This document shows positions 1 through 61,395 of a stretch of 61,395 nucleotides of DNA, piece after piece. A program made the translations under genes and the position numbers. The DNA is taken from the IMG/VR virus record IMGVR_UViG_3300020045_019627, positions 1 through 61,395 of that record; one strand, given 5' to 3'. The notes under the pieces were generated by a model, which saw nothing but the letters and a program-made list of their open reading frames with translations, was not told where the DNA came from and did not search any database. The stretch comes from a virus (taxonomy: Duplodnaviria; Caudoviricetes). How positions within the stretch are numbered: position 1 is the first letter of the stretch; every line of letters starts with the position of its first letter.

Positions 1-74
1 AAATGAAGTCGTTGTATCTGTAACATGCCCTCATTGAAGGCGCTTTGCTTTCCTTGGTCTTCAAAGGGGTTCAT
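1..74 (-). CDS. 5' part of a hypothetical protein running off the window (MNPFEDQGKQSAFNEGMLQIQRLH...)
   Basis: Hand-translated; ATG at 74, open to position 1; TATA-like sequence near 212. Confidence 0.55.
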   Translation of the reverse strand, partial: MNPFEDQGKQSAFNEGMLQIQRLH

Positions 75-297
75 TGTGGTTGTTTATGCTTGATTTCCTT
101 TCGTTTTATGCCTAAAACATGGCATAAAGCCGCTTCGTGTCATCGGGGTCGGGGGCATTTATACAATTTGTTTTCCGGTAAAGGATTTTTTGGTGGGTTG
201 CTGTAGAACCAATATATAAGAGTTTGTTTCAAAGAAAACCTCATTACAAAATGCTAAAAACTATTAGCAAAGAAAAAAGTTATTAGAAAACAAAGAA

Positions 298-534
298 CTA
301 TTGCTTCTTGATCCGCAACCAATGCTTGTTTACCCGATCAACATAACCATGAGACACCAACATATTAATATGAGATACCTGGGAAGCACGAGCCACCTTC
401 AACACGCCAAGAGAACCAAGAACAGTACGGGCCTTATGAACACCAATCCGATGCTCACCACTTAGTTGATGGAAAACGCTCTTTCTGCCGAGACGTTCGG
501 CAGTGTAAGCGTACCAGTTAACGGGGTACTCCAT
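298..534 (-). CDS. Small basic hypothetical protein, start uncertain
   Basis: ORF track; last gene of a minus-strand run. Confidence 0.35.
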   Translation of the reverse strand: MEYPVNWYAYTAERLGRKSVFHQLSGEHRIGVHKARTVLGSLGVLKVARASQVSHINMLVSHGYVDRVNKHWLRIKKQ

Positions 535-785
535 TTGTCTCCTTCCTCCATACTATGATTGAACGGTATAGTTCTAGCGATGACGCAATAGTCACAAGGG
601 TTTTTAGCGATATCTATGTATGGGGCAGTATCATACTTGTGACCAAGTACCATAAGAACCACTAACATAAAAATGACATAATCACGCCAGTCATACAATA
701 ATAAGTTCTTGTACCAAGGCTTTTTCGGAAACAAAAGCTCTGGTAATGACTTCTTTGGTTTGGTCGTAGGAATGATGTCATCCAT
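462..785 (-). CDS. Membrane protein with CxxC motif
   Basis: One TM helix; NPCDYC. Confidence 0.7.
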   Translation of the reverse strand: MDDIIPTTKPKKSLPELLFPKKPWYKNLLLYDWRDYVIFMLVVLMVLGHKYDTAPYIDIAKNPCDYCVIARTIPFNHSMEEGDKWSTPLTGTLTLPNVSAERAFSIN

Positions 786-805
786 AAACGGTCACACTAT
801 ACTAA

Positions 806-1000
806 TTAACCATTAATAAGTTTGTTCGCCAGGAAATAAGTGAATGGTCCAATAATAGCAATCAACGCGATCTTCAACCATAATGGGAACGCATCCCAAC
901 CAAAGCTGTTACTGAACGCACTAAGAACAATAATGATCTCTGCAGCAACGGCTATGAGCAATGAGTACTGGTCTATTTCTGAAAGATCGAAGTCTACCAT
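806..1000 (-). CDS. Small two-TM membrane protein
   Basis: Two hydrophobic helices; overlaps upstream gene. Confidence 0.7.
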   Translation of the reverse strand: MVDFDLSEIDQYSLLIAVAAEIIIVLSAFSNSFGWDAFPLWLKIALIAIIGPFTYFLANKLING

Positions 1001-1245
1001 TGTTCTTTCTCCATCTCTTCTAGTAGCATGAATTGTTGTTGGACACTGATGAACTCAATCACTAATAGGGCGATAGTAAAGAAGATGAGTGGTATCCACC
1101 AATAGAGTTCTTGAAGTATTGCTGCACCACCAACTAAGAGAATACCCACCATCTGTCCAAGGATCCCGAAGCGTTTGGCTTTTGCTTGTTGTAACGGCGT
1201 GACTTCTTTAATGCCTTTCTTGAATCGGTGCAGTAATGAAGTCAT
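994..1245 (-). CDS. Small two-TM membrane protein
   Basis: Basic N-terminus and two hydrophobic helices. Confidence 0.7.
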   Translation of the reverse strand: MTSLLHRFKKGIKEVTPLQQAKAKRFGILGQMVGILLVGGAAILQELYWWIPLIFFTIALLVIEFISVQQQFMLLEEMEKEQW

Positions 1246-1251
1246 TGTTCA

Positions 1252-1368
1252 TCATTCCTTTTTTTTATCTTGTTGAATAAGGAAGTCGTGCCATGATCGT
1301 CGTCCTTTTGTTTGTCGTAACAGTTCATATTCGTGATCTTCAAGAATGATATTAAGGTGCTTAACCAT
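1252..1368 (-). CDS. Ribbon-helix-helix-like microprotein (38 aa)
   Basis: Hand-translated MVKHLNIILEDHEYELLRQTKGRRSWHDFL; strand-helix-helix pattern. Confidence 0.65.
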   Translation of the reverse strand: MVKHLNIILEDHEYELLRQTKGRRSWHDFLIQQDKKKE

Positions 1369-1393
1369 AACTCACTTACTAGCACAGTATTAT

Positions 1394-1552
1394 TTAAGAG
1401 TTACGATCAAAGAACTCAAGAACACTCACCAAGAACTTACTACCATTAAGCTGCCACTTGAACAAGAAATAGGGCATTCTGGTTTTTCTTAACGACTTAA
1501 AATACTCATACCGCTCTCGAGAATCAATCTCCCAATTCTTATCATACATCAT
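1394..1552 (-). CDS. Hypothetical protein (likely start MMYDKNW)
   Basis: 3' part of track ORF 1394-1645; the 5' part overlaps the AbrB gene. Confidence 0.5.
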   Translation of the reverse strand: MMYDKNWEIDSRERYEYFKSLRKTRMPYFLFKWQLNGSKFLVSVLEFFDRNS

Positions 1553-1560
1553 TAGTACCC

Positions 1561-1716
1561 TCATAGTTTGATTGCCTTGACTTTGGAAAGTTCCAGGTTG
1601 CCTCTTTCGTTGAAGCTGATGGTTAGGCTGTCTCCTTTTTTCCATCCGGCTTGGTCTACGTAGACTTTTGGGATTGTTACATGAAATTGTCGCTTGTTAT
1701 GCTGTAGTTTGACCAT
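1561..1716 (-). CDS. AbrB/MazE/SpoVT-family DNA-binding protein (51 aa)
   Basis: Hand-translated QFHVTIPKVYVDQAGWKKGDSLTISF. Confidence 0.8.
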   Translation of the reverse strand: MVKLQHNKRQFHVTIPKVYVDQAGWKKGDSLTISFNERGNLELSKVKAIKL

Positions 1717-1774
1717 TTTTGACCGCCGTATTTATTTCTTAGTATAGTAGTAGTATTCTACTATTTAAATACTT

Positions 1775-2266
1775 CTATTTTGAAGTAGGCTGTAGACCAC
1801 GCCCTAAGTGCTTCGGTCGCCCCCTTCCGTACTTGTACTTTCCTTCCTTCTTGGCGCGTTCGATCCCTATGACTTGCTTCTCTCGCATGTCTTCCGGCAT
1901 GTAGCAGCTCACCGCCATCTTCATTCGAAACATGAGACGACCGCTTGCATTGCTCAAGTCAACACTGTCACTCATGCTTAAGAGATTGCATGAGCCACTA
2001 AACTCTTTCTCAAGTCTTGCCTGATCTTCCCAATTCCTCGTCAAACGATCTATGTTATAGACCACCACCGCATCAAAAGACAATAAGTTATCAAGGATCT
2101 TCTTGAACTTCTTCCGTTCCATCAAAGGCAGGCGGCCAGATTCTTCATCAGCAACAGCCCACACAGCACTCCAACCCATACGCTCGGCGTAATCTTTGAG
2201 CTTATCCAGTTGTTGCCTTACATTCTGATCATCCGTGCTCACTCTCGCATATAGACAAACTTTCAA
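1775..2266 (-). CDS. Small serine recombinase (resolvase/invertase family)
   Basis: YARVSTDDQ catalytic Ser motif, DRLTR, GIERAKKEG..GRP; TTG start. Confidence 0.95.
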   Translation of the reverse strand: MKVCLYARVSTDDQNVRQQLDKLKDYAERMGWSAVWAVADEESGRLPLMERKKFKKILDNLLSFDAVVVYNIDRLTRNWEDQARLEKEFSGSCNLLSMSDSVDLSNASGRLMFRMKMAVSCYMPEDMREKQVIGIERAKKEGKYKYGRGRPKHLGRGLQPTSK

Positions 2267-2328
2267 ATTACACGCTCCTTGTTTGCAAACAATACCCTAC
2301 CCTACTTTTGAGGGGTTATCCTCGACGA
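2267..2328 (-). promoter_or_regulatory. Conserved site upstream of resolvase (candidate res/operator)
   Basis: Blocks TCGTCGA, ACCCC, GGTAGGG, ATTGTTTGCAAA and GGAG in the same order as at 41993-42053. Confidence 0.6.
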
Positions 2329-2366
2329 TAGACCACCCACATTATTTGGTTATAAATCGAGGTCCA

Positions 2367-2522
2367 TTATTTACATACTGCTTTTGCAAGCGGATCCCAT
2401 ATGAACCAATCATCAGGCATAGAGTAGCGGTTGACAAGACCTTCTTCTTCGAGTTCTCGCATTGTTTCGTGGTATACAGCCCAGGAGACGAACAATATGA
2501 TAGGAACAAAATACCACTTCAT
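2367..2522 (-). CDS. Small membrane-anchored protein (51 aa)
   Basis: Hand-translated MKWYFVPIILFVSWAVYHE...; ATGA overlap. Confidence 0.6.
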   Translation of the reverse strand: MKWYFVPIILFVSWAVYHETMRELEEEGLVNRYSMPDDWFIWDPLAKAVCK

Positions 2523-2662
2523 TCTTTTTCAACCTCTCTTATGATGTATTCAGCTAATTGTTTCCAGTGCATATCAACCCAATTCTCACCGTCCCAATCA
2601 GGTTCACCAGCAGTATGACAAGCAGTCTCTATCTTTGCTTTCAACTCATCAGACAAGAGCTT
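2517..2662 (-). repeat. 146-bp exact repeat, inverted relative to 40654-40799
   Basis: Reverse complement matches 40654-40799 base for base. Confidence 0.97.
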
Positions 2663-2665
2663 CAT
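2519..2665 (-). CDS. 48-aa protein identical after the start Met to 40645-40797
   Basis: MKLLSDELKAKIETACHTAGEPDWDGENWVDMHWKQLAEYIIREVEKE. Confidence 0.8.
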   Translation of the reverse strand: MKLLSDELKAKIETACHTAGEPDWDGENWVDMHWKQLAEYIIREVEKE

Positions 2666-2892
2666 TCTTCTACCTCATGAATTGAATATGCTTTAGCACA
2701 AAAGTTGCAAACATATTTTCCATCGTATCGTAGTATAATACTTCTCCGTTTACATGAAGGACAACCATATAAGGTTTTTTTATGGTGCTGCCATTGAAAT
2801 CGTTCTGTTCTTTCACCCGCCCACCAACCAACACCAAAAGCCAGACAAATACAGAATGCCCAAACAATAAGTTTAAATAGTTCATCAGTCAT
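2662..2892 (-). CDS. TM-anchored Zn-ribbon protein
   Basis: N-terminal TM; CPSC...CNFC. Confidence 0.7.
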   Translation of the reverse strand: MTDELFKLIVWAFCICLAFGVGWWAGERTERFQWQHHKKTLYGCPSCKRRSIILRYDGKYVCNFCAKAYSIHEVEE

Positions 2893-3037
2893 ACGGCACC
2901 TTTATGAAACGAAAAGCTTCTGGTATGACGTTTAATAGTGTAGAACTGGCTCAACGACGTGTTGAAGAACTTGCCATGTATAACAGAAAAGCAACCAGAA
3001 AAGGTAGAACTGTTTTTGAAATCTTTCAATAGTTGTA

Positions 3038-3187
3038 TCATTGAATCACCTTTACTTTTTGGTAACCGCCCCATTCGTGAATATCTCCATGTTTCTTATG
3101 AGCCACGGAGATAGTCTTGTACAGCTTCTTACAGTTGTTGCATTGCCACACAAACAATGGCTTAATTTTCTGGGTGGTAGCTATCAT
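3038..3187 (-). CDS. C2H2-like Zn-finger microprotein
   Basis: Hand-translated WQCNNCKKLYKTISVAHKKHGDIH. Confidence 0.55.
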   Translation of the reverse strand: MIATTQKIKPLFVWQCNNCKKLYKTISVAHKKHGDIHEWGGYQKVKVIQ

Positions 3188-3190
3188 AAA

Positions 3191-3616
3191 TCATCTTTGC
3201 CTCTTCTTTTCTTTGATTTTCTTGAGTGCTTTGAATAGTTCTGCGAAGCAATACCAGATGAATACGACAAGGTAGATTATGGGTATTGCTGCCGTCAGTA
3301 TCCAGAAAAAAAAGAGTACTTTTGCCAAAAATAAATAGTTATATTCTGGATTTTCATAACCATAATCCATTGCATATTTTCCCCCTTCAATGGTTGTAAA
3401 TATAAGAAAATCTGCATACTTGTAGATAATCCTCACTGGAAGGGTAATATTGACATTGCTCACCATATCATCAATGTTGGAGTTTGCCATTATATAGGAA
3501 TATGAAACTTTACTTTTCGTATTAGTAAACTCATCAGGTGTTTGTCCCGACTGATGAACTGCAGCACCGAAACTAAGAAATAACAGTATCATCAGAATTA
3601 TAATGCGCCATATCAT
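3191..3616 (-). CDS. Membrane protein
   Basis: N-terminal signal/TM, C-terminal TM and basic tail. Confidence 0.75.
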   Translation of the reverse strand: MIWRIIILMILLFLSFGAAVHQSGQTPDEFTNTKSKVSYSYIMANSNIDDMVSNVNITLPVRIIYKYADFLIFTTIEGGKYAMDYGYENPEYNYLFLAKVLFFFWILTAAIPIIYLVVFIWYCFAELFKALKKIKEKKRQR

Positions 3617-3852
3617 GAATGTTCACCATATAACATGACCACCATTGCCCCATTCGTGAGCTGACTAATCTCGTAGCGATACCACTTCAACTTGACCTTT
3701 TCAGTGGAGAGTTCTTGCCATATCTCATCTTTGGCCTTCTGGATCATCTTCTCATACTGATTGATCCGCAAGCCCATGAAGTTCCTAATACTGGCGAGAA
3801 TATCTGTGATAAACGACCGCGATACCACCCGAACTTTCATAACCTCATTCAT
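3613..3852 (-). CDS. YbjQ/UPF0145-like protein
   Basis: SRSFITDILASIRNFMG...YEKMIQKAKDE and MVVMLYG match the YbjQ pattern. Confidence 0.7.
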   Translation of the reverse strand: MNEVMKVRVVSRSFITDILASIRNFMGLRINQYEKMIQKAKDEIWQELSTEKVKLKWYRYEISQLTNGAMVVMLYGEHS

Positions 3853-3977
3853 ACCTTCACACTCCAAAACTGTGGCTTCCTCCTGCTGTAGGCCTTATTG
3901 CAAAATTCGCAGTAGTCTATATAGCGAGTATTCCGTGCCATAGCATCACCATGAACCGGGCACTTTTTAGTATTCAT
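3849..3977 (-). CDS. Zn-finger microprotein
   Basis: Hand-translated KKCPVHG...YCEFCNKAY; ATGA overlaps at both ends. Confidence 0.55.
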   Translation of the reverse strand: MNTKKCPVHGDAMARNTRYIDYCEFCNKAYSRRKPQFWSVKV

Positions 3978-4021
3978 AGTTCTTCTACCCCTTTGTACTG
4001 CTTATACCAATTATGATAGAG
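3973..4021 (-). repeat. 49-bp exact repeat, inverted relative to 39866-39914 (3' end of homologous genes)
   Basis: ctctatcataattggtataagcagtacaaaggggtagaagaactatgaa occurs in both elements. Confidence 0.93.
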
Positions 4022-4210
4022 TGCATAGGTCTCGCTGTACCCAGTAAGACGTTCCAGCTGCAAAACATACAAGAACTCATCTTCCAAAATACTCCTCTTC
4101 CTCTCAACCATCTTCAAAACATCAGGATAACTCTTATACCGAGTCATGTTCTTCTTGATAGTCTCAAGATTATAAACAATACGACCAAGATGAACATGCG
4201 CTTCTCTCAT
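3974..4210 (-). CDS. Hypothetical protein, homologue of 39668-39913
   Basis: Last 29 aa identical to the element A gene. Confidence 0.8.
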   Translation of the reverse strand: MREAHVHLGRIVYNLETIKKNMTRYKSYPDVLKMVERKRSILEDEFLYVLQLERLTGYSETYALYHNWYKQYKGVEEL

Positions 4211-4356
4211 GAACCATCACCATTTATTGCCTTTATCCTTTTACTAATAGATTCTAAACGCTGTATCGCATACTTAGTAGCCAAATAACTACCAATAGCA
4301 GTGCCAATGCCATTACAAATACCTATAAATATTGTCGTGCTTATATCTATTCCCAT
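4207..4356 (-). CDS. Small membrane protein (49 aa)
   Basis: Hand-translated MGIDISTTIFIGICNGIGTAIGSYLATKY. Confidence 0.6.
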   Translation of the reverse strand: MGIDISTTIFIGICNGIGTAIGSYLATKYAIQRLESISKRIKAINGDGS

Positions 4357-4369
4357 AAGACAACAACCA

Positions 4370-4699
4370 TCATGCCTCTCCTAGCTTGGTGATGTGGAAC
4401 TCGTTTTGTTTTGGCTGCATTGCAAGAACCACAATACTACCTTTCTGATGTTCTTGCGCACTAAACATCATTGGTAACAATTGGTCAATAAGCTTTCTGT
4501 TACCAGTCTCCCATTCTTTATTAACAGGCTGACCGTCACAGCTCACTACTTGCATAATGAGCTTTGGAGTTGGTGGCTTATTATTGAAACTACGATCTTC
4601 TATCTTCCAAGCAGTAATGACTAATTGTAAGCTTTCGCCGACATCAATACTGAAGTACTTGTTCTCGAATTTTTTTGCTTCTTCTCTTGTTATGCTCAT
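4370..4699 (-). CDS. Possible OB-fold ssDNA-binding protein
   Basis: Beta-rich 109 aa near the helicase; fold is an inference. Confidence 0.45.
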   Translation of the reverse strand: MSITREEAKKFENKYFSIDVGESLQLVITAWKIEDRSFNNKPPTPKLIMQVVSCDGQPVNKEWETGNRKLIDQLLPMMFSAQEHQKGSIVVLAMQPKQNEFHITKLGEA

Positions 4700-4913
4700 T
4701 CATACACACTCCCGATGCCACCCATGACAGTACGTCTTGTAGGATGACTTCGTGTAAGCTTGATGGGTCGTAATGTTAAACGATACCATTCATGGAGATT
4801 TTGTATTGTTTGTGTCTTTGGGAATGAAATGGTCAAGGAGCGGGGAATCTCGCTCGCTCCTTGACCGTGAGGTGCTCCATCCTTATTACTGCTTTTATTA
4901 CTGGGTGGAGTGG

Positions 4914-5102
4914 TCATAGGTCATCGTCCGGAATCTCCCAGGGGATTTCTTGTTTATCCCACATGATGCTACTGATCATGTGATTGGGGAAGCTGATTGT
5001 TTTCTTTGCGTTTGGCTCATACACTGTGATGAATCCTTGATCAATTGCCGTGATCTGTATGTTGTTGAGTGTTAATCCACTGACCAGAGTGATGAGTGTC
5101 AT
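4914..5102 (-). CDS. Small beta-rich protein, possibly Sm-like
   Basis: ORF track; alternating hydrophobic strands. Confidence 0.5.
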   Translation of the reverse strand: MTLITLVSGLTLNNIQITAIDQGFITVYEPNAKKTISFPNHMISSIMWDKQEIPWEIPDDDL

Positions 5103-5251
5103 TCTTCTACCTCGCCGTTTTTTACTAATTCGATAGTTACTCTGACTATTGTTCCTTCTCCATAGTTGAAGATGTCGGCTTGTTCTAGTGGTATTCTTAT
5201 TCCTAAGCCGTTCCCGAATTGTTTTATTTTTGTTGTGAAACTGTTTTCCAT
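5099..5251 (-). CDS. AbrB/MazE-family regulator (50 aa)
   Basis: Hand-translated TKIKQFGNGLGIRIP...YGEGTIVRVTI. Confidence 0.85.
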   Translation of the reverse strand: MENSFTTKIKQFGNGLGIRIPLEQADIFNYGEGTIVRVTIELVKNGEVEE

Positions 5252-5274
5252 AGTTGTTCCCTAAACCAATGAAG

Positions 5275-5322
5275 TATATAAATGTTTGTTTAGTTATTCT
5301 TTAGTTACAAAGAATAATTTAA
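5275..5322. promoter_or_regulatory. Divergent archaeal TATA boxes for the AbrB operon and the helicase
   Basis: TTTATATA on minus strand ~24 nt before ATG 5251; TTTAAATA on plus strand near 5318. Confidence 0.6.
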
Positions 5323-5325
5323 ATA

Positions 5326-7203
5326 ATGGTTAATGCCGGAAGCCATACCACAATGACTCTCTACGACGAAATAAAAGCACGACAACTAGAAGCCGGAATA
5401 ACAAAGACATCATTTTACATATGCCAATCATGTGCTGAAATAACTGAAAGCGCCGACTATACAGACAAATGCCACAGTTGCCAATACCAAGGAGCACTCA
5501 TAGAACGAAGCACCATCGAACGAGCAACAGAAGCACAAGAACAAGTACGCGAGAATATCAAGGAGAGAATAGAAAACAGTAAGATACCAGTCAACCTTGT
5601 TGGCACAGTAGAAAGTATCGCTAACGATATAGTCATCGAGGAAACAAGACAAGAACTAAAAATTAATCTAGCGAAAGGCAAATGGTTACGACGAGGAGCA
5701 GAAATCATAATAGAACACAACCCAATATATTTTGATCAAACAGAAACATGGTGGGTCTGGAACCACCAAAAAAAAAGCTGGGAAGAGAAAGACGAGACTG
5801 ACATCTTAAACCTTTGCCACCACACCCTAGAATTAGTTGGCGACACTAGCATAAGACACAGTAACCTCTTACTCAAAGCACTACAACAAGTAGGCAGACA
5901 AAAACAACCCAAAGAACTACCACTAGAAATGATCCAATGTAGCACAAAAATTATTAATATAAAGACAATGGAACAAACCGAGAGCACACCAGAATATTTT
6001 AGTACCAATCCTATTCCTTGGGAACTGGGGAAGACAACAAACACCCCAATACTTGATGAATTAATTACGAGTTGGATCGGCAAAGAATTACTCAATACAA
6101 TGTATGAGATAATAGCCTATACATTATATCGAGAGTATCCTATCCACCGTGTCTTTTGTTTTGTTGGCAGCGGCAGTAATGGGAAAAGCAGAGTATTCAA
6201 AATCATTGATAAGTTTCTTGGTGGAAACAACAAGAGTAGCGTCAGCCTAAAAAAATTAAGTGGTAATGACTTTGCAATCTATCCACTCTATCGGAAGCTT
6301 ATCTGTTATGTTGGGGAGACAAGTCACCACGCACTAGAGAGCACAGAGATCATCAAAAGCCTTAGCGGGCAAGACCCGGTGAGTTTTGAAGGAAAAGGAA
6401 AGAATAGCTTCACTGGTTACAACTATGCAAAACTCTTTCTTGGGACAAACATGCTCCCCCCCAGTACTGATAATAGCAGGGGATGGTACCGTCGTTGGTT
6501 TATCATTAACTTCCCGCATGAGTTCCCCGAGGGTGAGGATGTTTGCAATCGTATTACTGATGAGGAATATTCTTGTTTGTTAACAAAATGTCTTAGTTTA
6601 TTGCCTGCGTTATTGCAGCGTGGTAATTTTAGTACTGAAGGGACGATTGAGGAGCGTCAGGCGAAGTATATTGCTAATAGCAATCCGTTTAAGGAGTATC
6701 TTGATTTGTGGTATGATCGTGATACCAATAGTAGTGTTCGCTATGGGGAGTTGTATAATGAATATTTGTCCTTTCTTTCTGAGCGAAAGTTACGACGTAT
6801 TAGTTACAAAGAGTTCCGTACTAGTTTGGAAGATCAGGGGTTGGAAATGCATAAGTCTGGGGTTCGGGAGGCTGATGGTAGTACTACGAGTTTTAATGTT
6901 GTTTTGGGTTTGAAGCGTTTGCCGAAGCAGCGTTGTTTTACCGTTTTATCTGTTTTACCGGGGTCCTACTCTGTTCCAGATCATATTTTTAGTATAGTAG
7001 AGAGTACAAACACGATAAAACAGATAAAACAAATAAAACAGGATAAGATGGAAAGGTTTTTCTCGTGGATAAATGATGGTGAAAAGGGCATGCGCGATAT
7101 TATTTCTATAGAAAAGATATGGCCTGATATAGCATGGGAGACCTTGATTGCACATGGAGAATTGTATGAACCACTGCCAGGCTACCTAAAAACTCTTTCC
7201 TAA
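5326..7203 (+). CDS. D5/P4-type SF3 helicase with N-terminal Zn finger; no visible primase domain (start may be 5353)
   Basis: Walker A GSGSNGKS, LICYVGE, motif C KLFLGTN, WYRRWFIINF; CQSC...CHSC. Confidence 0.9.
   Translation: MVNAGSHTTMTLYDEIKARQLEAGITKTSFYICQSCAEITESADYTDKCHSCQYQGALIERSTIERATEAQEQVRENIKERIENSKIPVNLVGTVESIANDIVIEETRQELKINLAKGKWLRRGAEIIIEHNPIYFDQTETWWVWNHQKKSWEEKDETDILNLCHHTLELVGDTSIRHSNLLLKALQQVGRQKQPKELPLEMIQCSTKIINIKTMEQTESTPEYFSTNPIPWELGKTTNTPILDELITSWIGKELLNTMYEIIAYTLYREYPIHRVFCFVGSGSNGKSRVFKIIDKFLGGNNKSSVSLKKLSGNDFAIYPLYRKLICYVGETSHHALESTEIIKSLSGQDPVSFEGKGKNSFTGYNYAKLFLGTNMLPPSTDNSRGWYRRWFIINFPHEFPEGEDVCNRITDEEYSCLLTKCLSLLPALLQRGNFSTEGTIEERQAKYIANSNPFKEYLDLWYDRDTNSSVRYGELYNEYLSFLSERKLRRISYKEFRTSLEDQGLEMHKSGVREADGSTTSFNVVLGLKRLPKQRCFTVLSVLPGSYSVPDHIFSIVESTNTIKQIKQIKQDKMERFFSWINDGEKGMRDIISIEKIWPDIAWETLIAHGELYEPLPGYLKTLS
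6934..7040. repeat. Inverted iteron arrays, candidate replication origin
   Basis: Three YGTTTTAYC-like units facing three RATAAAACA units across an AT-rich spacer. Confidence 0.6.
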
Positions 7204-7214
7204 AAAGCCGTGGT

Positions 7215-7352
7215 TCACCAGTGTTGGATACAGTAACCAGCTATAACTGATTGTTTAAGGCAATGGCGGCTTTTTTCTTTTAGCCACGCTTGACAACGCT
7301 TTCTTAAAAAAGTCTCGCCATTTTGGCTGTATCGCGGTTTAATGGGGTTCAT
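7215..7352 (-). CDS. CCCH-type Zn-finger microprotein
   Basis: Hand-translated RCQAWLKEKSRHC...GYCIQHW. Confidence 0.6.
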   Translation of the reverse strand: MNPIKPRYSQNGETFLRKRCQAWLKEKSRHCLKQSVIAGYCIQHW

Positions 7353-7441
7353 CTTATCATTCCGTTATTGCAATAAGGGCAAGGTCTACCATCGAGTCTT
7401 GTTTGACCACCACAATAACGACACAATTTCTTTTTCATCAT
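7349..7441 (-). CDS. CxxC-CxxC Zn-finger microprotein (30 aa)
   Basis: Hand-translated LCRYCGGQTRLDGRPCPYCNNG. Confidence 0.55.
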   Translation of the reverse strand: MMKKKLCRYCGGQTRLDGRPCPYCNNGMIR

Positions 7442-7514
7442 TCACCAGTAATAAAAAAGAATAAAAAAAGAAATGACTTCATAAAAAACGATGTACACTA
7501 AAACTTCTCAACAA

Positions 7515-7961
7515 TCAGATGTTCATCATTTCTCTAAAGCCAGGGCTCATCATTGCTATGATAAATAGCAATACCGCCAGTGCGATAAAAATCACAACCA
7601 AACTTAAAGTACTACGACTTGTCGAATCACCAACGTCCCGATAGATATACGTCACAAAGAACGTGCCATTACGATTAACACTCGTAACAGTACCTTGTGA
7701 TAAACTAAACGTATAGTTCGCAGGAGCAGTCAACAATGACCCACCAGTACTATTTTTAATACTGGTAATGCTGTCCAGCTGATTCTTCGTCAAGCTCACG
7801 GTAGCACCATTTGCCACCCAATTAATACTTTCGTTTGTTATGGTATTTGCTTGTGTAGCACTTGTTACAGAATTAGCAATCATCTGAGTGAAAACAATTC
7901 CCAATATGAGTAACACAAATCCTACTACTAGCATCCCAAGCAATGTTTTGTTTTCTGCCAT
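7515..7961 (-). CDS. Putative major capsid protein, spindle-virus type
   Basis: Hydrophobic helices at both termini around a beta-rich insert with N-x-S/T sequons; strong GGAGGTG RBS. Confidence 0.6.
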   Translation of the reverse strand: MAENKTLLGMLVVGFVLLILGIVFTQMIANSVTSATQANTITNESINWVANGATVSLTKNQLDSITSIKNSTGGSLLTAPANYTFSLSQGTVTSVNRNGTFFVTYIYRDVGDSTSRSTLSLVVIFIALAVLLFIIAMMSPGFREMMNI

Positions 7962-7988
7962 TTTATTTTTCTCACCTCCACCCGGTCA

Positions 7989-8288
7989 CTACAGGCGTGT
8001 TCTTTCAAAATACCGCATGACTGGCGGTTTCTTGAATGTGTGTCGTTGTTGCTCATCAGGCGATAGATGATTAATCCCATCATCAAATGCCTTACGAGAC
8101 TGTAGTTGTTGATAATTGTTTATTTGTTGTCGCAAATAACGTTTCCGTTCTTCATTGAGCTGTGCTTGTCGTTGTCGTTCAAGCCCATCGAGTTGTTTAT
8201 CACCAACTTCTCTAGGTCCTAATCTAGGATCGCGAGCATATAATGCTTTAGTTGTCGCAACTTTTCGTAGTACATCAAATACTTTCAT
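7989..8288 (-). CDS. Basic hypothetical protein
   Basis: ORF track; operon position. Confidence 0.7.
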   Translation of the reverse strand: MKVFDVLRKVATTKALYARDPRLGPREVGDKQLDGLERQRQAQLNEERKRYLRQQINNYQQLQSRKAFDDGINHLSPDEQQRHTFKKPPVMRYFERTRL

Positions 8289-8578
8289 GATCGTTTCACC
8301 ACCTTACTCATAGAGACATAACCTAATACTCCGATGAACAGTACAATTAATGCGAGCAATAAGACATCATAAGCATAACCTATGACCATTAAACAAAAAG
8401 CGATAATAAGTGTAATGGTGACTTCTATAGGAGCACGATGTTGTAAGCTAAGATAAGCAATGACTGTGATACCAACAAAGAGTGCTAGTATAACACTACC
8501 AAATAACTCATTAAATATGATGTTGCCTAAGTCTAGATAGTTTTGTGGTGTGATCATGGATTCACCCCACGCCACCAT
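8285..8578 (-). CDS. Three-TM membrane protein (virion/assembly)
   Basis: Hydrophobic helices; follows the adhesin cluster. Confidence 0.75.
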   Translation of the reverse strand: MVAWGESMITPQNYLDLGNIIFNELFGSVILALFVGITVIAYLSLQHRAPIEVTITLIIAFCLMVIGYAYDVLLLALIVLFIGVLGYVSMSKVVKRS

Positions 8579-8976
8579 TCAAGAACGCTAACAAAATACA
8601 TGATGAGCAGCGGCCCGAAGATAAGAACTGCAATCACGCCACCAATAGCGCTAGTGGCATTAATAGTTTGGTAAATGCTTAAGAAGTCCCATCCGAAGCC
8701 AAAGAAGATGGTAGCAATAGGGCCAAGTATCCAGAAGTCACTATTAACGCTACGACTCAAGAAGACGCTCACGACTTGACCGACCATTGCTAAGAGTCCG
8801 AGCACCCCGAAAACTGATAGCCATAGTGGGGTCGTTTTGAAATTTGTAGGATTAAGTGCTAGCGTTAATAGTGCACTATTTGGCGTGTTCTGGAGTAGCC
8901 CGGTGAAATAAAATAATAGTGTCACACCACTCATCATTCCTAACCAAGTAATCATCTTGCTCATGTGACATTCCAC
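8554..8976 (-). CDS. Multi-TM membrane protein (virion/assembly)
   Basis: About four hydrophobic helices. Confidence 0.75.
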   Translation of the reverse strand: MECHMSKMITWLGMMSGVTLLFYFTGLLQNTPNSALLTLALNPTNFKTTPLWLSVFGVLGLLAMVGQVVSVFLSRSVNSDFWILGPIATIFFGFGWDFLSIYQTINATSAIGGVIAVLIFGPLLIMYFVSVLEWWRGVNP

Positions 8977-11636
8977 CTACGATATACTGTGATAATAGTG
9001 ATTGTTCCTACAAGAAGGCTGACGATATACATTTGTATTACTTCTGGCGCACCAGTCATAGTAGTGATCCGTAAGAATCCTAAATAACTTACGATCAGTG
9101 TAAGACCAAGGACCAGTATGAGAGCGTTTTCTGGCGAGCTGAGAGCATCGAACTTGCTTGTTGCTCCTAAAGTAATCACTGCGATGAAGATGAACGCGAG
9201 GAATAATCTGCTGAAATCATTAAACCCGCTACTGTTGAAGCTTCTGACATCTTGAACCCAGTTATACAGGCTATAATCAGAATCATAAGCGTTGCTGATG
9301 GGATAGCTCCAATTATATGTGTTGATGAACGTATCTGTTGTTATCGTACCAGAAGCAATGATAGTACCGTTTTGCGGGAGATTTATTGTGATAGTTGGTC
9401 CAGTACTGGTTGTGCAAAATGTTGAGTTCGACCCGAGGATAACTCCATTTGTCAAATTAGTAAGCACGAGAGAACAACTCGTGATATTCCAGTAAGAACT
9501 TGTAATATTAAAACCAAACGTTACTATCGTCCCATTAGTAACTGCTGATTGCGGAGTGAAATAATACAATACCCCCGTCTGTTGTGTCACGGCATCAGTA
9601 TTATTAGCAAATAAACCAAACGTCCGATACCATAAGCCATCAGCCTGTATGAGTAAGAGTTCTGGCGTCGTAGTGTTAAACCGTGTAATATCATTAACCA
9701 CTACTTCCCACGTATAGAATCCAGTAACCGCTTCAGCAGTCATTGTAGCACTACCATCAGTCCCGGTAGTGGCCATTTCAACAACATTAGGAATACTACT
9801 ATTACCATAAGATCGTTTAAGTTTGATAATCGCTCCTATGACAAGACTGGTATCAAAGTTTCTGATCTCAACAATACCAGGAGTATACAAGGTACTAGGG
9901 ATCATGTACAACGACAGGTTTTGTGTAGCGAACCCCAAAGTGAAATAGTATTCTCTACTACTATAACCGCTAGCACTATAACGGATTGTATAATCACCAG
10001 CGGGTAATGTACCAACAATATTGCTCTGACCATTCGTAGTATTATAATTGGTTTCTGTGTTGTTAGCATCAACAATCGTAAACTGAATGTTTGTTCCTGT
10101 GATTATTGTTCTGTTCTGTTCATCAAGAAATAATAGTCCAACAGTGAGTGCTTGAAGTGTACCATTATATGAGTCATTAGCTCCAAGAATTAATCGATTG
10201 GTCGCGTTAGAACGATAGCTGCTCTTCGTGATATTAATAGAATAATTATACCCTCGTAACAACGGCAATACAACGCTGTTATTACTTCCTGACCCAGTAG
10301 TATACAGTGTCCCGCCAAGTGTAGAATTAAAAACCTGAACTGTGAAATCATTGAGCGAGGTGATGCCATCGTTCGCGCCAACAGTTAAGCGCGTGTCATA
10401 TATTCCTGTTGCGTTACAATTAACCGTTTGTAATGGTCCTGGAACAGTGCAAGTAATATTAACTGAGTAATTACCAGCGACCTGAATTGTGATAGTGTTT
10501 GAACCAGTTAAAGCTTTAATGATAAGCTGGCCAGTACTTGTCGTGTTTGTTGTCCCATTGTTACTAGCGTTAAAGCTACTGATGGTGGTGTTGAGAAAGA
10601 GGCGTAATGCTTGGAGATTAATAACTGCTTGGTGTGCACTTTGACTGATTGATACTGGAGTAGTAATTATTTGTGTTACTGAAGTGTTAAAGAACGTGCT
10701 TGTACCACTACCCCCTGTGCAGTTACTTCCCGTTCCATTACCAGTATATGCTACACAGAACCCAGTATCTGTGATGTTAAAATAGGTAAAGGTGAGATTG
10801 CCATAGATATTCCAGAACGATAATGTTCCAATAGTGGCGTTCGTAATATTATTTATTAGTGTAAAATTGTTAGATGGTAGTCTAGTATCGTAGACATAGT
10901 TGCAGCTTACTCCCGTTGTACTATTGTAAAGAAAGCTGATATCTGCTGGTGTGAGTGCTGCATTGAAGATCATTACTTCATCGATTGCACCGTCAAATTC
11001 TCCGAAGCTAGCATTGTTAATGTATTGTCCTATCCAGTAAGTGTTGCTGCTTCTATTGAGCGGTAGTGTTTGTATCCTGCTAAATCGTTGTGTACCATTG
11101 AAGTAAGTAGTTATATTGCGATTGCTATGATTATAAGTAACGGCGCTATGATACCAAACAGCAGTAGTAGTGTTGACTCCAATAATTGTGTCACTCCCAC
11201 CGCCATCTGCAAAAGTAATGGGATTATTCAAACCTGAAACGCCAACATAAAGCATTGCTGCACTATCAGCTTGTACACTGCCAAGACTGCTATAGAACTG
11301 ATTTGCTCCCGCATCAACAGAGTCAAGAAGATGCCAAGTTACAATGGTAAAGTCTGTATCACCAATCGGTATCTGGCTTTGGTTAGCAACATAACGGAAG
11401 TTTGTGTTATCATCGTTTGGGGCATCGTAAGCATTCGCTCCTACTTTTCCCGCTCTAACGCCTGGCGATCCCGCGCTAGTAAAGTCAAAGTTTCCTACTA
11501 CAGTGTTCTGGTTAGCGACTGCTTCGTCAGCACTATAACACATAATGAGGTTATCACCTAGTGCTGCAGCAATACTTCCTTGAATCGTAAATAAGAATAA
11601 TAATGCACTAATAACGATTAGGAAATACTTTTTCAT
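8961..11636 (-). CDS. Secreted LamG-domain adhesin with C-terminal TM helices (VP4-like receptor-binding protein)
   Basis: Signal peptide; LamG motifs WYHSAVTY and FDGAIDEVMIFNAALT; many sequons; three C-terminal TMs. Confidence 0.8.
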   Translation of the reverse strand: MKKYFLIVISALLFLFTIQGSIAAALGDNLIMCYSADEAVANQNTVVGNFDFTSAGSPGVRAGKVGANAYDAPNDDNTNFRYVANQSQIPIGDTDFTIVTWHLLDSVDAGANQFYSSLGSVQADSAAMLYVGVSGLNNPITFADGGGSDTIIGVNTTTAVWYHSAVTYNHSNRNITTYFNGTQRFSRIQTLPLNRSSNTYWIGQYINNASFGEFDGAIDEVMIFNAALTPADISFLYNSTTGVSCNYVYDTRLPSNNFTLINNITNATIGTLSFWNIYGNLTFTYFNITDTGFCVAYTGNGTGSNCTGGSGTSTFFNTSVTQIITTPVSISQSAHQAVINLQALRLFLNTTISSFNASNNGTTNTTSTGQLIIKALTGSNTITIQVAGNYSVNITCTVPGPLQTVNCNATGIYDTRLTVGANDGITSLNDFTVQVFNSTLGGTLYTTGSGSNNSVVLPLLRGYNYSINITKSSYRSNATNRLILGANDSYNGTLQALTVGLLFLDEQNRTIITGTNIQFTIVDANNTETNYNTTNGQSNIVGTLPAGDYTIRYSASGYSSREYYFTLGFATQNLSLYMIPSTLYTPGIVEIRNFDTSLVIGAIIKLKRSYGNSSIPNVVEMATTGTDGSATMTAEAVTGFYTWEVVVNDITRFNTTTPELLLIQADGLWYRTFGLFANNTDAVTQQTGVLYYFTPQSAVTNGTIVTFGFNITSSYWNITSCSLVLTNLTNGVILGSNSTFCTTSTGPTITINLPQNGTIIASGTITTDTFINTYNWSYPISNAYDSDYSLYNWVQDVRSFNSSGFNDFSRLFLAFIFIAVITLGATSKFDALSSPENALILVLGLTLIVSYLGFLRITTMTGAPEVIQMYIVSLLVGTITIITVYRRWNVT

Positions 11637-11995
11637 CGCAGTTGTTCTCCTTGTCGGTCAGCGCACTGTTCGTTGTGTTCGTAATTGTATCTGTTGAGTC
11701 TTTGTTCTTCACAGATTAAGTGTCCTAGTTCGTGTTTAAGAATAGTAATATAATTCTCTCGTTGCCAGGTTTGTTGGTAAATACTGATACGTCGTGGTTT
11801 GTACCAAGCATAAGCATCATAATACTTATGATTATAAGGCTGAAGATCAATACGATACACGATTTGTTCTATGTTGTTATTAATAATGATAGTCCTGGCA
11901 GTCGTTCTTGCTTCTGGAGTACCACCAGTAATGATTGTCGCATGTACTGGGTTAGTCAGTAATAGTCCTACTGCTAAGATCATTAGTAGTCTCAT
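11633..11995 (-). CDS. Secreted zincin-like metallopeptidase
   Basis: Signal peptide; ILKHELGH and downstream EQCAD. Confidence 0.7.
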   Translation of the reverse strand: MRLLMILAVGLLLTNPVHATIITGGTPEARTTARTIIINNNIEQIVYRIDLQPYNHKYYDAYAWYKPRRISIYQQTWQRENYITILKHELGHLICEEQRLNRYNYEHNEQCADRQGEQLR

Positions 11996-12258
11996 TGTTG
12001 TTCCGGCAGAGCTCTAATGCCAAAGTACGCGAAAGCAACAGCAAGACAAGCGAGAAGGAATCCCGGTAGGAAACTATCGACGACGATACAGCTCATTTTG
12101 TCACCGGTGCTAATGCTAGTGTTGTTGCAGTCAAGATGGTTAACGTCTCTTCCAATGCCAGTAACATCTTTTAATGGCTCAATAAGAACCACAGCGGTAA
12201 TGAATACTAGAAAAGCCATCATAATACCATACATGATAAGAGTACCTCGTCGATTCAT
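11992..12258 (-). CDS. Two-helix membrane protein with pilin-like leader; candidate second capsid protein
   Basis: MNRRG leader, two hydrophobic helices and a Cys pair in the loop. Confidence 0.55.
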   Translation of the reverse strand: MNRRGTLIMYGIMMAFLVFITAVVLIEPLKDVTGIGRDVNHLDCNNTSISTGDKMSCIVVDSFLPGFLLACLAVAFAYFGIRALPEQQ

Positions 12259-12596
12259 GGCGAGCCTCCACGACCAAAAAATCTTGTTTTTACTTCGCAT
12301 AAGGTCATTCGTTTAGGATTAATAATTGGTTCTGGTAGAGGGTATTCTTTTTTTCCAGGATTGAGTTGTTGCTTCAGACGTTTTTTAGAATACTTGTTTG
12401 TTCGTTGAAGAATCTTTTGAATTCTAATAACCGGTGTAAATCTCAGGTTATATCTTCTACCTGATAGTTTCTTTTGTTCTGCGTTTTTATTTAGTTCTTC
12501 TCTCAGTGCAAGTTTAATATTTTGTCTTTCTGCATCGCTTTGCGGTATTATCTTTTTCAATGCTGAGTAATAATCAGATTGTTTTTTTATCGCCAT
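12255..12596 (-). CDS. Basic hypothetical protein
   Basis: ORF track; K/R-rich. Confidence 0.65.
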   Translation of the reverse strand: MAIKKQSDYYSALKKIIPQSDAERQNIKLALREELNKNAEQKKLSGRRYNLRFTPVIRIQKILQRTNKYSKKRLKQQLNPGKKEYPLPEPIINPKRMTLCEVKTRFFGRGGSP

Positions 12597-15500
12597 AAAA
12601 ATCTCCCTCCTTTGTTCTTTGAAGCGGTTAGCTCTGTTCTCTCTGCGCGAGTAACCAAACGTTGTCCGCGACGCTGAATGAACTCATCCTTTAACGGTAT
12701 TCGCTTACCAGCCTGTATCTTATACGAGCGAAAAACTTTATCATTGATTCGCGCATCAATATCGCTAACAGTAGTCCTACCACTCGGCAAGAGCTTAAAT
12801 CTCGCGCCAAGACCGCCAAGCGCCGCTGTTTGACCAGCGAGGAGGGCGCGACCACGAGGAAGATTACTAGCGACTCGTAAGAACTTCTTACGACGCTTCA
12901 AGAAGACATCAAACCCTTCAGCATCTAATAATTTCCTTCTTTTTTGATCGATAGTGATACTATCTTGTGTCTGGGGTTTTTGAGTAATGCTGCGTTGTAA
13001 AATATATTGAATATTCTTCGTAGAAGTAATGCTGCGTTGTAAAATATTTTGAATATTCTTTTGAACACTCGATTGAATATTATTCTGAACATTTTGCTGA
13101 ATATTACTCTGAATGTTTTTTTGAATGTTAAATTGATTCTGCCGAGTAACACTACTACTATTCTGGACGCTTCTCATGCTCGTGCGCTGGTCATTAAGAA
13201 GGTTTGATTGTGGAACAAAAACATTCTTAGTACTAATAACATTATTAGTAGAATATTGTAACCCCGTTCTTGTAGCAAAAGATGGTTCCGTTCTTGTAGC
13301 AGAAGATGGTTCTTCAGCAAAGGAACGACCAGTATTAAAAAACGATGGATAATACCTTGTTACAGGAGTACGGAACGTTCTCACTCCAACAACAACCCTC
13401 TCGCCAGGCTTCACTGTAGTATACTCATAACCACTCAAATCAATATTAGGAGTCTGATCAGTAATAGACTTCTGACTCTGAAAAACTTGTCGGAGTCCAA
13501 CATTATCCTGAAACGCAGTACTACCACCGATTGGACTAGTAGGCTTCAGACTCTCCGATGTCTCTTTTCTAATCTGAGAACGCGGGGTCTGTTTTCGATT
13601 CTCTGCTTTTCTTGGCGACAAGAACTTTCTTTCAGATTTAATAATAAAATACTCTCTAGGAGCTCTCAAACTAAAGATAGGAGTCTTCTTCTTATTCTTT
13701 AATGTAAAGCTAATTAAATTCTTAGGCACTTTCACAGCAATAATATATTGCTTTGTAAGATCGCTAGTTCCTCCACCATACTTTGTTGTATCAATAATTT
13801 TCTTTGGTATTTTACCACTTGCATCAATAGAAGAAAGCTTAGTATCCCTAGGACGATAGATACCGGTAACAATACTACCACTGCCTTCTTTACTGAAAAC
13901 AAAACTCTTGACTGGTGTCTTTGATCGGTCAAGATTTTCTGTCACATCAGTAAATGTTTGTAAAGTCTTCTTATTGTACTGACGATTAGCAACGAGTGCT
14001 TTATTCATGTTGAATGATAATTCTTTTGACAAAAGAATATCTTTTTTTATTGGTGTGAATATGTCTAGCTCATAGCTTGGCTTGGTAATGGTTATATCAC
14101 TGAACGGTTTTTCTCCTCGGGGGAAGTCAAACTTTATTCTGCTTGCAGCACTGCGTATGACAAAGAGATCTTCAATCACCGGTTCGGGTATTCTCTTTGA
14201 TGGCTTCACCGGCTCAGTGGTTCTCACCAGACTCCGAAATGATACTGCGCGATCAGCACTTAGTGCACCATACTTCTCATCGGGAACACTCAACGATTTC
14301 TTGTTGCTTACAATAACACGCCCACGATTATCAACCACCGGATTATAATAATCATCAAGACCTTTAGCAATACTATCAGAAATAACATCTATCTTTACTA
14401 ACCTAACTTTTGTTTGAGAAGTTACTGGACTACCAAAGATTTTCTGTGGCTTACCAAACAATGTTTTTACATCATAAATCTTTTTCTCACTAATAATTCG
14501 CGGACTAGGTAATAGACCACCAAGCTCTCCATCAAGCTCTGGTACTTCACCATATCCCATACCAGTATTCTGAAACTGCTTTGTACCAGCACTACCGATA
14601 GTAAACTCTTGCGGGCCTAATGGATTAATTGTCTTAGCGTCTTCAGGTAACACTCTTGGGGTGAACTTGTCAAAGAACAACCCACCACTAATACCACGAG
14701 ATCCTATCTGTTCATTACGTTGAAAGAGATTATCAACAACGCTCTGTTGTGCACCAAGAAGATCTTGCTTTTTCAAGTATGCTGCGGGACTAAGTTCTTG
14801 TAATTTAACATTTCTATTTTGTTGTATAGGTTTGAAAAAAGGAAAAGTTGTTGGTGCACTAAGTCTTGGTATATCCGTAAATGGAAAACCGTACTGCGGT
14901 TGGGCACGACTCTGTGGCACACTCGTAACAACTTTGGTCTGTTGTGGTGTAAAGATCTTTTGATCTGGGGGGGTAAGGTAGAAATCTCTTGGTGCATTGA
15001 AAGGAGTGTACTTGGCATAATCTAGATTCTTGATGATCACTGTTGCAGGAGTAATACTTACTTGCTGTATTGTTCGCGGCGAAAGAAGATTGTACTCTGT
15101 TTTTCCTGGTTGCTTAAACAAGTTCCTCATTGTAACAACGGTTCCTATGCTACCTCCTCCTTCGGCTGGCTTCGCAACATCAACAATCTTACCAAAACCA
15201 CTACCAAACGGCTCGGCAATAGTGCTCTGACTATTAAGCTGTATATTCAAGAAGCTTGGTTCTGCACTCCGTTCCATTTCGTACCTCGCGCGATTACCAA
15301 TAAGAGGATATGGTTTTCCTTCTTTAGCAATAATACTTTCTTGAAACGTGGCAATACCACCACCACGAAGCTTTTGGACATTACCACCCTTCACAAAGAA
15401 TTCAAGAGCTCCATCAGCAGGGCTAAGATACTTACCAACAAGATCCATTTTAACACCAGCAAACTCTTGAGGAACAACCATCGTCTTGCCAGGCAATACT

Positions 15501-16888
15501 TTCCCAATCGCATAACCACCGATAAGCTTGCCTACACCGCGAGGGTTTTGCAATGCGTTTCCAATACCAGCAACAGTGCTTACTGTAAACTCAGGCAGGC
15601 TGGTACCCAAGTGTACTGTTCTCTCAAAATTCTCATTACTCTGTCCACGAAAGAGATTTTCTACTCTCGCAGCTCCTTCACCAATAAGTGCTTGACCGCC
15701 ACCAATACCAAGAACAGTTGTGTCACTAGCAAAGGACAGGATTCCAGCACCAACGTTTGCACCCAACGCAAGACCGGTCTCTACGGCTTTAGCATAGTTC
15801 TTATTAGAAAGATATGTCTTCTCCTCAAAAAGAAGTTGTTTGAAACTTTTATCCGGTAAACTAAATGCATAAGAATAAGAATCATTGGTTGTTTTTAATC
15901 CTTTTCCTATTCTTTCTCTGGCATCTTCGATAATTTTTTGTCCAAACGGTACGACGCTAACTTTTTTTGTATACCCAAAATTAGTAATAGACCTAATTCC
16001 ACTATCTTGCCCGAATTTTATGGCATCTTCGATAATTTTTTGTCCAAGCGGTCCGACGCTAACTTCTTTCGGTGACGTACCCAGAGTATACCCAAAGTTA
16101 TTAGTAGAACTAATCCCACTACCTTGCCCAAATCCCTTGGTGAATCCATCATTGAGCTGATATGGTCCCACTTCTTTATATGTTTTTGTTTCTGAAATAG
16201 ATAACGGAGTAGCAAGCCTCGGTAAGTATTCTCTGGGGGTGTTGCCGTATTGTCCTTTGACTGTTTTTATTCCTCCGCTTGCGGTTCCTACTCCTGATTG
16301 TACTAATACAAGACTTCCTTGTTGTATTCCTTGTTTGCTACCAGTAATGCTGGGATTGCCAGTATTGTAGATTCCTGATGGGGTGCTCGCTTGGTATACT
16401 CCTCTGTTGGAGTAATAGCCGACAGTTGGTCCACTTTTTGTTCCTGTGGTGGTAGTAATTCCTCCTCCGGTTAGGCTTGTTGGACTGGAGTATCTGATAC
16501 CAGCATCGGGGTTTGGTGGTGGACTACTCAGGTAGGTGCGGGAGTCTTTTGGTGCTGTTTGTTTCGCACTATCATATTGACTGCCTAGTCGTTGTTGTAT
16601 CTGGTCTAGTTCTCGTAGTTCACTATCAAGTTCTTGCTGTAATGTTGGAATGCTGGCGAGGTTCTTTCCTGTTTCTAGACGATAAGCGATCTTTGATTGT
16701 AATGCACCAATGTTTTTTTCTTTGATATTAATACCGCTGCCGATCTTGCGTAGTTCTTGTTGTCCGTAATTAATTGTTGGCGCACTCGGAGATGGTGCTG
16801 ATTGTCCGCTCATAGTAGTTGTGGTGAACATCTCCTTTAGTTGTTGTGGGTTCCGTTGAAGTAGACGTCGTTGTTGTTGTGTTACCAT
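12587..16888 (-). CDS. Very large (1433 aa) low-complexity basic protein of unknown function
   Basis: Long ORF; internal repeats, Q/N-rich tract and R/K-rich C-terminal domain. Confidence 0.85.
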   Translation of the reverse strand: MVTQQQRRLLQRNPQQLKEMFTTTTMSGQSAPSPSAPTINYGQQELRKIGSGINIKEKNIGALQSKIAYRLETGKNLASIPTLQQELDSELRELDQIQQRLGSQYDSAKQTAPKDSRTYLSSPPPNPDAGIRYSSPTSLTGGGITTTTGTKSGPTVGYYSNRGVYQASTPSGIYNTGNPSITGSKQGIQQGSLVLVQSGVGTASGGIKTVKGQYGNTPREYLPRLATPLSISETKTYKEVGPYQLNDGFTKGFGQGSGISSTNNFGYTLGTSPKEVSVGPLGQKIIEDAIKFGQDSGIRSITNFGYTKKVSVVPFGQKIIEDARERIGKGLKTTNDSYSYAFSLPDKSFKQLLFEEKTYLSNKNYAKAVETGLALGANVGAGILSFASDTTVLGIGGGQALIGEGAARVENLFRGQSNENFERTVHLGTSLPEFTVSTVAGIGNALQNPRGVGKLIGGYAIGKVLPGKTMVVPQEFAGVKMDLVGKYLSPADGALEFFVKGGNVQKLRGGGIATFQESIIAKEGKPYPLIGNRARYEMERSAEPSFLNIQLNSQSTIAEPFGSGFGKIVDVAKPAEGGGSIGTVVTMRNLFKQPGKTEYNLLSPRTIQQVSITPATVIIKNLDYAKYTPFNAPRDFYLTPPDQKIFTPQQTKVVTSVPQSRAQPQYGFPFTDIPRLSAPTTFPFFKPIQQNRNVKLQELSPAAYLKKQDLLGAQQSVVDNLFQRNEQIGSRGISGGLFFDKFTPRVLPEDAKTINPLGPQEFTIGSAGTKQFQNTGMGYGEVPELDGELGGLLPSPRIISEKKIYDVKTLFGKPQKIFGSPVTSQTKVRLVKIDVISDSIAKGLDDYYNPVVDNRGRVIVSNKKSLSVPDEKYGALSADRAVSFRSLVRTTEPVKPSKRIPEPVIEDLFVIRSAASRIKFDFPRGEKPFSDITITKPSYELDIFTPIKKDILLSKELSFNMNKALVANRQYNKKTLQTFTDVTENLDRSKTPVKSFVFSKEGSGSIVTGIYRPRDTKLSSIDASGKIPKKIIDTTKYGGGTSDLTKQYIIAVKVPKNLISFTLKNKKKTPIFSLRAPREYFIIKSERKFLSPRKAENRKQTPRSQIRKETSESLKPTSPIGGSTAFQDNVGLRQVFQSQKSITDQTPNIDLSGYEYTTVKPGERVVVGVRTFRTPVTRYYPSFFNTGRSFAEEPSSATRTEPSFATRTGLQYSTNNVISTKNVFVPQSNLLNDQRTSMRSVQNSSSVTRQNQFNIQKNIQSNIQQNVQNNIQSSVQKNIQNILQRSITSTKNIQYILQRSITQKPQTQDSITIDQKRRKLLDAEGFDVFLKRRKKFLRVASNLPRGRALLAGQTAALGGLGARFKLLPSGRTTVSDIDARINDKVFRSYKIQAGKRIPLKDEFIQRRGQRLVTRAERTELTASKNKGGRFLWR

Positions 16889-17016
16889 TGGAAATCAGAC
16901 TGTTTGATCGTCACGGTTTTCGGAGGGTTTTTTAAGAATGGCATGATCTTTTTTGAGAGGAGGATGCTGCATTGCCCGTTTTTTTTGTTGTAGAATACTT
17001 TAGTGGTGATGTTCAT
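16882..17016 (-). CDS. AbrB-like microprotein (44 aa)
   Basis: Hand-translated TKVFYNKKNGQCSILLSKK. Confidence 0.5.
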   Translation of the reverse strand: MNITTKVFYNKKNGQCSILLSKKIMPFLKNPPKTVTIKQSDFQW

Positions 17017-17082
17017 ACAGTTGTTAGCGCTGTCCTCGGGCGATCTTTTTACTGTAAAACCGATTATATAAAACTATGCTAT

Positions 17083-17331
17083 TCAGATATTAAACTTTTG
17101 CTGCAGAATAGCCAACGCCTGATCAAGATTCTCCCTGCTAGCACGAGGATTCTTCGTATACAACCCGCCCAATAACTTCATTATCTCATCAATACGCTTC
17201 GTATCATGCAACGGGACAACAATCTCAAAAACATAATCCCTACTAGAGTATTGTTCTAAAAAGATAATCTTTAAGAAACGACCCTGCCCAAGATGACGTT
17301 TCTTACGTTTCATACTCTCACCTAACCCCAA
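17083..17331 (-). CDS. Hypothetical protein
   Basis: ORF track; operon position. Confidence 0.6.
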   Translation of the reverse strand: MGLGESMKRKKRHLGQGRFLKIIFLEQYSSRDYVFEIVVPLHDTKRIDEIMKLLGGLYTKNPRASRENLDQALAILQQKFNI

Positions 17332-17900
17332 ATCCTACTAATCAAGTAGATAATAGCTCCTATCACCAACACCCAAATGATCCATGACATGCTCATCTTC
17401 TTTTTTATGCCATCCTTATCTAACTCTGCTTGTTCTATCTGACGAACAATAGTTAACTGTCCATGTTTGTGAATACCGGTTTGTTTTAATGCTTCTTCAC
17501 TTGTCTTACCACCAAGGATTAATGCTTCGTATTCTTCAGCGTCACCACCGCCAGGCAGTAATCGCCAACTGAATAATATGATAATAGGATAACGTTTCTT
17601 CTTTATCTTTAATTGAAAGATCGCCTTTTCTTCATAAGCATAAGCATCACGTTGTCCTGTCGTCTTAATCGTCTTGTCATCAATATACCATAGTCCACTA
17701 CGGGCAAAGGCAGTTTTGAATTCCGCGCTACGATTAGGACTGATCCATAATGCAATAACTTTGGAGGAGTCATTATCGACTATACGGAGTAGTTTTTTTG
17801 GTATACGAAACTTCCAGCCTATATTCTTTTTCTTATTAATCTGTTCTTCAATAGCGTGGATCTTCTTTTCGTTCTCTTCTACTTTGTCAACAATGCTCAT
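17322..17900 (-). CDS. C-terminally membrane-anchored protein
   Basis: C-terminal TM WIIWVLVIGAIIYLI. Confidence 0.8.
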   Translation of the reverse strand: MSIVDKVEENEKKIHAIEEQINKKKNIGWKFRIPKKLLRIVDNDSSKVIALWISPNRSAEFKTAFARSGLWYIDDKTIKTTGQRDAYAYEEKAIFQLKIKKKRYPIIILFSWRLLPGGGDAEEYEALILGGKTSEEALKQTGIHKHGQLTIVRQIEQAELDKDGIKKKMSMSWIIWVLVIGAIIYLISRIWG

Positions 17901-18109
17901 GGTGATCGCTCTCTGAAATTCTTGAATCTAATAATCATACTAACTATAACAGTAAAGAACCCGCAGAGCATTGAAAAGTAAAAGAATGCTCCTTGGGTTG
18001 TTGTCGCAACAGCAAAGTATCCCGCGCTAGCACCAAGAGGCACTAGAACTTCATATAGAACATCTCTCAGACTATCTTTCTTTCTTATTATCAAAGGTAA
18101 TTTTTTCAT
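17897..18109 (-). CDS. Two-TM membrane protein
   Basis: Hydrophobic helices; ATGA overlaps. Confidence 0.7.
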   Translation of the reverse strand: MKKLPLIIRKKDSLRDVLYEVLVPLGASAGYFAVATTTQGAFFYFSMLCGFFTVIVSMIIRFKNFRERSP

Positions 18110-18567
18110 GATTCCACTCCTCCTTCAGTAACCACTTTCTTTTCTCCACCGAAGAGTCCTCGCTCAGTGGTTTTTTTCTGTGGGAGAATAGTCCTATTTT
18201 CTCTTCGTACAGTGAATAGTATCTCCATAAGCTTTGCTTTCCTTCCCAGCCCTACGATAGCAACATTACCTACTTTGCCTTGTAAGTATTCGCTTACAAA
18301 GCTGTAGTTCTCCGCTTCCGCATAGTGCGCCACCTGTAAGTAAGTAAGTACCGGAGCTTTTGGTTTACCAACTTCCTCATCACGAAAGTTAGCAGTCTTA
18401 GAAAGCTTCTTAGCATTTTCTTGAGCAACAACATCACGAACGAACTGCAATAAGCTATCCTTATTCGGTGGCTCAGGATAGTTACCCATCTGTAACGCAT
18501 AATTCTGGGCCGTTGCCTGAATACGTTGGTCGATGTACTCATCAATCTCTGTTGTCTCGTCAACCAT
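18106..18567 (-). CDS. Hypothetical protein
   Basis: ORF track; operon position. Confidence 0.75.
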   Translation of the reverse strand: MVDETTEIDEYIDQRIQATAQNYALQMGNYPEPPNKDSLLQFVRDVVAQENAKKLSKTANFRDEEVGKPKAPVLTYLQVAHYAEAENYSFVSEYLQGKVGNVAIVGLGRKAKLMEILFTVRRENRTILPQKKTTERGLFGGEKKVVTEGGVES

Positions 18568-18573
18568 GATGTT

Positions 18574-18714
18574 TCACAATAAGTCTTTTAGTTGTTCCCA
18601 TAATTGCTTTAGGCTTATGCCTTTCACATGAGTATAGATAGTTATGCCTATAGCCGTAATGATTCCTATACTGAGAATATCCTGAAAGATATTGTCAAAG
18701 AGTAAGGTGGCCAT
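18574..18714 (-). CDS. Small membrane protein (46 aa)
   Basis: Hand-translated MATLLFDNIFQDILSIGIITAIGITIY; fills the operon gap. Confidence 0.6.
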   Translation of the reverse strand: MATLLFDNIFQDILSIGIITAIGITIYTHVKGISLKQLWEQLKDLL

Positions 18715-18715
18715 A

Positions 18716-19015
18716 CTACCATCGAGTATTCACGTGTTTTATTCCCTGGGTCATAAATAATGGATTAGACAAAAACTCTCTGATGATGTAACGCTCGATG
18801 AATTCTTTTGTATCTTTTTTATGAGGGCAAGTGTATAGTATTGCTTCTCGGAAGTTCTCCCATATCATTCGTTCTTGCGGAGTCTTTGCTTTCTTGATAA
18901 GAACTGTTATTGGAAGCATTTTATTATTTGTATTGTATGATGATATGTATACTTCGTGGTTTTCATCAACCTGTAGCTTCATCATACCTTTCTGTAGTTT
19001 AAAGGTGATAATCAT
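18716..19015 (-). CDS. Hypothetical protein
   Basis: ORF track. Confidence 0.65.
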   Translation of the reverse strand: MIITFKLQKGMMKLQVDENHEVYISSYNTNNKMLPITVLIKKAKTPQERMIWENFREAILYTCPHKKDTKEFIERYIIREFLSNPLFMTQGIKHVNTRW

Positions 19016-19173
19016 AAGAGTTTTCGCTTTAGTTCTTTAACGTCGTTGCGGAGTTCTGCCAGTACTTCCAAAAGGCTTGTTTCTTCGTCGGCATCGTTAA
19101 CGATGGTTTGTCGCCATGTTTCTGGTACTTGTGCTACTTTGAGTGTAGTGGTAGTTTCTTGTTCTTTTGCCAT
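19012..19173 (-). CDS. Small coiled-coil protein (53 aa), first gene of the element B structural operon
   Basis: Hand-translated; TTTAAATA box at 19199-19206 on minus strand. Confidence 0.65.
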   Translation of the reverse strand: MAKEQETTTTLKVAQVPETWRQTIVNDADEETSLLEVLAELRNDVKELKRKLL

Positions 19174-19223
19174 GTTAGTTCATTATTGTCACCACTAATA
19201 TTTAAAAGTTAAGAATTCAGGGG

Positions 19224-21458
19224 TTATTTTGTGAGACTGATGACTGTGTTGGTATTTAGTTGTAGTAATGCGGTACTCATTAGTTGTAAGTTAGTACTAA
19301 TCGTGTCGAGTATTGCTGGGGTGATTCCTGCGCTGGTGGTGTTGTAGGTGAATACGCTTGTGGTATTGGTGTTTTGTGTGGTAGTGTTCGCCCAGATATA
19401 CCATCGTATGGTGCTGTTAACGTTGCTTGTTACTACGATGCTGTAATTGCTCCAGTTAGCGCTATTAGTCATTGGGACAAAAGGGTATGCCGTATAGACG
19501 GGAGTGCTCGTGTTGCAGTTGCTCGTGTTAACAAAAGAGTACACAATACTAACATTAACGCTGTCAAGCCTCATAAGTCGTGTCGAGGTAGCAGCACTTG
19601 TTATATTAATCGTGAGATTGTTAGCAGTAGTATTAGTCCAATTAAGCCCCCATAGCTTATTAGAGAAATTAAATATCCGTGTCGGAATAGCAATATCCCC
19701 TGAGTTATTAACCGCACTCCATCGCGATCCATTCCATACTTGTATAAGAAACGCATTAGTACCTGTCGCGCTACTAGCACCCGCTTTGACAGTAATATTA
19801 ATACCAATAATAGTCGCTCCCGCAGGAATACCAAAACCGAAATTAGTAAAGTTCTGCCTGTTACCACCACCACCAGTAGCATTAATATTATCAGCAAAAT
19901 TAGCATTTTGTGGAGTCGTCCAGTTACCAGTCCAATTAGTAGCATTACGCTGAACGGTTGCTGACGTTACTACTTCAGTATAAGTAGCATTACAGAGATA
20001 AAAGATATACCCTGAGAGGTTACCAACACTACTATTGCTAACGTTCCAGTAAACACTATGAGTAATATTCGACCCAGCAAGAGTACTATTCGTTTGATTG
20101 AACCACCATAATGGAGTGGAGGTGCTGTCTGTTGGTGCTGCCCGTAAACTTGCTCCTCCCATAGCCCATACTTGCGACGCAGAAAGAGTATCATTACGTT
20201 TTACAGTGGCGGAACCGTTTTTGAAACCGCCAGACATTCTAATATCGCTTCCAGGATTTTCTTGATTACTAATATTCCATGTTGGATCAGTAGTGAGGGT
20301 AGCAGTAAAAGCAACAGTTGATTGTGCAGTAATGACAAGTTCATCAGTAGCACTCGGAATGGTAATAACAGGCGTTGTGTTCGTCGCTTGCAAACTGGTA
20401 TAATTGCTATGCGGTGCTGTTTGATTCACGCCGATTGCTGAGTAAGAGACTGCCGCCCAAGAACTACCAGCATTTGTATCAGTATAAACAATAGTCTGTG
20501 TTCCCGTAAGACCTGTTTTGTAAGCATAATAAAGGTAATCATCACCACCATTATTTTGGTCAAAAAGCTTAGTTGTTGCTCCTCCCTCATAGGTGACACT
20601 AGTAATTTCTCCACCGAACTTATCAATACCAATACTTGATAGGTAAGTATTATCAGTGCCAACAATGGTATGATCCCAGCTAAGAGTAGCGGCAGCGTCT
20701 GATGCGAAGCCGCCAACAGCGTCAAAGCTGCTGCTCCGATGATTCAGTACTGTTGTGTTAATATCATTGTGTTTTGTTCCTATTTCTGAGGAAGGAATCA
20801 TAATATGTGTATTATTTATTTTTAGAGTGATTGTGTTATTAATCACAATCAATGGCAATTTTTGAGGGTCACTTATGTTAAGATATACTCGGTGATTCTT
20901 ACTCTCAATGGAAAAACCATTCAATTGAGAAACCCCTTGTACTGGTGGTTTAGCGCTGGCATAAAAGTATGTATAATCCAATCCCTCTTCAGTGGCGATA
21001 ACGAGTTGCGTCTTATTCTCACGAGTAAGAAACCACGCATCACCAACACTGGGAAATCCTGAAGTGGTATTAATCTTCTGAACTCCCCCCACACCACCAA
21101 TAAAACTCGCTCCGGCAGCAGGACTCACACCTGTGTAATTTGTCGCATTAAATACTGCATCAGTCATAGTAACTGTTTGTATTGTCTTGTTTTCTAATAA
21201 CCATATCGCATAAGAAACAGTTGCATTGGTTAAGTTGCGTAAAGTAACGCGCCGTTCTGATATGCTGATATTATTACTCTCAAAACTCAAAATTGTTCTA
21301 TTATCTAAGAAATCTCCGGCCAAGAAATGTGTTCCTAAAGAAACCACTTGTTGTGAATCAATACCTTGCTGCAAATCATTTTCACTCATTGAACAAGCAA
21401 TCATGCTCATACATGCCACCATGATCCCTGCCAACATAATGATTTTTTTATTGTACAC
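19224..21458 (-). CDS. Secreted glycoprotein/adhesin spanning the A/B junction (element B C-terminal variant)
   Basis: Signal peptide, dense sequons, beta-rich; contains the 121-bp repeat. Confidence 0.75.
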   Translation of the reverse strand: MYNKKIIMLAGIMVACMSMIACSMSENDLQQGIDSQQVVSLGTHFLAGDFLDNRTILSFESNNISISERRVTLRNLTNATVSYAIWLLENKTIQTVTMTDAVFNATNYTGVSPAAGASFIGGVGGVQKINTTSGFPSVGDAWFLTRENKTQLVIATEEGLDYTYFYASAKPPVQGVSQLNGFSIESKNHRVYLNISDPQKLPLIVINNTITLKINNTHIMIPSSEIGTKHNDINTTVLNHRSSSFDAVGGFASDAAATLSWDHTIVGTDNTYLSSIGIDKFGGEITSVTYEGGATTKLFDQNNGGDDYLYYAYKTGLTGTQTIVYTDTNAGSSWAAVSYSAIGVNQTAPHSNYTSLQATNTTPVITIPSATDELVITAQSTVAFTATLTTDPTWNISNQENPGSDIRMSGGFKNGSATVKRNDTLSASQVWAMGGASLRAAPTDSTSTPLWWFNQTNSTLAGSNITHSVYWNVSNSSVGNLSGYIFYLCNATYTEVVTSATVQRNATNWTGNWTTPQNANFADNINATGGGGNRQNFTNFGFGIPAGATIIGINITVKAGASSATGTNAFLIQVWNGSRWSAVNNSGDIAIPTRIFNFSNKLWGLNWTNTTANNLTINITSAATSTRLMRLDSVNVSIVYSFVNTSNCNTSTPVYTAYPFVPMTNSANWSNYSIVVTSNVNSTIRWYIWANTTTQNTNTTSVFTYNTTSAGITPAILDTISTNLQLMSTALLQLNTNTVISLTK
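20218..20338 (+). repeat. 121-bp exact direct repeat, copy 1 (copy 2 at 61275-61395)
   Basis: Base-by-base identity from tttttgaaaccgccagac to gtaatgacaa; flanks 20044-20217 and 61100-61274 are homologous but diverged. Confidence 0.97.
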
Positions 21459-21482
21459 AATGAATCATTCCTCCAAATATTA

Positions 21483-24413
21483 TTATCCTGTTACGCAATT
21501 GGTTACCGCTGTATAAACTTGTCCTCCTGCTGTGATGCAGAGATATAATGATCCGCTGCCTGCTGGTAATCCTGTGAAGTTCACGTTACCACGTACTGTT
21601 AACGTGTGAGTTGGGGTACTCGTATTAATGCCGACGTACATGACAGGTTGTAGTAAGAGGTTATTTCCTACAACGCTAATATTCGCAGTATTATTAGTGC
21701 CGACACCAACGGTAAGATTAGCACTGATATTAACAATAGTACCGTAGTCTTGAACAACGCTAGTGTTAAGGTGCGTGGCATTATGCCATTTAACCATATA
21801 GTTTGGTAATCCACTACCAGTAATATTGGCGAGGTTACTGGTCCAATAACGATTAGTTCCCTCTGCTATTTGTGTCGTGGTGAGGTTTGTTGTTGCAGCA
21901 TTCAGTCTACTAATATTCGCAGTAGTAATATTTACTTGGTTAAATATTGCGTTAGAGAAGTTTCTAAGGATACTAGCATTTCCCACAGCATCACCGGCTC
22001 TTGTAGAAGTAAAGAACAGATTGCTGGTTTCGGTAAGCTGTGCTGTCGTGAGATTAGTTGTTCCAACGTTAAGTTGACTAATATTTGCAGTTGTAATATT
22101 CGCAGTAGTAACAATAATACTGGAATGATTACGGAGAATTGTACTATTGCCCACCGCATCACCAGCTCGTAAACTAGTGAAGTAAAGATTTATATTTTCA
22201 GTGATTTGCGCAGTGGTGAGATTGGTTGTTCCCACATTGAGCTGACTGATGTTTGCTGTCGTGATATTTGCACGATTGAAAATAACACTAGAGAAGTTTC
22301 TGATAATACTACTATTACCAACAGCATCGCCTGCACGCGTGCTAGTGAAGTAAAGATTGCTTGTCTCAGTGATTTGTCCTGTTGTAAGATTAGTGGTTCC
22401 GACATTGAGCTGACTAATATTCGCAGTTGTAATATTTACTTGGTTAAGGATAACATTCGAAAAGTTTCTAATAATAGTAGAGTTACCGACAGCATCACCA
22501 GCTCTTGTAGAAGTAAAGTAAAGATTAATACCTTCAATAATTTGCGTGGTAGTAAGATTAGTATTCCCGAAATTACCACTGGTAGCATTTACCGTACTAA
22601 AAACAGCATAGGTATTATTGCGAAGAACTGTGCTGTTACTGCTAACAAGTCCGGCAATGATGCTAGTATTACCCAGCCAAATACCTGTGGTACGGTTGAT
22701 ATACTCTAAGGTATTAGTAAGTAATGGATAGTAGTCGGTAAAGGTTGTACTGTTATAATAAGTTTGTGGGTTAGTGTTTCTTGGATAGTAAAGAGTATCA
22801 GTAAGTGTTTGATTGAACGATCCATTCTCTGTATTTGTGTCAATAGCATTAATTGTGATATTCATAATACCTGTGCTGTTCGTCACAATAATACTGCTAA
22901 TATTATTCCCTGCTAGTAAATTCACAATCGTTGCATTCGTGACGTTCTTCTGATATGAAGAATTACTCACCACCCAGAAGTCAAAGCTTCCCCCACCACC
23001 AACACCGCCAGTGGTATCTATTGCGTTGAACGTGCATGTTGTACCTGAACAGTTGATGCTCATATTATTACCCGCGCTCAGTGTGAACGCTCCAGAATCA
23101 GTCACAACCCCTGTAGTTGTACCATTTGTGAAATTCCAATCATAACTGCCCGCACCCGCATTATCATCTCCATCGCAAAGTGCTGCACTGCCAGTTATAG
23201 CAACGCAGTTCGCTTTCAGTACGAGTGCATTAAAAGTTCCCGTTACATTGATATCTCCACTAGCATTGTTAAATGGACTGGTGGTGTTAATCTTTGTCGC
23301 ATTAATTGAATCAATTCTTGCTTGAGCAGTAACGTTCGCAGAATGCAAATTACCAATAGATGTTTGTTGTGCAGAATCGTTATTAGTCAACGTTGTATTC
23401 ACACTCGCGATCCTAGCCTGCACAGTAACATTCGCCGCTTCAAGATTTCCTATAGCGGTTTGTTGTGCACTTGCATTAGTAAATAATGTTCCATTACTGG
23501 AAATGAGTCCATTAATTTGTGCTTGCTGATTCGACGCATTGGTGAAGAGAGTACTATTGCTTGAAAGAAGTCCTCCAAGAATGAGTGCTTGTGCGCTGTC
23601 ATTTGCAGTTAAAGATGTGTTTAAATCTGTAATTCTGGAATCTTCATCATATAATGAAATAGTTGTTTCATTTAGAGTGAGTGTTTGTCCATTATCAGTG
23701 AACCAAGAACTATTCTTGTTTAAATTCGTGCTATTAAGCAATCCAGTGACGTGATTCGCAAGATTCACTAATGCGGCAGTTAACGCTTGACCACTCAATG
23801 AAAGATATGTTACACCAACCAACGTGACGTTCGGTGCACCACCACTTAAACTTGAGAAATTCACATAATTCGGCCTATCGCTGCTCCAATTTGTTAAGCT
23901 ATTAACATAGCCGAATGTTGTATAGGTTGCATTTATTTTTGTTCCATTTATTGTAAGATTCGCGGAAGATCCATTGTTGACAATCACCCAATCATCCAAT
24001 GCTGAAATAGTATTTATTCCTCCACCGCCCCCTCCTGATGTTATCATGCATAAATTACTAGTCGCTCCCGTAATATTGCCACAATAAAGACTCGTTGCAT
24101 TAACGAGTTTTGATGAGTTGAATGATAGAAATATGTCTCCTGATGCACTTCCGTTGTAAATCCAGAAGTTATCTCCTTGTACTCCTGTGATATCTCCACT
24201 CCCAGAAGGAGTGCTGCAATTGAAAGATCCATTTCTCAGCATACCTGATACAAATGAACTACCCGCACAATTGCCCGCAACTGACCAATTAACAATAGTT
24301 TTATTCGGGGCGAGGTCTATATTTCCCGTTGGGCGAAATGGAACGTAGGCTGAGGAAAAGGAGACGAATAAGAGTGCAAAAATTATTGTTAAGAGTGTTG
24401 TTTTTCGAATCAT
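21483..24413 (-). CDS. Secreted fibre-like glycoprotein (976 aa)
   Basis: Signal peptide, coiled-coil repeats, 56-aa repeats with TTxQITExxNLYFTSxRA, C-terminal VGINTSTP fibre motif. Confidence 0.8.
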   Translation of the reverse strand: MIRKTTLLTIIFALLFVSFSSAYVPFRPTGNIDLAPNKTIVNWSVAGNCAGSSFVSGMLRNGSFNCSTPSGSGDITGVQGDNFWIYNGSASGDIFLSFNSSKLVNATSLYCGNITGATSNLCMITSGGGGGGINTISALDDWVIVNNGSSANLTINGTKINATYTTFGYVNSLTNWSSDRPNYVNFSSLSGGAPNVTLVGVTYLSLSGQALTAALVNLANHVTGLLNSTNLNKNSSWFTDNGQTLTLNETTISLYDEDSRITDLNTSLTANDSAQALILGGLLSSNSTLFTNASNQQAQINGLISSNGTLFTNASAQQTAIGNLEAANVTVQARIASVNTTLTNNDSAQQTSIGNLHSANVTAQARIDSINATKINTTSPFNNASGDINVTGTFNALVLKANCVAITGSAALCDGDDNAGAGSYDWNFTNGTTTGVVTDSGAFTLSAGNNMSINCSGTTCTFNAIDTTGGVGGGGSFDFWVVSNSSYQKNVTNATIVNLLAGNNISSIIVTNSTGIMNITINAIDTNTENGSFNQTLTDTLYYPRNTNPQTYYNSTTFTDYYPLLTNTLEYINRTTGIWLGNTSIIAGLVSSNSTVLRNNTYAVFSTVNATSGNFGNTNLTTTQIIEGINLYFTSTRAGDAVGNSTIIRNFSNVILNQVNITTANISQLNVGTTNLTTGQITETSNLYFTSTRAGDAVGNSSIIRNFSSVIFNRANITTANISQLNVGTTNLTTAQITENINLYFTSLRAGDAVGNSTILRNHSSIIVTTANITTANISQLNVGTTNLTTAQLTETSNLFFTSTRAGDAVGNASILRNFSNAIFNQVNITTANISRLNAATTNLTTTQIAEGTNRYWTSNLANITGSGLPNYMVKWHNATHLNTSVVQDYGTIVNISANLTVGVGTNNTANISVVGNNLLLQPVMYVGINTSTPTHTLTVRGNVNFTGLPAGSGSLYLCITAGGQVYTAVTNCVTG
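21830..22570 (-). repeat. Degenerate 168-bp (56-aa) tandem repeat, about 4.5 units
   Basis: NL(Y/F)FTS(T/L)RAGDAVGN recurs at 168-bp spacing. Confidence 0.9.
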
Positions 24414-24424
24414 ACACTGTTCCT

Positions 24425-24664
24425 CTACGAAAACTGTCTCTTTTTCGATTTTTTCAATTTAATTGGCTCAATGACTTTTTCTTCAATGACATTTGCTTGA
24501 ATGATTTGGCCAGGAATCTCAATCATTCTTTTAACAGGTGATTTCTTATACATCATCTCCCAAACTTTTGCTTGTGCTTCAGGAACTTCATCACCGATGT
24601 TATATGGGCCAATCTTTTCCACTGCGATGAATATTGACATGATTACATTCCTCCGAAAATACAT
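24425..24664 (-). CDS. Small head-module protein
   Basis: Downstream of MCP; YNIGDEVPE motif and basic tail. Confidence 0.6.
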   Translation of the reverse strand: MYFRRNVIMSIFIAVEKIGPYNIGDEVPEAQAKVWEMMYKKSPVKRMIEIPGQIIQANVIEEKVIEPIKLKKSKKRQFS

Positions 24665-24689
24665 AAAAAAATAAATAATATTTATTCAT

Positions 24690-24971
24690 TTAATTAATAT
24701 TTGCGAATCGCACCTGAATAGCATATTGGTGATTAGTTGTTCCACCTGCCGCATCAATAGTTAATACGCTACTTGAACTTGTGCAAGTAACACTATCTTC
24801 ACTCGTGACATCCCAGCATTTCGCATCAACGAGTGTTCTTCCTTGTGCGAGGCCAGATACATCCATAGTATCATTGCTATCCATTGATGATGGGGGAAGA
24901 ATAAGAACATCCTCCCATTCACCACTGAATCTTCGTCTTACTTTTGAACTTGCAACTGTAACTGCTGCCAT
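24690..24971 (-). CDS. Putative capsid decoration/cement protein
   Basis: Directly after MCP; GGAGG RBS; resembles the 33169-34186 trio. Confidence 0.6.
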   Translation of the reverse strand: MAAVTVASSKVRRRFSGEWEDVLILPPSSMDSNDTMDVSGLAQGRTLVDAKCWDVTSEDSVTCTSSSSVLTIDAAGGTTNHQYAIQVRFANIN

Positions 24972-25035
24972 AGGGTAATCCTCCTTTTTTTATCATTTGT
25001 GTATAATTAAATAAAATAAAAAAATAAAAAATAAT

Positions 25036-27057
25036 TTAACTCACTGTGTCAAGCATGTGAATCCTTCGTGGACGCTCATATACAACTGCCAGATAGATAC
25101 TGATATATGCTTCGTCTGCTGCGCCAACTTTTGCTAGACCAATGAGTTGTGGAGGTCTGCTGATAACTACGTAGTAGCTCTCAAAGTCAACAACAAATAC
25201 TGCATCTGTTTGTGCACTGCTGTCGACAATTACAAGCACTCCATCGTATCGGATTTCTCCATTAAAGCCGAGTTGTGCACTGTTGTTGAAATATCTTAAG
25301 TTAGTATCTTCTAATTCGAAAACAATATCTCGAACATTCGGATTCACAACGATTCTTAAGTTCTCCCTGAGTGCACCATCGACTTCAACTTTCTTCATTG
25401 CTCCTCTCAAAAGCAAAGTTGTAAGTGCTCCACCCACTGCGTTGTAGGTATCTGAAGCCGTATCGGGCGCAAGTCTATTTGCCGCACTCCTCGTCTTACC
25501 ATATAATGAAGTGTTTCCTGCAGTGTCTGCAACTGCTTCAAGCCCGATGATCTTTGTTCCTGAATCAACTTGCTCAGTAAACAAATCATTGTTGATGTCT
25601 CTCATCAGATCTTTCATTCTTGCCTGTGCCTCGTACATGAACAAATCACCAATCGTTCCTCGACTGTGAAACAAGACGTAATCGGTGACGCTGATGCCAA
25701 CACGGTATTCCTTGATGTCTGTTCGCAATTTGAGTTTATCAACAGGGCGTTTCACAACTGTGGTGTCGTCAGGGTCTACGGAAAGTGTGGTGCTTTGGTC
25801 TGTTTTGATTCTCCAACCATATGTTGCTCCCCCTTCCAAGTGATCTCGCTTTGGCATTGCTCCAAAGAGATTGGTTTGGTTGTTGAATGTATCAACAATA
25901 CCTGGCACAAATAAATCTGCAAACTCTACGATGCTTTCAGTGTATGCTCCTGCATTGGTTGATGTGTCCAACGTGTCTTTTGTTTGAAGTCCACCGACGA
26001 TGCGTAGCTTGTTGCCGTCGCATTTCATCTGCATAGTTGTATGCAGTGCAATGCCTGTGGTTCTCATTTTTTCATCAAGTTGTGGGTTCTCTGAGAAGAA
26101 TCTGCTTGCTGCCTCTTTGAATGACAAAACGTCATTTTTCTTGAGTGCGTCTTTCATCTCCTTCACAGAAAGCGATGCTGTTGTCGTTTCCATGTTTTGC
26201 TCCTCCTTAGTTTCTTTTAATACCTTACTTTTTATTTGTAATTGAGTTATTTTCTCATCAATAATACTTTTAAATTCTTTACTTTCAAATATCTCTTTGA
26301 AATTAAGTATTGGTTCTTCTTTCTTTTCCTTAGCCTCAATTGAAGGCATCACTGTTTCTGTAACTGCTGCAACTGCTTCTTGTGCCTCAGTTATATTAGT
26401 AGTTGAAACAGAAGTTGTTTCAATCAATACTTCTTTTTCTTCAGTCATTGTGTTCTCCTCCAATATTGCAGCCTCTATTTCTTTATAAATAACTGCGTGT
26501 GGGTTTGCGATCATTCTTGGTCTGGCAAAACCTAATCCGCCGAACTCGGTGAGTGTATCAATAAATCTATAATTTTGTCCATTGTATGACTTTTGACGAG
26601 AATGATTTTCATCAGTTCCGTATTCAATACTAAGTCCTGCTATTCCTCCTTGTTGGATACGATATTCTATTTCTTCAGGAGTCATTTTATCTTCTTTGTA
26701 AAACTTATTCACTTCAAATTCAACCTCTGCACCCCAATGACCATCAGGAAGTTGAACAACTTTCGCAGTTGGCAAAAGATATGCTGCTTCATCAAGTGTC
26801 GGATCTTTTTCGTGAATCCAATCGTGGAAGAGACTGATGCCACGATAGCTTCCTTGTTCTCCTCCAGCAACATTTTCTTTATTGATAAATGTGCAAATTT
26901 GTTCGATTGCTTGTTTACTCAGTATGTCTCCAACTCTATCAGGGTGTGTTGTTGCTGCAATGCCAACATAATGTCCATTTTCTTTCTTCTGGAGATTACA
27001 AATAGAAATGCGTTCTTTCAGTTCATTTTTATTAAGTATTTTTGACATAAGGATCAA
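25036..27057 (-). CDS. Fused prohead protease-scaffold-HK97-fold major capsid protein
   Basis: N-terminal DRVGDIL, SLFHD and GLSIEY protease motifs; acidic linker; C-terminal MCP-like domain; follows portal. Confidence 0.85.
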   Translation of the reverse strand: MILMSKILNKNELKERISICNLQKKENGHYVGIAATTHPDRVGDILSKQAIEQICTFINKENVAGGEQGSYRGISLFHDWIHEKDPTLDEAAYLLPTAKVVQLPDGHWGAEVEFEVNKFYKEDKMTPEEIEYRIQQGGIAGLSIEYGTDENHSRQKSYNGQNYRFIDTLTEFGGLGFARPRMIANPHAVIYKEIEAAILEENTMTEEKEVLIETTSVSTTNITEAQEAVAAVTETVMPSIEAKEKKEEPILNFKEIFESKEFKSIIDEKITQLQIKSKVLKETKEEQNMETTTASLSVKEMKDALKKNDVLSFKEAASRFFSENPQLDEKMRTTGIALHTTMQMKCDGNKLRIVGGLQTKDTLDTSTNAGAYTESIVEFADLFVPGIVDTFNNQTNLFGAMPKRDHLEGGATYGWRIKTDQSTTLSVDPDDTTVVKRPVDKLKLRTDIKEYRVGISVTDYVLFHSRGTIGDLFMYEAQARMKDLMRDINNDLFTEQVDSGTKIIGLEAVADTAGNTSLYGKTRSAANRLAPDTASDTYNAVGGALTTLLLRGAMKKVEVDGALRENLRIVVNPNVRDIVFELEDTNLRYFNNSAQLGFNGEIRYDGVLVIVDSSAQTDAVFVVDFESYYVVISRPPQLIGLAKVGAADEAYISIYLAVVYERPRRIHMLDTVS

Positions 27058-28526
27058 GGATTGTATAATGCTTCATTATTACCTTTTGAATTAGCAACAT
27101 TTCTTTTCGTGTTTGCTCTTGTTCGATTATCAGGTTCTTTCATCACTGATTGGTTATCGAGTCTGTTCTGCCCATTGGTGTTATTTTCTAAGTCAATTCC
27201 AATAGTCATATCTAGTTCTTCAACGTCTTCAGGAACGAATCCTAACAATTCTACTGTTTTGTCTGCTTTTAATTGTTTCCCTTGTTTTGCTAAGATTGTT
27301 TGGTATTTACTCACCGTATCTGCAATAGTATTCGCAGTTTGTGCTTCTCGCACTTCATCTTGCTTATACTTTCTACAGAATTTAATGTGCCAGCCCATCG
27401 GGCCGAACACTTGTCCATTAAGCAAATCTTCAATAGTGTCTTGGAAATCACTAATGCGATTCCAATATCCTGATTCACTCAATCCCCCACTATCTCCTTT
27501 CGTAGCACTGTTGCCAATGAGATATGGAATTCTACTCACAGGAATACCAAAGCTAAAAGCGAAATTACTGGTGATGTAGAGTGCAAGGTCTTTATATTCA
27601 AGATCTTTAGGCATTCCTTGAAGATCTTTCACATCAACTTCTCCTGTGAACACGAGACTGCCGTGACGATTTTCCACTGATTTATATTTGCGAAGCGTTT
27701 CAATGAGTAATTTATGATTCTTGCTTCTTGCAAGCTCTTTTGGCAAAATGAACATCTTATCAGGACTACCTCCATTTCGCATGAATGAAAGCATGTTCCC
27801 CTTCACAAGCCAAAGTAATGTCACTTCTGATGCAAGTGATTCAACGGGGCTAAATCCCTGCACCATGCCATTAATGGTCATGTAACGAAAATGAACAATC
27901 TCTTGTGTATCGAACTCAATTCTTCGACCATTGGAATTTTGCTCATAATACAGAATATCATATTCATCGTTAACAATAGTTACGGTGCTTGAAGCGATAT
28001 AATCTATTTTCTTAGTTCTTGTTTGAACTTCATCCTCTATCTTCTCTTTCATCTCTTGCATTTCTTTTGTACTAAGAAACGTCGCATATTTAGAGGTGAT
28101 TTCTTTAATCATCTTATCTTTTTGCTGTTTGTTGGCTTCAGGATTCCAGAGAAAACCATCGCCAGTGAGGAAACCATCGTGCAACCAAGAACGCACCACT
28201 TCTTTTCCTCGTTGTTGTCGCCAAAACCGTTCTGCTTGCAATCGTTTGTTGCGACCAAGTGGGGAACCATCAGTGGAAATCCACTCTGGCCGATCCCCAA
28301 GGATGTCTGTGATAGGTATTCCTAGTGTAGCAACAAGTTCAGGTGTTTGTTTAAACCATTGCCAGAATCTTCGATAATTTGTTCCGAAATTAGATGCTCT
28401 ACTTCCAGCCACTCCTATGGGAATTGCGTTGAAAAGAGGACGATGCTCACTCGTTTTGTTCGTCCTGCTCGTCATAAATTGTGTTATTTGGATGACCATG
28501 ATTTTCTCTACGTACTGCTGCGACAA
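27054..28526 (-). CDS. Portal protein
   Basis: EIVHFRY...GFSPVESL, FMRNGGSP, FGIPVSRI. Confidence 0.92.
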   Translation of the reverse strand: MSQQYVEKIMVIQITQFMTSRTNKTSEHRPLFNAIPIGVAGSRASNFGTNYRRFWQWFKQTPELVATLGIPITDILGDRPEWISTDGSPLGRNKRLQAERFWRQQRGKEVVRSWLHDGFLTGDGFLWNPEANKQQKDKMIKEITSKYATFLSTKEMQEMKEKIEDEVQTRTKKIDYIASSTVTIVNDEYDILYYEQNSNGRRIEFDTQEIVHFRYMTINGMVQGFSPVESLASEVTLLWLVKGNMLSFMRNGGSPDKMFILPKELARSKNHKLLIETLRKYKSVENRHGSLVFTGEVDVKDLQGMPKDLEYKDLALYITSNFAFSFGIPVSRIPYLIGNSATKGDSGGLSESGYWNRISDFQDTIEDLLNGQVFGPMGWHIKFCRKYKQDEVREAQTANTIADTVSKYQTILAKQGKQLKADKTVELLGFVPEDVEELDMTIGIDLENNTNGQNRLDNQSVMKEPDNRTRANTKRNVANSKGNNEALYNP

Positions 28527-28896
28527 ACCATGTGAAGTAATAACAAATAAGGAATGCAGTTAAACCATAACTGAAGAAGTTTCTATATGTTATGACGTAC
28601 CAAATCAACAATCCAGTCCATGAAATGTTGACGAGTTCCGACACTGCTTCTTTCAGTTTGGTTTTGATATTCCAAATTTCCACCACTTCACGAAGTCGCT
28701 GTTTCAACTTATAGGGAACGTTCTTTAAATACCTTCCTATTTTGTGCAATCTATAGGTTGTACTTTGCAAAGAGATTGATACCGTGACTCTTGATTTCTT
28801 CGATTGTTTTTTCAGCATAATTATCAAACTCTTCCATAAACATGATGATGTTGCCTGCAAGATCTTTGTGTTCAACCACTGATCGCAATTCAGCAA
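28447..28896 (-). CDS. Membrane protein between TerL and portal (true start probably downstream)
   Basis: Two hydrophobic segments; overlaps both neighbours. Confidence 0.5.
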   Translation of the reverse strand: MLNCDQWLNTKILQATSSCLWKSLIIMLKKQSKKSRVTVSISLQSTTYRLHKIGRYLKNVPYKLKQRLREVVEIWNIKTKLKEAVSELVNISWTGLLIWYVITYRNFFSYGLTAFLICYYFTWFVAAVRRENHGHPNNTIYDEQDEQNE

Positions 28897-29296
28897 GGCT
28901 TCGTATTATCGCAACGGCCTCCCCTTCAATTAACCATTGTTCTCGGCGAAGTTGCGTGGTGAGTTCTTCAACCGTCATAGTGACTTTGTCCTTCAGTTCT
29001 TCAGTGATTATTCCATCTTTTAATTGAAATTTCATTCTCGAAACGTGGTCTTGCAATGTCCTCATTGTTAAAAGACGTTGAGTGATTCTTGTTTCTTCAG
29101 AAATACGATTTTGTCTGAGTTGGTCATTAAACAACGCTACTTTGTAGGACAACGTACCTGGGCGCAACTCATTGAACTCCCTCGTTTGTCGGATGCGCTC
29201 AAGTTCCTCTTTTGAGAGTGTTGAACGTATATCTTCCATCGCCTTTTCCTTTCTACCATCCGGATCAAATCTTTGTTGTTGGTTTTGTCTTCCCAT
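28751..29296 (-). CDS. Helical hypothetical protein
   Basis: ORF with GGAGGG RBS. Confidence 0.75.
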   Translation of the reverse strand: MGRQNQQQRFDPDGRKEKAMEDIRSTLSKEELERIRQTREFNELRPGTLSYKVALFNDQLRQNRISEETRITQRLLTMRTLQDHVSRMKFQLKDGIITEELKDKVTMTVEELTTQLRREQWLIEGEAVAIIRSLAELRSVVEHKDLAGNIIMFMEEFDNYAEKTIEEIKSHGINLFAKYNL

Positions 29297-29308
29297 AATT
29301 TTTCCCTC

Positions 29309-30898
29309 CTAAACAATGCCTAGTGTGTCTTCAATCTCATTACCACAATTAGGACACTCATCATCATTACGTTCAAGTGGTGCACCACACTCCTCACAAG
29401 CATTCTTGTCATACTTCTCAAATCCAACAATTGTGGCAGTCACTGGTGGACTGTCGGGTTGAACAGCAATTGAAATGAGGCCACATAAGCAATCGCAAAA
29501 GTCATCTCTATCACTTTCACGCTCGTGATGTATTTTGAGATAACTCCTCTCACTTCTCTTGAATCGGAGTTGTGCCAATTGTTCATCACAGGATTGGATA
29601 TACGGTATTTTTAAAGCTTTCTCTCCCTTAATATTTCGTTCTGCAAGGAGTTTAAACATTCCATACATTCGACTCTTATTTTCAAGAGAATATTCAACTG
29701 GTAAACATAAAATGCCGAAGTTTTCTATCCTCTTGATGAAGTCTTCTATGCCTCTTCCAACCCCTGTGTTATCCCATCCAACCGCAGCTATGTTGTTCCA
29801 ACCAAGCGAATTCACAAGATCAATAAGATCTTGAAGAATATCATTGTACGGTGTGCCTTCAGGATATTCCAATAACTCATAAACATATAGTCCTGGTTTC
29901 TCATCACTACCACTTGGAACACCGATGCCTCTCACTGTTCGGTCTTTTGATTTTGCAAAATCAAAAAAGATATACACAGGTTGGGGAAGAAGTAAAGGGA
30001 GTTCATTTTCTCTCTCTTCTTGCATTGCGCGACGTTCTTCAAGTGTAAAATATGCTCCTTCCGCGTCAGTAAATATTGCATCCAACGTGCTTTCTCGTTC
30101 TGCCCTATTCAATGATTTAACATGACGGGTATATTCTTTTAATGTGTTAATTGGACAATCCAAAAAAGTGAAACGAAATCTCTCGAAATCATCGTTGTTG
30201 TATAACTCCCAAAACACTCCGATTCGTCCATTTGGGTTTGATAAACAAAGAACATCACCTTTTGTTGCAAAAGTAGTTGGCAACAGGACTTGATAATACA
30301 AGTATCTTGAGTCTTCGTAGAATCCCAGCTCATCAAGTATTAACAAATTAACACTATATCCTAGACTCGCCTCTGTTGCAGGCACACAAATAATTCTACT
30401 TTGTCGTAATTCAATCACAGATCCGTCTTCCAATGTTTCGTGGTGCGTGAAATAAATCTCTCCTTTGTTTTCACTATCACCGACATTTGCTTTGTAGTCA
30501 AGAATACTGCTGTTCAAAATTTCTTTAATCTCTCTTAAGAAATTCTTTGCTTGGGGCAAAGTCTTTGACACAACCATAATAGTTGATCCTGGCTCCGTTA
30601 ATGCTGAATGTAATGCTTTAACCTGCCCTGTTCTTGATTTTCCTATTTGTCTTGCTGCTGCAAATATTGTGCGATCATGTTTACAATTCAATATTGCATC
30701 TTGATAATAGAACATCTTCATCGGCTCGCCAGTTTTTTCTCTGAAAAACGCATATGCGTAAATAGTTGGGTCACGCAATAATCCTGCCGCCTCATTGGTT
30801 GCAACGCCTCCAGATGTAACAACATCATCCCATTTCGAGAACTTTGCAAGAAGAGCTTCTTGCATTAATTCTTTCTCTTTATTAGTGTGCTCAATCAT
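29309..30898 (-). CDS. terL: Terminase large subunit with C-terminal Zn ribbon
   Basis: AARQIGKS Walker A, LLILDE Walker B, SNPNG, FFDFAKSKD, WDNTGVG, DDFCD. Confidence 0.95.
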   Translation of the reverse strand: MIEHTNKEKELMQEALLAKFSKWDDVVTSGGVATNEAAGLLRDPTIYAYAFFREKTGEPMKMFYYQDAILNCKHDRTIFAAARQIGKSRTGQVKALHSALTEPGSTIMVVSKTLPQAKNFLREIKEILNSSILDYKANVGDSENKGEIYFTHHETLEDGSVIELRQSRIICVPATEASLGYSVNLLILDELGFYEDSRYLYYQVLLPTTFATKGDVLCLSNPNGRIGVFWELYNNDDFERFRFTFLDCPINTLKEYTRHVKSLNRAERESTLDAIFTDAEGAYFTLEERRAMQEERENELPLLLPQPVYIFFDFAKSKDRTVRGIGVPSGSDEKPGLYVYELLEYPEGTPYNDILQDLIDLVNSLGWNNIAAVGWDNTGVGRGIEDFIKRIENFGILCLPVEYSLENKSRMYGMFKLLAERNIKGEKALKIPYIQSCDEQLAQLRFKRSERSYLKIHHERESDRDDFCDCLCGLISIAVQPDSPPVTATIVGFEKYDKNACEECGAPLERNDDECPNCGNEIEDTLGIV

Positions 30899-31310
30899 TT
30901 TTCACGGCAGCAGCATCATAAACTTGAGAATATTGTTGTGCATGTTTTCTAATGAGCTGGCTAATGTGATCGTGGCTAACTTTGTGAAGGTGTAAATTTA
31001 CACTCTTCTCCCCATATAAATTCTTGTGCAATTTATCGATGAGCTCATTGTAGAGCTCAATGAATCGTCTCGTGCTTTCTTTTATCACTTTTGATTCTCT
31101 AATATCCTCAGCAATGCGCTCATCAAGATATAATTTTATCTTCGCAGCCATCTCCTTCTGTCGCTCAACAGGTTTATCAAAAAGTTCAATAATCTCTTGT
31201 GCTGCTTGTGACGCATTCATAACAGGAATTTCAAGCTCATTTTTCTTCTGTTCCTTCACTTTCTCAAGCGCTTGCTCAATGGTTGCAAAGTCAACAATAT
31301 CCATCGTCAA
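30891..31310 (-). CDS. Putative terminase small subunit
   Basis: Helical 139 aa directly upstream of and overlapping terL. Confidence 0.55.
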   Translation of the reverse strand: MTMDIVDFATIEQALEKVKEQKKNELEIPVMNASQAAQEIIELFDKPVERQKEMAAKIKLYLDERIAEDIRESKVIKESTRRFIELYNELIDKLHKNLYGEKSVNLHLHKVSHDHISQLIRKHAQQYSQVYDAAAVKND

Positions 31311-32176
31311 TTAACTCGCCCCACCACTTTTGAAGGATAACTCAAGTCAATAGCTTGCTCGATAAACATGTTTTGATCCATGGTAAAGAATCCTTGATCT
31401 CCCCAATACTTTCCCCAAGAGTTCATTAAGAGAAAAGTATTTTGCGCATCATCATATCCAACAATGACAACTGCATGATGGAATTGCGCCACTTCATTTT
31501 GTTGAGGAGCATACTGATTATTTTCCAAAGAGTGAATGCTTTGTGTTATTGGTAGAACAACAACTATTGGCCATTGTTTTGTATATAACACCTCTTTAAT
31601 TGCATCCTTCTTCACCTCTTTTTTGCCAGTGATAAAAAGATATTCAAAATCAGGATAAAGATGACGGAATAGGATGCTGGTGAATGTTGGTTGCTTGTTG
31701 AATTGTTCTTCAATGTAGGGAAATGTAGCTTCAACACTTATCCCTCCTTCTTGTGATTTATCTTGCGCCACTTTCCAAAAATCTCGCACATACATTCCTT
31801 TATTTTCAGGATATGTCTTGCTTTTCTTTCTTCCTTTATTCCAAGCATCCATTTTGCTGAGTTCTGGAAAGTTTGTTGCTCCTATTCTTCTTGCAAAGGT
31901 TTCGAGTGTGGTGCATCCTGCACAAGCAACACAAGAATTATATGTTCCTTGATCTTCAACAGTACTGAGTTGCGGAGTGCCTCGCAAAGAGAATTGTTTT
32001 GGAATAGTTACTACTCCTGCAAGTGCAGAATGTTTGAAGTCTCGCTTGTCTTTTGGTGATTTGAGCGCACCTGCTCCTCGTTGTAGTTCTGTTGACCAAC
32101 TAAGCTTCGATTGTTTCTTCAAAAAGAAGCGCAACGTCTTCAAGAGAAATAATCGTATTGATGCAGTTGATGCCAT
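31307..32176 (-). CDS. Papain-like C1 cysteine peptidase
   Basis: DQGTYNSCVA, HAVVIVGYDD, NSWGKYWGDQGFF. Confidence 0.93.
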   Translation of the reverse strand: MASTASIRLFLLKTLRFFLKKQSKLSWSTELQRGAGALKSPKDKRDFKHSALAGVVTIPKQFSLRGTPQLSTVEDQGTYNSCVACAGCTTLETFARRIGATNFPELSKMDAWNKGRKKSKTYPENKGMYVRDFWKVAQDKSQEGGISVEATFPYIEEQFNKQPTFTSILFRHLYPDFEYLFITGKKEVKKDAIKEVLYTKQWPIVVVLPITQSIHSLENNQYAPQQNEVAQFHHAVVIVGYDDAQNTFLLMNSWGKYWGDQGFFTMDQNMFIEQAIDLSYPSKVVGRVN

Positions 32177-32178
32177 AG

Positions 32179-32346
32179 TTATTTCATCCTGACGCGGTGT
32201 AATACTTCTGATTTGATGAATTCGAGAATCGCTATCTCACAATATGCAGGTAATTTGTGCTTGCTAAGTGCCTTCTTCACATCTACTGTTGCGTTCTCCA
32301 TAATCTCAGTGTCAAGAACGTGGATGTTTTGTTGTCGTGCATTCAT
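32179..32346 (-). CDS. Hypothetical protein (55 aa)
   Basis: Hand-translated MNARQQNIHVLDTE...; ATGA overlap. Confidence 0.55.
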   Translation of the reverse strand: MNARQQNIHVLDTEIMENATVDVKKALSKHKLPAYCEIAILEFIKSEVLHRVRMK

Positions 32347-32549
32347 TCTGCAGTCCTCTCAATTTTCTTTAGGTTGAGTTGTTTTTCAAGGGGCTGTATC
32401 TCAAGTATGTCTCCTTTTGTGAGATGTGCTGCATCAAGTATTTCTTTGCTGAGATATATTGAGTATCGCAATGTGCCGTCTTGTCGTCTTATTTCTTGTA
32501 TTTTTGGCATGGTATTACTCAATTGTTTTTCATCATCTTGTATGCACAA
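32343..32549 (-). CDS. AbrB-family regulator (likely start MPKIQ at 32510)
   Basis: YSIYLSKEILDAAHLTKGDILEI. Confidence 0.75.
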   Translation of the reverse strand: MCIQDDEKQLSNTMPKIQEIRRQDGTLRYSIYLSKEILDAAHLTKGDILEIQPLEKQLNLKKIERTAE

Positions 32550-32593
32550 CTATATAAAAGTATATCCTTTGTTGTTGTTATCTTATTTGTGAG

Positions 32594-32632
32594 AAAAAAA
32601 GTGTAGGGGAGTGGGTGAGAACTCCCCTACAC
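32594..32632 (-). terminator. 12-bp hairpin plus T-run ending the 34186-32672 operon
   Basis: gtgtaggggagt/actcccctacac followed by T7 on minus strand. Confidence 0.8.
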
Positions 32633-32671
32633 AAACTTGTTGTGGTAACAAAGGTGTAATTGATAATCAGA

Positions 32672-33172
32672 TTACTTTGCGCTGACGACAAAACGGAAGG
32701 AATTATTGATATTGGTTCCAAATTCTTGTGATCCTTTGATATTTAATCGCATGTAACGGAAACTTTTATCACTCACATCAAGACGAGTAAGATTATTAAC
32801 ACAACGGATGTTTCCACCACTGCCATTTATCCAGATGCGATTGTCAGGGCTAACTTCATATTGTATGGTGGTGATGTTGGTGACATTGAGATTTTTTGCA
32901 AAACCACTGCAATTAATCCAAAGCGTATATTCTGTGAACTTACCTAAATCAATAATGCTTGTTGTTTGGTTACTGAAGTTCAAGAGTGTTTGTGCATCAC
33001 CTGTCAGTGTGCCTGTACTTACAACGAACGGAGCAACAAATGTTACATCAGTATTTCCACTAGCAAGTGATGGAGAAGACGTTTCTTTTTGAAAGAAAAG
33101 TGCAATACTTGTTATGATTGAAAGCAAAACTAATATCGCTAAACTTATGTTGATGATGTTGCGTTGTTTCAT
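32672..33172 (-). CDS. Membrane-anchored beta-sandwich protein (spike-base-like)
   Basis: N-terminal TM; IQYEVSPDNRIW...FRYMRL; many sequons. Confidence 0.55.
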   Translation of the reverse strand: MKQRNIINISLAILVLLSIITSIALFFQKETSSPSLASGNTDVTFVAPFVVSTGTLTGDAQTLLNFSNQTTSIIDLGKFTEYTLWINCSGFAKNLNVTNITTIQYEVSPDNRIWINGSGGNIRCVNNLTRLDVSDKSFRYMRLNIKGSQEFGTNINNSFRFVVSAK

Positions 33173-33498
33173 ATGCCATACACCACATACATGCGTTGCT
33201 TGTTGGGGGTTGATCCGCCAACAGTGATTGTGAGTTTTGTACCATCATACGCAGTGACGGGGGCTTCTTCCACTACGACGCTGTTGGCGGTGGTGTGAAT
33301 GAATCCCAACACACCTAATACTCGCGTCATACCCCATCGCTGTGCAATATCCACCACAGTAGTGTCACCATTGTCGGCAGTCGCGGCAAGTTCTATCATA
33401 CCTGTTTTGAAGCGTGGTACGCCTCCAGTAATGCTATTCTTACTCGGACGATAATGAATACTTGTGTTGTGTGTTGCGGTATTAGTAACTGCTACCAT
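33169..33498 (-). CDS. Decoration-like protein, paralogue 3
   Basis: AATADNGDT...HTTANSVVVEEAPVT...KLTIT. Confidence 0.65.
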   Translation of the reverse strand: MVAVTNTATHNTSIHYRPSKNSITGGVPRFKTGMIELAATADNGDTTVVDIAQRWGMTRVLGVLGFIHTTANSVVVEEAPVTAYDGTKLTITVGGSTPNKQRMYVVYGI

Positions 33499-33548
33499 GG
33501 TGGTTCACGTTATTTTGTTTATGAGTGTTTTATTATTTGTTGTGTTGT

Positions 33549-33866
33549 TTATTTATAAAATACTTTCCAGTATCGCGGGTCATTATCAGTTCCCGCGGGA
33601 ATAGTGAAGGTGATAGTTGTGCCGCTAACTGCAGTGGTGGGGTTCTCCGTCACCACAACACTATTATCTGTTGTGTGTTTACAACCAACTACACCGAGGA
33701 AGGTCGATCCGCCATATTTTGCAAGATCAATGGTGGTGGTGTCTGCCGCATCAACAGTTGCTGCCAGGGAGAGGAAGAGCCATTTGTATTCAAGAACTTG
33801 TTGTCCTGCACCATTTTCTTTAGTGATTCTGTTTCCATTTACAAAGAGAGGGGTTTCTACAGCCAT
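33549..33866 (-). CDS. Decoration-like protein, paralogue 2
   Basis: AATVDAADT...HTTDNSVVVTENPTTAVSG. Confidence 0.65.
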   Translation of the reverse strand: MAVETPLFVNGNRITKENGAGQQVLEYKWLFLSLAATVDAADTTTIDLAKYGGSTFLGVVGCKHTTDNSVVVTENPTTAVSGTTITFTIPAGTDNDPRYWKVFYK

Positions 33867-33868
33867 AA

Positions 33869-34186
33869 TTAGACTCCGCTCACAAGGTATGTTCTTCTGA
33901 GGTTATCTGCTGCTGTGCCGCCAAGAGTGATGGTGAGTACTCCTGAGCTAACTGCAGTGGTTGGTGCTTCTAGTGCCATAGCATCAACAGTGTGTACCCA
34001 TCCTTTAATCATTGCGATAGTGGTTATGCCATAGTCGGCTAGCGTAATAGCGACAGTGTCACCTGTATCTGCAGTATCTGCTATTTCTACAATGATCTCC
34101 TTGAGTGGGTTATTATCATTGGCGAATTGCGTTAGACCGGTGTCTCGCTCATACACACAGATGTCGTCCGCTGCTATCGCTGCCAT
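33869..34186 (-). CDS. Decoration-like protein, paralogue 1
   Basis: ADTADTGDT...HTVD...EAPTTAVSSGVLTIT. Confidence 0.65.
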   Translation of the reverse strand: MAAIAADDICVYERDTGLTQFANDNNPLKEIIVEIADTADTGDTVAITLADYGITTIAMIKGWVHTVDAMALEAPTTAVSSGVLTITLGGTAADNLRRTYLVSGV

Positions 34187-34209
34187 TTACCTTTTTTCTA
34201 ATTTACAAC

Positions 34210-34363
34210 TATTTAAATGCTTTGATTTATATATGCTGCTTCGAGGGATTTGGATATACTTTGGATTTTTGGGGGAGAAAATATTTGTGGACTACTCTCT
34301 CCTCCACACCCCCTTAAAAGTCACTACCCCCCCGTACTAACACTTAATAGAAAGATTTATATA
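34210..34363. promoter_or_regulatory. Divergent late/early promoter region of element A
   Basis: TTTAAATA on minus strand (34210-34217) ~24 nt before ATG 34186; GAAAGATTTATATA on plus strand (34350-34363); coding strand switches here. Confidence 0.65.
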
Positions 34364-34404
34364 ATCCCATTATAATTATAATAGTATTCTCAACACCTAA
34401 GAAG

Positions 34405-34605
34405 GTGAAGAGGGAAGAGGTCGGACGGATGGAACGCAACTATAGTATAACACTCTCTGAGGAACAGTTTAATATTCTTCTCGCTTCTTTAATCTTGGCT
34501 GAGCAGGTAACAAAGAAAAGAGGAAACGAAATTTTCTCCCTGCAGGTTGCACTTTTACACAGCAGAGTAAACGCTATTAAGTTCTTGCCAGGGGTGCGGG
34601 TATGA
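34405..34605 (+). CDS. Hypothetical protein
   Basis: ORF track. Confidence 0.5.
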   Translation: MKREEVGRMERNYSITLSEEQFNILLASLILAEQVTKKRGNEIFSLQVALLHSRVNAIKFLPGVRV

Positions 34606-34715
34606 AGTGCCCCCTCTGCAATGTTGATTTATCTTTTTATAATGCTTCCCTCTGTGCTAAGGGGTGGTACTGTAAAAAATGCATTATAATTATGTTATAT
34701 GGGGGCGCTACGTGA
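34602..34715 (+). CDS. Zn-finger microprotein
   Basis: Hand-translated MKCPLC...WYCKKC. Confidence 0.55.
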   Translation: MKCPLCNVDLSFYNASLCAKGWYCKKCIIIMLYGGAT

Positions 34716-34855
34716 ACCCTCTTTTAAGGGATTCTTGCAGCGTCTGCAAATCTCAAAACATGATCTATAAGCACTCCCCCTCTCGCGCAGTCTGTCCGAG
34801 TTGCGGCACTATCTACACCGAAACACAATCTTTTAAAGCAAAAGTGATAATATGA
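34712..34855 (+). CDS. TFIIB-like Zn-ribbon microprotein
   Basis: Hand-translated CSVCKSQNMIY...AVCPSCGTIY. Confidence 0.55.
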   Translation: MNPLLRDSCSVCKSQNMIYKHSPSRAVCPSCGTIYTETQSFKAKVII

Positions 34856-35236
34856 AAATTCACTCATCAACAGTGACGCAAAAAAAGAGCGAAAAAAGGG
34901 CAAAATTCAAGAAAAAATATCTATATCAGAATATATATAAGAAAATAGTATATAATACAAACTATAAATACTATATTAGTACTAATTATGTCACTACTAT
35001 TATAAAGTACTTATATTTAATTTTTGCTGATACCTATCTTAAAAATATATGTGTTTGGATATACTTTTTTCGAAATTTGATATATATATCTTCAGGTACT
35101 ACAGGGATTTTGACCCCACAGAATTGCAAAGTAGTGAATAAAAGTTTATTTATATAGTTTATCGTGCATCGTCACGTGAAGGAAAAAAGAGCAAAACACA
35201 AAGGAGTGACACTATTAAAAAAACAAAGGTGAACAC

Positions 35237-35827
35237 ATGGAACAAATAACACAACAAAGGCCAGAATCTCAAGTATTAGAAATTGTGCGAGAAGGGGTTT
35301 ATACATTGACTTTGGAAGCGACAAAACGCAGAGATGGAACCCAAGTTTTCACAGTAACGCAAAACAGCCCAAGATTCAAGTATTCTAGATCCTGGCTTTT
35401 TCGTACAGAAAGCCACGCAAGGGAGTATGTGAAGGAATTAAGCGATAATAATAAAGCAAGGCAAGAATACAAGGCAAAAGAAAAAGATGCAAATAAAGCC
35501 AGGCAAAGCCAGTTTAAAGCTTTGCTGCAAGTGGGATCTATTCTTTATACGAGTTGGGGGCATGATCAAACAAATGTCGAATTTTATCAAGTAACGAAAA
35601 AAGAAGGGTGTACTGTCGAATTACGAGAGCTTGCACAGGAACGCAAGGAAACGGGCAGAATGTCGGGGCAATGCGTACCAGTGCCTGACCACTTCATAGA
35701 AAGAAGACGCGAAGAAGAACCTATTAAAATCCGTAGAATTGGCGCAGGACACATAAAAATAAGCCAATGCCAAACCGCTTGGTTATGGGATGGTATAAAG
35801 GCTGCATATTATTCGAGCTATGCTTAA
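35237..35827 (+). CDS. Early hypothetical protein
   Basis: GGTGA RBS; VGSILYTSWGHDQTNVEFYQV motif recalled from mobile-element proteins; function unknown. Confidence 0.8.
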   Translation: MEQITQQRPESQVLEIVREGVYTLTLEATKRRDGTQVFTVTQNSPRFKYSRSWLFRTESHAREYVKELSDNNKARQEYKAKEKDANKARQSQFKALLQVGSILYTSWGHDQTNVEFYQVTKKEGCTVELRELAQERKETGRMSGQCVPVPDHFIERRREEEPIKIRRIGAGHIKISQCQTAWLWDGIKAAYYSSYA

Positions 35828-35839
35828 AGAGGTGTAACT

Positions 35840-36541
35840 ATGGGATATACTCATTATGAATACTACGATATAATTAAGAGCGAAACAATGCAGAAGATCA
35901 GCGAAGACTTTATTAAACTGTTGCCTGTCTTTCAGGAGTTGGGCCTTGATCTTGCCAATGGTAACGGCACAGGCAACCCCACAATAACCAAAACCGCGTT
36001 AAAATTCAATGGAAGGAATGACTGCGGCCATGCTAAAGAAGATTTAGGTATAATGTGGCCTGCAGATAAAGCCGCAGATATAGAAACCTTTGCAGACAAC
36101 AGAGGGATAGGAACTCAGCAAACAGCGCAGCAACTCGTTAAGGGTCAATGGTTCGGCGGTGCACTCCTTGAGAAGCGAACCTGTGGAGGGGATTGTAGTC
36201 ACGAACCATTTTATTTAGAAGTGACACAACTAAAAGCACCGGAGCGAATCAGCAAATATAGCGCACTGCTTGACCAAGAAGGCGACGCAACCGAGAACCT
36301 ACTCGACAATATGAAGTTTAACTGTACAAAGACGGCGTTTAAACCCTATGATCTGGCTGTTCAATGCGCCTTAATCATTGCTCGCCACCATAGCAAAATA
36401 GCAGGTAATAATTTCTTTGTGGTGAGTGATGGAGGGCCCCACAACTGGGGCGAAGCGGTGTATATCTGTTTTTCAGAGTTGGGCATAATGGACTTTCATT
36501 TATTCGATAGAGAGGAGTATAAGAAAACTGGAGCGTGGTAA
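35840..36541 (+). CDS. Early hypothetical protein
   Basis: MGYTHY and CTKTAFKPYDLAV motifs recalled from mobile-element proteins; function unknown. Confidence 0.8.
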   Translation: MGYTHYEYYDIIKSETMQKISEDFIKLLPVFQELGLDLANGNGTGNPTITKTALKFNGRNDCGHAKEDLGIMWPADKAADIETFADNRGIGTQQTAQQLVKGQWFGGALLEKRTCGGDCSHEPFYLEVTQLKAPERISKYSALLDQEGDATENLLDNMKFNCTKTAFKPYDLAVQCALIIARHHSKIAGNNFFVVSDGGPHNWGEAVYICFSELGIMDFHLFDREEYKKTGAW

Positions 36542-36710
36542 TTAACATGAATGCAACCCCAAAAATGATGGATCAAGCTCAAGCAGCAGAGTATGAAGTC
36601 CAGATCATTATCAATGGAGAATATTATACTCGGAACACTGAAACAAAAGAAAAACAAAAAGTATCATTAGACACTTTGGCAACAATAGAAACATACCAAT
36701 AGGTGAAAAA

Positions 36711-36932
36711 ATGAACACATCACTTAATGACTTGGATAACAAAGAATATTCTGATTGTGCCAGTTCTTCACACGGGAAATTATGTACCTTTCATCACCAA
36801 GGTCACCACATCGGCACAATTGAAACAAAAGGGAAATTCTTTGGAACAAAGATAATAAGTATTTGTGTGATTTGGCCAATACGAAAAACTCCCAACAAAA
36901 CAGCGAAAAAAATAGCTAAGAAAACCACTTAA
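36711..36932 (+). CDS. Hypothetical protein
   Basis: GGTGA RBS. Confidence 0.55.
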   Translation: MNTSLNDLDNKEYSDCASSSHGKLCTFHHQGHHIGTIETKGKFFGTKIISICVIWPIRKTPNKTAKKIAKKTT

Positions 36933-36941
36933 GAGGTTATT

Positions 36942-37586
36942 ATGAATTGGCAGGAAAAACTTATTGAAGCGAAACCATTAAGCATCAGTATTTCAGGAGC
37001 ACCAGGAACAGGAAAAACAGCCCTCGCATATACTGTTATTGAGCAATTAAGGCGAGATGGAAGAAAGGTTTTTGTCTTACAACACCCAAAACCGCAGCTA
37101 CTTGAAGAACGGGGCTACCATTTGTTGATGGATATAGAGCAAATGCCTGAGCTGGAAGACTGTATTCTTTGGCTTGATGAACCACAACTTCATTTAAGAA
37201 CATATGACCACCATGCCAATGAAGCGTTGCAAATCGTCTTAAGCCTTGCACGGCAGAAGAATATTACAATTGTGCTGAGCACCAGTGAAACGAGGTTCAT
37301 TACAAGAGGGTTGGAAGCATATATTGATGTGTGGATGGTGAAAGATCAGGAGCCGGAACTTGTGAAGCAAGGGAGTATGATTCGCAAGATCATTAAAGAA
37401 CATTGTTTCTTGAATTGGCGGGCATTCTCTTGTAAACAAGATGAGTTTTTATTGCATTGCCGGAAGTTGCCTGTATTAAATGGCAGACACACAAGCACCT
37501 TACCTAATTTCTGGAATCGAGAATATTCTTGCCCCTATAAGAAGCACCAACAACAAGAACGTAACGTAGTAACAAGGTGGGAATAA
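36942..37586 (+). CDS. P-loop ATPase
   Basis: GAPGTGKT, ILWLDE, ARQKNITIVLST. Confidence 0.88.
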   Translation: MNWQEKLIEAKPLSISISGAPGTGKTALAYTVIEQLRRDGRKVFVLQHPKPQLLEERGYHLLMDIEQMPELEDCILWLDEPQLHLRTYDHHANEALQIVLSLARQKNITIVLSTSETRFITRGLEAYIDVWMVKDQEPELVKQGSMIRKIIKEHCFLNWRAFSCKQDEFLLHCRKLPVLNGRHTSTLPNFWNREYSCPYKKHQQQERNVVTRWE

Positions 37587-37587
37587 T

Positions 37588-37773
37588 ATGGTGTTTCAGC
37601 AATACAAATATGGTTTTCACAAGAAGCAGATAAAAGTGTTGCTGCGCAAGCGGCTCAGTGCACAATATCATTTAAGAGTGTTGGCGGGGAAGCAAGAACA
37701 AACAGAAGCAAAACTTAAAGGGATTGAAGAAGAACTTAACATTTTGTTGAAAAATGTCGAGAGCAAGGTTTAA
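37588..37773 (+). CDS. Small coiled-coil protein
   Basis: ORF track. Confidence 0.55.
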   Translation: MVFQQYKYGFHKKQIKVLLRKRLSAQYHLRVLAGKQEQTEAKLKGIEEELNILLKNVESKV

Positions 37774-37791
37774 ATAAAAGAGTATATACTA

Positions 37792-38028
37792 TTGAAGAGG
37801 TTGAACACAATGGCAATAAGGGAAATTAAAATTAACGCACAAGTGGCATTAAGCCGCAATTTTGATAAGGTGACGTTGGGCATCAATGAAGAACCTGCAC
37901 CAATGGACGAAGAAGATGATCTTGTCTTTCGCCAACACGTTCGAAGACTCTTTAAAGTCTTACACGAAGAAGTGGAGAGAGAACTTACTGAAGTGCAGAA
38001 ACCAAAACAAGTGAACAAGGCGCAATGA
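37792..38028 (+). CDS. Hypothetical protein
   Basis: GAGGT RBS before internal ATG. Confidence 0.65.
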   Translation: MKRLNTMAIREIKINAQVALSRNFDKVTLGINEEPAPMDEEDDLVFRQHVRRLFKVLHEEVERELTEVQKPKQVNKAQ

Positions 38029-38085
38029 TGGTAGATGTTGCAATAAAGCGTGTTTATAAATCAGTAAATCAACTATATTATATCT

Positions 38086-38283
38086 ATGGCACCACTCGAA
38101 CCGGAGAGTATCGACGACTTTTTAGGCGAAATTCCCCAAGAGCACAAACTCATAGAACTCTGGCATTTGTACGATTATACAGAGCGTGGTGTTAATCGTG
38201 GTTGGCAATTACTCACCCACGATCAATGGATTGCATTCACAGAAAAGTATTTGGATGAAAATCATCCGTATTTAGGAAGATAA
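38086..38283 (+). CDS. Hypothetical protein
   Basis: TTTATAAA ~25 nt upstream. Confidence 0.65.
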   Translation: MAPLEPESIDDFLGEIPQEHKLIELWHLYDYTERGVNRGWQLLTHDQWIAFTEKYLDENHPYLGR

Positions 38284-38326
38284 TGATGAAGTGCAAACAT
38301 AGTGAAGAGATGTTGGAGATCAAACT

Positions 38327-38518
38327 ATGACAGTCAATGAAGAAGAATGGGAGCAAATGAAAGCATCGGAGCAATACACTATGTATGTGAAGCTTGCGCA
38401 GCGTCTTGATGCTTTGGAAAATCAAATCATTGATATTGAGCTTGAGACGTGGAAGAACACCGCACAATTAAACATCTTGCAACACAATAGCGGTGTGAAT
38501 AAAGAGGGGAAATTATGA
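38327..38518 (+). CDS. Small coiled-coil protein
   Basis: ORF track; GGAG RBS. Confidence 0.6.
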   Translation: MTVNEEEWEQMKASEQYTMYVKLAQRLDALENQIIDIELETWKNTAQLNILQHNSGVNKEGKL

Positions 38519-38724
38519 GTGTTGGTTACACAAGAAGAATGTTGAAAATTATTAGCTCTGCTGATAAACACATAGTTGAGCGAGAGTTTAATCTTTTCGC
38601 TAAAAAACATGATGTTGTTGAAGTGCAAGCGAGTTATGTAGAATCATCAAGCAATGAAGGAATCACACAAGAATATGTATTATTTGTATTTTATGATGAT
38701 ATAGTTGAGGAGGGGATGGTATGA
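38515..38724 (+). CDS. Hypothetical protein
   Basis: ATGA-coupled. Confidence 0.65.
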   Translation: MSVGYTRRMLKIISSADKHIVEREFNLFAKKHDVVEVQASYVESSSNEGITQEYVLFVFYDDIVEEGMV

Positions 38725-38906
38725 CAGATATAACAACACACATACACAAAAATGAGAATGCCGATTCAATAGAATTGGGAACACCTGCGAAGGGGGGAGC
38801 TATTAAGGTGTATTTAAATTTTGATGATCCTGTTGCCTGCAGAGAAAAGATTTTGAAGGCAATTGAGATGCGTAAATTCGGGCAAGCACACATAGAGGTT
38901 GTATGA
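38721..38906 (+). CDS. Small hypothetical protein
   Basis: DSIELGTPAKGGAIKVY; ATGA-coupled. Confidence 0.7.
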   Translation: MTDITTHIHKNENADSIELGTPAKGGAIKVYLNFDDPVACREKILKAIEMRKFGQAHIEVV

Positions 38907-39015
38907 TTTATTGCGAAGATTGTGGGCGACAACTCTATGAGTTTTGTGATTTGTGCTCGCAGAAACACACCATTAAACAAGCAAAGCTGCAACGTATAGC
39001 ACGAGGAGGAGACGT

Positions 39016-39264
39016 ATGGACAAAGCATTATTATTAGCATTAACTCTCATACTCATTGGTTCTGCAACTGCGTGGCCAATCAGTAACGAAGGACGAACAA
39101 CAACGGATTTAAAATATCCTGTGCATTGGATGCCAAATTATACTGTGTCTGTTTGCGAAGTTGCTGTGAACGCATATTCAACAAAAATGGTGGATGGCAT
39201 TGTTGGCAATAGATCAGACGGCACACAGATATGTTATGTTCCACGAAGGAAAAGGGGTAAATAG
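39016..39264 (+). CDS. Small secreted protein
   Basis: Signal peptide, Cys pair, GGAGG RBS. Confidence 0.7.
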   Translation: MDKALLLALTLILIGSATAWPISNEGRTTTDLKYPVHWMPNYTVSVCEVAVNAYSTKMVDGIVGNRSDGTQICYVPRRKRGK

Positions 39265-39277
39265 TTATAATCCTAAC

Positions 39278-39365
39278 CAACTATGGTGGATGGACTGGCT
39301 GCAGTCGTAAATCCGGGCATGCTTCGGGTTGTAGTCAAATAGTTGACAGCTCGGAAAGACAGGCA
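39278..39365 (+). ncRNA. Candidate structured RNA
   Basis: Intergenic nested stems (caactat/atagttg and others) followed by acagctcggaaagacaggc. Confidence 0.35.
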
Positions 39366-39667
39366 TAGGTGAATGAATGACGCAAGAAAATTATAAAGGG
39401 GAATGGAGGCAAGCAGTATTTGTTTATTGCATACTCCTCATTATTTTTATATGGGTTATCTGGGTGAGTTTCAAATGAGAACAAATGGATGGAAACGAAC
39501 AGCATTCAGTCCAGGATATTATCATTACTTTAAGACGTATCGTATTCGTCCGTTATGTAGTACAAAATCAATGTTTTGGGGCGATGATTTCCTACGTACA
39601 AAACCACGATATAGTCTTTGCAAGACGTGTACAAAAAAATTGTTAAGAACATAAGTTCGATTGATGA

Positions 39668-39913
39668 GTGATTCACATGAAAGATAGAAGAAACAAGTTG
39701 GAAGTGATTGCGAATAATTTAGACGTCATTAGTAAAAATATTCATCGTTATAATAATCACATCGAAGTGTTGAGAGTGGTGGAGAAAAAGCGAGAATTAT
39801 TGGAGGATGAATTCCTCCATATCCTGCAATTAGAAAGATTAACTGGCTACAGCGAGACTTATGCTCTCTATCATAATTGGTATAAGCAGTACAAAGGGGT
39901 AGAAGAACTATGA
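39668..39913 (+). CDS. Hypothetical protein, homologue of 3974-4210
   Basis: Identical last 29 aa. Confidence 0.8.
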   Translation: MIHMKDRRNKLEVIANNLDVISKNIHRYNNHIEVLRVVEKKRELLEDEFLHILQLERLTGYSETYALYHNWYKQYKGVEEL

Positions 39914-40074
39914 AGTCGGAGTTGAGTGATGTGATTGATAAATTGTATGGTATGAATGCTTATATTAGTGCTCATTTTGTGACTCGATTACATAAGCCCA
40001 CGTTTACGGATATGGATTCTATCAATAAGAACTTAGGGATAATTATCAAAGAACTAAGAGAACTGCAAAAATGA
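39910..40074 (+). CDS. Hypothetical protein (54 aa)
   Basis: Hand-translated; ATGA overlaps at both ends. Confidence 0.55.
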   Translation: MKSELSDVIDKLYGMNAYISAHFVTRLHKPTFTDMDSINKNLGIIIKELRELQK

Positions 40075-40181
40075 AGCTGCGAGACAGTGTGACGATTACC
40101 CCTTGGATATGTGCCTGTAATATTTCCAATCCAGAACTATTAGAACATTGCCGACGATGTGGTAGGAAAAAAACGACATGA
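40071..40181 (+). CDS. RanBP2-like Zn-finger microprotein
   Basis: WICACNISN...HCRRCG. Confidence 0.6.
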   Translation: MKLRDSVTITPWICACNISNPELLEHCRRCGRKKTT

Positions 40182-40351
40182 CAAGCAAGCAACAGAACGG
40201 TGTTGAGTTGGGTGCTTGGGGGGTTAATGCTGCTCAGGTTGTGAAGCGTCCACATTCGTGTCGTAAGTGTGGTAAGTCACGAGTTGAACATTTCGTTCAT
40301 CCGAGTGATGGTATTTGTCCTGGGTTACACTTCGGGAGATGGACCGAATGA
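40178..40351 (+). CDS. Zn-binding microprotein
   Basis: CRKCGKSRVEH...C; ATGA overlaps. Confidence 0.5.
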   Translation: MTSKQQNGVELGAWGVNAAQVVKRPHSCRKCGKSRVEHFVHPSDGICPGLHFGRWTE

Positions 40352-40521
40352 AGCCATTATCTGAGAAGAAGAAACCAGACTTTAAGCTCTTGTGGCTCAT
40401 CTTCAAAGTGTTATTATTTCCACTTGCTCCTGCTCTTATGGGTTACGGGATGTTCTGGTGGTACGAACAATCGTTCAATACAGACTTCCCTGTAGGATTC
40501 AGTATCATGGTTGGATGCTAA
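40348..40521 (+). CDS. Small membrane protein
   Basis: MKPLSEKK start; hydrophobic segment. Confidence 0.55.
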   Translation: MKPLSEKKKPDFKLLWLIFKVLLFPLAPALMGYGMFWWYEQSFNTDFPVGFSIMVGC

Positions 40522-40644
40522 ATTGCAGCAGTTGGAGGGTATTGCTTTGGCAAAAAATGAGAAGCCCTTTTACTACTGCATCGATTGTGATAGAAGTCAT
40601 TACTCTGAAACGAAGATAGGAATAAAACATAAGGAGTGGAAAGC

Positions 40645-40797
40645 ATGACAACCAAGCTCTTGTCTGATGAGTTGAAAGCAAAGATAGAGACTGCTTGTCA
40701 TACTGCTGGTGAACCTGATTGGGACGGTGAGAATTGGGTTGATATGCACTGGAAACAATTAGCTGAATACATCATAAGAGAGGTTGAAAAAGAATGA
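40645..40797 (+). CDS. 50-aa protein identical to 2519-2665 apart from the N-terminal MTT
   Basis: GGAG RBS; shared 146-bp block. Confidence 0.8.
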   Translation: MTTKLLSDELKAKIETACHTAGEPDWDGENWVDMHWKQLAEYIIREVEKE

Positions 40798-40799
40798 AG
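40654..40799 (+). repeat. 146-bp exact repeat, inverted relative to 2517-2662
   Basis: Base-by-base identity. Confidence 0.97.
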
Positions 40800-40858
40800 C
40801 CATTGTTTAAATATTTCTTTTCCACAAAGTATATATAGTTCACATACTTAACAACCTT

Positions 40859-41302
40859 ATGAAATTACACAACTCGACGGATATTGAAGATGACACTATT
40901 AGAGAAATTATTCGGTTTGTTCGACCTCCCAACATTAGCAACTTCGATGTGATGATAAAGAACTCCAAGTATGGAGGAGTAAGAGGAAGAGCCTATACAA
41001 AAGGAAGTAGCTATCATTCCACTGCATCACCATTCGTTATCGTTAGCGTGCAGAAAACTGAAATAAAGAAATTTCTCACGACATCAGGACACGGAGGATA
41101 CATAGCCTTCAAAATAAGGAGTCGCTTGGAAATGGTTATCTTTGTGATGGCTCACGAACTGCGTCATATGTGGCAAGCAAAAATTCCAAAAGGTTACCGT
41201 GTTTGGGGTGCAAAAGGCAAGTTCAGTGAGCGAGATGCCGACGCATACGCCATTAGGAAATTAAGAGAGTGGAGGAAGCATGAAACAAATTCTTGTAACT
41301 GA
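40859..41302 (+). CDS. Zincin-like metallopeptidase
   Basis: VMAHELRH and ERDADAYA; own TATA box at 40826-40837. Confidence 0.8.
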   Translation: MKLHNSTDIEDDTIREIIRFVRPPNISNFDVMIKNSKYGGVRGRAYTKGSSYHSTASPFVIVSVQKTEIKKFLTTSGHGGYIAFKIRSRLEMVIFVMAHELRHMWQAKIPKGYRVWGAKGKFSERDADAYAIRKLREWRKHETNSCN

Positions 41303-41393
41303 AGAGCAACATCAAAAACTTTGGGAACTACGAGTAAAGTTCAAGAAAAAATCTCTTGCGGAAGTTGTTGGGGTGCTCCTTGAAAACAACTAA
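41280..41393 (+). CDS. RHH-like microprotein (37 aa)
   Basis: MKQILVTEEQHQKLWELRVKFKKKSLAEVVGVLL; GGAGG RBS. Confidence 0.7.
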   Translation: MKQILVTEEQHQKLWELRVKFKKKSLAEVVGVLLENN

Positions 41394-41500
41394 GTCGATA
41401 TTTCCTCATCAAACGGAATATTTTGATCAGGAGAGAGTTTGCATTGACTGTCTTCATTGCAAAACAAAAGATTGCAAGATTTGCACGAGCAGGTGCTCAT

Positions 41501-41827
41501 GTGAATAACAAGCCATTATCTGATAAGGAGTTGGGACGTCAGGTTAGGTCTTTACAGTGGGCTGTCGGCTCTCTTATAGTATTGGGGCTTTTCTTGCTTA
41601 TCATTGTCTTGAAGTTGGTTTCCAAATGGCATGAGACGCAAGAAACGCATGAGACGCAAGAAACAATAGAGACTATTTCTGTCAGTGGTATTGAAGAAGC
41701 TCCTTATGAAACAAAGTCTTTCATCTGCACTTCAGGAGTTAGAGTTCAAGATCTTAGAGAGTCCTGTAAACCTTATAAATGTAGTCTTTGGTTTCATGGA
41801 GAAGGAGAATGCGCGGTGCTACAATGA
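41501..41827 (+). CDS. Membrane-anchored Cys-rich protein
   Basis: TM helix; 18-bp tandem duplication (HETQET x2); start uncertain. Confidence 0.6.
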   Translation: MNNKPLSDKELGRQVRSLQWAVGSLIVLGLFLLIIVLKLVSKWHETQETHETQETIETISVSGIEEAPYETKSFICTSGVRVQDLRESCKPYKCSLWFHGEGECAVLQ

Positions 41828-41949
41828 AGCCCATATTGCTCAACAAAAGTCCTGGCTACTGTGCCTATTGCAGCACACCTGTAGTTTTCGAATCGCAGCA
41901 AGGAAAACCCTTCTGCTACAACTGCGGAGTTGATTGCACACTCAAATAA
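41824..41949 (+). CDS. Zn-ribbon microprotein
   Basis: YCAYCSTP...FCYNCG. Confidence 0.6.
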   Translation: MKPILLNKSPGYCAYCSTPVVFESQQGKPFCYNCGVDCTLK

Positions 41950-41992
41950 TGGACTGATAGTTTAGCTATCGAGTGGGAGGGGATATGTATTG

Positions 41993-42053
41993 TCGTCGAT
42001 ATACCCCAAATAATAGGTAGGGGTCATTGTTTGCAAATAACGGAGGTCACAGT
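41993..42053 (+). promoter_or_regulatory. Conserved site upstream of resolvase (candidate res/operator)
   Basis: Homologous to 2267-2328. Confidence 0.6.
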
Positions 42054-42551
42054 TTGAGAATCGCATTATACGCAAGAGTCAGTAAAGCATTAGGTCAGAA
42101 TCCAGAAAATCAACTATTGGAACTGCGGAAGTGGGCGGTCAGTGCACAGCATGAAGTTATTGGCGAGTTTGTTGATGAAATCACAAGCAAAGATACCAGA
42201 CCAGAGAAAGAGCGCGTGTTGAGGAAGATGCGCCTTAATGAGGTTGATGGTGTTGCCTTTTGGTGTTTGGATAGGTGGGGTAGGACTGCTTCGGAGTTGA
42301 TCTTTGAGCTTGAGGAGTTTAGCCAGAACGGAAAAGCTTTGGTGAGCTTGAAGGAAGGAATTGATCTTAGTACTGCGGCTGGAAGGTTGATGGCGAATAT
42401 GTTGGCGATCATGGCGAACTTTGAAAGAGACAGGATTCGGGAAAGGACTCTTTTAGGTTTGGCCAGAGCTAAGGCGCAAGGTAAGAAACTGGGCAGACCC
42501 TTCAAAAATAAACCCCCCCTGCAAACCCTCGGGTTTCTGTCCTCGGTGTAA
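42054..42551 (+). CDS. Small serine recombinase (resolvase/invertase family)
   Basis: YARVSK, LDRWGR, FERDRIRERT, GKKLGRP; TTG start after GGAGG. Confidence 0.95.
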   Translation: MRIALYARVSKALGQNPENQLLELRKWAVSAQHEVIGEFVDEITSKDTRPEKERVLRKMRLNEVDGVAFWCLDRWGRTASELIFELEEFSQNGKALVSLKEGIDLSTAAGRLMANMLAIMANFERDRIRERTLLGLARAKAQGKKLGRPFKNKPPLQTLGFLSSV

Positions 42552-42662
42552 AACAAGACTTGATTATGGCAAGTGGAAGACGGAGATCAAATGAGAGCTG
42601 CCATTTATACTAGGGCTTGAGTTCCATGTAGAAAGTATTAAAAAACAAGAAAATAAAAATAG

Positions 42663-42854
42663 GTGATGTTTTATAAAAAGCATTTACCAAAAGAAAAACA
42701 GCGAGTATTTAATACGTTAGAAGATTCACTTCCTGAAGACTTCCTATCTTGGAATGAAGAACGACAACAAGCATTCCATGATTTTATAGAAGATAAAAGA
42801 CTTGATTTACGATATGAGAATATTTATTGTGTCTATCGAGAGGGGGAAGAATAA
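42663..42854 (+). CDS. Hypothetical protein
   Basis: ORF with upstream TATA-like box. Confidence 0.55.
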   Translation: MMFYKKHLPKEKQRVFNTLEDSLPEDFLSWNEERQQAFHDFIEDKRLDLRYENIYCVYREGEE

Positions 42855-43227
42855 CGTGCAATATAAACAAGTGAAACAGTATTCAAATATGCATGATATG
42901 TATCTTGAGAACCTCGTTAATAATCTTCAAAGTATTGATGAAAGCATTTCAAACGTAAAATGGATTATTAAAGATGGAAAATGGTTTGTTCCAAATACCA
43001 ACATACAAAGAAAATTTTGTGATCTCATACTCATTTATGATACATATGGTGTTCCAGTTGAACTCAAGGGCAGCTATGTGAAAAAACACAAAGCCATGGA
43101 ACAACTGCGCAGTGGGAAACAATTCATTCTTGAAGAACTCGCCCCATTAAAATTAACAGTACCTTATGCAAAATTCGTAGTATATCAAAGCAAAGGGTTC
43201 AACACCATTATCTATGAGGATCTGTGA
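42802..43227 (+). CDS. PD-(D/E)XK nuclease-like protein
   Basis: FCDLILI...VELKGS...AMEQL. Confidence 0.7.
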   Translation: MIYDMRIFIVSIERGKNNVQYKQVKQYSNMHDMYLENLVNNLQSIDESISNVKWIIKDGKWFVPNTNIQRKFCDLILIYDTYGVPVELKGSYVKKHKAMEQLRSGKQFILEELAPLKLTVPYAKFVVYQSKGFNTIIYEDL

Positions 43228-43439
43228 CGCTGCGAAGAAAACAAACAAAAATAGCCACCACTGATGAAGAAATACTCTCTATGCAAAAAGGATCCTCTCG
43301 TCATTGGTGTCCGAAAGGGTGTGGAAAAAGCGTCATATACATCCATTCTTTGTTCTCGCGTTGTATGCGGTGTAGTTATTCCCTCAAACTACCATTTAAG
43401 CGATGTCAAAGAAAGAAAAAACTCAATGATAAGATTTAA
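43224..43439 (+). CDS. Zn-finger protein
   Basis: WCPKGCGK...CMRC. Confidence 0.6.
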   Translation: MTLRRKQTKIATTDEEILSMQKGSSRHWCPKGCGKSVIYIHSLFSRCMRCSYSLKLPFKRCQRKKKLNDKI

Positions 43440-43486
43440 ATACTCCCTTCTTCAAAAACACATTTTTCTTTGAAGGATGGAGGAAG

Positions 43487-43687
43487 TTGATGTACGAAAG
43501 GATTATAGGGGATAGGGCAAATATTGTCTACAAACGAGGGGAACGTACTAGCTATGTCAAAGGTAAAGTACTTTCATACGACGAAAGCATAAAAACTCTC
43601 TGTATCCATGATGAGAAAGAAGACACTGAATTCTATATTAATGTCACAGAAATAATTGAACTTCGCATACTCAATGGTGATCCTTGA
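43487..43687 (+). CDS. Sm/LSm-like small protein
   Basis: VKGKVLSYDE...FYINVTEIIELR. Confidence 0.55.
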   Translation: MMYERIIGDRANIVYKRGERTSYVKGKVLSYDESIKTLCIHDEKEDTEFYINVTEIIELRILNGDP

Positions 43688-45795
43688 GCGAAGCAGTCAC
43701 ATTGCGAGAAGTGGTGGTCACAGAGGTCAAAAACCGTTTTGGGGGAAAAGAGTTTTGGCGAGAAATAGAACTGGGAGTTGCAGTACATTGTGCCAATATC
43801 CCTGAGATATTTCAAGAAGAAAAAAAACAAGATCTACTTGACGCATTAAGGAAACTTTACAACTTTCTTGTCTTTGCCCATCCTGCCATCACCGAACAAG
43901 ATGTTGCGTTTATTGAAGAATACATTAACCGCTTTGGCGAAGTAAAACAGATTAGTTTGTATGAGGAGAAAGAAAACAGTATTCCGCAGCAGCTCATTGA
44001 TGCGTATTCAGCAATCAGTCACATAAAAGAAGGAGTTGTAGGGATTCCAGAATTGTTGAATTATCATCAACTGAAAATACTAACCAACGGAGTTTGGAAA
44101 AAAACAGGAGATATAAAGTTCTTCATCAGCATGGAAACAACAGTTGGAGGTAAAATAACAGGGGAGTTCTACGATAATGTTGTGAACATTCCCCTTGCCT
44201 CAATGCTTGAAAGCATAAAAAAAGACACCGACACGGGAAAACCTTTACTACGACAAATAGGATTATTCGGGGAAAAAGTTGATACAAGAAACTTCTACAA
44301 AGTGCGTGATCTTGAGTTCCCCATGAGGGTGTATCGTTTCCTCTCAGACAAGCAAGAAGATTTCATTGTGTTATCTAAAGATCTCCTCGACGCAGGAGAA
44401 TATGTATTAAGTGGTATGGTGGTGCAAGTTGATGACAATAAAATACTCACTGAGAGCGCGAGACTACCCTCAAAACTGCCATTCTTTTTCATACAAAAAG
44501 CAAAGAATAGAATTATTCAATACAAATCTCATGCAGAATTCTTCGCACAAATGGATGTGATGCAAGTCACTGAGAAGAACACATTCAATTATCCTTTCAC
44601 TATTGTCGTGGGCGGTAAAAACTATCTTATGAAGCAACCGGAATGGTTCAAATGGTTGATGTGGTCATGGCTTACCCATCACCCGTCAGGCATCATTGCA
44701 GTGTACCCATTACATATTCTCATAACAGGTATTAAACACACAGGGAAATCAGTCTTATTGAACTGTCTTCATGCGAGAAGCAAAGAAGTGAACAGCGTCT
44801 TCAGTGGTGCGAATAGTACTTTGAAGAGCCTTGTTCCTAGTTTCTCACAAAAACCACCGAAACCTGGTTATCTCGTCGAAGCAAATCGTTTTGCATTTTG
44901 TGATGAGTTTCTACGTTGCGTGTTATCTTCCTCTCAATCATCAATGACAGATGATCGACGAGAAGAGCGCATCGCAATGATGAATGATTTACTTGAACAT
45001 CAAAAGCGTGAAATGGGGAGTGGTGTGGCGAAAATACGTCCGAATACAACTGCGAGAGTGTTGGCAGCAACCAATCCTGTGCGTGATACATATACTATGG
45101 AGGATTTGTTGCGCACCAGTGATGAGAGTTTCTTGAGTCGATGGCTCGTGTACTATCAAAACGAAGACAGCGACCATGTGAAGATCATCAGAAGAAGTAA
45201 AGATAAGAAACTTGAAGAATATAAATGGAATGCTGAGTTGAACACTTGGGTGAGTATTTTCGACTACTTGCAGAGTTTTCCGGCAAAATGGAATGATGAG
45301 AAAGTGGCAGAAATACAAGAGGAAGTGATCCCTGTATTAAGTACTGAACTACATCGCCACTATGATGCTAGGCACTCACACCACATTGATTGTGTGATGG
45401 ATGGCATCATTAAAACAAGATGTCTTTTTGAACGTGATGAGACATTCACTGCTCAACCGCAAGATTATGAACGGTTACGAGATGTGTGGTGCAAAGTAAT
45501 AACTTCTTGGATTGATGTTAATAACATAAAAAAAGCACCTGTTGAGCGTCGCATCCATTATCTTCCTGAGTTCTGTCAGTGGTTATTCAAGCAGCTCACG
45601 GAGGAAAAGAGAATGTTGGAAGTGGGAGAGTTCTATCGCAAAGTGGAACTCCACATTCGTCGTGATGAATTTTATCGCGGTATGGTAATATTAAAAGAAC
45701 AAGGATTGGTATTAGAAAGTGGTATGCAGATTTATCCATTTTATTTTGATAAGAAGAAAAAGGGGGAGCACGAGGAGAGTCTTAACAGTGGGTGA
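43684..45795 (+). CDS. Divergent MCM-family replicative helicase
   Basis: HILITGIKHTGKS, FCDEF, VLAATNP, arginine finger FLSRW. Confidence 0.8.
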   Translation: MSEAVTLREVVVTEVKNRFGGKEFWREIELGVAVHCANIPEIFQEEKKQDLLDALRKLYNFLVFAHPAITEQDVAFIEEYINRFGEVKQISLYEEKENSIPQQLIDAYSAISHIKEGVVGIPELLNYHQLKILTNGVWKKTGDIKFFISMETTVGGKITGEFYDNVVNIPLASMLESIKKDTDTGKPLLRQIGLFGEKVDTRNFYKVRDLEFPMRVYRFLSDKQEDFIVLSKDLLDAGEYVLSGMVVQVDDNKILTESARLPSKLPFFFIQKAKNRIIQYKSHAEFFAQMDVMQVTEKNTFNYPFTIVVGGKNYLMKQPEWFKWLMWSWLTHHPSGIIAVYPLHILITGIKHTGKSVLLNCLHARSKEVNSVFSGANSTLKSLVPSFSQKPPKPGYLVEANRFAFCDEFLRCVLSSSQSSMTDDRREERIAMMNDLLEHQKREMGSGVAKIRPNTTARVLAATNPVRDTYTMEDLLRTSDESFLSRWLVYYQNEDSDHVKIIRRSKDKKLEEYKWNAELNTWVSIFDYLQSFPAKWNDEKVAEIQEEVIPVLSTELHRHYDARHSHHIDCVMDGIIKTRCLFERDETFTAQPQDYERLRDVWCKVITSWIDVNNIKKAPVERRIHYLPEFCQWLFKQLTEEKRMLEVGEFYRKVELHIRRDEFYRGMVILKEQGLVLESGMQIYPFYFDKKKKGEHEESLNSG

Positions 45796-45798
45796 GTT

Positions 45799-46167
45799 AT
45801 GAACAAACAACGTGAGAATGGTCAAGCTGCAGAAGACTATGTGAGGAATTTCTTCAAAGCAAGAGAAAGTAGTTATTCAGAATATGATCTCGAAACAAAG
45901 AACTATCTCATTGAAGTAAAGAGTTGCGACGCATTTACACGATCAGGGAAAAGAAAAGGTTGGCAAATTGGGAGATTTGCAATTAACAAACAAAATCATC
46001 TCGCATTAAAACGGGTGAGTGAAGACCACAATAAAAAAGCAATCTACATATTTGTGGTTAGAGTGGGAAAATGCAATTTATTGAAAAGATGTTCTTGGGA
46101 AGATGTTCATCTCCCCCCTATGAAAACGCATTGCCACATTAGTTGGAAGAAATTATGGGGTGGATGA
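45799..46167 (+). CDS. PD-(D/E)XK nuclease (Holliday-junction resolvase-like)
   Basis: GQAAE..YDL..IEVKS. Confidence 0.75.
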   Translation: MNKQRENGQAAEDYVRNFFKARESSYSEYDLETKNYLIEVKSCDAFTRSGKRKGWQIGRFAINKQNHLALKRVSEDHNKKAIYIFVVRVGKCNLLKRCSWEDVHLPPMKTHCHISWKKLWGG

Positions 46168-47312
46168 TGTCGTTCTTCGCAACAAAAGAAAAAGAATACC
46201 GATTATGGGATTTTCTTCACGGCAGAACACTCGAGGACGACCAAATAGGACTCAAACGATACCATCGGCTCTTTGAGTTGAATATGCTCTCAGAAAATGG
46301 ACTTGAACTTTCTTGCCATGATCCTGAAACAAATAAATTCACTCCTTGGAAGGGGTTTTATCTTAATATGAATATGACTGAGTTCATTACTGCGGTTGAT
46401 ATTCATCGTAATTTACTTCACAATGAGGTGCTTATAGAAAGCGATTATCCAGAATATGAGGAAAACGCTAAAGCAATAAAAGTTATTGGAGCAATACTTG
46501 AAGAGAAAGGATTTATTCCACATTATTATTACAGTGGAGGAAAAAGCATCCACACACATCTCTGGCTTGATTGGGAGGTGTTTCTCACAATTCCACAACA
46601 TTTGCAAGATGATATTTTCCATCTTTTCTCATCGAAAAACGTATTCAGGAAGAAATTTATTGAGTGGTTGCGAGAAAAGTGCGTGAACTGCTGGGATCTC
46701 AAAATCTACAAATTCGATAAACAATTAGTGAAAAGCAGACATCTCATTAGAAGTGAATTAAGCAGAAATAAAAGAGGATTTAAAACCTTTCTTGGGTACA
46801 AACAAGAGGCAATCAGTAACATTCCAATGATTTTCAATGAAGACAACAAATTCCAACCAATACTCGGTGAAATGCGTCTCAGTAGGCCCCCAAACTTCAC
46901 AATCATTGTTGAAGAGTTTCTGCGATCAGCTTTCAATACTTCGAAAAAGACACAACGGCAAAAGAATGCTCACCTTGGGGCTTGGTTAAATCAAGGGGAA
47001 AAAACAGCAACATTACGACCTTGTGTTCAATTCATACTTTCAGACGAGTTTAAACAAGCAGGAGATGGCCACCAAAGAGCTGCGTTTATCCTTGTGAATG
47101 AATTATCGAAATTAAATGATGAAAATACTACATTATCTATGCTTGGAGAATGGAATGCGAAGCTTAGTACTCCTTTGCTGCAAGAGAAACTGACACACCG
47201 CATAAGCAATAACAACACCTCCTATACACTGTCCTGTTCATATATTCACGAGTTCCTGCAAGACATAGGCTTGTATGATGAGTCTAAAATTAAGTGCGCA
47301 AGATTTAAATAA
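46143..47312 (+). CDS. Archaeo-eukaryotic primase with fused C-terminal PriX/PriL-like domain
   Basis: IESD, YYSGGKSIHTH, LIRSE; C-terminal LRPCVQ...GHQRAAFIL...YTLSC. Confidence 0.8.
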   Translation: MEEIMGWMMSFFATKEKEYRLWDFLHGRTLEDDQIGLKRYHRLFELNMLSENGLELSCHDPETNKFTPWKGFYLNMNMTEFITAVDIHRNLLHNEVLIESDYPEYEENAKAIKVIGAILEEKGFIPHYYYSGGKSIHTHLWLDWEVFLTIPQHLQDDIFHLFSSKNVFRKKFIEWLREKCVNCWDLKIYKFDKQLVKSRHLIRSELSRNKRGFKTFLGYKQEAISNIPMIFNEDNKFQPILGEMRLSRPPNFTIIVEEFLRSAFNTSKKTQRQKNAHLGAWLNQGEKTATLRPCVQFILSDEFKQAGDGHQRAAFILVNELSKLNDENTTLSMLGEWNAKLSTPLLQEKLTHRISNNNTSYTLSCSYIHEFLQDIGLYDESKIKCARFK

Positions 47313-47467
47313 TAGGATATACTTTATGTCTTTGGTCGATGGGAGAAAACCCAACTACGAGACACCACCTCATACACGGTGGCGAAAATGACCAATTCGC
47401 CACCACCTTATAGTCCTTTATTCGCCAACTACTAGAAAAGGCACAACTCAGGACGGAGTGTACAACA

Positions 47468-48232
47468 ATGGCAATACTACAGCCAACGGAAGCAAACACA
47501 GCTTTTGAAAAACCACCACACATTAGAAAGGGTTATTATGTTGGTCAGTTAACAGAAGCAAAACAACGAGTCGATACTGAAGGCAATGCCCACATAGGTA
47601 AGTTCGGCAAACAAATGATCCTCTTCTTTGCAATACATAAGATCGACGAAAGCAATGGTAAAGAAACTATTGGTCAACAAGTTACCTATGAGCCACAATC
47701 AAACATCGTGAAAGATGTCATCATACCTGCATTTGTCTATACCGAGTACAAAAACCAAGATGGGAGTTATCAATCAGCAATAAAGCCAGGAACGAAACCA
47801 ACAGCAACATTTGAAGCATTGGGTTGGAAATTTGATGCGAAGAGTGTTCTTGATACAGATACACTTATCGGGAATTGGGCTGAAATCAACATAGATGACT
47901 ATGAAGCAGAATACACAAGACGTGATGGGAGTAAAGAAAAACAGATCCGTAGCGTCATTAAGGAAGTGAAACCATTCAAAGGAACAATCCCTGCAGCCTC
48001 GAATAAGATGAGCACCCACCACACAGGTGTGAAGATAGAAAAAGAGCTCAAACATGAACAAATCAATGTGAAAGAAGAGATCATTGGTGATGATTGGATG
48101 TCAAAGATGACTGAAGATGAGAAAGCAAATTACCAATCAATTCTCGCTGTGCAAAAACAAGGAGTTATCAGCCAAATTGCAGTCGATGAGTTTCTTAAAA
48201 ACGTAAAGGAGCGTGTTTTCCGTGGCAAATAA
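47468..48232 (+). CDS. Putative ssDNA-binding protein
   Basis: OB-like pattern (KGYYVGQL...LIGNWAEINI); follows primase. Confidence 0.55.
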   Translation: MAILQPTEANTAFEKPPHIRKGYYVGQLTEAKQRVDTEGNAHIGKFGKQMILFFAIHKIDESNGKETIGQQVTYEPQSNIVKDVIIPAFVYTEYKNQDGSYQSAIKPGTKPTATFEALGWKFDAKSVLDTDTLIGNWAEINIDDYEAEYTRRDGSKEKQIRSVIKEVKPFKGTIPAASNKMSTHHTGVKIEKELKHEQINVKEEIIGDDWMSKMTEDEKANYQSILAVQKQGVISQIAVDEFLKNVKERVFRGK

Positions 48233-48488
48233 GGAGTTTTGGATGGGTGTAGATTGGGCATTGACAAAGAGAAAGAAAGACCTACGATTCGTCATTTCTC
48301 TCGTCGATGGGCCAAAGACTGTTGAGTTTTTCACAAGCACCTCTAATATGCCTTATTCCACAGTGCATGGAGCATTAAGAAGGCTTGTTGTGAGTGGAAT
48401 TTGTGCCAAAAGAAAAAACATTGAGCTGCACAGGATGGAATATGGATTGAGCAGGCAAGAATTTCCTGACGAATCATTTTCTTTCTAG
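48213..48488 (+). CDS. Winged-helix DNA-binding protein
   Basis: GPKTVE...MPYSTVHGALRRLVVSG. Confidence 0.7.
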   Translation: MFSVANKEFWMGVDWALTKRKKDLRFVISLVDGPKTVEFFTSTSNMPYSTVHGALRRLVVSGICAKRKNIELHRMEYGLSRQEFPDESFSF

Positions 48489-48505
48489 GTCAATGTTGGG
48501 GAAAG

Positions 48506-48587
48506 AAGCATAGCTAGAGGGGTTGTCCATGGCAAACTGTTTTGAGGGGTTGTGGGGAAGATGCTTTGCCCACCTCTAGCTATGCTT
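48506..48587. terminator. 15-bp perfect inverted repeat between convergent operons
   Basis: aagcatagctagagg/cctctagctatgctt. Confidence 0.7.
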
Positions 48588-48604
48588 TATCCTTTTATGA
48601 AGGA

Positions 48605-49030
48605 TCATGGTAGTTTTTTCAATAATTGGTTGAAATGAACATGTAATTCTTTTCTCTTCTGAATGTCGTGGGTGAGTGCTCGTTCTGCAAGTTGTTTGGT
48701 TGTTAAAAGCCACTTAAGAAATGCAGCAGTTTCTTTACAATAAGGATTCACATCTTTATAGTTCCCCCCGTGTCCAATGACTAAATGGCATAAAATAGTC
48801 TTCTTTCCTTCACACAATGCGATGAGATTCGACTTTTTCAACTCAAGCGTGGGATTCGCATGGAAAGGAATAATGTGGTGTGCTTCAAGACTTTTCTTTC
48901 CTCCACACACCGCACACACCTTCCCAAGTAAAAATTGCTTTCTTATTCTTGACCATTGTGGATGTCGCACATGCCCCTTTGTTTTCTCAAGCACTTCCAA
49001 CTTCTTTTGAGGGTTCATTCTTTGAGCCAA
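48605..49030 (-). CDS. HNH endonuclease
   Basis: CAVCG...EAHHIIP...NLIALC...CH. Confidence 0.9.
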   Translation of the reverse strand: MAQRMNPQKKLEVLEKTKGHVRHPQWSRIRKQFLLGKVCAVCGGKKSLEAHHIIPFHANPTLELKKSNLIALCEGKKTILCHLVIGHGGNYKDVNPYCKETAAFLKWLLTTKQLAERALTHDIQKRKELHVHFNQLLKKLP

Positions 49031-49266
49031 AAGTCAATTGCATCAAGGGTGAATTTTGTTCCTGCTGCGACGAGTGCAGAGGTGAGGCCATTGAGTGTTG
49101 GATTCGACACTATGTTCACTCCATATGCTGCAAACGCAAGTATGGCTGCAATCACAAGTTTCAATGCTTCTTTATTTCCCATTAAAAAAGCCTTGAATTT
49201 GTACCCCTTAAAACTGTATTTCTGAGTCATTGGTTCTGCCGAAGCAGCAAGTTTCTTGTTCGTCAT
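49015..49266 (-). CDS. Small membrane protein, holin-like
   Basis: Two hydrophobic helices at the end of the late operon. Confidence 0.5.
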   Translation of the reverse strand: MTNKKLAASAEPMTQKYSFKGYKFKAFLMGNKEALKLVIAAILAFAAYGVNIVSNPTLNGLTSALVAAGTKFTLDAIDFWLKE

Positions 49267-49286
49267 GGTATTCTCCTCCTATATAT

Positions 49287-50756
49287 CTATTCTTTGTCAT
49301 ACATGATATTAATGCTATCTATTTGTGTATCTGCATTTGAAAAAGTGACTTTTAACGCTAAACTCGTTCCTGCTGCAGAGCTAATGGTGTGCAGTGTTCT
49401 TGGAACTATTAATTCATAAGAAATCCCCCCATTTGCACTAATAAAGAATGAAGCACCTGTTAGTGTTTCCCCAATTGGAAGCAAATATATGTCTGTGATA
49501 TTTGAATTTGCAGGAGTTGCACCACTTGTCCAAGTGCCATTTGTTGTTGTTGGTTTAAGCACCCCATTAATTATTTGCGTTGATGAGTGAATCCCTTCAT
49601 CTGAGTCGAATAAGAACACCTTACCATTATCTAAATCATAAGGATTATTGCTCGTTTCTGTTCTTAAACTTTCTATTTCAACTCGCTGCTTCATTAAGTG
49701 CGTCATACGAATAGTTTCTCGTTCGACACTCACAACTGTCATGGGAGTGCTATCCCCATCTCTGTCAAATGATTGTTCGAAAGAGATGATGCGATAGTAT
49801 TGAGGGGGAAGATTATTTGCCGGATCACTGAGTAGAAGATTCTCTCCAGGTTGCAATGTGGCAAGCATAATGCTCGATATTTCGCCAACTTTCGGAGGAA
49901 TCTTCTTTTCTGCGAGAACAAAATCTGCCTTTTCTTGTGCTTGAGCAGTAATTTCAACGCTATCATCTTGTATAATTAAGTTCCTCTCACCATATGCGGT
50001 GATGCTGGTTTGATCTTTTGCCGTTGCAAATACTTGCACACCATCAATTGTTGCTCCAATCACTCTTATTTTATTCTTAACTTGTAGCAAGTCATCGGCA
50101 AAATCAGATACTTCAAAAATATTATATTCATGCACCATAGCATCAGTTGTGTTTCGCACCGTGTTTTTCTCGAAAAATCGCGCACCACTCGATGCATCAA
50201 TATAGAAATCAGCCCCAACGAGTTCACAAATCTCTTGTATTGCTTGAAAAAATGGTTTTTGATTAAAATTAAGTGATATGTTTGTTCCATATGGATTCGT
50301 GACATTTGTTGTTGTGAATCTACCTCCTCCGTATGTTGTGATGATGTCAATAATAACTGCTCCTGCATCTTGAGATATATATACTTCATTCACATTTTTT
50401 TCCATAAGAAAGAGCGCTTCACTTCTGCCAGAAACAACAACATTATTATCGCGGTATGCTATTTTCTCACATCTTCCTAGAAAACGAATGGTCGTTGCAG
50501 TTGTCGCATAATCACAATAATATTTGAACACCTCCATCCCCGTCCAGATACTTGTGTAATTTTCAGATACATTCGGGATACTGAATTCAAAATTACCTAT
50601 GCTATCGGTAACACCATCTTTCAATTTAAATGATGCAATATTTGTAATATCATCAACAGTTCCATCTGCTCTAGTGACAGTTAATTTAAAAAGTGCTGAA
50701 TAAGTGGGGGGAACCCAAACATGTGTATCAATACCCCCGATGTTGCGTACTGCCAT
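49287..50756 (-). CDS. Baseplate hub/tail tip protein
   Basis: ICELVGADFYID, VKNKIRVIG, SITAYGER; position after Dit. Confidence 0.8.
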   Translation of the reverse strand: MAVRNIGGIDTHVWVPPTYSALFKLTVTRADGTVDDITNIASFKLKDGVTDSIGNFEFSIPNVSENYTSIWTGMEVFKYYCDYATTATTIRFLGRCEKIAYRDNNVVVSGRSEALFLMEKNVNEVYISQDAGAVIIDIITTYGGGRFTTTNVTNPYGTNISLNFNQKPFFQAIQEICELVGADFYIDASSGARFFEKNTVRNTTDAMVHEYNIFEVSDFADDLLQVKNKIRVIGATIDGVQVFATAKDQTSITAYGERNLIIQDDSVEITAQAQEKADFVLAEKKIPPKVGEISSIMLATLQPGENLLLSDPANNLPPQYYRIISFEQSFDRDGDSTPMTVVSVERETIRMTHLMKQRVEIESLRTETSNNPYDLDNGKVFLFDSDEGIHSSTQIINGVLKPTTTNGTWTSGATPANSNITDIYLLPIGETLTGASFFISANGGISYELIVPRTLHTISSAAGTSLALKVTFSNADTQIDSINIMYDKE

Positions 50757-50762
50757 AAGTCC

Positions 50763-53288
50763 TCAAGTTGTTGCATTACTACATATTGTTTCTTCTGCGC
50801 AAGCGCGTAAATATATTTTTGGTTTAAGCAATCTCCATCCAGTTGTACTGTTGCAAGAGTAATCCGCGAAAAGAAAAATATTGTGTGGTTGTAAATACGT
50901 TATATTATTGCTGAGATACGTCCAATTTGTTGGTGTGAGTAATATTTTCAATGTTGAGTTTGAAGAGTTTCCTGCGCTGATATTCACACAAGACATTGAC
51001 TCATTGATATAGATGCTAAAATTGTAGTTTTTTCCCCCATATGCCAAGTTATTCATCTTAAATATCGCGGTGTTTGTTGTTTGACCAAAAGGAGTTATGT
51101 TTTTTGAAGTAGGAGTTTTTGGGATAAATTCTAAGAATGACACGAATCGTGGGAAAGAAAAATTCCATCTACTGTGGTGATATGTTACAGCTATACTTTT
51201 ATTATATACGTAGTCCGAAGTGTGGGCAATTATTTGAATGGTGTTGTTTCCACCAGCATATTTATAACTTATATTTTTTAATTCTATTGTTCCATTTTCA
51301 GAACTGGTAAACGTTATAGGAATAGTTGTTGTATTTCTGCTTCCATTTAAAAAAGCTTCAACAATTGTTCTTGAAATAACAACAGGATTTATATTAAAAT
51401 CATATTGTAATTTCAATCCAGTGATATTAATTGTTCCTCCGGTGCTATAGACATACATAGGAACATTACAGTACCCTTCACTGTCTTCAGTACATTCATT
51501 GAGAAATGTCATAATCTTTCCTGAAAAGTTATTACTTCTATTGTTACTGACATTAAATGTACTTGTGTAATTCCAATCTTTTGATCCATTGATAACTCCC
51601 ACTTCCATCCAAGGATCTAGTGGAGCAATATTCCAATACATCGCATCTTCATATACAATGATTCTATCTGAACAAGCAGAACTGCACCAATCATTGTATG
51701 TTCCAGTGTATTGCGCTCCGGTAGTATATAATCCATCATAAAGAACACTGACTAAGGCTTGTCCTGATGGGTAAGATGGACTACATGATGCCGTTGGAGT
51801 GCAACCACTTGTTGCCGCACTTAATAATGTGTGCCACGCAGTGCCGTTATAACATGAATACACAACACTTCCTGTACCGGATGTTATTTTTGTTAACATT
51901 TTTGTTTCATTGTAATTCCAACACGATGCGGAAAATGAGAGATTAGTGTATGAATTGGTTCCGGCATTGTTATAATAGACTTGCCAAACACTATTGTTCG
52001 AAGCACTCGATGGTTTTGTATAATTTTGCAGCACCTCATTGCTTGATTGGCTTGAGCTAATATTGTTGGCTGTTTCTTGAAGTGAATAATCACTACTTCC
52101 TGTGAAATTGACATAAGAAGATGTCATATTGGCATTCTTAGGTAATCTAAAATATCCAATTATTCGCGTTTCAGATAGGATGAAGACTGATGATTTGTTT
52201 AAATCTGTATCATTAAATGAATTGAGTTCTCCAGAAGTGATATTTTGTAATAAACCTATATTGTTTGAAAGTGTTCCGTTGACATAAATCTTAACATTTG
52301 TTGGAAAGTTTGTTCCCCCTTTGTGTCCAAGAATGCTGATCTTCAAGCTATCAACTTCATCGAATTGATGAGCACTAATATTAATCGTTTGATTTCGGGT
52401 GCTATTTACACTAAGATTTCTTGTTATGTTGCCATCATGTAATATACTTCTTTCGAAGAAAGAAATATTGAATGACAAAAATGTGCTGAGGTTGGCACAA
52501 GTATAATTGATCCCATAGGAAGGATGAATAATATCTATACACACAACTCCTAGATTATTTGTCGCATTCAATGAAAGAGGACTATTCAACTCTGCACTGA
52601 TGTTTTGAAATGCACCTTGAATAGTTATGTTTACTGTGGTATTTGTACTACTTGCCACTCCGCAATAAGTATCGCAAATAGTGAAATTTCTTATAGTTGT
52701 ATTTTCTCCAATAGAATTGCCATGATAAAAAAAAGCAGTGAATAAATTACCAGTTCTTGCACTGACATTATGTGTGCCGTTTTCAGGATTCAACACTCCA
52801 TCAACATACATCTTCACATTATTGTTCGATGCTGTTGCATTCCACCAAAGAGTAATAGTATGATTACCAACACTTCTTGCAGCTTGTGCAGGGATGGTGC
52901 AGCCAGTTAAGTTGGAGTAAAAACCATATGAGTTGAAATTAGTGTTACATGTACCTATAGATAATCCTGCACCGTATTGATCGAGTGCTGTGTCGTTGGT
53001 AAACCCAATAAATAGATTCTTGCCTGCACTGTATGACACACCAGTATCTTCATATATGAAGGTCAAATTATATGTTGTTGTATTAAAAATTCTTGTTGTG
53101 TAGTTGAAAGTTCCGTTATTAATAGAATTAGTTAATAGACTTATGTTCTGTCCGTTATATGCAAGCATTGTTCCATTGAAATCTTGGTTAACTGTTCCAT
53201 TGGGAAAACGATATAACACGTCTCCTGGTACCGATAGAACTAATTGCACGATGAAGAGTAACAAAATAACAAGAAGAATCTTCTTCAC
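50763..53288 (-). CDS. Secreted glycoprotein inside the tail module (841 aa)
   Basis: Signal peptide, LamG-like KMYVDG, very dense sequons, Cys pairs. Confidence 0.75.
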   Translation of the reverse strand: MKKILLVILLLFIVQLVLSVPGDVLYRFPNGTVNQDFNGTMLAYNGQNISLLTNSINNGTFNYTTRIFNTTTYNLTFIYEDTGVSYSAGKNLFIGFTNDTALDQYGAGLSIGTCNTNFNSYGFYSNLTGCTIPAQAARSVGNHTITLWWNATASNNNVKMYVDGVLNPENGTHNVSARTGNLFTAFFYHGNSIGENTTIRNFTICDTYCGVASSTNTTVNITIQGAFQNISAELNSPLSLNATNNLGVVCIDIIHPSYGINYTCANLSTFLSFNISFFERSILHDGNITRNLSVNSTRNQTINISAHQFDEVDSLKISILGHKGGTNFPTNVKIYVNGTLSNNIGLLQNITSGELNSFNDTDLNKSSVFILSETRIIGYFRLPKNANMTSSYVNFTGSSDYSLQETANNISSSQSSNEVLQNYTKPSSASNNSVWQVYYNNAGTNSYTNLSFSASCWNYNETKMLTKITSGTGSVVYSCYNGTAWHTLLSAATSGCTPTASCSPSYPSGQALVSVLYDGLYTTGAQYTGTYNDWCSSACSDRIIVYEDAMYWNIAPLDPWMEVGVINGSKDWNYTSTFNVSNNRSNNFSGKIMTFLNECTEDSEGYCNVPMYVYSTGGTINITGLKLQYDFNINPVVISRTIVEAFLNGSRNTTTIPITFTSSENGTIELKNISYKYAGGNNTIQIIAHTSDYVYNKSIAVTYHHSRWNFSFPRFVSFLEFIPKTPTSKNITPFGQTTNTAIFKMNNLAYGGKNYNFSIYINESMSCVNISAGNSSNSTLKILLTPTNWTYLSNNITYLQPHNIFLFADYSCNSTTGWRLLKPKIYLRACAEETICSNATT

Positions 53289-53665
53289 GATACCACCTCT
53301 GTTTTAAGAAAGTTACCACTTATCCCCGTACTCAAATGTTTCTGGAAAATATGTCCATTATTATTCAAAATAGAATAAGCATCACCCTTGCGTATTTTTG
53401 AAACTCCTTCTCCAGTATATTCAACACTTTCAACAATGCCAGACGTTACAATATTGTTATCAATATCTCTTATTTCAAATTTTGTTATCGTTGTGCCATT
53501 CGCATATTTCGTATCGTTGGAGAGTATGAGTGAATATGCTTGACTTTCAAGGACATCTCCCGCAGGAGTTCTGACAACAACATCTGCTCCAGTTGGTGCA
53601 GTTGAATTTTGTGTACATGCACTAAGAAGAATAAGAACAAAAAAGAAATATAAACTCTTGTTCAT
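53285..53665 (-). CDS. Predicted lipoprotein
   Basis: Lipobox LSAC after a hydrophobic stretch. Confidence 0.65.
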   Translation of the reverse strand: MNKSLYFFFVLILLSACTQNSTAPTGADVVVRTPAGDVLESQAYSLILSNDTKYANGTTITKFEIRDIDNNIVTSGIVESVEYTGEGVSKIRKGDAYSILNNNGHIFQKHLSTGISGNFLKTEVVS

Positions 53666-54063
53666 GGTTCCTCGCCAACAAGGACAGTGAAAGTAACTGG
53701 ATATTCATCTTGATCTTCTCTATTTGATTTATCTATGTTTAATTTTTCAATGTTGATGTCATAATTATCTCCATCCCACACCATGATTATTATTCCACCT
53801 GTTTTAAAACAATTACGCAACTTCGTACGATCAGCACGATCAACATATCCATCAACTGTGAACCTCGTTTCTATACGTAACAAGTCGATTATTTTTGTTG
53901 CATTTGGCCCTTCATTTCTTTTTTGAAACGATTTAGGGGGGGTGAAACTTACCAACTTTTTAGTGTAGTTTTCAGAAACTTTTGAAGAATAAACAGTAAC
54001 CTGATTACTACCACCTGATCCAATAATGACATTATTAATAATTGTTTGATCTGTGTCACTCAT
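53662..54063 (-). CDS. Putative distal tail (Dit-like) protein
   Basis: Directly after tape measure; beta-rich. Confidence 0.6.
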   Translation of the reverse strand: MSDTDQTIINNVIIGSGGSNQVTVYSSKVSENYTKKLVSFTPPKSFQKRNEGPNATKIIDLLRIETRFTVDGYVDRADRTKLRNCFKTGGIIIMVWDGDNYDINIEKLNIDKSNREDQDEYPVTFTVLVGEEP

Positions 54064-55346
54064 ACTCTCACCAATCTCCTGACATCATCGACAAGTTTCC
54101 TGTTAGAGTCATCAATCATGCGCTGTATTTCATTCATCGTCAAAGCACTTATATTTGTTGTTTGATTTATTGTTATTCCATTCCCACCACTAATTCCACC
54201 AAGATCTTTTGCGCCAATAACTGTATCTTGTGGGCTAAATGAGATTGGTGCTTGACCTGGTCGCATAATAAAATCATTGAACTTTTTCGGTTCTCCACCT
54301 TTTTCTCCTCCTGCTGCGCTGAATAAGCTCTTAACAAAACTCGCCCCTTCTGTAAGTAATCGTTTGAACCAATTTGGGAGAATGCTCCACAGTGCATCAG
54401 CAACAACTTTTCCAAGAGTCATTATGATATTAACCATTCCATTGAGTAGTGCAAGACCAAGAGTAACTGCTAAACTTCCGACAAAATAAACTAATCCAAG
54501 AAGTATATCTTTTAATCCACCAATTGTTTGAAAAAATGCTTTTTTGAATCCCTCTACATCTCCTGTGAATAAAGAAAATATCATTTTAAACAATCCTGAA
54601 AAATAATTCACAAATCCTGAGAGGTGTTGTTTTATTCCATTAATTGCTACCATGATCCAATCTCTAATTCCTCCAAAATTATTAGTCCATGCGAGATAAA
54701 TTAGTGCTGCAACTGCTATGATTGCAGCCGCAATTAATAAAATAGGGCCTAGTGCTGCGATGAATCCAGTAATCATAATTGGCCCAGCGATTCCAAAGAA
54801 CATTAACAATGCGTTAACTCCGAGTGCTAGTGATCCAACAACACTTAACACAGATCCCAACACCACCATTAAAGCTGAGAAAATGCCAATAGCTAATTGC
54901 ACTGGCTCTGGAAGGCTGATGAATAGATCGAATAATGCGAGGAATGGTTCCAATAGCAAATCCATCAACGGAATCATAGTTATAAGTAATAAAGCATTCC
55001 ATAATTCGAAAAAACCATATACCTCCATTGCAGGTTGTAATAGTGCACTAAATGTTCTACTGAGCATTTGTCCAAAAAACATAACTCCTAACATTGCCAT
55101 GACATTTTGTTTAAAAGTGAATGTTGTTTGTTTGATGATGTTGTTCATTTTTCTCATGCTCCCCACATTCGAATCAAACATATTTCTCAAATGGTCATAA
55201 TTCTGAGCTAAAGGCATAGTTATTTTTTGCAATGCCATAATTTTTCTTGCAACTAAATCTGTTGATTTAGAAATTCTATCGGCAGCTTTGACATATGCTC
55301 CATCAACAAGTATTGTTTCAATGATTATTCGTTCATTTACCATCAA
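54060..55346 (-). CDS. Tape measure protein (short, 428 aa)
   Basis: Helical hydrophobic core, AWTNNFGGIRD, C-terminal TINQTTNI. Confidence 0.85.
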   Translation of the reverse strand: MMVNERIIIETILVDGAYVKAADRISKSTDLVARKIMALQKITMPLAQNYDHLRNMFDSNVGSMRKMNNIIKQTTFTFKQNVMAMLGVMFFGQMLSRTFSALLQPAMEVYGFFELWNALLLITMIPLMDLLLEPFLALFDLFISLPEPVQLAIGIFSALMVVLGSVLSVVGSLALGVNALLMFFGIAGPIMITGFIAALGPILLIAAAIIAVAALIYLAWTNNFGGIRDWIMVAINGIKQHLSGFVNYFSGLFKMIFSLFTGDVEGFKKAFFQTIGGLKDILLGLVYFVGSLAVTLGLALLNGMVNIIMTLGKVVADALWSILPNWFKRLLTEGASFVKSLFSAAGGEKGGEPKKFNDFIMRPGQAPISFSPQDTVIGAKDLGGISGGNGITINQTTNISALTMNEIQRMIDDSNRKLVDDVRRLVRV

Positions 55347-55610
55347 TCACTTCTTTTTCGTCTGACGAATTTCTTCTTTTTTGAATTCTTCTAATATATT
55401 GAATAATGTATTACATTGTGCTATGTTGATCGGACGTTTCACAATGGTGTGTGTTTTATGTCCATTGCTGTCGAACACATCATACTTTGCACCAATAAAT
55501 AACTCAACACAGGAAAACTCTTTGAAAATAAAACCGAGGTTTATCTCTTCTTGGTGTTTATTTTTCAATAACTTTTGGTTTATTTTTGCAAAATCAGTTT
55601 GGGAAATCAT
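55347..55610 (-). CDS. Putative tail assembly chaperone 2
   Basis: Position before tape measure. Confidence 0.5.
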   Translation of the reverse strand: MISQTDFAKINQKLLKNKHQEEINLGFIFKEFSCVELFIGAKYDVFDSNGHKTHTIVKRPINIAQCNTLFNILEEFKKEEIRQTKKK

Positions 55611-55614
55611 CGAG

Positions 55615-55992
55615 TCACTTCGTCAATTTGTTGTTATTTTCCTCAATTATTTTTTGCATTTTTGATTTTTTATCACTATTCATATCACTGACTAAAGCAA
55701 TTGCTTCCATTATCTCATCGAGATAATTAATGTCTATTCTTCTAGCTGCCTGCTCTTCTATTTCTAATGAAGATGATATTATTTTTATTAGTAATTCTGT
55801 CTTTTTCCTCGTTTCGGTTTCTTTAGATAATTCATCGAACAAATACATTTTATCCAATCCTATCGGCCAAACTTCAATAGTTGCTCTTTTTTCTTCAGGT
55901 AAATGTTGTCCTATCAAGAATTTTCTTGAAACTATTTGTATGCTTTCTATCGCGTTCATTCTATTCCCCTCCTCGTTCAATGATTTTGCCAT
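55615..55992 (-). CDS. Putative tail assembly chaperone 1
   Basis: Position between tail tube and tape measure. Confidence 0.55.
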   Translation of the reverse strand: MAKSLNEEGNRMNAIESIQIVSRKFLIGQHLPEEKRATIEVWPIGLDKMYLFDELSKETETRKKTELLIKIISSSLEIEEQAARRIDINYLDEIMEAIALVSDMNSDKKSKMQKIIEENNNKLTK

Positions 55993-56314
55993 TTAAAAGT
56001 TTGATAGTTGTTTTTTTTTCTTGTTGCGGTTGAGTGATTTGTTCTCGTAATTGCATGAGTTGTTCTTCTATTGCATTGATGCGATCATGGATAACTTGCA
56101 AATGTTGTTCAGGAATCCCGTCGATAAGCCACTTTAATGTCATTCCAAAATCGTTGCAAAATTCTTTCTCCGCAAGTTCAGTAAATCGCTTCTTCGTTTC
56201 CAAAGGGATTCTCGCTATATAAAGACTCTTTTCCTTGTCAGTGCTAATACGTTGCATGATTTGTTCAGGGAATGGAGATGTTGTTTGAGGGGTGTTTTCT
56301 GTCATTTTTATCAC
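55961..56314 (-). CDS. RHH-like/coiled-coil protein
   Basis: SLYIARIPLETKKRFTELAE...TLKWLID. Confidence 0.55.
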   Translation of the reverse strand: MIKMTENTPQTTSPFPEQIMQRISTDKEKSLYIARIPLETKKRFTELAEKEFCNDFGMTLKWLIDGIPEQHLQVIHDRINAIEEQLMQLREQITQPQQEKKTTIKLLNGKIIERGGE

Positions 56315-56368
56315 TCTTTTTGTGACTTTTCCACAAAACAGAGAGGGAAAAAGTAAAAAAAGAAGGTT

Positions 56369-56983
56369 TTATGCAAACTTGTTGCTTGTGGTATATGCTG
56401 CAATAGCTGGCAGGATATCTGTTCCACTTGCTCCTTGGCAACTTTCGAAAACAACATTCGCAACTGCGCCTTTGTCAAATGGAGTGCATTTTCCTGTGAA
56501 AGTGAACTTCAAGAGCTTATCGCCAGTGAATTCCCATGATACATTGGTGAAGACCACTTCTGCAAAGACTTGTCGAAATGCCATGTAAGTATCAGTTGTC
56601 GCTGAAACAGCACTCGTCACTGTGGTGTCGTTGGTGAAGAGAACTGCAACACGGAACAAACTTCTCGTAAAGTCATTGGTGATCCTCACTGGTGCGCTGG
56701 TATCTGCTGTGTGCATAAGATCATACAATCCTTCTGCATCAGTGCCAGTATCTGTTCCTGCGGCAAGACAATATGCAGTCATTTCAATGGTGAAATCTGA
56801 TTGTGGACTCCACTTTCTCACTCTCCCTCCGTTAACAAGGGGAACTCCTTCGATATCTTTCTCTCCCCCACTAATAGTAATATCCTCAACAAGAGCGTGA
56901 AATTTCACATCTGATCCTCCACGTTTTGCTATTGCCACTAATGCCTTCTCCATCCAGGCATCTTCAACAGGTAATGCTGCCAT
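56369..56983 (-). CDS. Major tail tube protein
   Basis: 204 aa, beta-rich; canonical position; strong RBS. Confidence 0.7.
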   Translation of the reverse strand: MAALPVEDAWMEKALVAIAKRGGSDVKFHALVEDITISGGEKDIEGVPLVNGGRVRKWSPQSDFTIEMTAYCLAAGTDTGTDAEGLYDLMHTADTSAPVRITNDFTRSLFRVAVLFTNDTTVTSAVSATTDTYMAFRQVFAEVVFTNVSWEFTGDKLLKFTFTGKCTPFDKGAVANVVFESCQGASGTDILPAIAAYTTSNKFA

Positions 56984-57030
56984 AATATCATCTCCAAACC
57001 CCTTTCAGGCGGGTTTTTTTCCTTGGGTGC

Positions 57031-57534
57031 TTATATTATTGCTCTTTTCACATCTCTTCGTAATATGCTGTTCAGTTTTGGTCTGGCTCTTCGCCAACCA
57101 TTAAGTATGAAAGGGTGCGGTTTCACCAAGACTCCGACACGAACTCCCCTTGTACCACTTGATACGATCCTTGATTGCAAGCGCAACGTAGCTGATCGTG
57201 CTTGTGCAGCCCATGCGAGGAGTCTTGTTCTTGTTTTCTTTAAGGAAACGTAGTGAGGATTCATGCTGTCGAGTTGCACACCATATTTAGCGATAAAAAG
57301 CCTTCCAACTCTCCCTTTTGGTCGTTGTTCCCAACGTATGCCTTGGGCAAACAAATATCCAGTGAAAGGAACAATTCCTGCTTTCCTTGCAGCATTTTTC
57401 ATATCATTGGCAAGTATTTGCCCCCACTCCTGCATCGTAGTGTTTGAAATAACATCAGGAAGTTTCTTTATTCTTCCCAATCGTTGAATGAGTGGTTGAA
57501 TTCCTGAAACTCTCACTATAAGAACAACACTCAT
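57031..57534 (-). CDS. Neck protein (HK97 gp10-like)
   Basis: Basic; KPHPFILNG motif; position. Confidence 0.65.
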   Translation of the reverse strand: MSVVLIVRVSGIQPLIQRLGRIKKLPDVISNTTMQEWGQILANDMKNAARKAGIVPFTGYLFAQGIRWEQRPKGRVGRLFIAKYGVQLDSMNPHYVSLKKTRTRLLAWAAQARSATLRLQSRIVSSGTRGVRVGVLVKPHPFILNGWRRARPKLNSILRRDVKRAII

Positions 57535-58052
57535 ACACTCACCCGTTTTCTTGTCATAAATTTGATGTTAATACCTCTTCGATACACAAGTGTATTGTTT
57601 AACTCCTCAATTGCCACATCTTCAGTGTCAACCTCTATATTGTAGAGTCCATTTGCCTGGAGTGTGTTTCTATTTGTCGTGTTGTGAAGTGTTTGTAGCA
57701 CGTTATCACTAATTGCATCGAGGTGCTCCATGCCCTTAGCATTCTTATTGTTATATTCTCTGTCGGAAGCCACCACTTCAACCCGAATCATGTGTTCGAC
57801 GATTCTTCGCTTCATATCAAGGCTTCTTGCATGCGCAAACACGGAAGCAGCAGGATAAATAATGATAAGTGGAAAGTTCTTGAACTCTTGCGCCACAATG
57901 TCAGGCTCACGCGAGTATATCCATTTCCTATATTCTGTGCTCACCGTCACAGGATCAGCAACATTCGAACGATTTTCAAGCAAGGCGATGATATTGTTTC
58001 TCGCTTCACTTAAGAAGTTAGTATAGGTTACTCGTGTTGGCGTAGTTGTCAT
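57531..58052 (-). CDS. Putative tail terminator/completion protein
   Basis: FPLIIIYP motif; position. Confidence 0.6.
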   Translation of the reverse strand: MTTTPTRVTYTNFLSEARNNIIALLENRSNVADPVTVSTEYRKWIYSREPDIVAQEFKNFPLIIIYPAASVFAHARSLDMKRRIVEHMIRVEVVASDREYNNKNAKGMEHLDAISDNVLQTLHNTTNRNTLQANGLYNIEVDTEDVAIEELNNTLVYRRGINIKFMTRKRVSV

Positions 58053-58102
58053 TGGTCACTCCTCGGAGCGTACTGTGAAAAAAGAGGAATTGCGGCAAGT
58101 AC

Positions 58103-59518
58103 TTATACATTGCCCATCTGCGGAATACGATAGGAATCCATAATTCTCCGTATTTCTTCAGTATCTATTTGTGAAATATCACTAATTGATGGCCCGAATT
58201 CATTTCTGCCTTTAAAAATGCTTGCACCGATATTATCTTGGACAAGCATTCGTTTCGCCAAAAGTAATGTTAAGCGAGTAATATCGTAAGGAATAGTATC
58301 ATAGCCATACAAATAGAATACTCTGAAACGATTTGGAACGTCTATTTTTGCCAAAAGTGATGCGTTAACACTTGACACGTTACTCGTCATTTGAGTGTCA
58401 TAGATATAGATCTTACCCACACCCACGTCTTCGGCAAACATATCTGATTCCCAAGCTAAAGGTGTCCAAGAAGGAGTTGTTCCCTCTCCCGTTCCTGAAA
58501 TACTCACCACCGTGGTGTGAACTGCGGCACCTGTGGCATGAGTGGCTGCAGTACTACCTAACGCGCCTCTTGTACAACCAGTGAGTGTATCTGTAGATAT
58601 ACCTGTATATGTAATAATTTCCTCATCAATAATAATTGTACCGCTACTAGGGAGTAAACTCCCATCTCCTGCAGCAACATCAATAGAAGTTTCAGTTGTA
58701 TCGAGTACTTCATTGAGTGTGGTTGAGATGTCCTTTAATGGTCCATTTGATGTGAAATAGGTAAGATCGTATTGTCCTTTGGACTCTAAATACTCTGTTA
58801 TTGATGGATATTGTGGGTTGGTGCTTGTACCATCGGTGAATGAACTGTTGAGCTCACTATCCACTTCTGCTTGCGCTCTTGCCAAAACATCTGCAAGATA
58901 TTCGTCAGATACGTCAAACGTGCAATAACTGTATTCAGCATAAATATTATTGGTGCTCACCAATGTCACACCTGCACCTGTCAACGTGATTTTTCCCTTC
59001 GTTTTATCAATAGTGTAATGGGTTGTTTCTGTCAACGTAGTGGTTGTTGCCGCAGTTGTTCCATAATACAACGTGTATGTTGTGGCAATCACATTACGAT
59101 GGTCAAAATAGAATGTAGTGGTTGATCCATCCCCCACACCAACAGTTTCTCTTGTTGGAGAGCTCCCAACATCCCACATTGGAATATCGCCTTTGATCCC
59201 TAATATTTTGACAAATTGTAATGTGGTTGCATAAGAAGAGCTTCCACTCGCTAAACCTGTGCCATCGCTTGTGAAATACCTGAAATCAATAAAATCTGCA
59301 TTATAAATTTCAACTGAAAATGTGATAACATTCCCTGAAATAGTATAATCTTGAATTTCATAAAGATAAGCACCTTGTCTGTAAATAACAAGTGATCCTA
59401 CAACATATCCTCCATATCCTAGTGTGAAGGTTCTGTTTGTTGCTCCGTCGCCGCCCGTACAATCACTGCCCCTTTTCTCTTCAGAACGAGATGTAGTCAT
59501 TGAAATCCTCCTTGACAA
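58103..59518 (-). CDS. Head-tail adaptor with inserted accessory domains
   Basis: YATT, RAQAEVDSELN, YLYGYDTIPYDITRLTLLLA. Confidence 0.7.
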   Translation of the reverse strand: MSRRISMTTSRSEEKRGSDCTGGDGATNRTFTLGYGGYVVGSLVIYRQGAYLYEIQDYTISGNVITFSVEIYNADFIDFRYFTSDGTGLASGSSSYATTLQFVKILGIKGDIPMWDVGSSPTRETVGVGDGSTTTFYFDHRNVIATTYTLYYGTTAATTTTLTETTHYTIDKTKGKITLTGAGVTLVSTNNIYAEYSYCTFDVSDEYLADVLARAQAEVDSELNSSFTDGTSTNPQYPSITEYLESKGQYDLTYFTSNGPLKDISTTLNEVLDTTETSIDVAAGDGSLLPSSGTIIIDEEIITYTGISTDTLTGCTRGALGSTAATHATGAAVHTTVVSISGTGEGTTPSWTPLAWESDMFAEDVGVGKIYIYDTQMTSNVSSVNASLLAKIDVPNRFRVFYLYGYDTIPYDITRLTLLLAKRMLVQDNIGASIFKGRNEFGPSISDISQIDTEEIRRIMDSYRIPQMGNV

Positions 59519-59540
59519 ATACTATTTATAAGCATTGTGT

Positions 59541-59774
59541 TCATTTCAACACCACTGCGCTTATGACGAGGATGAGAAAAGTAAGTGCTGTTCCTGCCAT
59601 CCATTTAGTTATGCTTACTTTCAAATTGACCTTTTCGAACATTTTTCTATCTACTTCGATGTGTTCATTAAGATTTCTCTCTATGAACTCCAATTTATTG
59701 TAGATGTCGATGTTTGTTACTCTTCTATTGACAAATGTTTTCACTCCATTGAATTTATCAGAGTTTTCTCTCAT
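59541..59774 (-). CDS. Small coiled-coil protein with C-terminal TM
   Basis: C-terminal hydrophobic helix. Confidence 0.65.
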   Translation of the reverse strand: MRENSDKFNGVKTFVNRRVTNIDIYNKLEFIERNLNEHIEVDRKMFEKVNLKVSITKWMAGTALTFLILVISAVVLK

Positions 59775-61395
59775 GGTTTCACAAATCCTGTGCGTACATT
59801 GTCTGTAAATCGCACCATTGTTCCACTATTGAATTGTAATACTGTATTTACATTTTCAGATGGTGCTGCAGCAACACCTGTTGTTATATAACTAAAATTA
59901 CTCGTGATGTTTGTTAATTGTGACGTGGAGTTTGCCCAAACAAACCATTTCATTGTTAACCCAACAGTTGCAGGGGTTATTTTGCTGACATTGCTCCAGC
60001 AAATACTTAACGTCGGCCCTCCTTGACACATCGCTGTGGTGAATGGTACAAAGCTGTCGTTGACATATTCTTGTGTGGTGTTCACCACGACTTTTATGTC
60101 ACTATAGGTGATGTTATCCCAAAGTAAGGTGTTATTCCAGTCCATTCCTCTTCCTCGCACTCGCACATCAGTGTTTTCTGTTGTGAACCATGCAGTAAGA
60201 ATATCCTGATCTGTCGTGCTGATGTTGTGAATGCCTGCTGCAGTGATACTGATGTTTCCAAGATCTTGAAAGTGGGTGCCGTTATACACTTCGACGCTCA
60301 CGGTTGCTGCAGTATTACCATGAGTTGTTGAGAGACTGGTATTATAGTACGTCACATTGATCCTGACGGTGAGATTGGTAATTGCTTGATAGTCACTGAG
60401 GTTCAAGGTGTCGGTGTAGGTAGTGTACGCGCTATCTTTTTCTAGTCCAGGTGAGTCATACCCCACCTCTACTTGTACAAAATCCATTTCCATGGCTTCT
60501 GTACCATCAAAATTTAGTGCATGACCGCCCATGCTAATGATGCCAGAACTGTTCAAAATATTCAGAACGCCACTGGTGATGTTTTTTACGGTGGCGTTTT
60601 CCGTCGTAATATCCACTCCAAACGCTTCCCAAGCAAGACTGCTCCAGTTCGCATACACTGGCATGATATCTTCTGTTCCAGTTGCTATTGCTCTTGCGCC
60701 CTCTAATGTAAAGTAGAGCCAGTTCACTACTAATCGATTTTCGGCTATTGTAAAGTGATATCGCTGAAAAATCTCACTATTTGATACAGCACTCGTTGTA
60801 TTGCAATCACTATTATCACTCGCTGTGAGCGCAGCGGTACATTGGCTTGTCACGTTCATGCCAGCAGTAAACCCTAATGCAAATGATAGCGGTTGTGCTC
60901 CTGCTGTTCCTGCGGTGCCATTGAACACTTGAGAGTACGCACTACTAAAATTATAGCGCTTGCTTGTTTCAATGCCTGGGCTAACAAGAATAATATTTCC
61001 ACTTTCCAGGTCTCCGGTTGTAGAAGCGCTGCTGAGGTTTGTTCCATTTGCAAAATAAAAAATATAACTTGATAAATTACTAGCACTTGAGTCTGTTAAG
61101 TTCCAGTACACACTATGAGTAATATTATAATTCGCAAGCGTATTATTTGTCTGGTTGAACCACCATAGTGGAGTGGAGGTGCTGCCTGTTGGTGCTGCTC
61201 GTAAACTTGCACCACCGATAGCCCATACTTGCGACGCGGAAAGACTATCATTGCGTTTTACAGTGGCGGCACCATTTTTGAAACCGCCAGACATTCTAAT
61301 ATCGCTTCCAGGATTTTCTTGATTACTAATATTCCATGTTGGATCAGTAGTGAGGGTAGCAGTAAAAGCAACAGTTGATTGTGCAGTAATGACAA
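59771..61395 (-). CDS. 3' part of the element A adhesin; joins 21458-20339 on circularisation to give 914 aa
   Basis: Open to the window end; frame is continuous through the 121-bp repeat. Confidence 0.8.
   Translation of the reverse strand, partial: VITAQSTVAFTATLTTDPTWNISNQENPGSDIRMSGGFKNGAATVKRNDSLSASQVWAIGGASLRAAPTGSTSTPLWWFNQTNNTLANYNITHSVYWNLTDSSASNLSSYIFYFANGTNLSSASTTGDLESGNIILVSPGIETSKRYNFSSAYSQVFNGTAGTAGAQPLSFALGFTAGMNVTSQCTAALTASDNSDCNTTSAVSNSEIFQRYHFTIAENRLVVNWLYFTLEGARAIATGTEDIMPVYANWSSLAWEAFGVDITTENATVKNITSGVLNILNSSGIISMGGHALNFDGTEAMEMDFVQVEVGYDSPGLEKDSAYTTYTDTLNLSDYQAITNLTVRINVTYYNTSLSTTHGNTAATVSVEVYNGTHFQDLGNISITAAGIHNISTTDQDILTAWFTTENTDVRVRGRGMDWNNTLLWDNITYSDIKVVVNTTQEYVNDSFVPFTTAMCQGGPTLSICWSNVSKITPATVGLTMKWFVWANSTSQLTNITSNFSYITTGVAAAPSENVNTVLQFNSGTMVRFTDNVRTGFVKP
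61275..61395 (+). repeat. 121-bp exact direct repeat, copy 2 (window terminus)
   Basis: Identical to 20218-20338. Confidence 0.97.

Follow-up and report, generated by a model that had tools for sequence, protein, structure and literature searches.

The window, the whole stretch of 61,395 nucleotides analysed here, consists of an arm at positions 1–20217 (X), a circle at 20218–61274 (Y) and a terminal repeat. Positions 61275–61395 are identical to 20218–20338 (121 bp, direct repeat, spacing 41,057), and this repeat marks where the assembly path re-enters the circle. It lies within two surface-protein genes. Gene A (19224–21458, minus strand) encodes an N/S/T-rich protein of 744 aa with a lipoprotein-like signal peptide and spans the join of arm and circle. 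Gene B (59771–61395, minus strand) encodes the C-terminal 540 aa of a protein with an alternative end of gene A. Closing the sequence at 20218 gives a 41,057-bp circle and turns gene B into an intact open reading frame (ORF) of 914 aa with a signal peptide and zero internal stops. Closure of the whole contig (61395 to 1) adds just 24 codons upstream and leaves gene B unrestored. No terminal overlap was found between the two outer ends of the entire contig, and its left end, including the first 121 bases, has no word of at least 25 bases in common with the circle. Since the left end carries no circle sequence, there is no second junction. Judged by these sequence features, the contig is shaped like a loop to which a tail is attached.

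The head and tail genes of Y lie in two stretches, at 24.4–34.2 kb and 48.6–59.5 kb. The first carries, on the minus strand, the genes of the major capsid protein (25036–27057; PHROG major head protein, 4.2e-6), which forms the C-terminal half of its product and is fused to an N-terminal region, of the portal protein (27054–28526; PHROG, 2.8e-18) and of the terminase large subunit (29309–30898; PHROG, 2.9e-34). PF17236 was recorded on the Y capsid protein and PF05065 in relatives of the capsid family. The neck/tail module (49287–59518, minus strand) encodes a 471-aa conserved structural protein, a 173-aa protein, a tail completion protein (167 aa), a 204-aa protein, a tape measure (54060–55346) and tail proteins of 841 and 489 aa. 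The tape measure (2.6e-16), tail protein (2.3e-12) and Neck1/tail completion (4.5e-5) were matched, and no sheath gene was recognised among the Y tail genes. Y thus has an HK97-type major capsid protein, a portal with a terminase large subunit, and tail genes, as expected of the Caudoviricetes. The variable slot of the tailed virus holds a 976-aa secreted protein with 56-aa tandem repeats (21483–24413, minus strand). On the plus strand are a 703-aa helicase with a weak MCM/AAA match that is kept in relatives (43684–45795), a small serine recombinase (42027–42551) within a stretch of about 39.0–43.7 kb, and the Y copies of two small genes common to the arm (81 and 53 aa; 39668–40799).

The arm encodes its own small serine recombinase of 163 aa (1775–2266, minus strand; Pfam Resolvase, 7e-27) and a P4-family primase/D5-like SF3 helicase (5326–7203, plus strand; PHROG DNA primase, 5.5e-63; Pfam D5_N and DUF5906). 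The primase-helicase scored 118.6 bits with NCBIfam TIGR01613, the P4-family primase C-terminal domain, at a curated cutoff of 108.7. All the large genes that follow are on the minus strand. Four small genes (7515–8976; 148, 99, 97 and 140 aa), three of them for multi-pass or hairpin membrane proteins, gave no family matches. They adjoin the gene of an 891-aa secreted protein (8961–11636) with a signal peptide, a ConA-like lectin domain (Pfam Laminin_G_3, 4.9e-18), a beta-sandwich chain and three C-terminal membrane helices. In the AlphaFold2 model (pLDDT 77.7) its predicted fold is a generic string of Ig-like domains. The family of this protein has 66 library representatives at E≤1e-30, and in the 10 clusters looked up its contigs are at most 29 kb long. 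Next are three small genes (11633–12596, minus strand) for a 120-aa protein (signal peptide, HExxH, weak zincin-like match), a 102-aa two-helix membrane hairpin and a basic 113-aa protein. AlphaFold2 gave two helices for the hairpin protein with a pLDDT of 64, too weak for a structure search. The last large gene encodes a basic, low-complexity orphan protein of 1433 aa (12587–16888). In a crude hydrophobicity scan, a hydrophobic segment was present in 14 of the 33 arm ORFs versus 13 of the 61 circle ORFs.

Besides the sequence at the join, the arm and the circle have DNA in common in their early regions. Two exact inverted blocks were found: 2517–2662 (minus strand) is identical to 40654–40799 (146 bp), and 3973–4021 to 39866–39914 (49 bp). 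These are the only exact words of at least 25 bases common to 1–20217 and the rest of the window. The 146-bp block covers almost exactly a gene of 48 aa (2519–2665). The 49-bp block is the 3′ end of a 78-aa gene (3973–4210, minus strand), the remainder of which has 66% protein identity to the 81-aa Y gene. An alignment of the two recombinases spans 150 residues with 31% identity and takes in the LYARVS motif; the resolvase catalytic domain with its N-terminal serine motif was found by Pfam scan in the X copy and by alignment in the Y copy. A conserved site lies upstream of the X recombinase (2282–2400, minus strand). It aligns with its Y counterpart at a mean column identity of 74% over 149 columns including end gaps, with about 110 nt aligned in both, and ATTGTTTGCAAA is exact at 2282–2293 (minus strand) and 42026–42037 (plus strand). 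In total, tracts of 100% identity occur at three separate loci, which is far beyond chance and indicates recent recombination between X and Y. The sequence facts of the preliminary description are thereby all confirmed. Its 41,057-bp circle with a head-tail gene set agrees with the end repeat, the ORF closure and the terminase, portal, capsid and tail matches, and its separate helicase and resolvase on 1–20217 with the TIGR01613, D5_N and Pfam Resolvase matches. The exact blocks of 121, 146 and 49 bp, the conserved resolvase-upstream site and the very recent gene exchange that it had proposed hold as well.

We compared the window with relatives of the tailed virus. In three of them (G1–G3), the portal and capsid proteins are 55–57% and 51–56% identical to those of Y. 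In G1–G3 a variable slot of 2.4–5.5 kb separates the head genes from the gene of the 471-aa protein, which the tail genes follow. This order is seen in the window only once the circle is closed. The uncultured G001 (43,560 bp, 127-bp terminal repeat, rated 100% complete) and G002 (42,558 bp, rated 96% complete), which have an SU10-type capsid (PF17236), are similar to Y in size. Their terminase, portal, capsid, 471-aa protein, neck, tape measure, tail proteins and helicase are 29–57% identical to those of Y and encoded in the same order. The variable slot of G002 likewise encodes secreted, lectin-repeat, N/S/T-rich proteins. Unlike both genomes, Y has in the slot the proteins of 976 and 914 aa, both orphans, carries the stretch of about 39.0–43.7 kb with the recombinase and the arm-shared genes, and differs in the location of three small genes (upstream of the terminase versus after the capsid gene). 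For two fragments, of 26.1 and 14.8 kb, completeness is put at 59% and 33%, from which a full size of about 44 kb is expected. Of the 119 capsid relatives listed, 24 are on contigs of at least 35 kb; 23 of these contigs are 35.1–46.8 kb long and one is 56.3 kb. From the end repeat, the ORF closure and the gene order, Y is a self-contained, complete tailed-virus genome, circular or circularly permuted. Not one ORF of at least 60 aa from 1–24413 matched G1–G3 at E≤1e-5. Because no arm ORF matches these three relatives, the 20.2-kb arm is foreign to the tailed-virus family; it represents part of a second mobile element.

These comparisons bear on whether the record could stem from one real genome of about 62 kb that carries the surface-protein gene as two paralogues, the contig ending in the second copy and no 41-kb circle existing. 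In favour of this, the record is listed as linear by IMG/VR and as 100% complete by CheckV, and assemblers do break at repeats. However, such a genome would have 20 kb, replication genes included, between its head and tail modules, an arrangement unlike that of G001 and G002. It would also have two recombinases, duplicate small early genes and a size far beyond the family range. An exact end overlap of 121 bp is moreover typical of a closed graph loop; it is 127 bp in G001 and 123 bp in L018, a circular element discussed below. We therefore regard a single 62-kb genome as very improbable.

At the join, residues 1–400 of gene A equal gene B, and identity fades to nothing by residue 500; the alternative end in gene B is 86% identical to gene A across 118 aa, falling to 33% in the last 122 columns of the alignment. 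To the left of the exact block, 19998–20217 and 61055–61274 are 83–87% identical, and homology ends beyond. The join is in frame within homologous genes, with identity declining from 100% through about 90% and about 80% to none. Among 5.8 billion proteins the sole match of gene A was gene A itself, which makes it an orphan. Invertase-driven fibre switching was considered for the alternative ends. In switching of the Mu Gin or P1 Cin type, a short invertible segment holds the alternative C-terminal gene segments, one inverted relative to the other. Here the two ends point the same way and are separated by 41 kb, and this candidate was rejected.

De Bruijn graph assemblers yield chimeric contigs in the form of a loop with a tail. 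The contig resembles them, as deduced from its shape, in its k-mer-length end overlap and in the entry through a repeat common to two genomes. We consider it somewhat more probable than the opposite that the contig is such an assembly-graph path and not one genome, two co-resident replicons having been merged at shared sequence. We infer that the join is a graph path rather than a molecule. The loop at 20218–61274 is a complete long-tailed virus genome of a family whose complete members have about 42–44 kb, and the tail at 1–20217 would be a piece of a second, unrelated mobile element resident in the same cells. Each element carries its own diverged version of a gene for a secreted, lipoprotein-like surface protein. 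In this gene, homologous recombination may recently have left at least 121 consecutive identical bases, through which the assembler would have passed from one element into the other. The same kind of exchange may have given the identical 48-aa gene and the 49-bp gene end in the early regions, adjoining related recombinases with a conserved upstream site.

Several observations speak against the graph path. The ORF across the join is intact, as would equally be expected of a real recombinant. No exit from the loop was seen, and an exit is expected if the arm's copy of the gene diverges further on. The arm is incomplete, and tetranucleotide usage separates it from the circle only weakly (r is 0.91 for circle-circle, n=10; 0.84 for arm-arm, n=3; 0.79 for arm-circle, n=15), part of the difference being caused by the N/S/T-rich genes. 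The arm could instead be physically attached in some molecules, beside free 41-kb circles, by a crossover in the surface gene or via the serine recombinases. We hold such a cointegrate or recombinant to be rather unlikely. X–Y recombination does occur, as the identical tracts at three loci indicate, gene A is unbroken across the join, and both parts have a small serine recombinase with the conserved upstream site. Exactly such a hybrid gene would arise if two circles underwent a single crossover. But a cointegrate needs a second junction, and the sequence from position 1 onward shares no words of at least 25 bases with the circle; nor is gene B made whole when 61395 is joined to 1. The join is also located away from the recombinase-associated sites, and 61 kb, 1.4 times the size of complete relatives, would probably not fit a capsid for about 42–44 kb.

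What kind of element is the arm? The preliminary description had placed a membrane-type virion module on 1–20217 and called it spindle-type. Many membrane proteins are indeed present, but no gene was shown to encode a virion protein, and the spindle assignment found no support. Spindle-shaped archaeal viruses (Fuselloviridae, Halspiviridae, Thaspiviridae) have a DnaA-like ATPase and a tyrosine integrase, or a protein-primed polymerase, and a small two-helix hydrophobic capsid protein. In Pfam and PHROGs no hallmark match was found for the small membrane proteins of the arm; its several hairpin proteins match no family there, and the large protein is predicted to be the generic Ig-like string. 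Spindle-virus replication or integration genes were not found in the 20-kb arm, an incomplete fragment. The Pleolipoviridae have a spike with a signal peptide and a C-terminal membrane anchor, and after it small membrane proteins and an NTPase. In architecture the 891-aa protein fits this layout, as do the membrane proteins behind it, but the 891-aa protein matched no known spike in sequence or fold, and no NTPase was found in the arm. L018, a 14,204-bp metagenome contig with a 123-bp terminal overlap, is a circular non-tailed element with no tailed-virus genes among the 10 ORFs scanned. It encodes a distant homologue of the 891-aa protein (26% identity) with the same lectin domain and membrane-helix tail. 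As in the arm, a large basic protein lies upstream, and membrane proteins of 142 and 99 aa follow (140 and 97 aa in the arm). Its other genes have no detectable homology to the arm, so the likeness is one of arrangement. L018 also has a DnaA-like ATPase (PHROG, 1.1e-7) and tandem helix-hairpin proteins of 89 and 115 aa, of which the arm has no recognisable forms, and its G+C content is 30% versus 40%. The arm's own primase-helicase, own recombinase and envelope-like gene block suggest that it is probably a non-tailed virus or a vesicle-forming plasmid-like element. We infer that it encodes a virion.

The satellite phage P4 with its helper P2 is a precedent for a capsid-less element beside a tailed virus. 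The arm may likewise be a P4-like satellite or hitch-hiker of Y, with its own primase, with regulators and a surface/adhesin gene in common, and with helper-dependent spread; this we regard as quite unlikely. Like P4, it has a P4-family primase-helicase, the C-terminal domain of which passes the curated cutoff, and adjoins a complete tailed virus. No capsid, portal or terminase genes were found in the 20 kb searched, which is a fragment. With the putative helper the arm shares small early genes, identical or similar, as well as the site upstream of the recombinase. Against this, P4-type primases are frequent in plasmids and ordinary phages, and about 10 kb of membrane and secreted proteins, a block that P4 lacks, would be superfluous for a satellite that borrows capsids. 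A P4-type integrase, capsid-size and helper-control genes were not recognised, nor was a packaging signal or helper-responsive gene identified in the incomplete arm. Plasmid-derived satellites of archaeal spindle viruses have been described (bioRxiv 10.1101/2025.02.15.638363).

The closest precedent for the X–Y sharing is a pair of archaeal viruses that co-infect one Halorubrum strain, the spindle-shaped Tebi-SV1 and the pleomorphic Tebi-PV1. They have in common an integrase, small proteins without known function and, ahead of the recombinase operon, a conserved non-coding stretch of 88% identity (PMC13612827). As in X and Y, unrelated elements share a recombinase, small proteins and a conserved upstream region. 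X and Y differ in that one partner is tailed, the recombinases are small serine enzymes just 31% identical, and a surface-protein gene is also shared; X is a putative virus, and co-infection is deduced from identical DNA, not from culture. From this DNA, X and Y would have one host. As for the archaeal host of the preliminary description, there are hints that leave it unproven: the weak MCM-like match, a terminase whose best match among isolates is a haloarchaeal virus (22.6% identity), and sigma-70 promoters and intrinsic terminators that are not in excess. An undescribed envelope-type virus or satellite and a tailed virus might occupy the same, probably archaeal, host and have a common surface/adhesin gene. 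Recombination in this gene would occasionally form a cointegrate and move host-recognition and regulatory genes between virus realms. We consider this scenario unlikely.

If the join is an assembly path, the record of a single 61-kb, 100% complete virus would be a cautionary case, a complete 41-kb genome plus a fragment of another element. The arm points to a widespread, undescribed family of membrane-anchored multi-Ig proteins, whose homes appear to be small non-tailed elements. The identical DNA in surface-protein and early genes of X and Y shows gene flow between very different mobile elements of an uncultured host.

The record IMGVR_UViG_3300020045_019627 is listed in IMG/VR as linear, 61,395 bases long and 100% complete. 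The G+C content is near 40% along the entire window, and no tRNA genes were found in it. The final 121 bases of the contig (61275-61395) are an exact copy of 20218-20338. To the left of this repeat, 19998-20217 and 61055-61274 are 83-87% alike over about 220 bases, and farther left there is no likeness. As the preliminary description had claimed, the end repeat closes a circle of 41,057 bp (20218-61274). Joining 61274 to 20218 completes gene B, a minus-strand gene left open-ended at 59771-61395, and gives a 914-aa product with a signal peptide and no internal stop. A circle formed by the whole contig was rejected, since the contig has no terminal overlap and joining 61395 to 1 lengthens the gene B frame by just 24 codons. 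The foreign arm (1-20217) meets the circle within another minus-strand gene, gene A (19224-21458, 744 aa), which is an alternative version of gene B. Their first 400 residues are identical, the following ones are about 90% and then 65% identical, and the two are unrelated from residue 500; a 33% match reappears across the last 122 aligned columns. No relative of gene A was found in a single-protein scan of viral contigs, and a word-index homolog search returned only the window's own proteins.

On balance, the arm and the circle are probably, though by no means certainly, two replicons merged in assembly. The contig would then consist of the arm, the loop and one 121-base word repeated. Such a path would be produced by a dead-end branch entering a closed loop of the de Bruijn graph, the shape of which we infer. 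Two other metagenomic contigs likewise have terminal overlaps: 127 bases in G001 (a relative of the circle) and 123 in L018 (a locus with a homolog of an arm protein). The join sits where two homologous genes turn identical, a site that can suit an assembler crossing and would equally suit real homologous recombination. A real cointegrate or recombinant is rather unlikely: a cointegrate or an insertion requires a second junction, and there is none, as the left end of the arm shares no word with the circle. Using an exact-word search of viral and metagenome contigs, we found no other contig with either junction. Tetranucleotide comparison sets the composition of the arm weakly apart from that of the circle, a difference that is suggestive only. 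The finding is also a correction of the database record.

Using the capsid half of the circle's capsid fusion protein as a query, we obtained 123 relatives, of which 120 were listed, one of these being the window itself. Among the 119 others listed, 24 lie on contigs of at least 35 kb (23 at 35.1-46.8 kb and one at 56.3 kb). Four relatives are in IMG/VR: G001 (43,560 bp, 100% complete, with a 127-bp terminal repeat), G002 (42,558 bp, 96% complete) and two fragments of 26.1 kb (59% complete) and 14.8 kb (33% complete), whose sizes and completeness ratings give an expected genome size near 44 kb. Beside these sizes, one 62-kb genome with two paralogous surface-protein genes is highly improbable. 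The six-frame ORFs of the window of at least 60 aa were compared with three uncultured relatives (G001-G003) by tblastn at E<=1e-5. The matches span 24425-59518, are 29-57% identical and cover genes for the head, neck, tail and replication; the ORFs of 1-24413 gave no match. The relatives have 2.4-5.5 kb of unrelated sequence after their capsid-side genes; next comes the 471-aa protein homolog and, after it, the tail genes. The window has this head-slot-tail order only after circle closure. The variable slot of G002 encodes membrane-anchored, lectin-repeat, N/S/T-rich secreted proteins. Thus, the orphan 976-aa protein (21483-24413, minus strand) and gene B are of the kind normally found in that slot. 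Within the 976-aa gene, a 168-base unit occurs at least four times in tandem (21838-22575). The copies are 63-72% alike and encode 56-aa repeats of the form '...NITTANISQLNVGTTNLTT.QI.E..NLYFTS.RAGDAVGN...'. At 33169-34186, upstream of its terminase region, the window has three genes of 105-109 aa. In G001 and G002 they come directly after the genes for the capsid and a 93-aa protein; the difference is a local rearrangement within the head module. The G+C content of G001, G002 and G003 is 55%, 41% and 31%, with capsid proteins 51-56% identical to that of the window, so the family spans hosts of very different base composition.

The circle carries the full head-tail gene set ascribed to it: terminase large subunit and portal proteins, a fusion protein made up of an N-terminal region and the capsid protein, and neck, tail-completion, tape measure and tail proteins. 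The capsid protein had no match among deposited phage records, and a search of genome contigs with the capsid alignment found nothing. The circle also encodes an AAA ATPase and a helicase with a weak MCM-like match; for the 703-aa helicase there was no match in PDB or NCBIfam. The 841-aa tail protein (50763-53288) has a hydrophobic N-terminal segment and 62 N-x-S/T motifs (7.4 per 100 aa). This content matches that of secreted proteins, so motif density alone is no secretion marker here. At 41423-41827, a 134-aa product carries the repeat 'HETQETHETQETIET' behind a membrane helix.

In the arm, the separate helicase and resolvase of the preliminary description were found as a primase-helicase (5326-7203, plus strand) and a serine recombinase. 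The former matches the PHROG DNA primase family at 5.5e-63, contains D5_N and DUF5906 and scores above the cutoff for the NCBIfam P4-family primase; a single-protein scan of viral contigs gave no relative. MazE/AbrB-like and YbjQ-like proteins are also encoded. A minus-strand gene run comprises a basic 1433-aa orphan (12587-16888), proteins of 113, 102 and 120 aa, an 891-aa protein (8961-11636) and proteins of 140, 97, 99 and 148 aa. A crude hydrophobicity scan marked 14 of the 33 arm ORFs, compared to 13 of the 61 in the circle. The 1433-aa protein had no relative in viral contigs, the word-index search returned only the window's own proteins, and its best ESM Atlas score (0.77) was under the meaningful level. 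Within its gene, two 54-base copies at 15914-16069 are 91% alike and lie 102 bases apart; their translation repeats a motif of the 'FGQKIIEDA' type. For the 102-aa candidate, the single-sequence model was too weak for use as a search query. An integrated chromosomal provirus was rejected, since the arm lacks tRNA genes and its nameable genes are only those of mobile elements.

A signal peptide and a ConA-like lectin domain are present in the 891-aa protein. The AlphaFold2 model of this protein, built on a 60-sequence alignment, has a mean pLDDT of 77.7, with values above 90 over most of residues 260-780. It predicts a series of beta-sandwich domains and, at the C-terminus, three membrane helices; Foldseek returned only generic multi-Ig matches for it, with TM-scores of at most 0.23. 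The family is large, with 2,601 representatives in the library at E<=0.001, of which 66 reach E<=1e-30. None was found in deposited phages, plasmids or PDB (by sequence), nor in species-representative genomes when genome contigs were scanned with the alignment. The 10 closest clusters lie on contigs between 2.3 and 29.1 kb long. From metagenomes, we recovered seven distant loci, in which the homolog is the sole match to the window. One of these, L018 (14,204 bp, G+C 30%), has a 123-bp terminal overlap and is thus a closed circle of 14.1 kb. In L018 and a second locus, L023, the homolog is followed by membrane proteins of 142 and 99/100 aa, which parallel the arm's 140-aa and 97-aa proteins. 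L018 also encodes a DnaA-like ATPase with HTH (PHROG, 1.1e-7) and two tandem helix-hairpin membrane proteins of 89/115 aa; its lectin/multi-Ig membrane protein is the 891-aa homolog, and none of its 10 scanned ORFs is a tailed-virus gene. L018 (1-14204) is a candidate small non-tailed virus. It is only by analogy with the arrangement in L018, and not by capsid protein homology, that the arm would form a non-tailed, membrane-type particle. The earlier label 'spindle-type' was not established: the small membrane proteins of the arm match no Pfam or PHROG family. The helix-hairpin criterion for spindle capsid proteins follows PMC10866085. The arm could equally well stem from a satellite, from a plasmid that forms vesicles or from a pleomorphic virus. 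A satellite relation to the tailed virus, which overlaps the reading of two merged replicons, seems improbable; plasmid-derived satellites of spindle viruses are reported in bioRxiv 10.1101/2025.02.15.638363.

Only two exact words of at least 25 bases are common to 1-20217 and the rest of the window, and both are inverted blocks: 2517-2662 is identical to 40654-40799 (146 bp), and 3973-4021 to 39866-39914 (49 bp). A 48-aa gene is almost exactly coextensive with the former; scanning viral contigs with its product gave only a 10-residue match, taken as chance. The latter forms the 3' end of a gene of 78/81 aa, the rest of which is 66% identical in protein. Exact words of the 146-bp and 121-bp blocks had no match in viral or metagenome contigs. 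The 146-bp block is longer than the 121-bp end overlap and is therefore a second point where the assembler had to choose a path; the placing of 1-2516 in the arm depends on this choice. Both shared regions of the circle fall where its relatives have no counterpart, in the head-tail slot and at about 39.0-43.7 kb. Arm and circle each encode a small serine recombinase, 31% identical to each other. A similar stretch lies upstream of each recombinase gene. Its mean column identity is 74% across an alignment of 149 columns, a length that counts the end gaps; about 110 nt are aligned in both stretches, and an exact ATTGTTTGCAAA is among them. Thus, the end repeat, the inverted blocks, both recombinases and the conserved upstream site, that is, every sequence fact of the preliminary description, are present. 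At 2255-2300 and 42026-42075, the start codon of both recombinase genes is most likely a TTG located a few bases downstream of a GGAG(G) box, which would give the N-termini 'MKVCLYARVS' and 'MRIALYARVS'. The ORF listed for the recombinase of the circle is longer and probably starts too early. A Gin/Cin-type inversion switch was rejected because the two alternative gene ends have the wrong orientation.

Sequence features give hints of the archaeal host proposed earlier: the weak MCM-like match of the circle helicase, the best isolate match of the terminase (Halogranum tailed virus 1, 22.6% identity), and no excess in the arm of sigma-70 promoters (44 vs 52.9 expected) or intrinsic terminators (16 vs 13.6 expected). 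Richness in N-x-S/T is an unreliable host sign because the circle tail protein is equally rich. There are 7 TTTATATA boxes vs 4.1 expected, which is not significant. On the minus strand at 5251-5282, TTTATATA precedes the start codon (ATG) of the leftward operon in the arm by 24 bases. Such a spacing would suit an archaeal leaderless transcript, but overall the motif is not enriched. A hypersaline salt-in host was rejected, since the proteins are not acidic.

The nearest published case (PMC13612827) concerns one Halorubrum strain that is co-infected by two viruses, one spindle-shaped and the other pleomorphic. The bioRxiv preprint reports gene exchange among archaeal virus groups. A limited literature search found no published case of a surface-protein gene common to a tailed virus and a non-tailed element. 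The recent gene exchange proposed earlier is upheld by tracts of 100% identity at three separate loci, within otherwise diverged or unrelated sequence. Whichever way the join resolves, these tracts point to a recent recombination between the arm and the circle, and hence to two elements that would live in the same cells.

Follow-up and report, generated by a model that had tools for sequence, protein, structure and literature searches.

Morons are extra genes that carry their own promoter and terminator and are inserted between phage genes. The concept is mentioned in a paper on mycobacteriophages (PMC3029335), which also describes single-gene modules in these phages, exchanges that take place near the limits of genes by illegitimate recombination, and short duplications of sequence at the junctions. 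We analyzed a stretch of viral DNA, called the window in the following, which makes up one whole IMG/VR record (61,395 bp; classed as linear; CheckV completeness 100%), and in which one cassette of 146 nt is found in two places. Our preferred reading, held with moderate confidence and built on sequence comparison, is that this cassette is a single-gene mosaic module recently swapped by microhomology-mediated recombination between two tailed viruses, named V1 and V2 here, that are joined in one record.

The cassette resembles the modules of the mycobacteriophages, as PMC3029335 presents them, in being one small gene common to otherwise unrelated contexts with intact neighbors, and the duplication found at its junction likewise points to illegitimate recombination. 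It differs from what is described there in the probably archaeal nature of the viruses, in its perfect identity, in the presence of both contexts in one, probably composite, record, and in an unusually clean footprint, with a 10-nt repeat lying exactly at an ATGA overlap. Like a moron, the cassette is a small accessory gene between two resident genes, and its removal restores the resident junction in V2; unlike a moron, the V2 copy (copy A) overlaps its neighbors by ATGA on both sides with zero intergenic space. As these overlaps leave no room for transcription signals of its own, copy A would be read with the operon, and its lack of flanking intergenic DNA sets it apart from a moron in the strict sense. 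As a phenomenon, this would be textbook phage mosaicism, unsurprising to a phage genomicist.

A repeat search over the whole window showed that positions 2517-2662 (copy A) and 40654-40799 (copy B) form a perfect inverted repeat, identical at 146/146 nt. A search of the record against itself agreed that exactly two copies are present, at 2517-2662 (+) and 40654-40799 (-), both at 100%, and a 50-nt probe taken from the cassette gave two matches, at 2530-2579(+) and 40737-40786(-), against 0.00 expected from 100 shuffles. The two copies are 38 kb apart and show 0 synonymous differences. When they were aligned with about 230 nt of flank per side, identity was at the random level directly outside the 146 nt. 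These results bear out the preliminary description, which had reported a gene-sized cassette of 146 bp with 100% identity and unrelated flanks, and had placed the identity from just after the start codon to the ATGAAG start of the next gene, covering almost exactly one 48-aa gene, a statement that is correct on the minus strand. In databases, an exact 50-mer of the cassette had no match in IMG/VR, and blastn of the cassette DNA against GenBank phages returned nothing similar.

Copy A belongs to the V2 part and is read on the minus strand, where it encodes a 48-aa ORF (MKLLSDELKAKIETACH..., 2519-2665) whose ATG and TGA both overlap neighboring ORFs. Upstream, the stop of a 76-aa ORF (2662-2892, minus strand) overlaps the ATG of the 48-aa ORF in an ATGA, and downstream the TGA of the 48-aa ORF overlaps the ATG of a 51-aa ORF (2367-2522, minus strand) that starts with ATGAAG. 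The identity begins at the base that follows the ATG (position 2662) and ends 2 nt past the TGA (position 2517). Copy B lies on the plus strand in the early/accessory region of V1 and encodes a 50-aa ORF (MTTKLLSDEL..., 40645-40797), for which an alternative GTG start at 40636 would give 53 aa; in our reading, the AAGGAGTGG ahead of this ORF is a Shine-Dalgarno-like motif. In terms of codons, the cassette starts at codon 2 (AAG) in copy A and at codon 4 (AAG) in copy B, and in both cases it ends 2 nt beyond the stop. The ORFs neighboring both copies are intact, and both copies are themselves intact ORFs in phase with their neighbors. The discontinuities thus fall at or near gene boundaries with the adjacent genes preserved, as in a mosaic module.

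We also looked at how far the two contexts have diverged outside the cassette. A blastn comparison of positions 1-20217 with positions 20218-61395 gave only three well-scoring segments, namely the cassette (100% over 146 nt), a segment of a fibre-like gene (82% over 219 nt, adjoining 121 exact nt) and a gene called X here (72% over 208 nt); a fourth match, of 25 nt at 96% (E 0.003), is probably due to chance. High identity is thus found in unrelated contexts, and the only two other segments common to both parts are diverged. Gene X encodes 78 aa in V2 (3974-4210, minus strand) and 81 aa in V1 (39668-39913, plus strand); the two homologues form an inverted-repeat pair at 72%, of which the last 49 nt are exact and end right at a CTATGAA stop/start overlap. 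X is upstream of the cassette in both contexts. Downstream, each copy is followed at 250-1230 bp by a gene for a small serine recombinase, of 163 aa in V2 (1775-2266, minus strand; PF00239, E 7e-27) and of 174 aa in V1 (42027-42551, plus strand), and the two recombinases share 31% amino-acid identity. Since homologues of X and of the recombinase are present in both contexts, the order X, cassette, recombinase is old and common to both, but the divergence of the cassette is at most a tenth of that of these neighbors. The accessory genes around both cassette copies had no homologues in any relative genome examined.

Both recombinases consist of a resolvase catalytic domain followed by a GRP-type arm, and no recognizable helix-turn-helix or other DNA-binding domain was seen in either of them. 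A 51-aa AbrB/MazE-like gene (1561-1716) comes directly after the recombinase of V2.

The architecture of the record suggests how two contexts came to stand in one sequence. Its final 121 nt (61275-61395) are identical to an internal stretch at 20218-20338, the two copies being spaced by 41,057 bp, and to the left of the stretch similarity drops to about 90%, then to about 75% and then to random. ORF 59771-61393(-) runs off the record end in phase with ORF 19224-21458(-), and when position 61274 is joined to position 20218, the resulting circle measures 41,057 bp and an uninterrupted ORF of 916 codons crosses the joint. We propose that the internal copy at 20218-20338 is both the V2/V1 joint and the closure point of V1, so that V1 would be the 41,057-bp circle at 20218-61274. 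This circle carries head genes (TerL at 29309-30898, portal at 27054-28526, capsid protein at 25036-27057), early and replication genes at 34250-48488, among them one for an MCM-like helicase (43684-45795), and tail genes at 48605-59518, of which one encodes the tape measure (54060-55346). The proposed V2 fragment (1-20217) contains a D5/P4-type primase-helicase (5326-7203), large structural-like ORFs (7515-19173 and the C-terminal part of a 744-aa ORF) that gave weak tail-related family matches only, small early genes, its own serine recombinase and the AbrB/MazE-like protein.

Two genomes from IMG/VR served as references for V1, one of 43,560 bp with direct terminal repeats and 100% complete (G001), the other of 42,558 bp and 96% complete (G002). 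By tblastn at E <= 1e-5, 25 ORFs of the window matched G001 and 24 matched G002, all of them within 24425-59518 and in the same circular order as in those genomes; the matches take in the head genes, a pair of small genes (33169-34186), the early and replication genes with the MCM-like helicase, and the entire tail module with the tape measure. At the same threshold, none of the 41 ORFs of 40 aa or more in 1-24413 matched either genome, and the V2 fragment thus holds no homologue from them; with E relaxed, the ORFs of 1-24413 gave a weak match from a LamG protein only. Among 120 listed relatives of the portal protein, 15 come from contigs no shorter than 40 kb, and 14 of these contigs measure 40.2-46.3 kb, so that the spacing of 41,057 bp agrees with the genome size of the relatives (about 43 kb for the family). 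A division of the record at about 34 kb, into a podovirus-like part A and a siphovirus-like part B, was considered and was overturned by the homology to G001 and G002.

Composition gave a partly similar picture. The tetranucleotide correlation was 0.973 between the two halves of V1, and 0.88 and 0.845 between V2 and each V1 half; in 4-kb windows, the composition switches at 22-24 kb and is ambiguous at 1-6 kb, so the V2/V1 boundary is not fixed by composition. Searches for relatives of V2 returned nothing usable: a profile of its primase and its 1433-aa protein were both without match in IMG/VR, where no independent V2-like genome was found, the ESM Atlas gave nothing usable for the 1433-aa protein, and a 71-mer from the shared 121-nt stretch had no match. 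TerL as a single query had no match in IMG/VR either. On the basis of the 121-nt closure, the pattern of homology to G001 and G002, and the composition, the record is probably composite, a complete V1 circle with a V2 tail of 20.2 kb (a "tadpole"), and in our reading V2 is attached where a homologous fibre-like gene is shared over at least 121 nt. The overlap of 121 nt may correspond to an assembler's k-mer length, as we infer, and an end overlap of this kind would also arise from an assembler halting at a true repeat.

The preliminary description had spoken of a very recent and precise transfer, with the gene present in both viruses. The first of these statements agrees with an identity of 146/146 nt set against 72% for X, 82% for the fibre-like gene and 31% at the amino-acid level for the recombinases, and with the precise borders. 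The second holds in that two different viral gene sets are present, and has to be qualified in that both belong to a single record, which is only probably composite, with a boundary near 20.2 kb.

As for the host, TerL finds its best GenBank match in Halogranum tailed virus 1 (22.6% identity), and relatives of the portal protein are found in a Woesearchaeota MAG (36%) and, on a contig of 45.8 kb, in a Methanosarcinaceae MAG (33%). Archaeal viruses typically encode many small CxxC proteins. Judging from these sequence relationships, the viruses are probably archaeal.

Several other features of the record were recorded in passing. In V1, four tandem units of 168 nt (56 aa; 63-72% identity) lie at 21838-22575 in a 976-aa ORF that adjoins the head genes, and its product may be a repeat-domain fibre or decoration protein. 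The capsid gene (25036-27057) encodes 673 aa, with the SU10-type capsid domain confined to residues 428-666; G001 and G002 (ORFs of 691 and 715 aa) also have the long N-terminal part in conserved form, and this part may be a fused scaffold or protease. Immediately upstream of both terminase genes, small and large, a papain-family cysteine protease is encoded (31307-32176; PF00112, E 8e-16). Also upstream of the terminase genes are two paralogous small genes (33169-33498 and 33869-34186; 109 and 105 aa, 38% identical), whose homologues in G001 and G002 are located between a 93-aa and a 79-aa gene downstream of the capsid gene, which is a local rearrangement relative to the family. A 141-aa HNH endonuclease ORF (48605-49030) closes the tail module at the point where the tail genes, on the minus strand, meet the early genes, which run towards them on the plus strand. 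In V2, a protein with a YbjQ_1 (putative heavy-metal-binding) domain is encoded at 3613-3867 among the early genes, and the ORF of 1433 aa contains a 54-nt direct repeat (15914-15967 and 16016-16069; 91% identical, 102 nt apart).

The borders of the cassette carry short repeats. Copy A is flanked by a 10-nt direct repeat, AAGAATGAAG, on the minus strand, with the upstream copy at 2660-2669, at the junction of the 76-aa and 48-aa ORFs, and the downstream copy at 2517-2526, 143 bp away, at the junction of the 48-aa and 51-aa ORFs. Both repeat copies lie at ATGA stop/start overlaps. The 10-mer occurs four times in the window against 0.27 expected; two occurrences bracket copy A and one is the end of copy B. 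When the 143 bp were removed in silico, the sequence became ...GTAGAAGAATGAAGTGG..., a normal ATGA junction leading from the 76-aa ORF to the 51-aa ORF. In V1, a 13-nt direct repeat, GAATGAAGCCATT, is present on the plus strand at a stop/start junction (40346-40358) and again 446 bp further on (40792-40804), where it spans the right edge of copy B; these are its two matches in the window (0.14 expected). In addition, AAGCTCTTGT, the first 10 nt of the cassette, has three matches against 0.20 expected, one of them at the left edge of copy B and one, an extra copy, at 40384-40393 on the plus strand, 270 bp upstream of copy B.

We propose the following mechanism, which is inferred from this footprint. 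The microgene would lie in arrays of small, translationally coupled early genes of both viruses, and would have been copied very recently from one context to the other, or from a third virus to both. Copying would have proceeded by microhomology-mediated recombination, either illegitimate or by template switch, with the ATGA stop/start overlaps of adjoining genes as its anchors. In V2, a piece of 143 bp would have been inserted at a resident junction ...GAAGAATGA/ATGAAG..., with duplication of the 10-mer AAGAATGAAG; the exit of the insertion would have been anchored by the 10-nt match and its entry by a 3-nt match, AAG. The resident ATG-AAG would then have been re-used as the first two codons of the new gene, giving MK-LLSDE... 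in V2 as opposed to MTTK-LLSDE... in V1. A duplicated microhomology of 10 nt on one side, with 3 nt shared on the other, is also a likeness to microhomology template switching and illegitimate recombination as known elsewhere. The repeats around copy B show that this region of V1 was rearranged more than once, so the donor may have been V1, V2 or a third virus; we slightly favor the direction from a V1-like virus to V2, since taking the piece out of V1 would leave just a 17-codon ORF.

We also asked what the cassette encodes. An exhaustive HMMER search of 1.84 billion representatives returned eight proteins at E <= 0.001, including the query itself. Five of them (P0002-P0005 and P0008; 49-60% identity) have the same core as the 48-aa protein, CHxxGEPxxxGEN...HWKxL, in which C16, H17, G20, E21, P22, G26, E27, N28, H33, W34, K35 and L37 are invariant and kept in 7/7 aligned sequences. 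P0006 was rejected as a repeat protein with a different residue pattern, and the family as counted here consists of the query and these five relatives, with P0006 and P0007 left out. The five relatives are singletons without names on contigs of 853-2314 bp. A profile of the family gave one match in metagenome contigs (L004, 1221 bp), where the relative is one of a comparable series of small, overlapping ORFs, another of which encodes a CxxC protein, and none in IMG/VR or in genome contigs. In the order to which the Methanosarcinaceae MAG (G004) belongs, weak matches were obtained in 3 of 284 genomes (E 0.0013-0.0097 per genome); the two of these that were translated are without H17, N28 and the HWK residues and were counted as chance.

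Searches with the single protein returned little. In a word-index search of 5.8 billion proteins the query matched itself only, and there were no family matches in Pfam, PHROGs or NCBIfam; the best match of a PDB profile search had an E of 1.9, Foldseek of the predicted model gave nothing at E <= 0.001 in PDB or BFVD, and the ESM Atlas gave only unnamed viral clusters with a score of 0.90, which is within the Atlas's stated noise. In IMG/VR, the 48-aa protein alone matched just one locus (L003), by a chance-like match of 10 residues. An AlphaFold2 model built on a small alignment predicts a helix-loop-helix with a pLDDT of 85.5, in which residues 6-20 and 34-47 are helical and the conserved motif is in the loop. 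The protein is acidic (pI 4.71, net charge about -6), as are 6/6 family members (pI 4.7-5.6). At the RNA level, the 146 nt matched no Rfam family, and the fold had a z-score of -0.69 and was equalled or surpassed by 45 of 200 shuffles. Considering that five distant relatives keep the invariant core, that the model reaches a pLDDT of 85.5 and that an RNA signal is lacking, the ORF is a real gene, and we conclude that the cassette is a protein-coding microgene of a rare family without a name (48-50 aa). Its members carry the residues CHxxGEPxxxGEN-HWKxL in a predicted helix-loop-helix and form a new small family.

Other explanations of the two copies have to be weighed against the swap between two viruses. 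The whole record may exist as a single physical molecule: a genome of at least 61 kb, or a Campbell-type cointegrate for which V1 and V2 recombined in the fibre-like gene. The cassette would then be an intramolecular inverted duplication or the product of gene conversion. We regard this as unlikely. It fits with the record being a single IMG/VR entry with a CheckV completeness of 100%, with a layout exactly as a single crossover in a shared stretch of at least 121 nt would produce it, with the gene order X, cassette, serine recombinase common to both contexts, and with the IMG/VR searches by primase profile and 1433-aa protein, which gave no separate V2-like genome; on the other side, the spacing of 41,057 bp matches the genome size of the family, every ORF with a G001 or G002 homologue falls inside the circle with its order kept, the extra 20 kb adds a second replication protein, a second recombinase and structural-like ORFs, and the tetranucleotide signature of V2 differs. 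An assembly artefact, in which the cassette would exist in one context only, or flanks would have been mispaired through repeat resolution or chimeric reads, seems improbable to us. An exact repeat of 146 nt exceeds usual assembler k-mer sizes and needs read pairs to be resolved, and a record end that exactly copies an internal site is a graph-like feature. Against an artefact, however, the junctions have just 3-10 nt in common, which a k-mer assembler should not be able to invent unless some reads contain them, the flanks of copy B are placed between neighbor genes known from G001 and G002 (the ORF at 38663-39040 and the MCM-like gene) with synteny kept, and each copy is an unbroken ORF that keeps phase with the adjacent ones. 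The swapped isomer, with the segment between the copies inverted, was also considered and was rejected, as it would part genes that are adjacent in G001 and G002.

The identity could also have been kept by selection on DNA or RNA, the cassette being a crossover site of the serine recombinase, a place for homologous recombination of the two replicons, or an RNA with a regulatory role, which we consider very improbable. The small serine recombinase 250-1230 bp downstream of each copy, the inverted orientation of the copies and the zero synonymous differences speak for such selection. Known crossover sites of small serine recombinases are, though, far shorter than 146 nt, and the edges of the cassette fall on the limits of codons and genes and on direct repeats, with no dyad symmetry by eye; moreover, there is no Rfam match, the fold z-score is -0.69, distant homologues keep the protein motif, and the DNA search of GenBank phages was empty. 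An invertible cassette of a serine recombinase does not describe the locus either, as the borders are the direct repeats AAGAATGAAG and GAATGAAGCCATT, no dyad is seen by eye, the copies are 38 kb apart and the recombinases lack a recognizable DNA-binding domain. The recent swap of a single-gene module between V1 and V2 is the reading that we retain at the strength given above.

Concerning function, our guess is that the product acts early as an accessory protein and binds a partner from the host or the virus. An anti-defence role, which the preliminary description had offered as an example, may be considered by analogy from the size, charge and location of the protein, and its acidity (pI 4.7) is at most a weak hint in this direction. 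Like small acidic anti-defence proteins of the anti-CRISPR type, it is tiny and acidic, is encoded in an accessory early array and seems to move horizontally; unlike them, it has no sequence or fold likeness to any named family in Pfam, PHROGs, NCBIfam, PDB or BFVD. A bolder view, which we consider decidedly doubtful, would be that archaeal tailed viruses possess a class of "junction cassettes", small genes ending in a conserved stop/start overlap (GAATGAAG) that acts as a portable recombination linker; with no signals for transcription of their own, such genes would hop in frame from the early operon of one co-infecting virus to that of another. The 48-aa protein, whose conserved loop may hold a Cys/His metal site, would then serve in host takeover or anti-defence and be strongly selected to spread.

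In conclusion, an IMG/VR record presented as one virus, 100% complete, is probably a complete genome of 41 kb together with 20 kb of a second virus. The cassette it carries twice encodes a member of a tiny protein family that is unnamed in any library and counts six distinct members among about 1.8 billion representatives. To our knowledge, few such single-gene trades are described for archaeal tailed viruses. If the swap occurred as we propose, the locus would be a very clean natural example of such a trade, with both contexts, the duplicated 10-nt junction and the re-used resident start codon all visible.

Follow-up and report, generated by a model that had tools for sequence, protein, structure and literature searches.

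The window, by which we mean the whole stretch of 61,395 nt analyzed here, corresponds to an entire record, which its database entry classes as linear and rates as 100% complete. It carries two copies of a gene for a modular adhesin of a kind already known, from which we derive two forms of the protein, form A and form B (Table 1). Counted from the first in-frame ATG, the second copy as printed would be left with 507 aa. A self-comparison of the window at k = 25 yielded only four exact repeats of at least 25 nt, namely a direct repeat of 121 nt (O), two inverted repeats of 146 nt (R) and 49 nt, and one repeat of 27 nt; the start of the record has no such repeat elsewhere in the window. O connects the two adhesin genes: 61275-61395 equals 20218-20338 in the same frame, with the first mismatch at 20217, and the two copies are direct, with an offset of 41,057 nt that keeps the frame. 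The printed record stops 121 nt into O. An earlier note on this DNA had let the 5' part of the gene continue into a protein of either 744 or 914 aa. The 744-aa ORF stands, as do the frame and the arithmetic behind the longer form, since the offset is in frame and 1241 plus 1504 nt make 915 codons. However, the N-terminal half is printed only once, and what follows it there is form A rather than form B, so that the 914-aa form B is our construction, a virtual join from 20218 to 61274 that is absent from the printed sequence.

Table 1. Coordinates of the adhesin parts, exact repeats and flanking genes in the window.
Feature	Position	Strand	Remarks
ORF of form A	19224..21458	(-)	744 aa, GTG start
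5' part, sole printed copy	20339..21458	(-)	Hydrophobic leader, followed by the greater part of the N-terminal module (aa about 70-445)
Shared stretch O, internal copy	20218..20338	(-)	Codons 375-415, within the N-terminal module; 100% identical to 61275-61395
Form A, end of N-terminal module and S1 (aa 446-495)	19974..20217	(-)	Similarity to B decays across it; model strands E12-17, E25-32, E42-50
Form A, insert	19509..19973	(-)	One CBM-like jelly roll (aa about 496-650) in the predicted model
Form A, S2 (aa about 651-720), low-confidence tail, stop codon	19224..19508	(-)	BLASTP, model, VIA-align
ORF of form B, second copy	59771..61393	(-)	540 aa, open at the record end
Shared stretch O, second copy	61275..61395	(-)	Final 121 nt of the record
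Form B, end of N-terminal module and S1 (B aa 41-119)	61037..61274	(-)	DNA and BLASTP comparison, model, VIA-align
Form B, insert (B aa about 120-440)	60074..61036	(-)	Two CBM-like jelly rolls, tandem or nested, in the predicted model
Form B, S2 (B aa about 441-515), tail, stop codon	59771..60073	(-)	BLASTP, VIA-align
Repeat R, 146 nt exact	2517..2662; inverted copy 40654-40799		Complete 48-codon gene, unrelated flanks
Element A, downstream of form A	1..19223	(.)	24 ORFs; no head or tail gene recognized
Small serine recombinase	1775-2266		Element A
P4/D5-type primase	5326-7203		Element A
Head and packaging arm adjoining the adhesin	21483..34186	(-)	Family searches; includes a 976-aa repeat protein
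MCP	25036-27057	(-)	Head arm
Portal	27054-28526	(-)	Head arm
TerL	29309-30898	(-)	Head arm
Papain-like protease	31307-32176	(-)	Head arm
Neck and tail arm after form B	49287..59774	(-)	Includes 77-aa, 471-aa and 841-aa proteins
Neck1-like protein	57031-57534	(-)	Neck/tail arm
Tape measure	54060-55346	(-)	Neck/tail arm
Tail protein	49287-50756	(-)	Neck/tail arm

To assign folds, we predicted the structures of both variants with AlphaFold, as the earlier note had proposed, and searched with the models using VIA-align, from which the domain-level reading is taken. In the form A model, residues 8 to 272 matched FN3 domains when residues 55-204 were skipped (Z 9-10, 88-106 aligned, rmsd 2.3-3.4). 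The skipped residues, whose pLDDT is mostly 83-96, matched jelly rolls of the CBM/galactose-binding-like type (Z 10-11.4, 113-125 aligned, rmsd 2.8-3.3), among them CBM6/32/36 and β-sandwich domains of rhamnosidases. The form B model (pLDDT 65.7 overall, below 50 in residues 78-115 and 204-225) matched an FN3-like sandwich over residues 14 to 450 (Z 8-9.3) and jelly rolls over residues 61 to 383 (122 aligned, Z 10.7-10.8) and 97 to 255 (128 aligned, Z 9.3). The models support a domain insertion, in which an FN3-like sandwich is split by CBM-like jelly rolls, one in A and two in B. Read from the N-terminus, the protein would consist of a hydrophobic leader (aa 4-22, with a lipobox-like MIAC at its end), a module of ~375 aa and the sandwich, with the jelly roll or rolls following its third strand. 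We presume that the CBM-like jelly rolls are glycan-binding heads, and judging by the predicted folds the back halves of both forms probably bind sugar.

Searches of the PDB returned low TM-scores only for the whole two-domain A model (Foldseek) and no match below E 0.27 for the sequence. Neither form matched a Pfam family at E ≤ 0.01, curated CBM families included, nor a Pfam fn3 model, nor a PHROG, and no Pfam model covered the sandwich in the relatives P0006, P0011, P0015 and P0033. By these searches, the protein belongs to uncharacterized families.

Beyond O, the DNA identity of the two copies is 90.0% (20158-20217), 91.7% (20098-20157), 75.0% (20038-20097) and 65.0% (19998-20037), and about random below 19998. 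At the protein level, BLASTP aligned A375-492 to B1-118 (102/118 identical, 86%, E 9e-64) and A632-744 to B426-539 (40/122 identical, 33%, E 2e-10), with nothing alignable between A492/B118 and A632/B426, which bears out the earlier description of two variants that are homologous, diverge and then reconverge. The end of the N-terminal module is present in both copies (A375-445 corresponds to B1-71), hence a homologous module must exist in both. Whereas the first half-sandwich (S1) is ~80% identical between A and B, their second half-sandwiches (S2) share 33% identity and are no closer than unrelated metagenomic proteins are (42-50%). Since S2 is this divergent and everything downstream differs, the exchange boundary would be the end of the first half-sandwich, and from these alignments the swapped unit appears to be everything 3' of S1.

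This modifies the proposal of a swappable receptor-binding domain within a conserved sandwich: the models and the relatives described below support the insertion of a binding-type domain, but the low similarity of S2 argues against an exchange of the insert alone. The inserts, which the earlier note had called unrelated, are indeed so by BLAST, yet they fall into the same fold class in the predicted models. A profile of the A insert (68 sequences) matched B190-326 with 5.2 bits, which is too weak for a claim of homology.

Among 5.8 billion clustered proteins, form A recovered only the window's own protein as a close relative, and B residues 100-540 had no match among proteins of 297-945 aa. 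No related locus was found in viral contigs with form A or in metagenome contigs with the A/B alignment, and a five-sequence alignment of the insert region had no match in genome contigs. Viral and metagenome contigs, from which the window's own record was possibly left out, did not contain the exact sequence of a 119-nt stretch of O. An independent contig pair, L032 and L033, repeats the pattern. Their sandwich-plus-insert gene is 94% identical over 162 aa and unrelated thereafter, and the DNA identity over the similar part is 89.7%, as against 69-82% in the five longest aligned packaging/head stretches. Judged from sequence, the pair is an independent parallel of a constant front with a replaced back.

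In the best 150 remote homologues, we counted 17 units in which one half-sandwich motif directly follows the other and 13 in which 152-335 aa lie between them. Across A, B and the relatives, the FN3-like sandwich takes zero, one or two jelly-roll inserts, always at the same loop. P0006 and P0110 combine the N-terminal module and the sandwich independently, one with an insert and one without. The domain inserted in A is also found by itself, in proteins of about 170 aa, and repeated in tandem arrays, and B298-522 is similar to P0095, P0084 and P0064. Many proteins of ~400 aa match query residues about 70-450, starting at their own residue about 3, and five of six tested homologues of residues 244-444 (~220 aa) match PHROG families annotated as 'minor tail protein' (phrog_553 or phrog_2106). 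By this transitive connection, the ~375-aa N-terminal module would be related to phage 'minor tail proteins'; we presume that it is the anchor.

Two systems described in PMC6669499 come close to this architecture. The neck passage structure (NPS) proteins of lactococcal 936-group siphophages have about 500-900 residues, of which the first ~180 are nearly identical across phages, while the rest terminates in a carbohydrate-binding module, of which there are several alternatives (PMC6669499). As far as that account goes, our protein resembles them in its N-terminal part, constant over the visible 118 aa (86% identity), which is followed by alternative CBM-like parts, and in the location of its gene between head and neck genes. 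It differs in that its CBM-like domains sit inside an FN3-like sandwich and not at the tip of a fibre, in its hydrophobic leader and sequon excess (see below), and in the occurrence of its variants on apparently two different replicons. We found no sequence similarity to NPS proteins. In the second system, the 'evolved' distal tail protein (Dit), a BppA-type CBM is inserted in a β-sandwich arm (PMC6669499). Going by the same account, both cases have a CBM (here CBM-like) in a loop of a structural β-sandwich of a phage adhesion device and members with and without the insert (here 13 interrupted and 17 contiguous), but fold searches point to an FN3-like host domain in our protein, and the gene precedes the neck genes instead of following the tape measure. 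An evolved Dit would have an N-terminal ring domain and a galectin-like arm bearing the insert. No ring domain was recognized and no PHROG or Pfam match to Dit was obtained, and among the folds listed by the searches the host domain matched FN3 domains and not galectins.

The N-X-S/T sequons of the protein number 48, a strong excess over the 18.6 expected (z 8.7). Among 20 sandwich-bearing proteins, 17 are sequon-rich and 15 have an N-terminal hydrophobic leader. The combination of leader and sequon excess points to exported, N-glycosylated proteins whose genes lie among the head and tail genes of a tailed virus. Such an exported glycoprotein is hard to square with a virion part that is assembled in the cytoplasm.

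Closing bases 20218-61274 through the 121-nt overlap yields a circle of 41,057 nt with a full tailed-virus gene set. In it, the adhesin gene has MCP and the gene for the 976-aa protein on one side and, through form B, the neck and tail genes on the other; a helicase is encoded as well. With packaging, head, neck, tail and replication genes all present, the circle would represent a complete tailed virus. The best match of TerL among isolates was to an archaeal tailed virus (22.6% identity), with no match in genome contigs. All portal matches were to bacterial phages (24-28% identity), with no related locus in viral contigs, and MCP had no match. The 471-aa protein found 29 loci, whose similarity is confined to a motif of about 30-100 aa; these loci were left aside. 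No tRNA genes were found.

The other side of the junction, element A, also encodes an 891-aa LamG protein and a 1433-aa protein. At E ≤ 0.01, none of its large ORFs matched a family of head or tail proteins, and the sole match of eight small ones was to the Ig-like phrog_807 (E 1.8e-4). Membrane-like segments are found in 13 of its 24 ORFs, the figure for the head and tail arms being 6 of 26. The primase is of a generic P4 type, with 21-34% identity to archaeal and bacterial plasmids and phages. Resolvase-type serine recombinases are encoded in both elements (PF00239, E 7e-27 and 2.4e-33), and the 48-codon gene of R is identical in the two. In tetranucleotide composition, the head arm correlates at 0.964 with the tail arm, at 0.931 with the early arm and at 0.893 with the element A side; windows 17501-25000, which contain the first head-arm genes, cluster with the element A side on the first tetranucleotide axis. 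Part of the tetranucleotide contrast could be due to protein composition.

The two forms are most likely explained by two mobile elements that occur together, have this adhesin gene partly in common and exchange pieces of it. The reading as two forms is an inference about the assembly graph, and at a probability of roughly 0.55 we read the record as a 'tadpole' walk through a graph that holds two replicons, a virus circle and a second element, with the forms arising by recombination. Bases 20218-61274 would close via O into the virus circle, in which the gene would run from 21458 to 20218 and then from 61274 to 59771 as form B. Bases 1-20217 would belong to a second mobile element, distinct in composition, rich in membrane proteins and equipped with its own primase and serine recombinase. 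This element would carry a gene of the same family and meet the virus inside O, giving rise to the printed form A, and homologous recombination within the conserved N-terminal module would have produced both forms.

Circular contigs in de Bruijn assemblies have an exact terminal overlap of about the assembler's largest k. The exact overlap at the contig end is similar here, but the end overlaps an internal site and not the start, and the circle bears a 20-kb 'stick', the A side. The assembler bridged the 146-nt repeat R twice, yet halted 121 nt into O, a behavior suggestive of a long identity behind O, or of a cycle. We infer both the closure of the circle and the ownership of the N-terminal half.

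It is rather unlikely that the record instead represents a single molecule, at least 61 kb long, that arose as a cointegrate when the two adhesin genes underwent one crossover, and in which both hybrids would be real and the N-terminal half of B would lie just past the record end. The record is a single contig with a rating of full completeness, and the 41-kb virus part lies between two direct copies of O, as a single crossover predicts. Resolvase-type recombinases on both elements would also fit, as would the 146-nt identical gene common to them, which argues for recent exchange. Yet the record ends exactly within the repeat and, since its start is not repeated, a part of the molecule would be missing. 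Moreover, one head set combined with two replication sets and 20 kb of membrane-protein genes would make an odd virus, and its parts differ in composition.

It is improbable that a short shared patch led to a chimeric join, with clearly different N-termini in the true A and B and an artefactual 744-aa ORF. De Bruijn assemblers can jump between genomes at an exact k-mer, the identity is known over 121 nt only, and the O stretch occurred in no other record among viral and metagenome contigs. However, the similarity does not stop at the patch: over the next 120 nt the copies are still 90-92% identical, and the similar region takes in the end of a domain that must be present in both. Against a background of ~91%, an exact run of 121 nt is itself very unlikely (0.91^121 ~ 1e-5), and the longer 146-nt repeat was resolved.

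Even less probable is that this locus has two alleles within a single virus population, both of them used with the same N-terminal half and the same head genes. While the exact in-frame overlap and the family pattern of constant N-terminal and variable C-terminal parts would be expected under this reading, the A path runs for 19 kb through no recognizable neck, tube or tape-measure gene, which would leave the head arm and the A side as a tailless set of tailed-virus head genes. The composition contrasts also count against it.

In Mu (G/Gin), P1 (C/Cin) and phiCh1 (int1), alternative parts lie inverted beside a recombinase gene and are switched by inversion. The tail-fibre protein of phiCh1, an archaeal tailed virus, is listed with mannose binding. 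Our locus has in common with these systems a constant adhesin 5' part, alternative 3' parts and a recombinase gene on the element. Nevertheless, programmed C-terminal switching in one genome (by an invertase shufflon, phase variation or a diversity-generating retroelement) is very improbable, despite the two small serine recombinases and the exact 146-nt inverted repeat: we rejected an invertase switch because the copies are direct and 41,057 nt apart, the sole long inverted repeat, R, encloses 38 kb including the whole A gene, and the resolvase-domain genes (1775-2266 and 42027-42551) are each about 17 kb from either adhesin copy, and a retroelement because 17 scanned ORFs of at least 250 aa (leaving out a 265-aa ORF antisense in the 1433-aa gene) had no Pfam reverse-transcriptase match and the A/B mismatches are not adenine-specific (A in copy A at 6/40, in copy B at 12/40).

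There is also a more far-reaching reading, which we consider unlikely. Here, a tailed virus and a non-tailed element rich in membrane proteins (plasmid-like or pleomorphic-virus-like) would reside in one host, probably archaeal, and trade the binding half of an adhesin that is exported and N-glycosylated. The trade would proceed through homologous recombination in the shared N-terminal module; the shared gene would also let the replicons fuse into cointegrates.

As the record probably contains two replicons in one contig, its label as a complete, linear genome of 61 kb is not trustworthy at face value. The principle seen at this locus is not new, since the standard way for tailed viruses to change hosts is to exchange sugar-binding heads on an anchor that stays constant. 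A sandwich with zero, one or two inserts at one loop is, however, a compact natural case of domain insertion diversifying adhesins, and the second form, on an apparently different type of element, hints at an exchange of host-recognition parts across element types. If the trade between a tailed virus and a non-tailed element were true, two kinds of elements would draw on one pool of host-recognition parts, and secreted glycoproteins would be carried in the morphogenesis modules of tailed viruses.

The window comprises the whole of a public virus record (61,395 nt; class linear, completeness rating 100%), which carries two copies of a putative adhesin gene: form A has 744 residues and form B, whose start codon is absent within the record, has 540. 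In a BLASTP comparison, A375-492 matched B1-118 with 102 of 118 identities (E 9e-64) and A632-744 matched B426-539 with 40 of 122 (E 2e-10), with no alignment between these two segments. At the DNA level, the final 121 nt of the record repeat a stretch of form A exactly (repeat O); only three other exact repeats were found in the record at k = 25, an inverted one of 146 nt (R), an inverted one of 49 nt and one of 27 nt. Because the offset of 41,057 nt between the copies preserves the reading frame, the earlier note was right in calculating lengths of 744 and a virtual 914 residues for the two forms. Only one N-terminal half is printed in the record and the join 20218 > 61274 is absent from the sequence; the central claim of one front with two backs rests on inference from the assembly graph.

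Positions of features in the record, of modules in form A (residues) and of related genes on contigs L032 and L033
Feature	Position	Strand	Details
Adhesin, form A	19224-21458	(-)	
Adhesin, form B	59771-61393	(-)	
Repeat O	20218-20338 / 61275-61395		
Inverted repeat R	2517-2662 / 40654-40799		
48-codon gene	2519-2665		common to both sides
Gene pair beside it	3974-4210 / 39668-39910		65% aa identity
Small serine recombinases	1775-2266 / 42027-42551		30% identical
891-aa A-side protein	8961-11636		LamG protein; leader and C-terminal membrane segments
Head/packaging arm	21483-34186	(-)	TerL, portal, major capsid protein, papain-like protease, 976-aa repeat protein
976-aa protein	21483-24413		gene adjoins adhesin
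Repeats inside 976-aa gene	21838-22575		168-nt (56-aa) period, four tandem copies, 63-72% identity
Capsid-protein ORF	25036-27057		673 aa; SU10_MCP match limited to residues 428-666
Papain-family cysteine protease	31307-32176		PF00112, E 8.2e-16; upstream of terminase gene
Small paralogous genes	33169-34186		three in tandem, start of head arm; 105-115 aa, 38-46% aa identity
Early/replication genes	34852-48232	(+)	include helicase-like ATPase and serine recombinase
Tape-measure and 841-aa gene region	50001-56000		G+C down to 0.344-0.355 vs ~0.40 elsewhere
841-aa tail-arm protein	50763-53288		18 cysteines
126-aa tail-arm protein	53285-53665		lipoprotein-like N-terminal leader (…LLSAC), read off translation
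Module 1	residues ~70-445		matched by stand-alone ~400-aa proteins from about their residue 3
Module 2	residues ~446-495		motif S1
Module 3	residues ~496-650		found also alone (~170 aa) and as tandem arrays
Module 4	residues ~651-720		motif S2
Adhesin-family gene, L032	9983-12868		
Adhesin-family gene, L033	9983-11992		contig terminates inside gene

Neither copy had matches in Pfam or PHROGs. An exhaustive HMMER search yielded 425 homologues at E <= 0.001 (63 at E <= 1e-10 and 7 at E <= 1e-30), and their matches resolve the adhesin into four modules. The second half of module 1 (residues 244-444) was matched by ~220-aa proteins, of which five of six tested matched PHROG 'minor tail protein' families; their structural look-alikes fall into ESM Atlas clusters that are 92-95% viral. 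S1 or S2, the two halves of a predicted FN3-like sandwich, is present in 20 of the best 150 of the 425 homologues. Among these 150, the two motifs are adjacent in 17 units from 11 proteins and 152-335 residues apart in 13 units from 11 proteins, the window's own included, with inserts of two size classes: 152-191 residues (A, 152) and 294-335 residues (B, ~320).

AlphaFold models of A residues 440-744 (pLDDT 79.5) and B residues 60-540 (pLDDT 65.7) were searched against 48,161 PDB chains with VIA-align. Residues 55-204 of the A model resembled CBM or galactose-binding-like jelly rolls (Z 10-11.4), and the remainder of residues 8-272 resembled FN3 domains (Z 9-10). In the B model, an FN3-like sandwich within residues 14-450 (Z 8-9.3) encloses two jelly rolls, within residues 61-383 (Z 10.7-10.8) and 97-255 (Z 9.3). 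In the A model, the insert separates three strands from the remaining four and is thus predicted to lie after the third strand of the sandwich. Among predicted viral structures, the A model had 59 matches at E <= 0.001, to tail-fibre, minor-tail and many unnamed Caudovirales proteins.

The earlier note had proposed a swappable domain within a conserved scaffold. This holds for S1, which is ~80% identical between the forms, and fails for the insert as the sole part exchanged: S2 is only 33% identical, and the two are no closer to each other than either is to unrelated metagenomic proteins (42-50%). The differing unit is therefore everything 3' of S1, from the insert through the second half-sandwich and the tail to all genes further downstream. 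Since the N-terminal module's end is present in both copies, each real gene must possess such a module, and an unrelated N-terminus for either is unlikely.

The A/B pattern is repeated independently in two related tailed-virus contigs, L032 and L033, in which the gene with the sandwich and insert (P0011) is 94% identical over 162 residues and then unrelated. DNA identity is 89.7% in that part of the gene, compared to 69-82% in the five longest packaging/head alignments. In L032, the adhesin-family gene and a repeat-rich neighbour are flanked by the genes for the portal and a minor head protein, and an HNH endonuclease gene follows directly after.

If 61274 is joined to 20218, the head, tail and early parts make up a circle of 41,057 nt that shows the two-arm layout canonical for tailed viruses. 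After copy B, the tail side encodes, in order, structural proteins of 77 and 471 residues, a Neck1-like protein, the tape measure protein (phrog_58, E 2.6e-16), the 841-aa protein and a tail protein. On the head side, the ~400 unexplained N-terminal residues of the capsid-protein ORF may represent a scaffold or protease fused to it.

The search for head, neck and tail families in the stretch following copy A (1-19223) yielded nothing but one Ig-like match. Besides the LamG protein, the A side (bases 1-20217) encodes a basic protein of 1433 residues, a P4/D5-type primase and a second small serine recombinase. Membrane-like segments occur in 13 of its 24 ORFs, versus 6 of the 26 ORFs that make up the head and tail arms, and its tetranucleotide correlation with the head arm is 0.893, versus 0.931 for the early arm and 0.964 for the tail arm. 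The 48-codon gene coincides with R, 146 nt at 100% identity between unrelated flanks. Together with the neighbouring gene pair at 65% aa identity and the two recombinases at 30%, it forms the mosaic expected of two elements recombining in one host.

The reading we favour, to which as a whole we assign a probability of about 55%, is that of a modular tailed-virus adhesin whose N-terminal module would serve as anchor and whose FN3-like sandwich may present, on one of its loops, one or two jelly rolls that bind glycans. Through homologous recombination, its binding half would be traded with a related gene of another element resident alongside the virus, and the record would be a path that runs through the two replicons in turn. 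Drawn as a graph, it reads a-R-b-O-c-R'-d-O, the circle being O-c-R'-d. That this printed order reflects a real cointegrate seems unlikely. The assembler crossed the 146 nt of R twice, yet halted 121 nt into O, which we take as a hint, the assembler not being known, either of extended identity behind O or of a path that had already closed into a cycle. Beyond O, DNA identity between the copies steps down from 90.0% over 91.7%, 75.0% and 65.0% to random, and such graded decay is the mark of homologous recombination or gene conversion in a conserved module; a chimera formed via a short patch is quite improbable. O or a close relative was found in no other public contig, viral or metagenomic. A single virus with two alleles, to which the A side with its own gene content and composition would then belong, is very doubtful. 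Programmed switching is hardly credible, being largely excluded by the geometry of the copies and the absence of adenine-specific changes.

Five large proteins contain 2.3-2.7 times the N-X-S/T sequons expected from shuffled sequences: form A (48 observed, 18.6 expected, z 8.7), the 540-aa part of form B (z 6.7), and the 976-aa (z 10.0), 841-aa (z 9.6) and 891-aa (z 7.0) proteins. The major capsid protein, portal, TerL and tape measure protein have no such excess. All five except form B, whose N-terminus falls outside the record, have N-terminal hydrophobic leaders. Among the best 150 homologues, a sequon z >= 3 was found in 17 of the 20 sandwich-bearing proteins versus 9 of the other 130, and an N-terminal hydrophobic segment in 15 of 20 versus 37 of 130. 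These signals suggest that the proteins are exported and N-glycosylated, and the same signature suggests an archaeal host as a candidate.

The invertible tail-fibre systems of Mu, P1 and phiCh1 achieve a similar end, but the adhesin copies in the window lack the geometry that defines them. Closest among described systems are two kinds of lactococcal phage protein, those of the neck passage structure and the 'evolved Dit' proteins, which feature a constant N-terminal part, alternative carbohydrate-binding modules and the insertion of a module into a beta-sandwich arm (PMC6669499). The details that are new are the protein family, its series of zero, one or two inserts and the secretion and glycosylation signature.

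Follow-up and report, generated by a model that had tools for sequence, protein, structure and literature searches.

A predicted exported, sequon-rich protein in the tail-fibre slot of a head-tailed virus with a probably archaeal host

Tailed viruses are taken to assemble wholly in the cytoplasm, and archaeal N-glycosylation by AglB is confined to the external side of the membrane. The VP4-type spikes of pleolipoviruses have a signal peptide, are N-glycosylated and serve host recognition, and they are acquired together with the membrane. In the Acidianus two-tailed virus the tails develop outside the host. In Gram-negative bacteria, Llp of phage T5 and Cor of phi80 and N15 block an outer-membrane receptor, and their genes lie beside those for receptor binding (T5 llp adjoins pb5 and phi80 cor adjoins tail-fibre genes). 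We know of no tailed virus that adds its fibres after lysis from another compartment, and a literature search, confined to main texts outside subscription journals, found no description of exported or N-glycosylated fibres in head-tailed archaeal viruses. [quoted passage not shown] The HFTV1 gene order is TMP (tape measure protein), gp41 connector, gp42 tail fibre, the small ORF gp43 and gp44 hub.

The window, i.e. the whole stretch of DNA that was analysed, is an entire IMG/VR virus record of 61395 nt. It encodes a tailed virus with TerL (29309-30898), a portal (27054-28526), a 673-aa fusion of prohead protease and major capsid protein (MCP; 25036..27057, minus strand; HK97 fold family SU10_MCP, Pfam PF17236, E 1.1e-9; 106 homologues), a 428-aa tape measure protein (54060..55346, minus strand; phrog_58, E 2.6e-16), Neck1 (57031-57534) and a hub. 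The neck/tail block is opened by an adaptor-like protein of 471 aa (58103..59518, minus strand; phrog_4406 and phrog_11439), which has homologues in 9 loci and neither an export signal nor a sequon excess; the labels 'adaptor' and 'Dit' stand for gene position and weak PHROG matches only. The host is probably an archaeon, as hinted by the best tblastn match of TerL (Halogranum virus HGTV-1) and a weak MCM P-loop match in the window. In GenBank phages the MCP found no match by tblastn and the portal only distant bacterial phage matches, and no provirus was found in species-representative genomes with either the MCP or the gp841 alignment.

The tail-tip genes are ordered TMP, Dit-like, lipoprotein, gp841 and hub, so that gp841 (841 aa; 50763..53288, minus strand) occupies the slot that gp42 holds in HFTV1, between TMP/connector and hub. 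The Dit-like protein (133 aa; 53662..54063, minus strand), a putative distal tail protein or baseplate-tail connector by its position directly after the tape measure, has BLAST homologues that follow the TMP directly in 10 related loci, and no PHROG or Pfam match. Its stop overlaps the start of the gene for a predicted lipoprotein (126 aa; 53285..53665, minus strand), whose stop in turn overlaps the start of gp841; these start/stop overlaps are of 4 nt and the hub gene lies 6 nt further, which leaves no space for an independent transcription unit. Translation of gp841 is coupled to that of the Dit-like and hub genes, and, judged by gene spacing, neither gp841 nor the lipoprotein gene appears to have the promoter, terminator and spacing of its own that would characterize a moron. 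Among 16 loci retrieved with the gp841 alignment as query, the hub homologue comes immediately after the gp841 homologue in 15 (the 16th ends inside the gene), a count that is biased because gp841 itself was used to find the loci; a Dit133 homologue precedes the gp841 homologue in 7 of these loci. The synteny in related viruses for which a preliminary description of this DNA had called is thereby seen among gp841-seeded loci. Among relatives seeded with the MCP in which the region is visible, a gp841-type gene is present in 1 of 3 (L005), and in L002 and L003 the Dit gene leads straight to a different tip protein. Downstream of the hub, most gp841-type loci show no further fibre gene.

The hub protein (489 aa; 49287..50756, minus strand; phrog_1887 tail protein) resembles gp27, Mu gp44 and HFTV1 gp44. 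Its AF2 model (pLDDT 82) finds its best Foldseek match in the HFTV1 tail (9h4p_BD, E 1.2e-20), so that at the level of the model its hub fold is confirmed and is shared with HFTV1. That this best fold stems from HFTV1 is one more hint of an archaeal host. The N-terminal arm of the hub (residues 3-18) forms a conserved motif and is the predicted docking site of gp841.

Sequons (N-x-S/T) were counted and compared with 1000 composition-preserving shuffles. Six ORFs, of 976, 841, 744, 891, 166 and 540+ aa, contain 2.3-2.7 times the shuffled number (z 3.3-10.1), i.e. 80 versus 34.0±4.7 expected in gp976, 62 versus 23.3±4.1 in gp841, 48 versus 18.6±3.6 in gp744, 46 versus 20.1±3.8 in gp891, 9 versus 3.7±1.6 in gp166 (reached by 1 of 1000 shuffles) and 32 versus 12.1±2.8 in gp540+. 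The controls gave 5 versus 4.4 (MCP), 2 versus 1.0 (tail tube), 4 versus 3.8 (adaptor-like), 7 versus 5.4 (hub) and 2 versus 11.3 (an ORF of 1433 aa). The sequons that had been noted as dense in the 976-, 841- and 166-aa proteins thus exceed what the N/S/T content predicts, with MCP and tail tube at expectation. The enrichment affects the forward motif alone, as S/T-x-N, N-S/T and N-x-x-S/T all remain at |z| <= 2.7, and sequons take up 50-63% of the Asn residues in the six proteins versus 3-33% in 11 cytoplasmic proteins. A bacterial-type requirement for D/E at position -2 is not apparent (4.3% over 277 sequons versus 5.5% background). Among 129 ORFs that are 200 aa or longer, from 17 non-redundant related loci, z > 4 is reached by 12 of the 24 with a hydrophobic N-terminus versus 1 of the 105 without, and the sequon excess thus tracks the export signal; the lone exception is a 5'-truncated gp841 homologue. 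The directional excess, together with the conserved sequon positions given below, suggests that the N-x-S/T sites of the predicted exported proteins are under selection.

Signal peptides were called by inspection, from hydrophobicity and the n/h/c anatomy. Basic and then hydrophobic residues open every enriched ORF except the 5'-truncated gp540+: MIRK and 22 uncharged residues ending in SSA|Y in gp976, MKK and 19 uncharged residues in gp841 (predicted signal peptide, residues 1-19), MKK and 24 residues ending in SIA|A in gp891, MYNKK and 20 residues including a Cys in gp744, and MKQR and 24 residues in gp166, which looks like an anchor as it has no obvious cleavage site. The preliminary description had attributed signal peptides or anchors and dense sequons to the 976-, 841- and 166-aa proteins, and all three indeed combine a hydrophobic N-terminus with sequon counts above those of the shuffles. 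A fourth protein named there, of 914 aa, has no counterpart among the ORFs of the window, even when these are read from stop to stop; it may have arisen by joining the first 374 residues of gp744 to the 540-residue contig-end ORF (374 + 540 = 914).

The gp841 family comprises 2269 cluster representatives with a core that has no Pfam model. Within the best 148 of these representatives, on which the family statistics were taken, the forward sequon z exceeds 4 in 148/148 and the reverse z in 0/148, and a hydrophobic 15-mer lies within the first 65 residues in 134 of the 144 with an initial M. Of the other 10, most seem to be gene calls that were truncated, and two are borderline. Between 16 homologues at 21-37% identity particular sequons are conserved in position (N730 in 16/16, N769 in 14/16, and N337, N681 and N762 in 13/16 each). 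The first alignment, of 4 sequences, showed invariant cysteines at 599, 607, 767 and 836, which fit an oxidising outside compartment. Variable modules (LamG in 4/16, DUF2341 in 2/16, Kelch in 1/16 and Big_7 in 1/16) are attached to the conserved core, as one would expect of a receptor-binding protein. The AF2 model of gp841 itself is weak overall (mean pLDDT 61, 355 residues below 50). It is confident for two beta-sandwich domains (215-400 and 555-841) and does not reveal the shape of a trimeric fibre. Fold searches (Foldseek, VIA) gave generic Ig/CBM beta-sandwich matches only (Z <= 9.8, TM < 0.1), PDB sequences gave no meaningful match at E <= 1, and Atlas scores for gp841 and for the lipoprotein stayed under 0.9. 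None of gp841, gp976, gp744, gp166 and the lipoprotein matched a Pfam, PHROG or NCBIfam family above cut-off. With their predicted Sec-type N-terminus and apparently selected sequons, gp841-type proteins would fit archaeal secreted N-glycoproteins.

In a complex model of hub and gp841, the hub residues 3-18 contact gp841 residues 705-726 and 808-830. Its score of 0.71 (runs 0.72, 0.71 and 0.71; best of 3 controls 0.00) comes from a run with custom alignments and three chains, unlike the calibration of the scoring tool, where 58 of 80 solved complexes attained this mark and 2 of 110 mismatched pairs did so too. At least 79% of the contacts are common to the runs, and the partner pLDDT is at least 79. 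The predictor may have reproduced the solved HFTV1 tail. As modelled, then, the sequon-rich C-terminal domain of gp841 (555-841; alone 23 sequons versus 7.4±2.3, reached by 0 of 2000 shuffles) is predicted to dock onto the conserved N-terminal arm of the hub. Since this docking domain is sequon-rich and the hub has no export signal, the two partners would be in separate compartments until lysis, a point against such an attachment. The invariant N730 and the conserved N769 lie at or beside the modelled interface, where a glycan could hinder the contact with the hub. The attachment to the hub N-terminus that is solved for the HFTV1 fibre is modelled here for gp841, albeit with differences: gp841 would attach by its C-terminal end, unlike the base-to-head layout given for gp42 in the HFTV1 report, and gp42 has 443 aa, no hydrophobic N-terminus and 6 sequons versus 4.5 expected, whereas gp841-family proteins have 650-3500 aa, a predicted export signal and an about 2.6-fold sequon excess. 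No sequence or fold similarity between gp841 and HFTV1 gp42 was detected, and the gp841 family does not conform to the picture of a fibre as a cytoplasmic protein without export signal.

On these grounds we propose, with a probability of roughly one half, that gp841 is a Sec-exported, N-glycosylated tail fibre that joins the virion at or after lysis. Part of the adsorption apparatus would be made as secretory glycoproteins: the Sec-type signal peptide would direct gp841 across the cell membrane, the host oligosaccharyltransferase would N-glycosylate it at many N-x-S/T sites, and the protein would build up beyond the membrane. Assembly of heads and tails, hub included, would meanwhile proceed in the cytoplasm. 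At lysis, the conserved C-terminal domain of gp841 would capture the N-terminal arm of each hub subunit, i.e. the attachment point also used by the HFTV1 tail fibre, leaving the variable, lectin-rich rest free for host recognition. Of this scheme, the export-type N-termini, the directional sequon excess, the synteny and the hub fold are observed, the contact between hub and gp841 is a model, and export, glycosylation, docking after lysis and what the remaining proteins do are inferred. Pleolipovirus spikes share the predicted export and glycosylation, but a tailed HK97-type virion has no membrane and would need a separate docking step. The Acidianus two-tailed virus sets a precedent as an archaeal virion that matures extracellularly, although it belongs to an unrelated lineage and rearranges proteins already in the particle without adding a secreted glycoprotein. 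Somewhat more tentatively, the proposal could be extended to a large and widespread group of archaeal HK97-type tailed viruses, which would finish their virions outside the cytoplasm by clipping a secreted, glycosylated fibre onto the hub after lysis, with neck or head fibres (gp976, gp744) and a lipoprotein helper taking the same route.

The main competing explanation, possible yet in our view doubtful, is that the exported glycoproteins are not virion proteins and act on or under the host surface layer, by masking receptors (superinfection exclusion, or protection of progeny from debris) or by altering cell-cell adhesion; their genes would then adjoin hub and adaptor genes as a result of co-evolution with the receptor-binding parts. 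Export signals and sequon excess put the proteins where host surface proteins are, the genes in the slot between MCP and adaptor vary (they are absent in L003, L005 and L007) as accessory cargo would, and in a report on viruses from alkane-oxidising cultures a host-adhesion role is proposed for a virus-encoded signal-peptide protein (PMC13452462). In the case of gp841, this explanation is opposed by the translational coupling to late tail genes, the conserved place beside the hub in 15/16 loci, the length of the family members (800-3500 aa across 2269 representatives) and the modelled position on the hub arm that holds the HFTV1 fibre; moreover, were gp841 not the fibre, most such viruses would rely on the hub alone for recognition. 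The preliminary description had put forward both possibilities, fibres that are exported and attached at or after egress and a remodelled host surface, and the former gains in-silico support for gp841 (slot, coupling, family and docking model). The proteins gp976, gp744, gp166 and the lipoprotein are orphans, i.e. without homologues in 21 loci, which is what accessory cargo would look like and also means that no comparative evidence bears on them; in their case the results do not discriminate between fibres on the virion and remodelling of the host surface.

These other exported proteins may thus be fibres or cell-surface remodellers. The gene for gp976 (21483..24413, minus strand; 11-nt gene gap) lies three genes downstream of the MCP, and the protein, with a predicted signal peptide, a region resembling a coiled coil and four repeats of 56 aa (tandem units of 168 nt at 21838-22575), is a predicted fibre-like exported glycoprotein; its only two homologues, P0259 (YadA_head) and P0260, both have signal-like N-termini. 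The predicted exported glycoprotein gp744 (19224..21458, minus strand; 24-nt gene gap) has a possible lipobox, and between residues 375 and 492 it shares 86% identity with the start of its 5'-truncated paralogue gp540+ (59771..61393, minus strand). This paralogue is encoded upstream of the adaptor-like gene and a 77-aa ORF, and its ORF continues past the end of the contig. The simplest role for gp976 and gp744/gp540+, whose slot lies upstream of the adaptor gene, would be that of head or neck fibres taking the same route as gp841. The start of gp166 (32672..33172, minus strand), a predicted N-terminal signal-anchor protein with a weak DUF6385 match below cut-off, overlaps the stop of the third gene in a set of three paralogues (105-109 aa). 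On comparison gp166 showed no relation to the neighbouring 109-aa paralogue, and a pilin-type (class III) signal peptide was rejected by sequence inspection. Outside the range of the preliminary description, in an extra block of ~19 kb, gp891 (8961..11636, minus strand) combines a predicted signal peptide with a LamG/ConA-like lectin domain (Laminin_G_3, E 4.9e-18) and three C-terminal membrane segments (at 805, 831 and 864), membrane segments being a further likeness to pleolipovirus VP4.

The lipobox that the preliminary description had seen in the 126-aa protein is present (L-S-A-C at residues 14-17, within LLSAC), but a sequon excess is not significant (4 versus 2.0 expected). In being small, with a lipobox and inside the tail-tip block, this protein resembles Llp and Cor in size and place, a point for surface remodelling, although it differs from them in that its neighbour is itself predicted to be exported. 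It was found in this virus only among the loci examined, with no BLAST match in L001-L021 and no family match in Pfam, PHROGs or the Atlas. It may either mask a receptor or, outside the cytoplasm, help or anchor gp841.

A role of the exported proteins in egress, in which late secretion would loosen or breach the surface layer, perhaps assisted by the papain-like peptidase (Peptidase_C1; 31307-32176) encoded in the head block, is unlikely. Coupling to structural genes would indeed make expression late, CBM-like and Ig-like folds could bind surface glycans, and the players in egress of head-tailed archaeal viruses are described as uncharacterised in a 2024 review (PMC10791045). Nevertheless, family and domain searches found no hydrolase or lyase domain in gp841, gp976 or gp744, the variable lectin modules resemble determinants of specificity, and egress would leave the conserved place beside the hub and the modelled hub contact unexplained. 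Least probable of all are ordinary cytoplasmic fibres, whose hydrophobic stretch would be no export signal and whose N-x-S/T motifs would follow from a beta structure rich in Asn, Ser and Thr: these residues often abound in tail fibres, the export signals were called here from hydrophobicity and inspection and the compartment problem would disappear, but reversed and shifted motifs are not enriched, z > 4 is almost confined to proteins with a hydrophobic N-terminus (12/24 versus 1/105), the HFTV1 fibre and hub have sequons at expectation (6 versus 4.5 and 11 versus 10.2), and both the basic-then-hydrophobic N-terminus in 134/144 representatives and the invariant cysteines fit an outside location.

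A family of more than 2000 clusters in the fibre slot, with export signal and sequon excess, implies either an extracellular last assembly step or a heavy investment in the host surface, and either answer bears on how archaeal head-tailed viruses recognize their hosts and leave the cell, and on how virus-encoded 'adhesins' in metagenomes are read. If the fibre is indeed secreted and N-glycosylated, the host's glycosylation machinery would coat the receptor-binding organ of the virus. The contact of the hub arm with the two gp841 segments named above is offered as a testable one.

Regarding the record itself, single-protein scans of IMG/VR with the MCP or the hub gave no matches, whereas alignment-based scans worked. 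One DNA run, labelled freshwater metagenome, shares 6% of the sampled words (no RNA run was listed); it yielded two short matching fragments and nothing on the contig end. When the contig ends are joined as a circle, stop codons come to lie upstream of gp540+.

The window encodes a tailed virus of the HK97 type, with genes for the terminase large subunit (29309-30898), the portal (27054-28526), a protease-capsid fusion matching Pfam SU10_MCP (25036-27057), a Neck1-type protein (57031-57534), the tape measure (54060-55346) and a tail-tip protein (49287-50756). The complete 61395-nt IMG/VR record carries no end repeats, and two scans for a provirus, each over one genome per prokaryotic species, found none. 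The tail-tip protein was folded with 12 homologues (mean pLDDT 82), and its best structural match came from the solved tail structure of Haloferax tailed virus 1 (HFTV1), namely its baseplate hub (9h4p_BD, E 1.2e-20); Mu gp44, the MuSo2 43-kDa protein, T4 gp27 and VgrG ranked next. On these fold matches it is a true baseplate hub. Indirect hints of an archaeal host come from the terminase, whose best tblastn match is a Halogranum virus, from the HFTV1-like hub fold, from a weak MCM P-loop match and from the sequon statistics. Within the head and packaging block lies a papain-family cysteine peptidase gene (Peptidase_C1, 31307-32176, minus strand, E 8e-16), whose product might degrade the surface layer as the virus enters or leaves the cell. 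An 83-aa ORF with one hydrophobic segment (49015-49266, minus strand) comes after the hub gene, as do small membrane ORFs in L007, L011, L012, L015 and L020, and a 77-aa ORF with a hydrophobic C-terminus (59541-59774, minus strand) precedes the gene of the adaptor-like protein (58103-59518); these are possible holin-like proteins.

When the sequon N-x-S/T (x not Pro) was counted in 68 ORFs, each against 1000 shuffles of its own residues, six stood out, here named by their length in amino acids: gp976 (80 sequons against a shuffle mean of 34.0 ± 4.7), gp841 (62 against 23.3 ± 4.1), gp744 (48 against 18.6 ± 3.6), gp891 (46 against 20.1 ± 3.8), the 5'-truncated contig-end ORF gp540+ (32 against 12.1 ± 2.8) and gp166 (9 against 3.7 ± 1.6). 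The capsid protein (5 against 4.4), the tail tube (2 against 1.0), the hub (7 against 5.4) and the portal are at expectation, as is the adaptor-like protein (4 against 3.8) despite its 24% Ser+Thr, and a 1433-aa ORF (12587-16888, minus strand) is depleted (2 against 11.3 ± 3.1, with 3% of its Asn in sequons). The latter is rich in Gln, Ser, Thr and Pro and has no Cys. Asp/Glu is not preferred at position -2 (4.3% in 277 sequons against a background of 5.5%); the bacterial PglB-type sequon differs in having such a preference. By hydrophobicity and inspection, the intact N-termini of the sequon-rich proteins begin with 1-3 basic residues, after which come 19-24 that are uncharged and mostly hydrophobic. 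The preliminary description is thereby borne out for the 976-, 841- and 166-aa proteins, in their dense sequons and in their predicted signal peptides or anchors. The lipobox that it assigned to a 126-aa protein is present as well (a textbook L-S-A-C), in an ORF with no sequon excess (4 against 2.0). Its 914-aa protein, by contrast, corresponds to no ORF in the window, even when read from stop to stop. Residues 375-492 of gp744 share 86% identity with the opening 118 residues of the contig-end ORF (19998-20297 and 61055-61354), after which the two diverge, and since 374 + 540 = 914, the N-terminal part of gp744 had probably been joined to that ORF. The similarity starts exactly at the contig end, which suggests that the assembly broke at this repeat, and the arrangement looks like that of a fibre gene with an alternative cassette for its C-terminus.

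A word-index search with gp841 returned only two homologues. In addition, the locus L005, found through its capsid protein, holds an ORF of at least 1148 aa directly after the gene of the Dit-like 133-aa protein (53662-54063 in the window), with 35-40% identity to two parts of gp841 and unrelated to the hub. A four-sequence alignment, used as a query, recovered 16 IMG/VR loci, in which we called the ORFs ourselves and compared them by BLAST with the window proteins. The gp841 homologues in these loci span 813-1915 aa, have sequon z-scores of 6.7-10.9 and show a hydrophobic stretch in all 15 complete N-termini, often preceded by a basic segment of 15-25 residues that is conserved. Synteny in related viruses, to which the preliminary description had pointed, holds in part: a hub homologue (23-44% identity) directly follows the gp841 homologue in 15 of the 16 loci, the last of which ends inside the gene, although gp841 itself was the query for these loci, which biases the count, and among the capsid-seeded relatives the region is visible in three and the gp841 gene is present in one only. 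A homologue of the Dit-like protein precedes the gene in seven loci, the preceding tail genes of the others being too divergent to match, and in L002 and L003 a different tip protein follows the Dit-like gene.

An exhaustive profile search enlarged the family to 2269 cluster representatives at E <= 1e-3, of which 1514 remain at <= 1e-10 and 707 at <= 1e-30; their lengths range from about 650 to 3500 aa. Among the best 148, the sequon z-score exceeds 4 in every case (median about 9, observed/expected 2.6) and that of the reversed motif in none, and a hydrophobic 15-mer lies within the first 65 residues of 134 of the 144 that start with Met. Two of the other ten are borderline; the rest begin where the family continues past the hydrophobic stretch and are therefore probably truncated gene calls. 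The conserved core matches no Pfam family, and the extra modules on single members among 16 are LamG (4/16), DUF2341 (2/16), Kelch (1/16) and Big_7 (1/16). At identities of 21-37%, several sequons are conserved in position among the 16 sequences: N730 (16/16), N769 (14/16) and N337, N681 and N762 (13/16 each). The conserved basic stretch precedes the hydrophobic segment in many members (P0111-P0148; L011, L014-L017), for instance as M-A-K-R-V/I-Y ... K-K-W-A or M-G-N-K-R-I-Y-L-G, and is absent from gp841 itself. Since the n-regions of signal peptides are usually not conserved in sequence, it might play a separate role on the cytoplasmic face. Three carriers of gp841 homologues have, within their tail modules, ORFs whose N-termini look by eye like those of family-2 glycosyltransferases (L006, 567-1211 and 5467-6228; L014, 1851-2594; L020, 2309-3049).

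The gene order in the GenBank record of HFTV1 is gp40-gp41-gp42-gp43-gp44, of which, according to its structure paper, gp40 is the tape measure, gp41 the baseplate-tail connector, gp42 the trimeric tail fibre and gp44 the hub (10.1101/2024.12.09.627619). The slot of gp42 is the one occupied here by gp841. Unlike gp841, gp42 has no hydrophobic N-terminus and no sequon excess (6 against 4.5 expected); the HFTV1 hub is likewise at expectation (11 against 10.2). This difference suggests that the group to which the window belongs has swapped in another type of fibre, an export-type, sequon-rich protein in place of an ordinary cytoplasmic one.

In the AlphaFold model of gp841, built on a 16-sequence alignment (mean pLDDT 61), confidence is high only at 215-400 and 555-840. 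These are two beta-sandwich domains whose structural matches are generic ones to Ig, PKD and carbohydrate-binding folds (Z <= 9.8). Modelled together with the hub, these domains gave a complex score of 0.71 (runs 0.72, 0.71 and 0.71) against 0.00 for the best of three controls, a mark attained by solved complexes in 58 of 80 cases and by mismatched pairs in 2 of 110, although our job, with its own alignments and three chains, differed from that calibration and its score is to be read as a prediction. The runs have at least 79% of their contacts in common, with a partner pLDDT of at least 79, and the predicted interface joins residues 3-18 of the hub to 705-726 and 808-830 of gp841. This hub segment is disordered in the monomer model and carries a motif (hydrophobic-W/F/P-I/V-P-P/K) conserved in 13 of 13 hubs, which in the window's hub reads V-W-V-P-P at residues 13-17. 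The predictor may have remembered the solved HFTV1 tail.

The docking domain of gp841 is itself sequon-rich (23 against 7.4 ± 2.3, with none of 2000 shuffles reaching 23), its cysteines 599, 607, 767 and 836 are invariant in the first four-sequence alignment, and the hub has no export signal. If the domain is indeed exported and the hub is not, the two could therefore come together only once the membrane is broken. The simplest mechanism, to which we assign a probability of about one half, would be that gp841 is exported by Sec with cleavage of its signal peptide, is N-glycosylated outside the membrane, is retained near the cell and docks on fibreless tails at lysis. As to cleavage, the hydrophobic stretch gives way to small residues in most family members; that fibres can be added in vitro to finished particles is classical phage knowledge. 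Weak points of this proposal are the conserved sequon N769, at the edge of the modelled interface, and the bias of the synteny sample. In our reading gp841 would be a hub-attached tail fibre of secretory, glycosylated make-up, and there is a real chance that this points to a new step in assembly; a tailed virus relying on fibre addition outside the cell would, if true, be new. Full-text searches, which covered few subscription journals and no supplements, turned up no account of exported or N-glycosylated fibres of head-tailed archaeal viruses and none of the gp841 family.

Exported-looking ORFs recur at a second position, upstream of the adaptor-like gene, in L004 (373, 836, 92 and 306 aa, the 92-aa one with a lipobox), L008 (236 and 317 aa), L011 (575 and 130 aa) and L015 (625 aa); L002 has a 106-aa anchor protein there (z 5.0), an ORF of at least 585 aa in L001 is probably of the same kind, and L003, L005/L013 and L007 have none at this position. 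gp976 has just two homologues, P0259 (903 aa, carrying YadA-head repeats) and P0260 (1466 aa); each starts with a signal-like N-terminus, and a motif containing Cys is common to all three. Taken together, these sequences indicate a slot in which exported, fibre-like cargo recurs. The C-terminal half of gp976 contains four tandem 168-nt (56-aa) repeats (21838-22575, 63-72% identity), each with several sequons. The variable orphan genes at this position (gp976, gp744, gp166) and the lipoprotein would also suit non-virion proteins that act at the host surface in receptor masking, exclusion or adhesion, a possible but less likely alternative which PMC13452462 likewise offers, as an adhesion-type role, for a protein with a signal peptide from viruses of archaea that oxidise alkanes; gp841 suits it less, in view of the coupling of its gene, its conservation, its size and the modelled contact with the hub. 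A role of the exported proteins in egress is conceivable, since the players by which head-tailed archaeal viruses leave the cell are uncharacterised (PMC10791045), but it is unlikely, no lytic domain having been found in them.

The link between export and sequons was also assessed across relatives. Across 129 ORFs with 200 aa or more in 17 non-redundant loci (L005, L010, L018 and L019 omitted as duplicates of L013 and L009, and HFTV1 likewise set aside), the sequon z-score exceeds 4 in 12 of the 24 with a hydrophobic N-terminus and in one of the 105 without, the exception being a gp841 homologue cut by the locus edge. In the six sequon-rich window proteins the related motifs S/T-x-N, N-S/T and N-x-x-S/T all stay at |z| <= 2.7, and since only the forward motif is enriched, beta-strand periodicity or composition cannot explain the excess. 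That there is no export at all is very improbable, being contradicted by both the directional-motif and the N-terminus-association controls.

Capsid-protein relatives often lie on 35-46-kb contigs, and the present record of 61 kb has about 19 kb extra at 1-19000. This block encodes a P4-family primase (5326-7203, TIGR01613), a secreted zincin-like 120-aa ORF (11633-11995), the 1433-aa ORF, which belongs to no family, several small membrane proteins and the lectin glycoprotein gp891; apart from weak matches to gp891, its genes have no homologue in the 21 related loci, and the block may be a mobile element that was inserted. A perfect 146-nt inverted repeat (2517-2662 and 40654-40799) flanks a 38-kb segment. 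Beside each arm lie a small serine recombinase gene (1775-2266, minus strand, and 42027-42551, plus strand; 31% identical) and one of two homologous 78/81-aa genes (3974-4210, minus strand, and 39668-39913, plus strand), and a second repeat of 208 nt is 72% complementary (3973-4180 and 39707-39914). These elements could mean that a large segment inverts, that two related modules for recombination are present, or that the assembly is chimeric.
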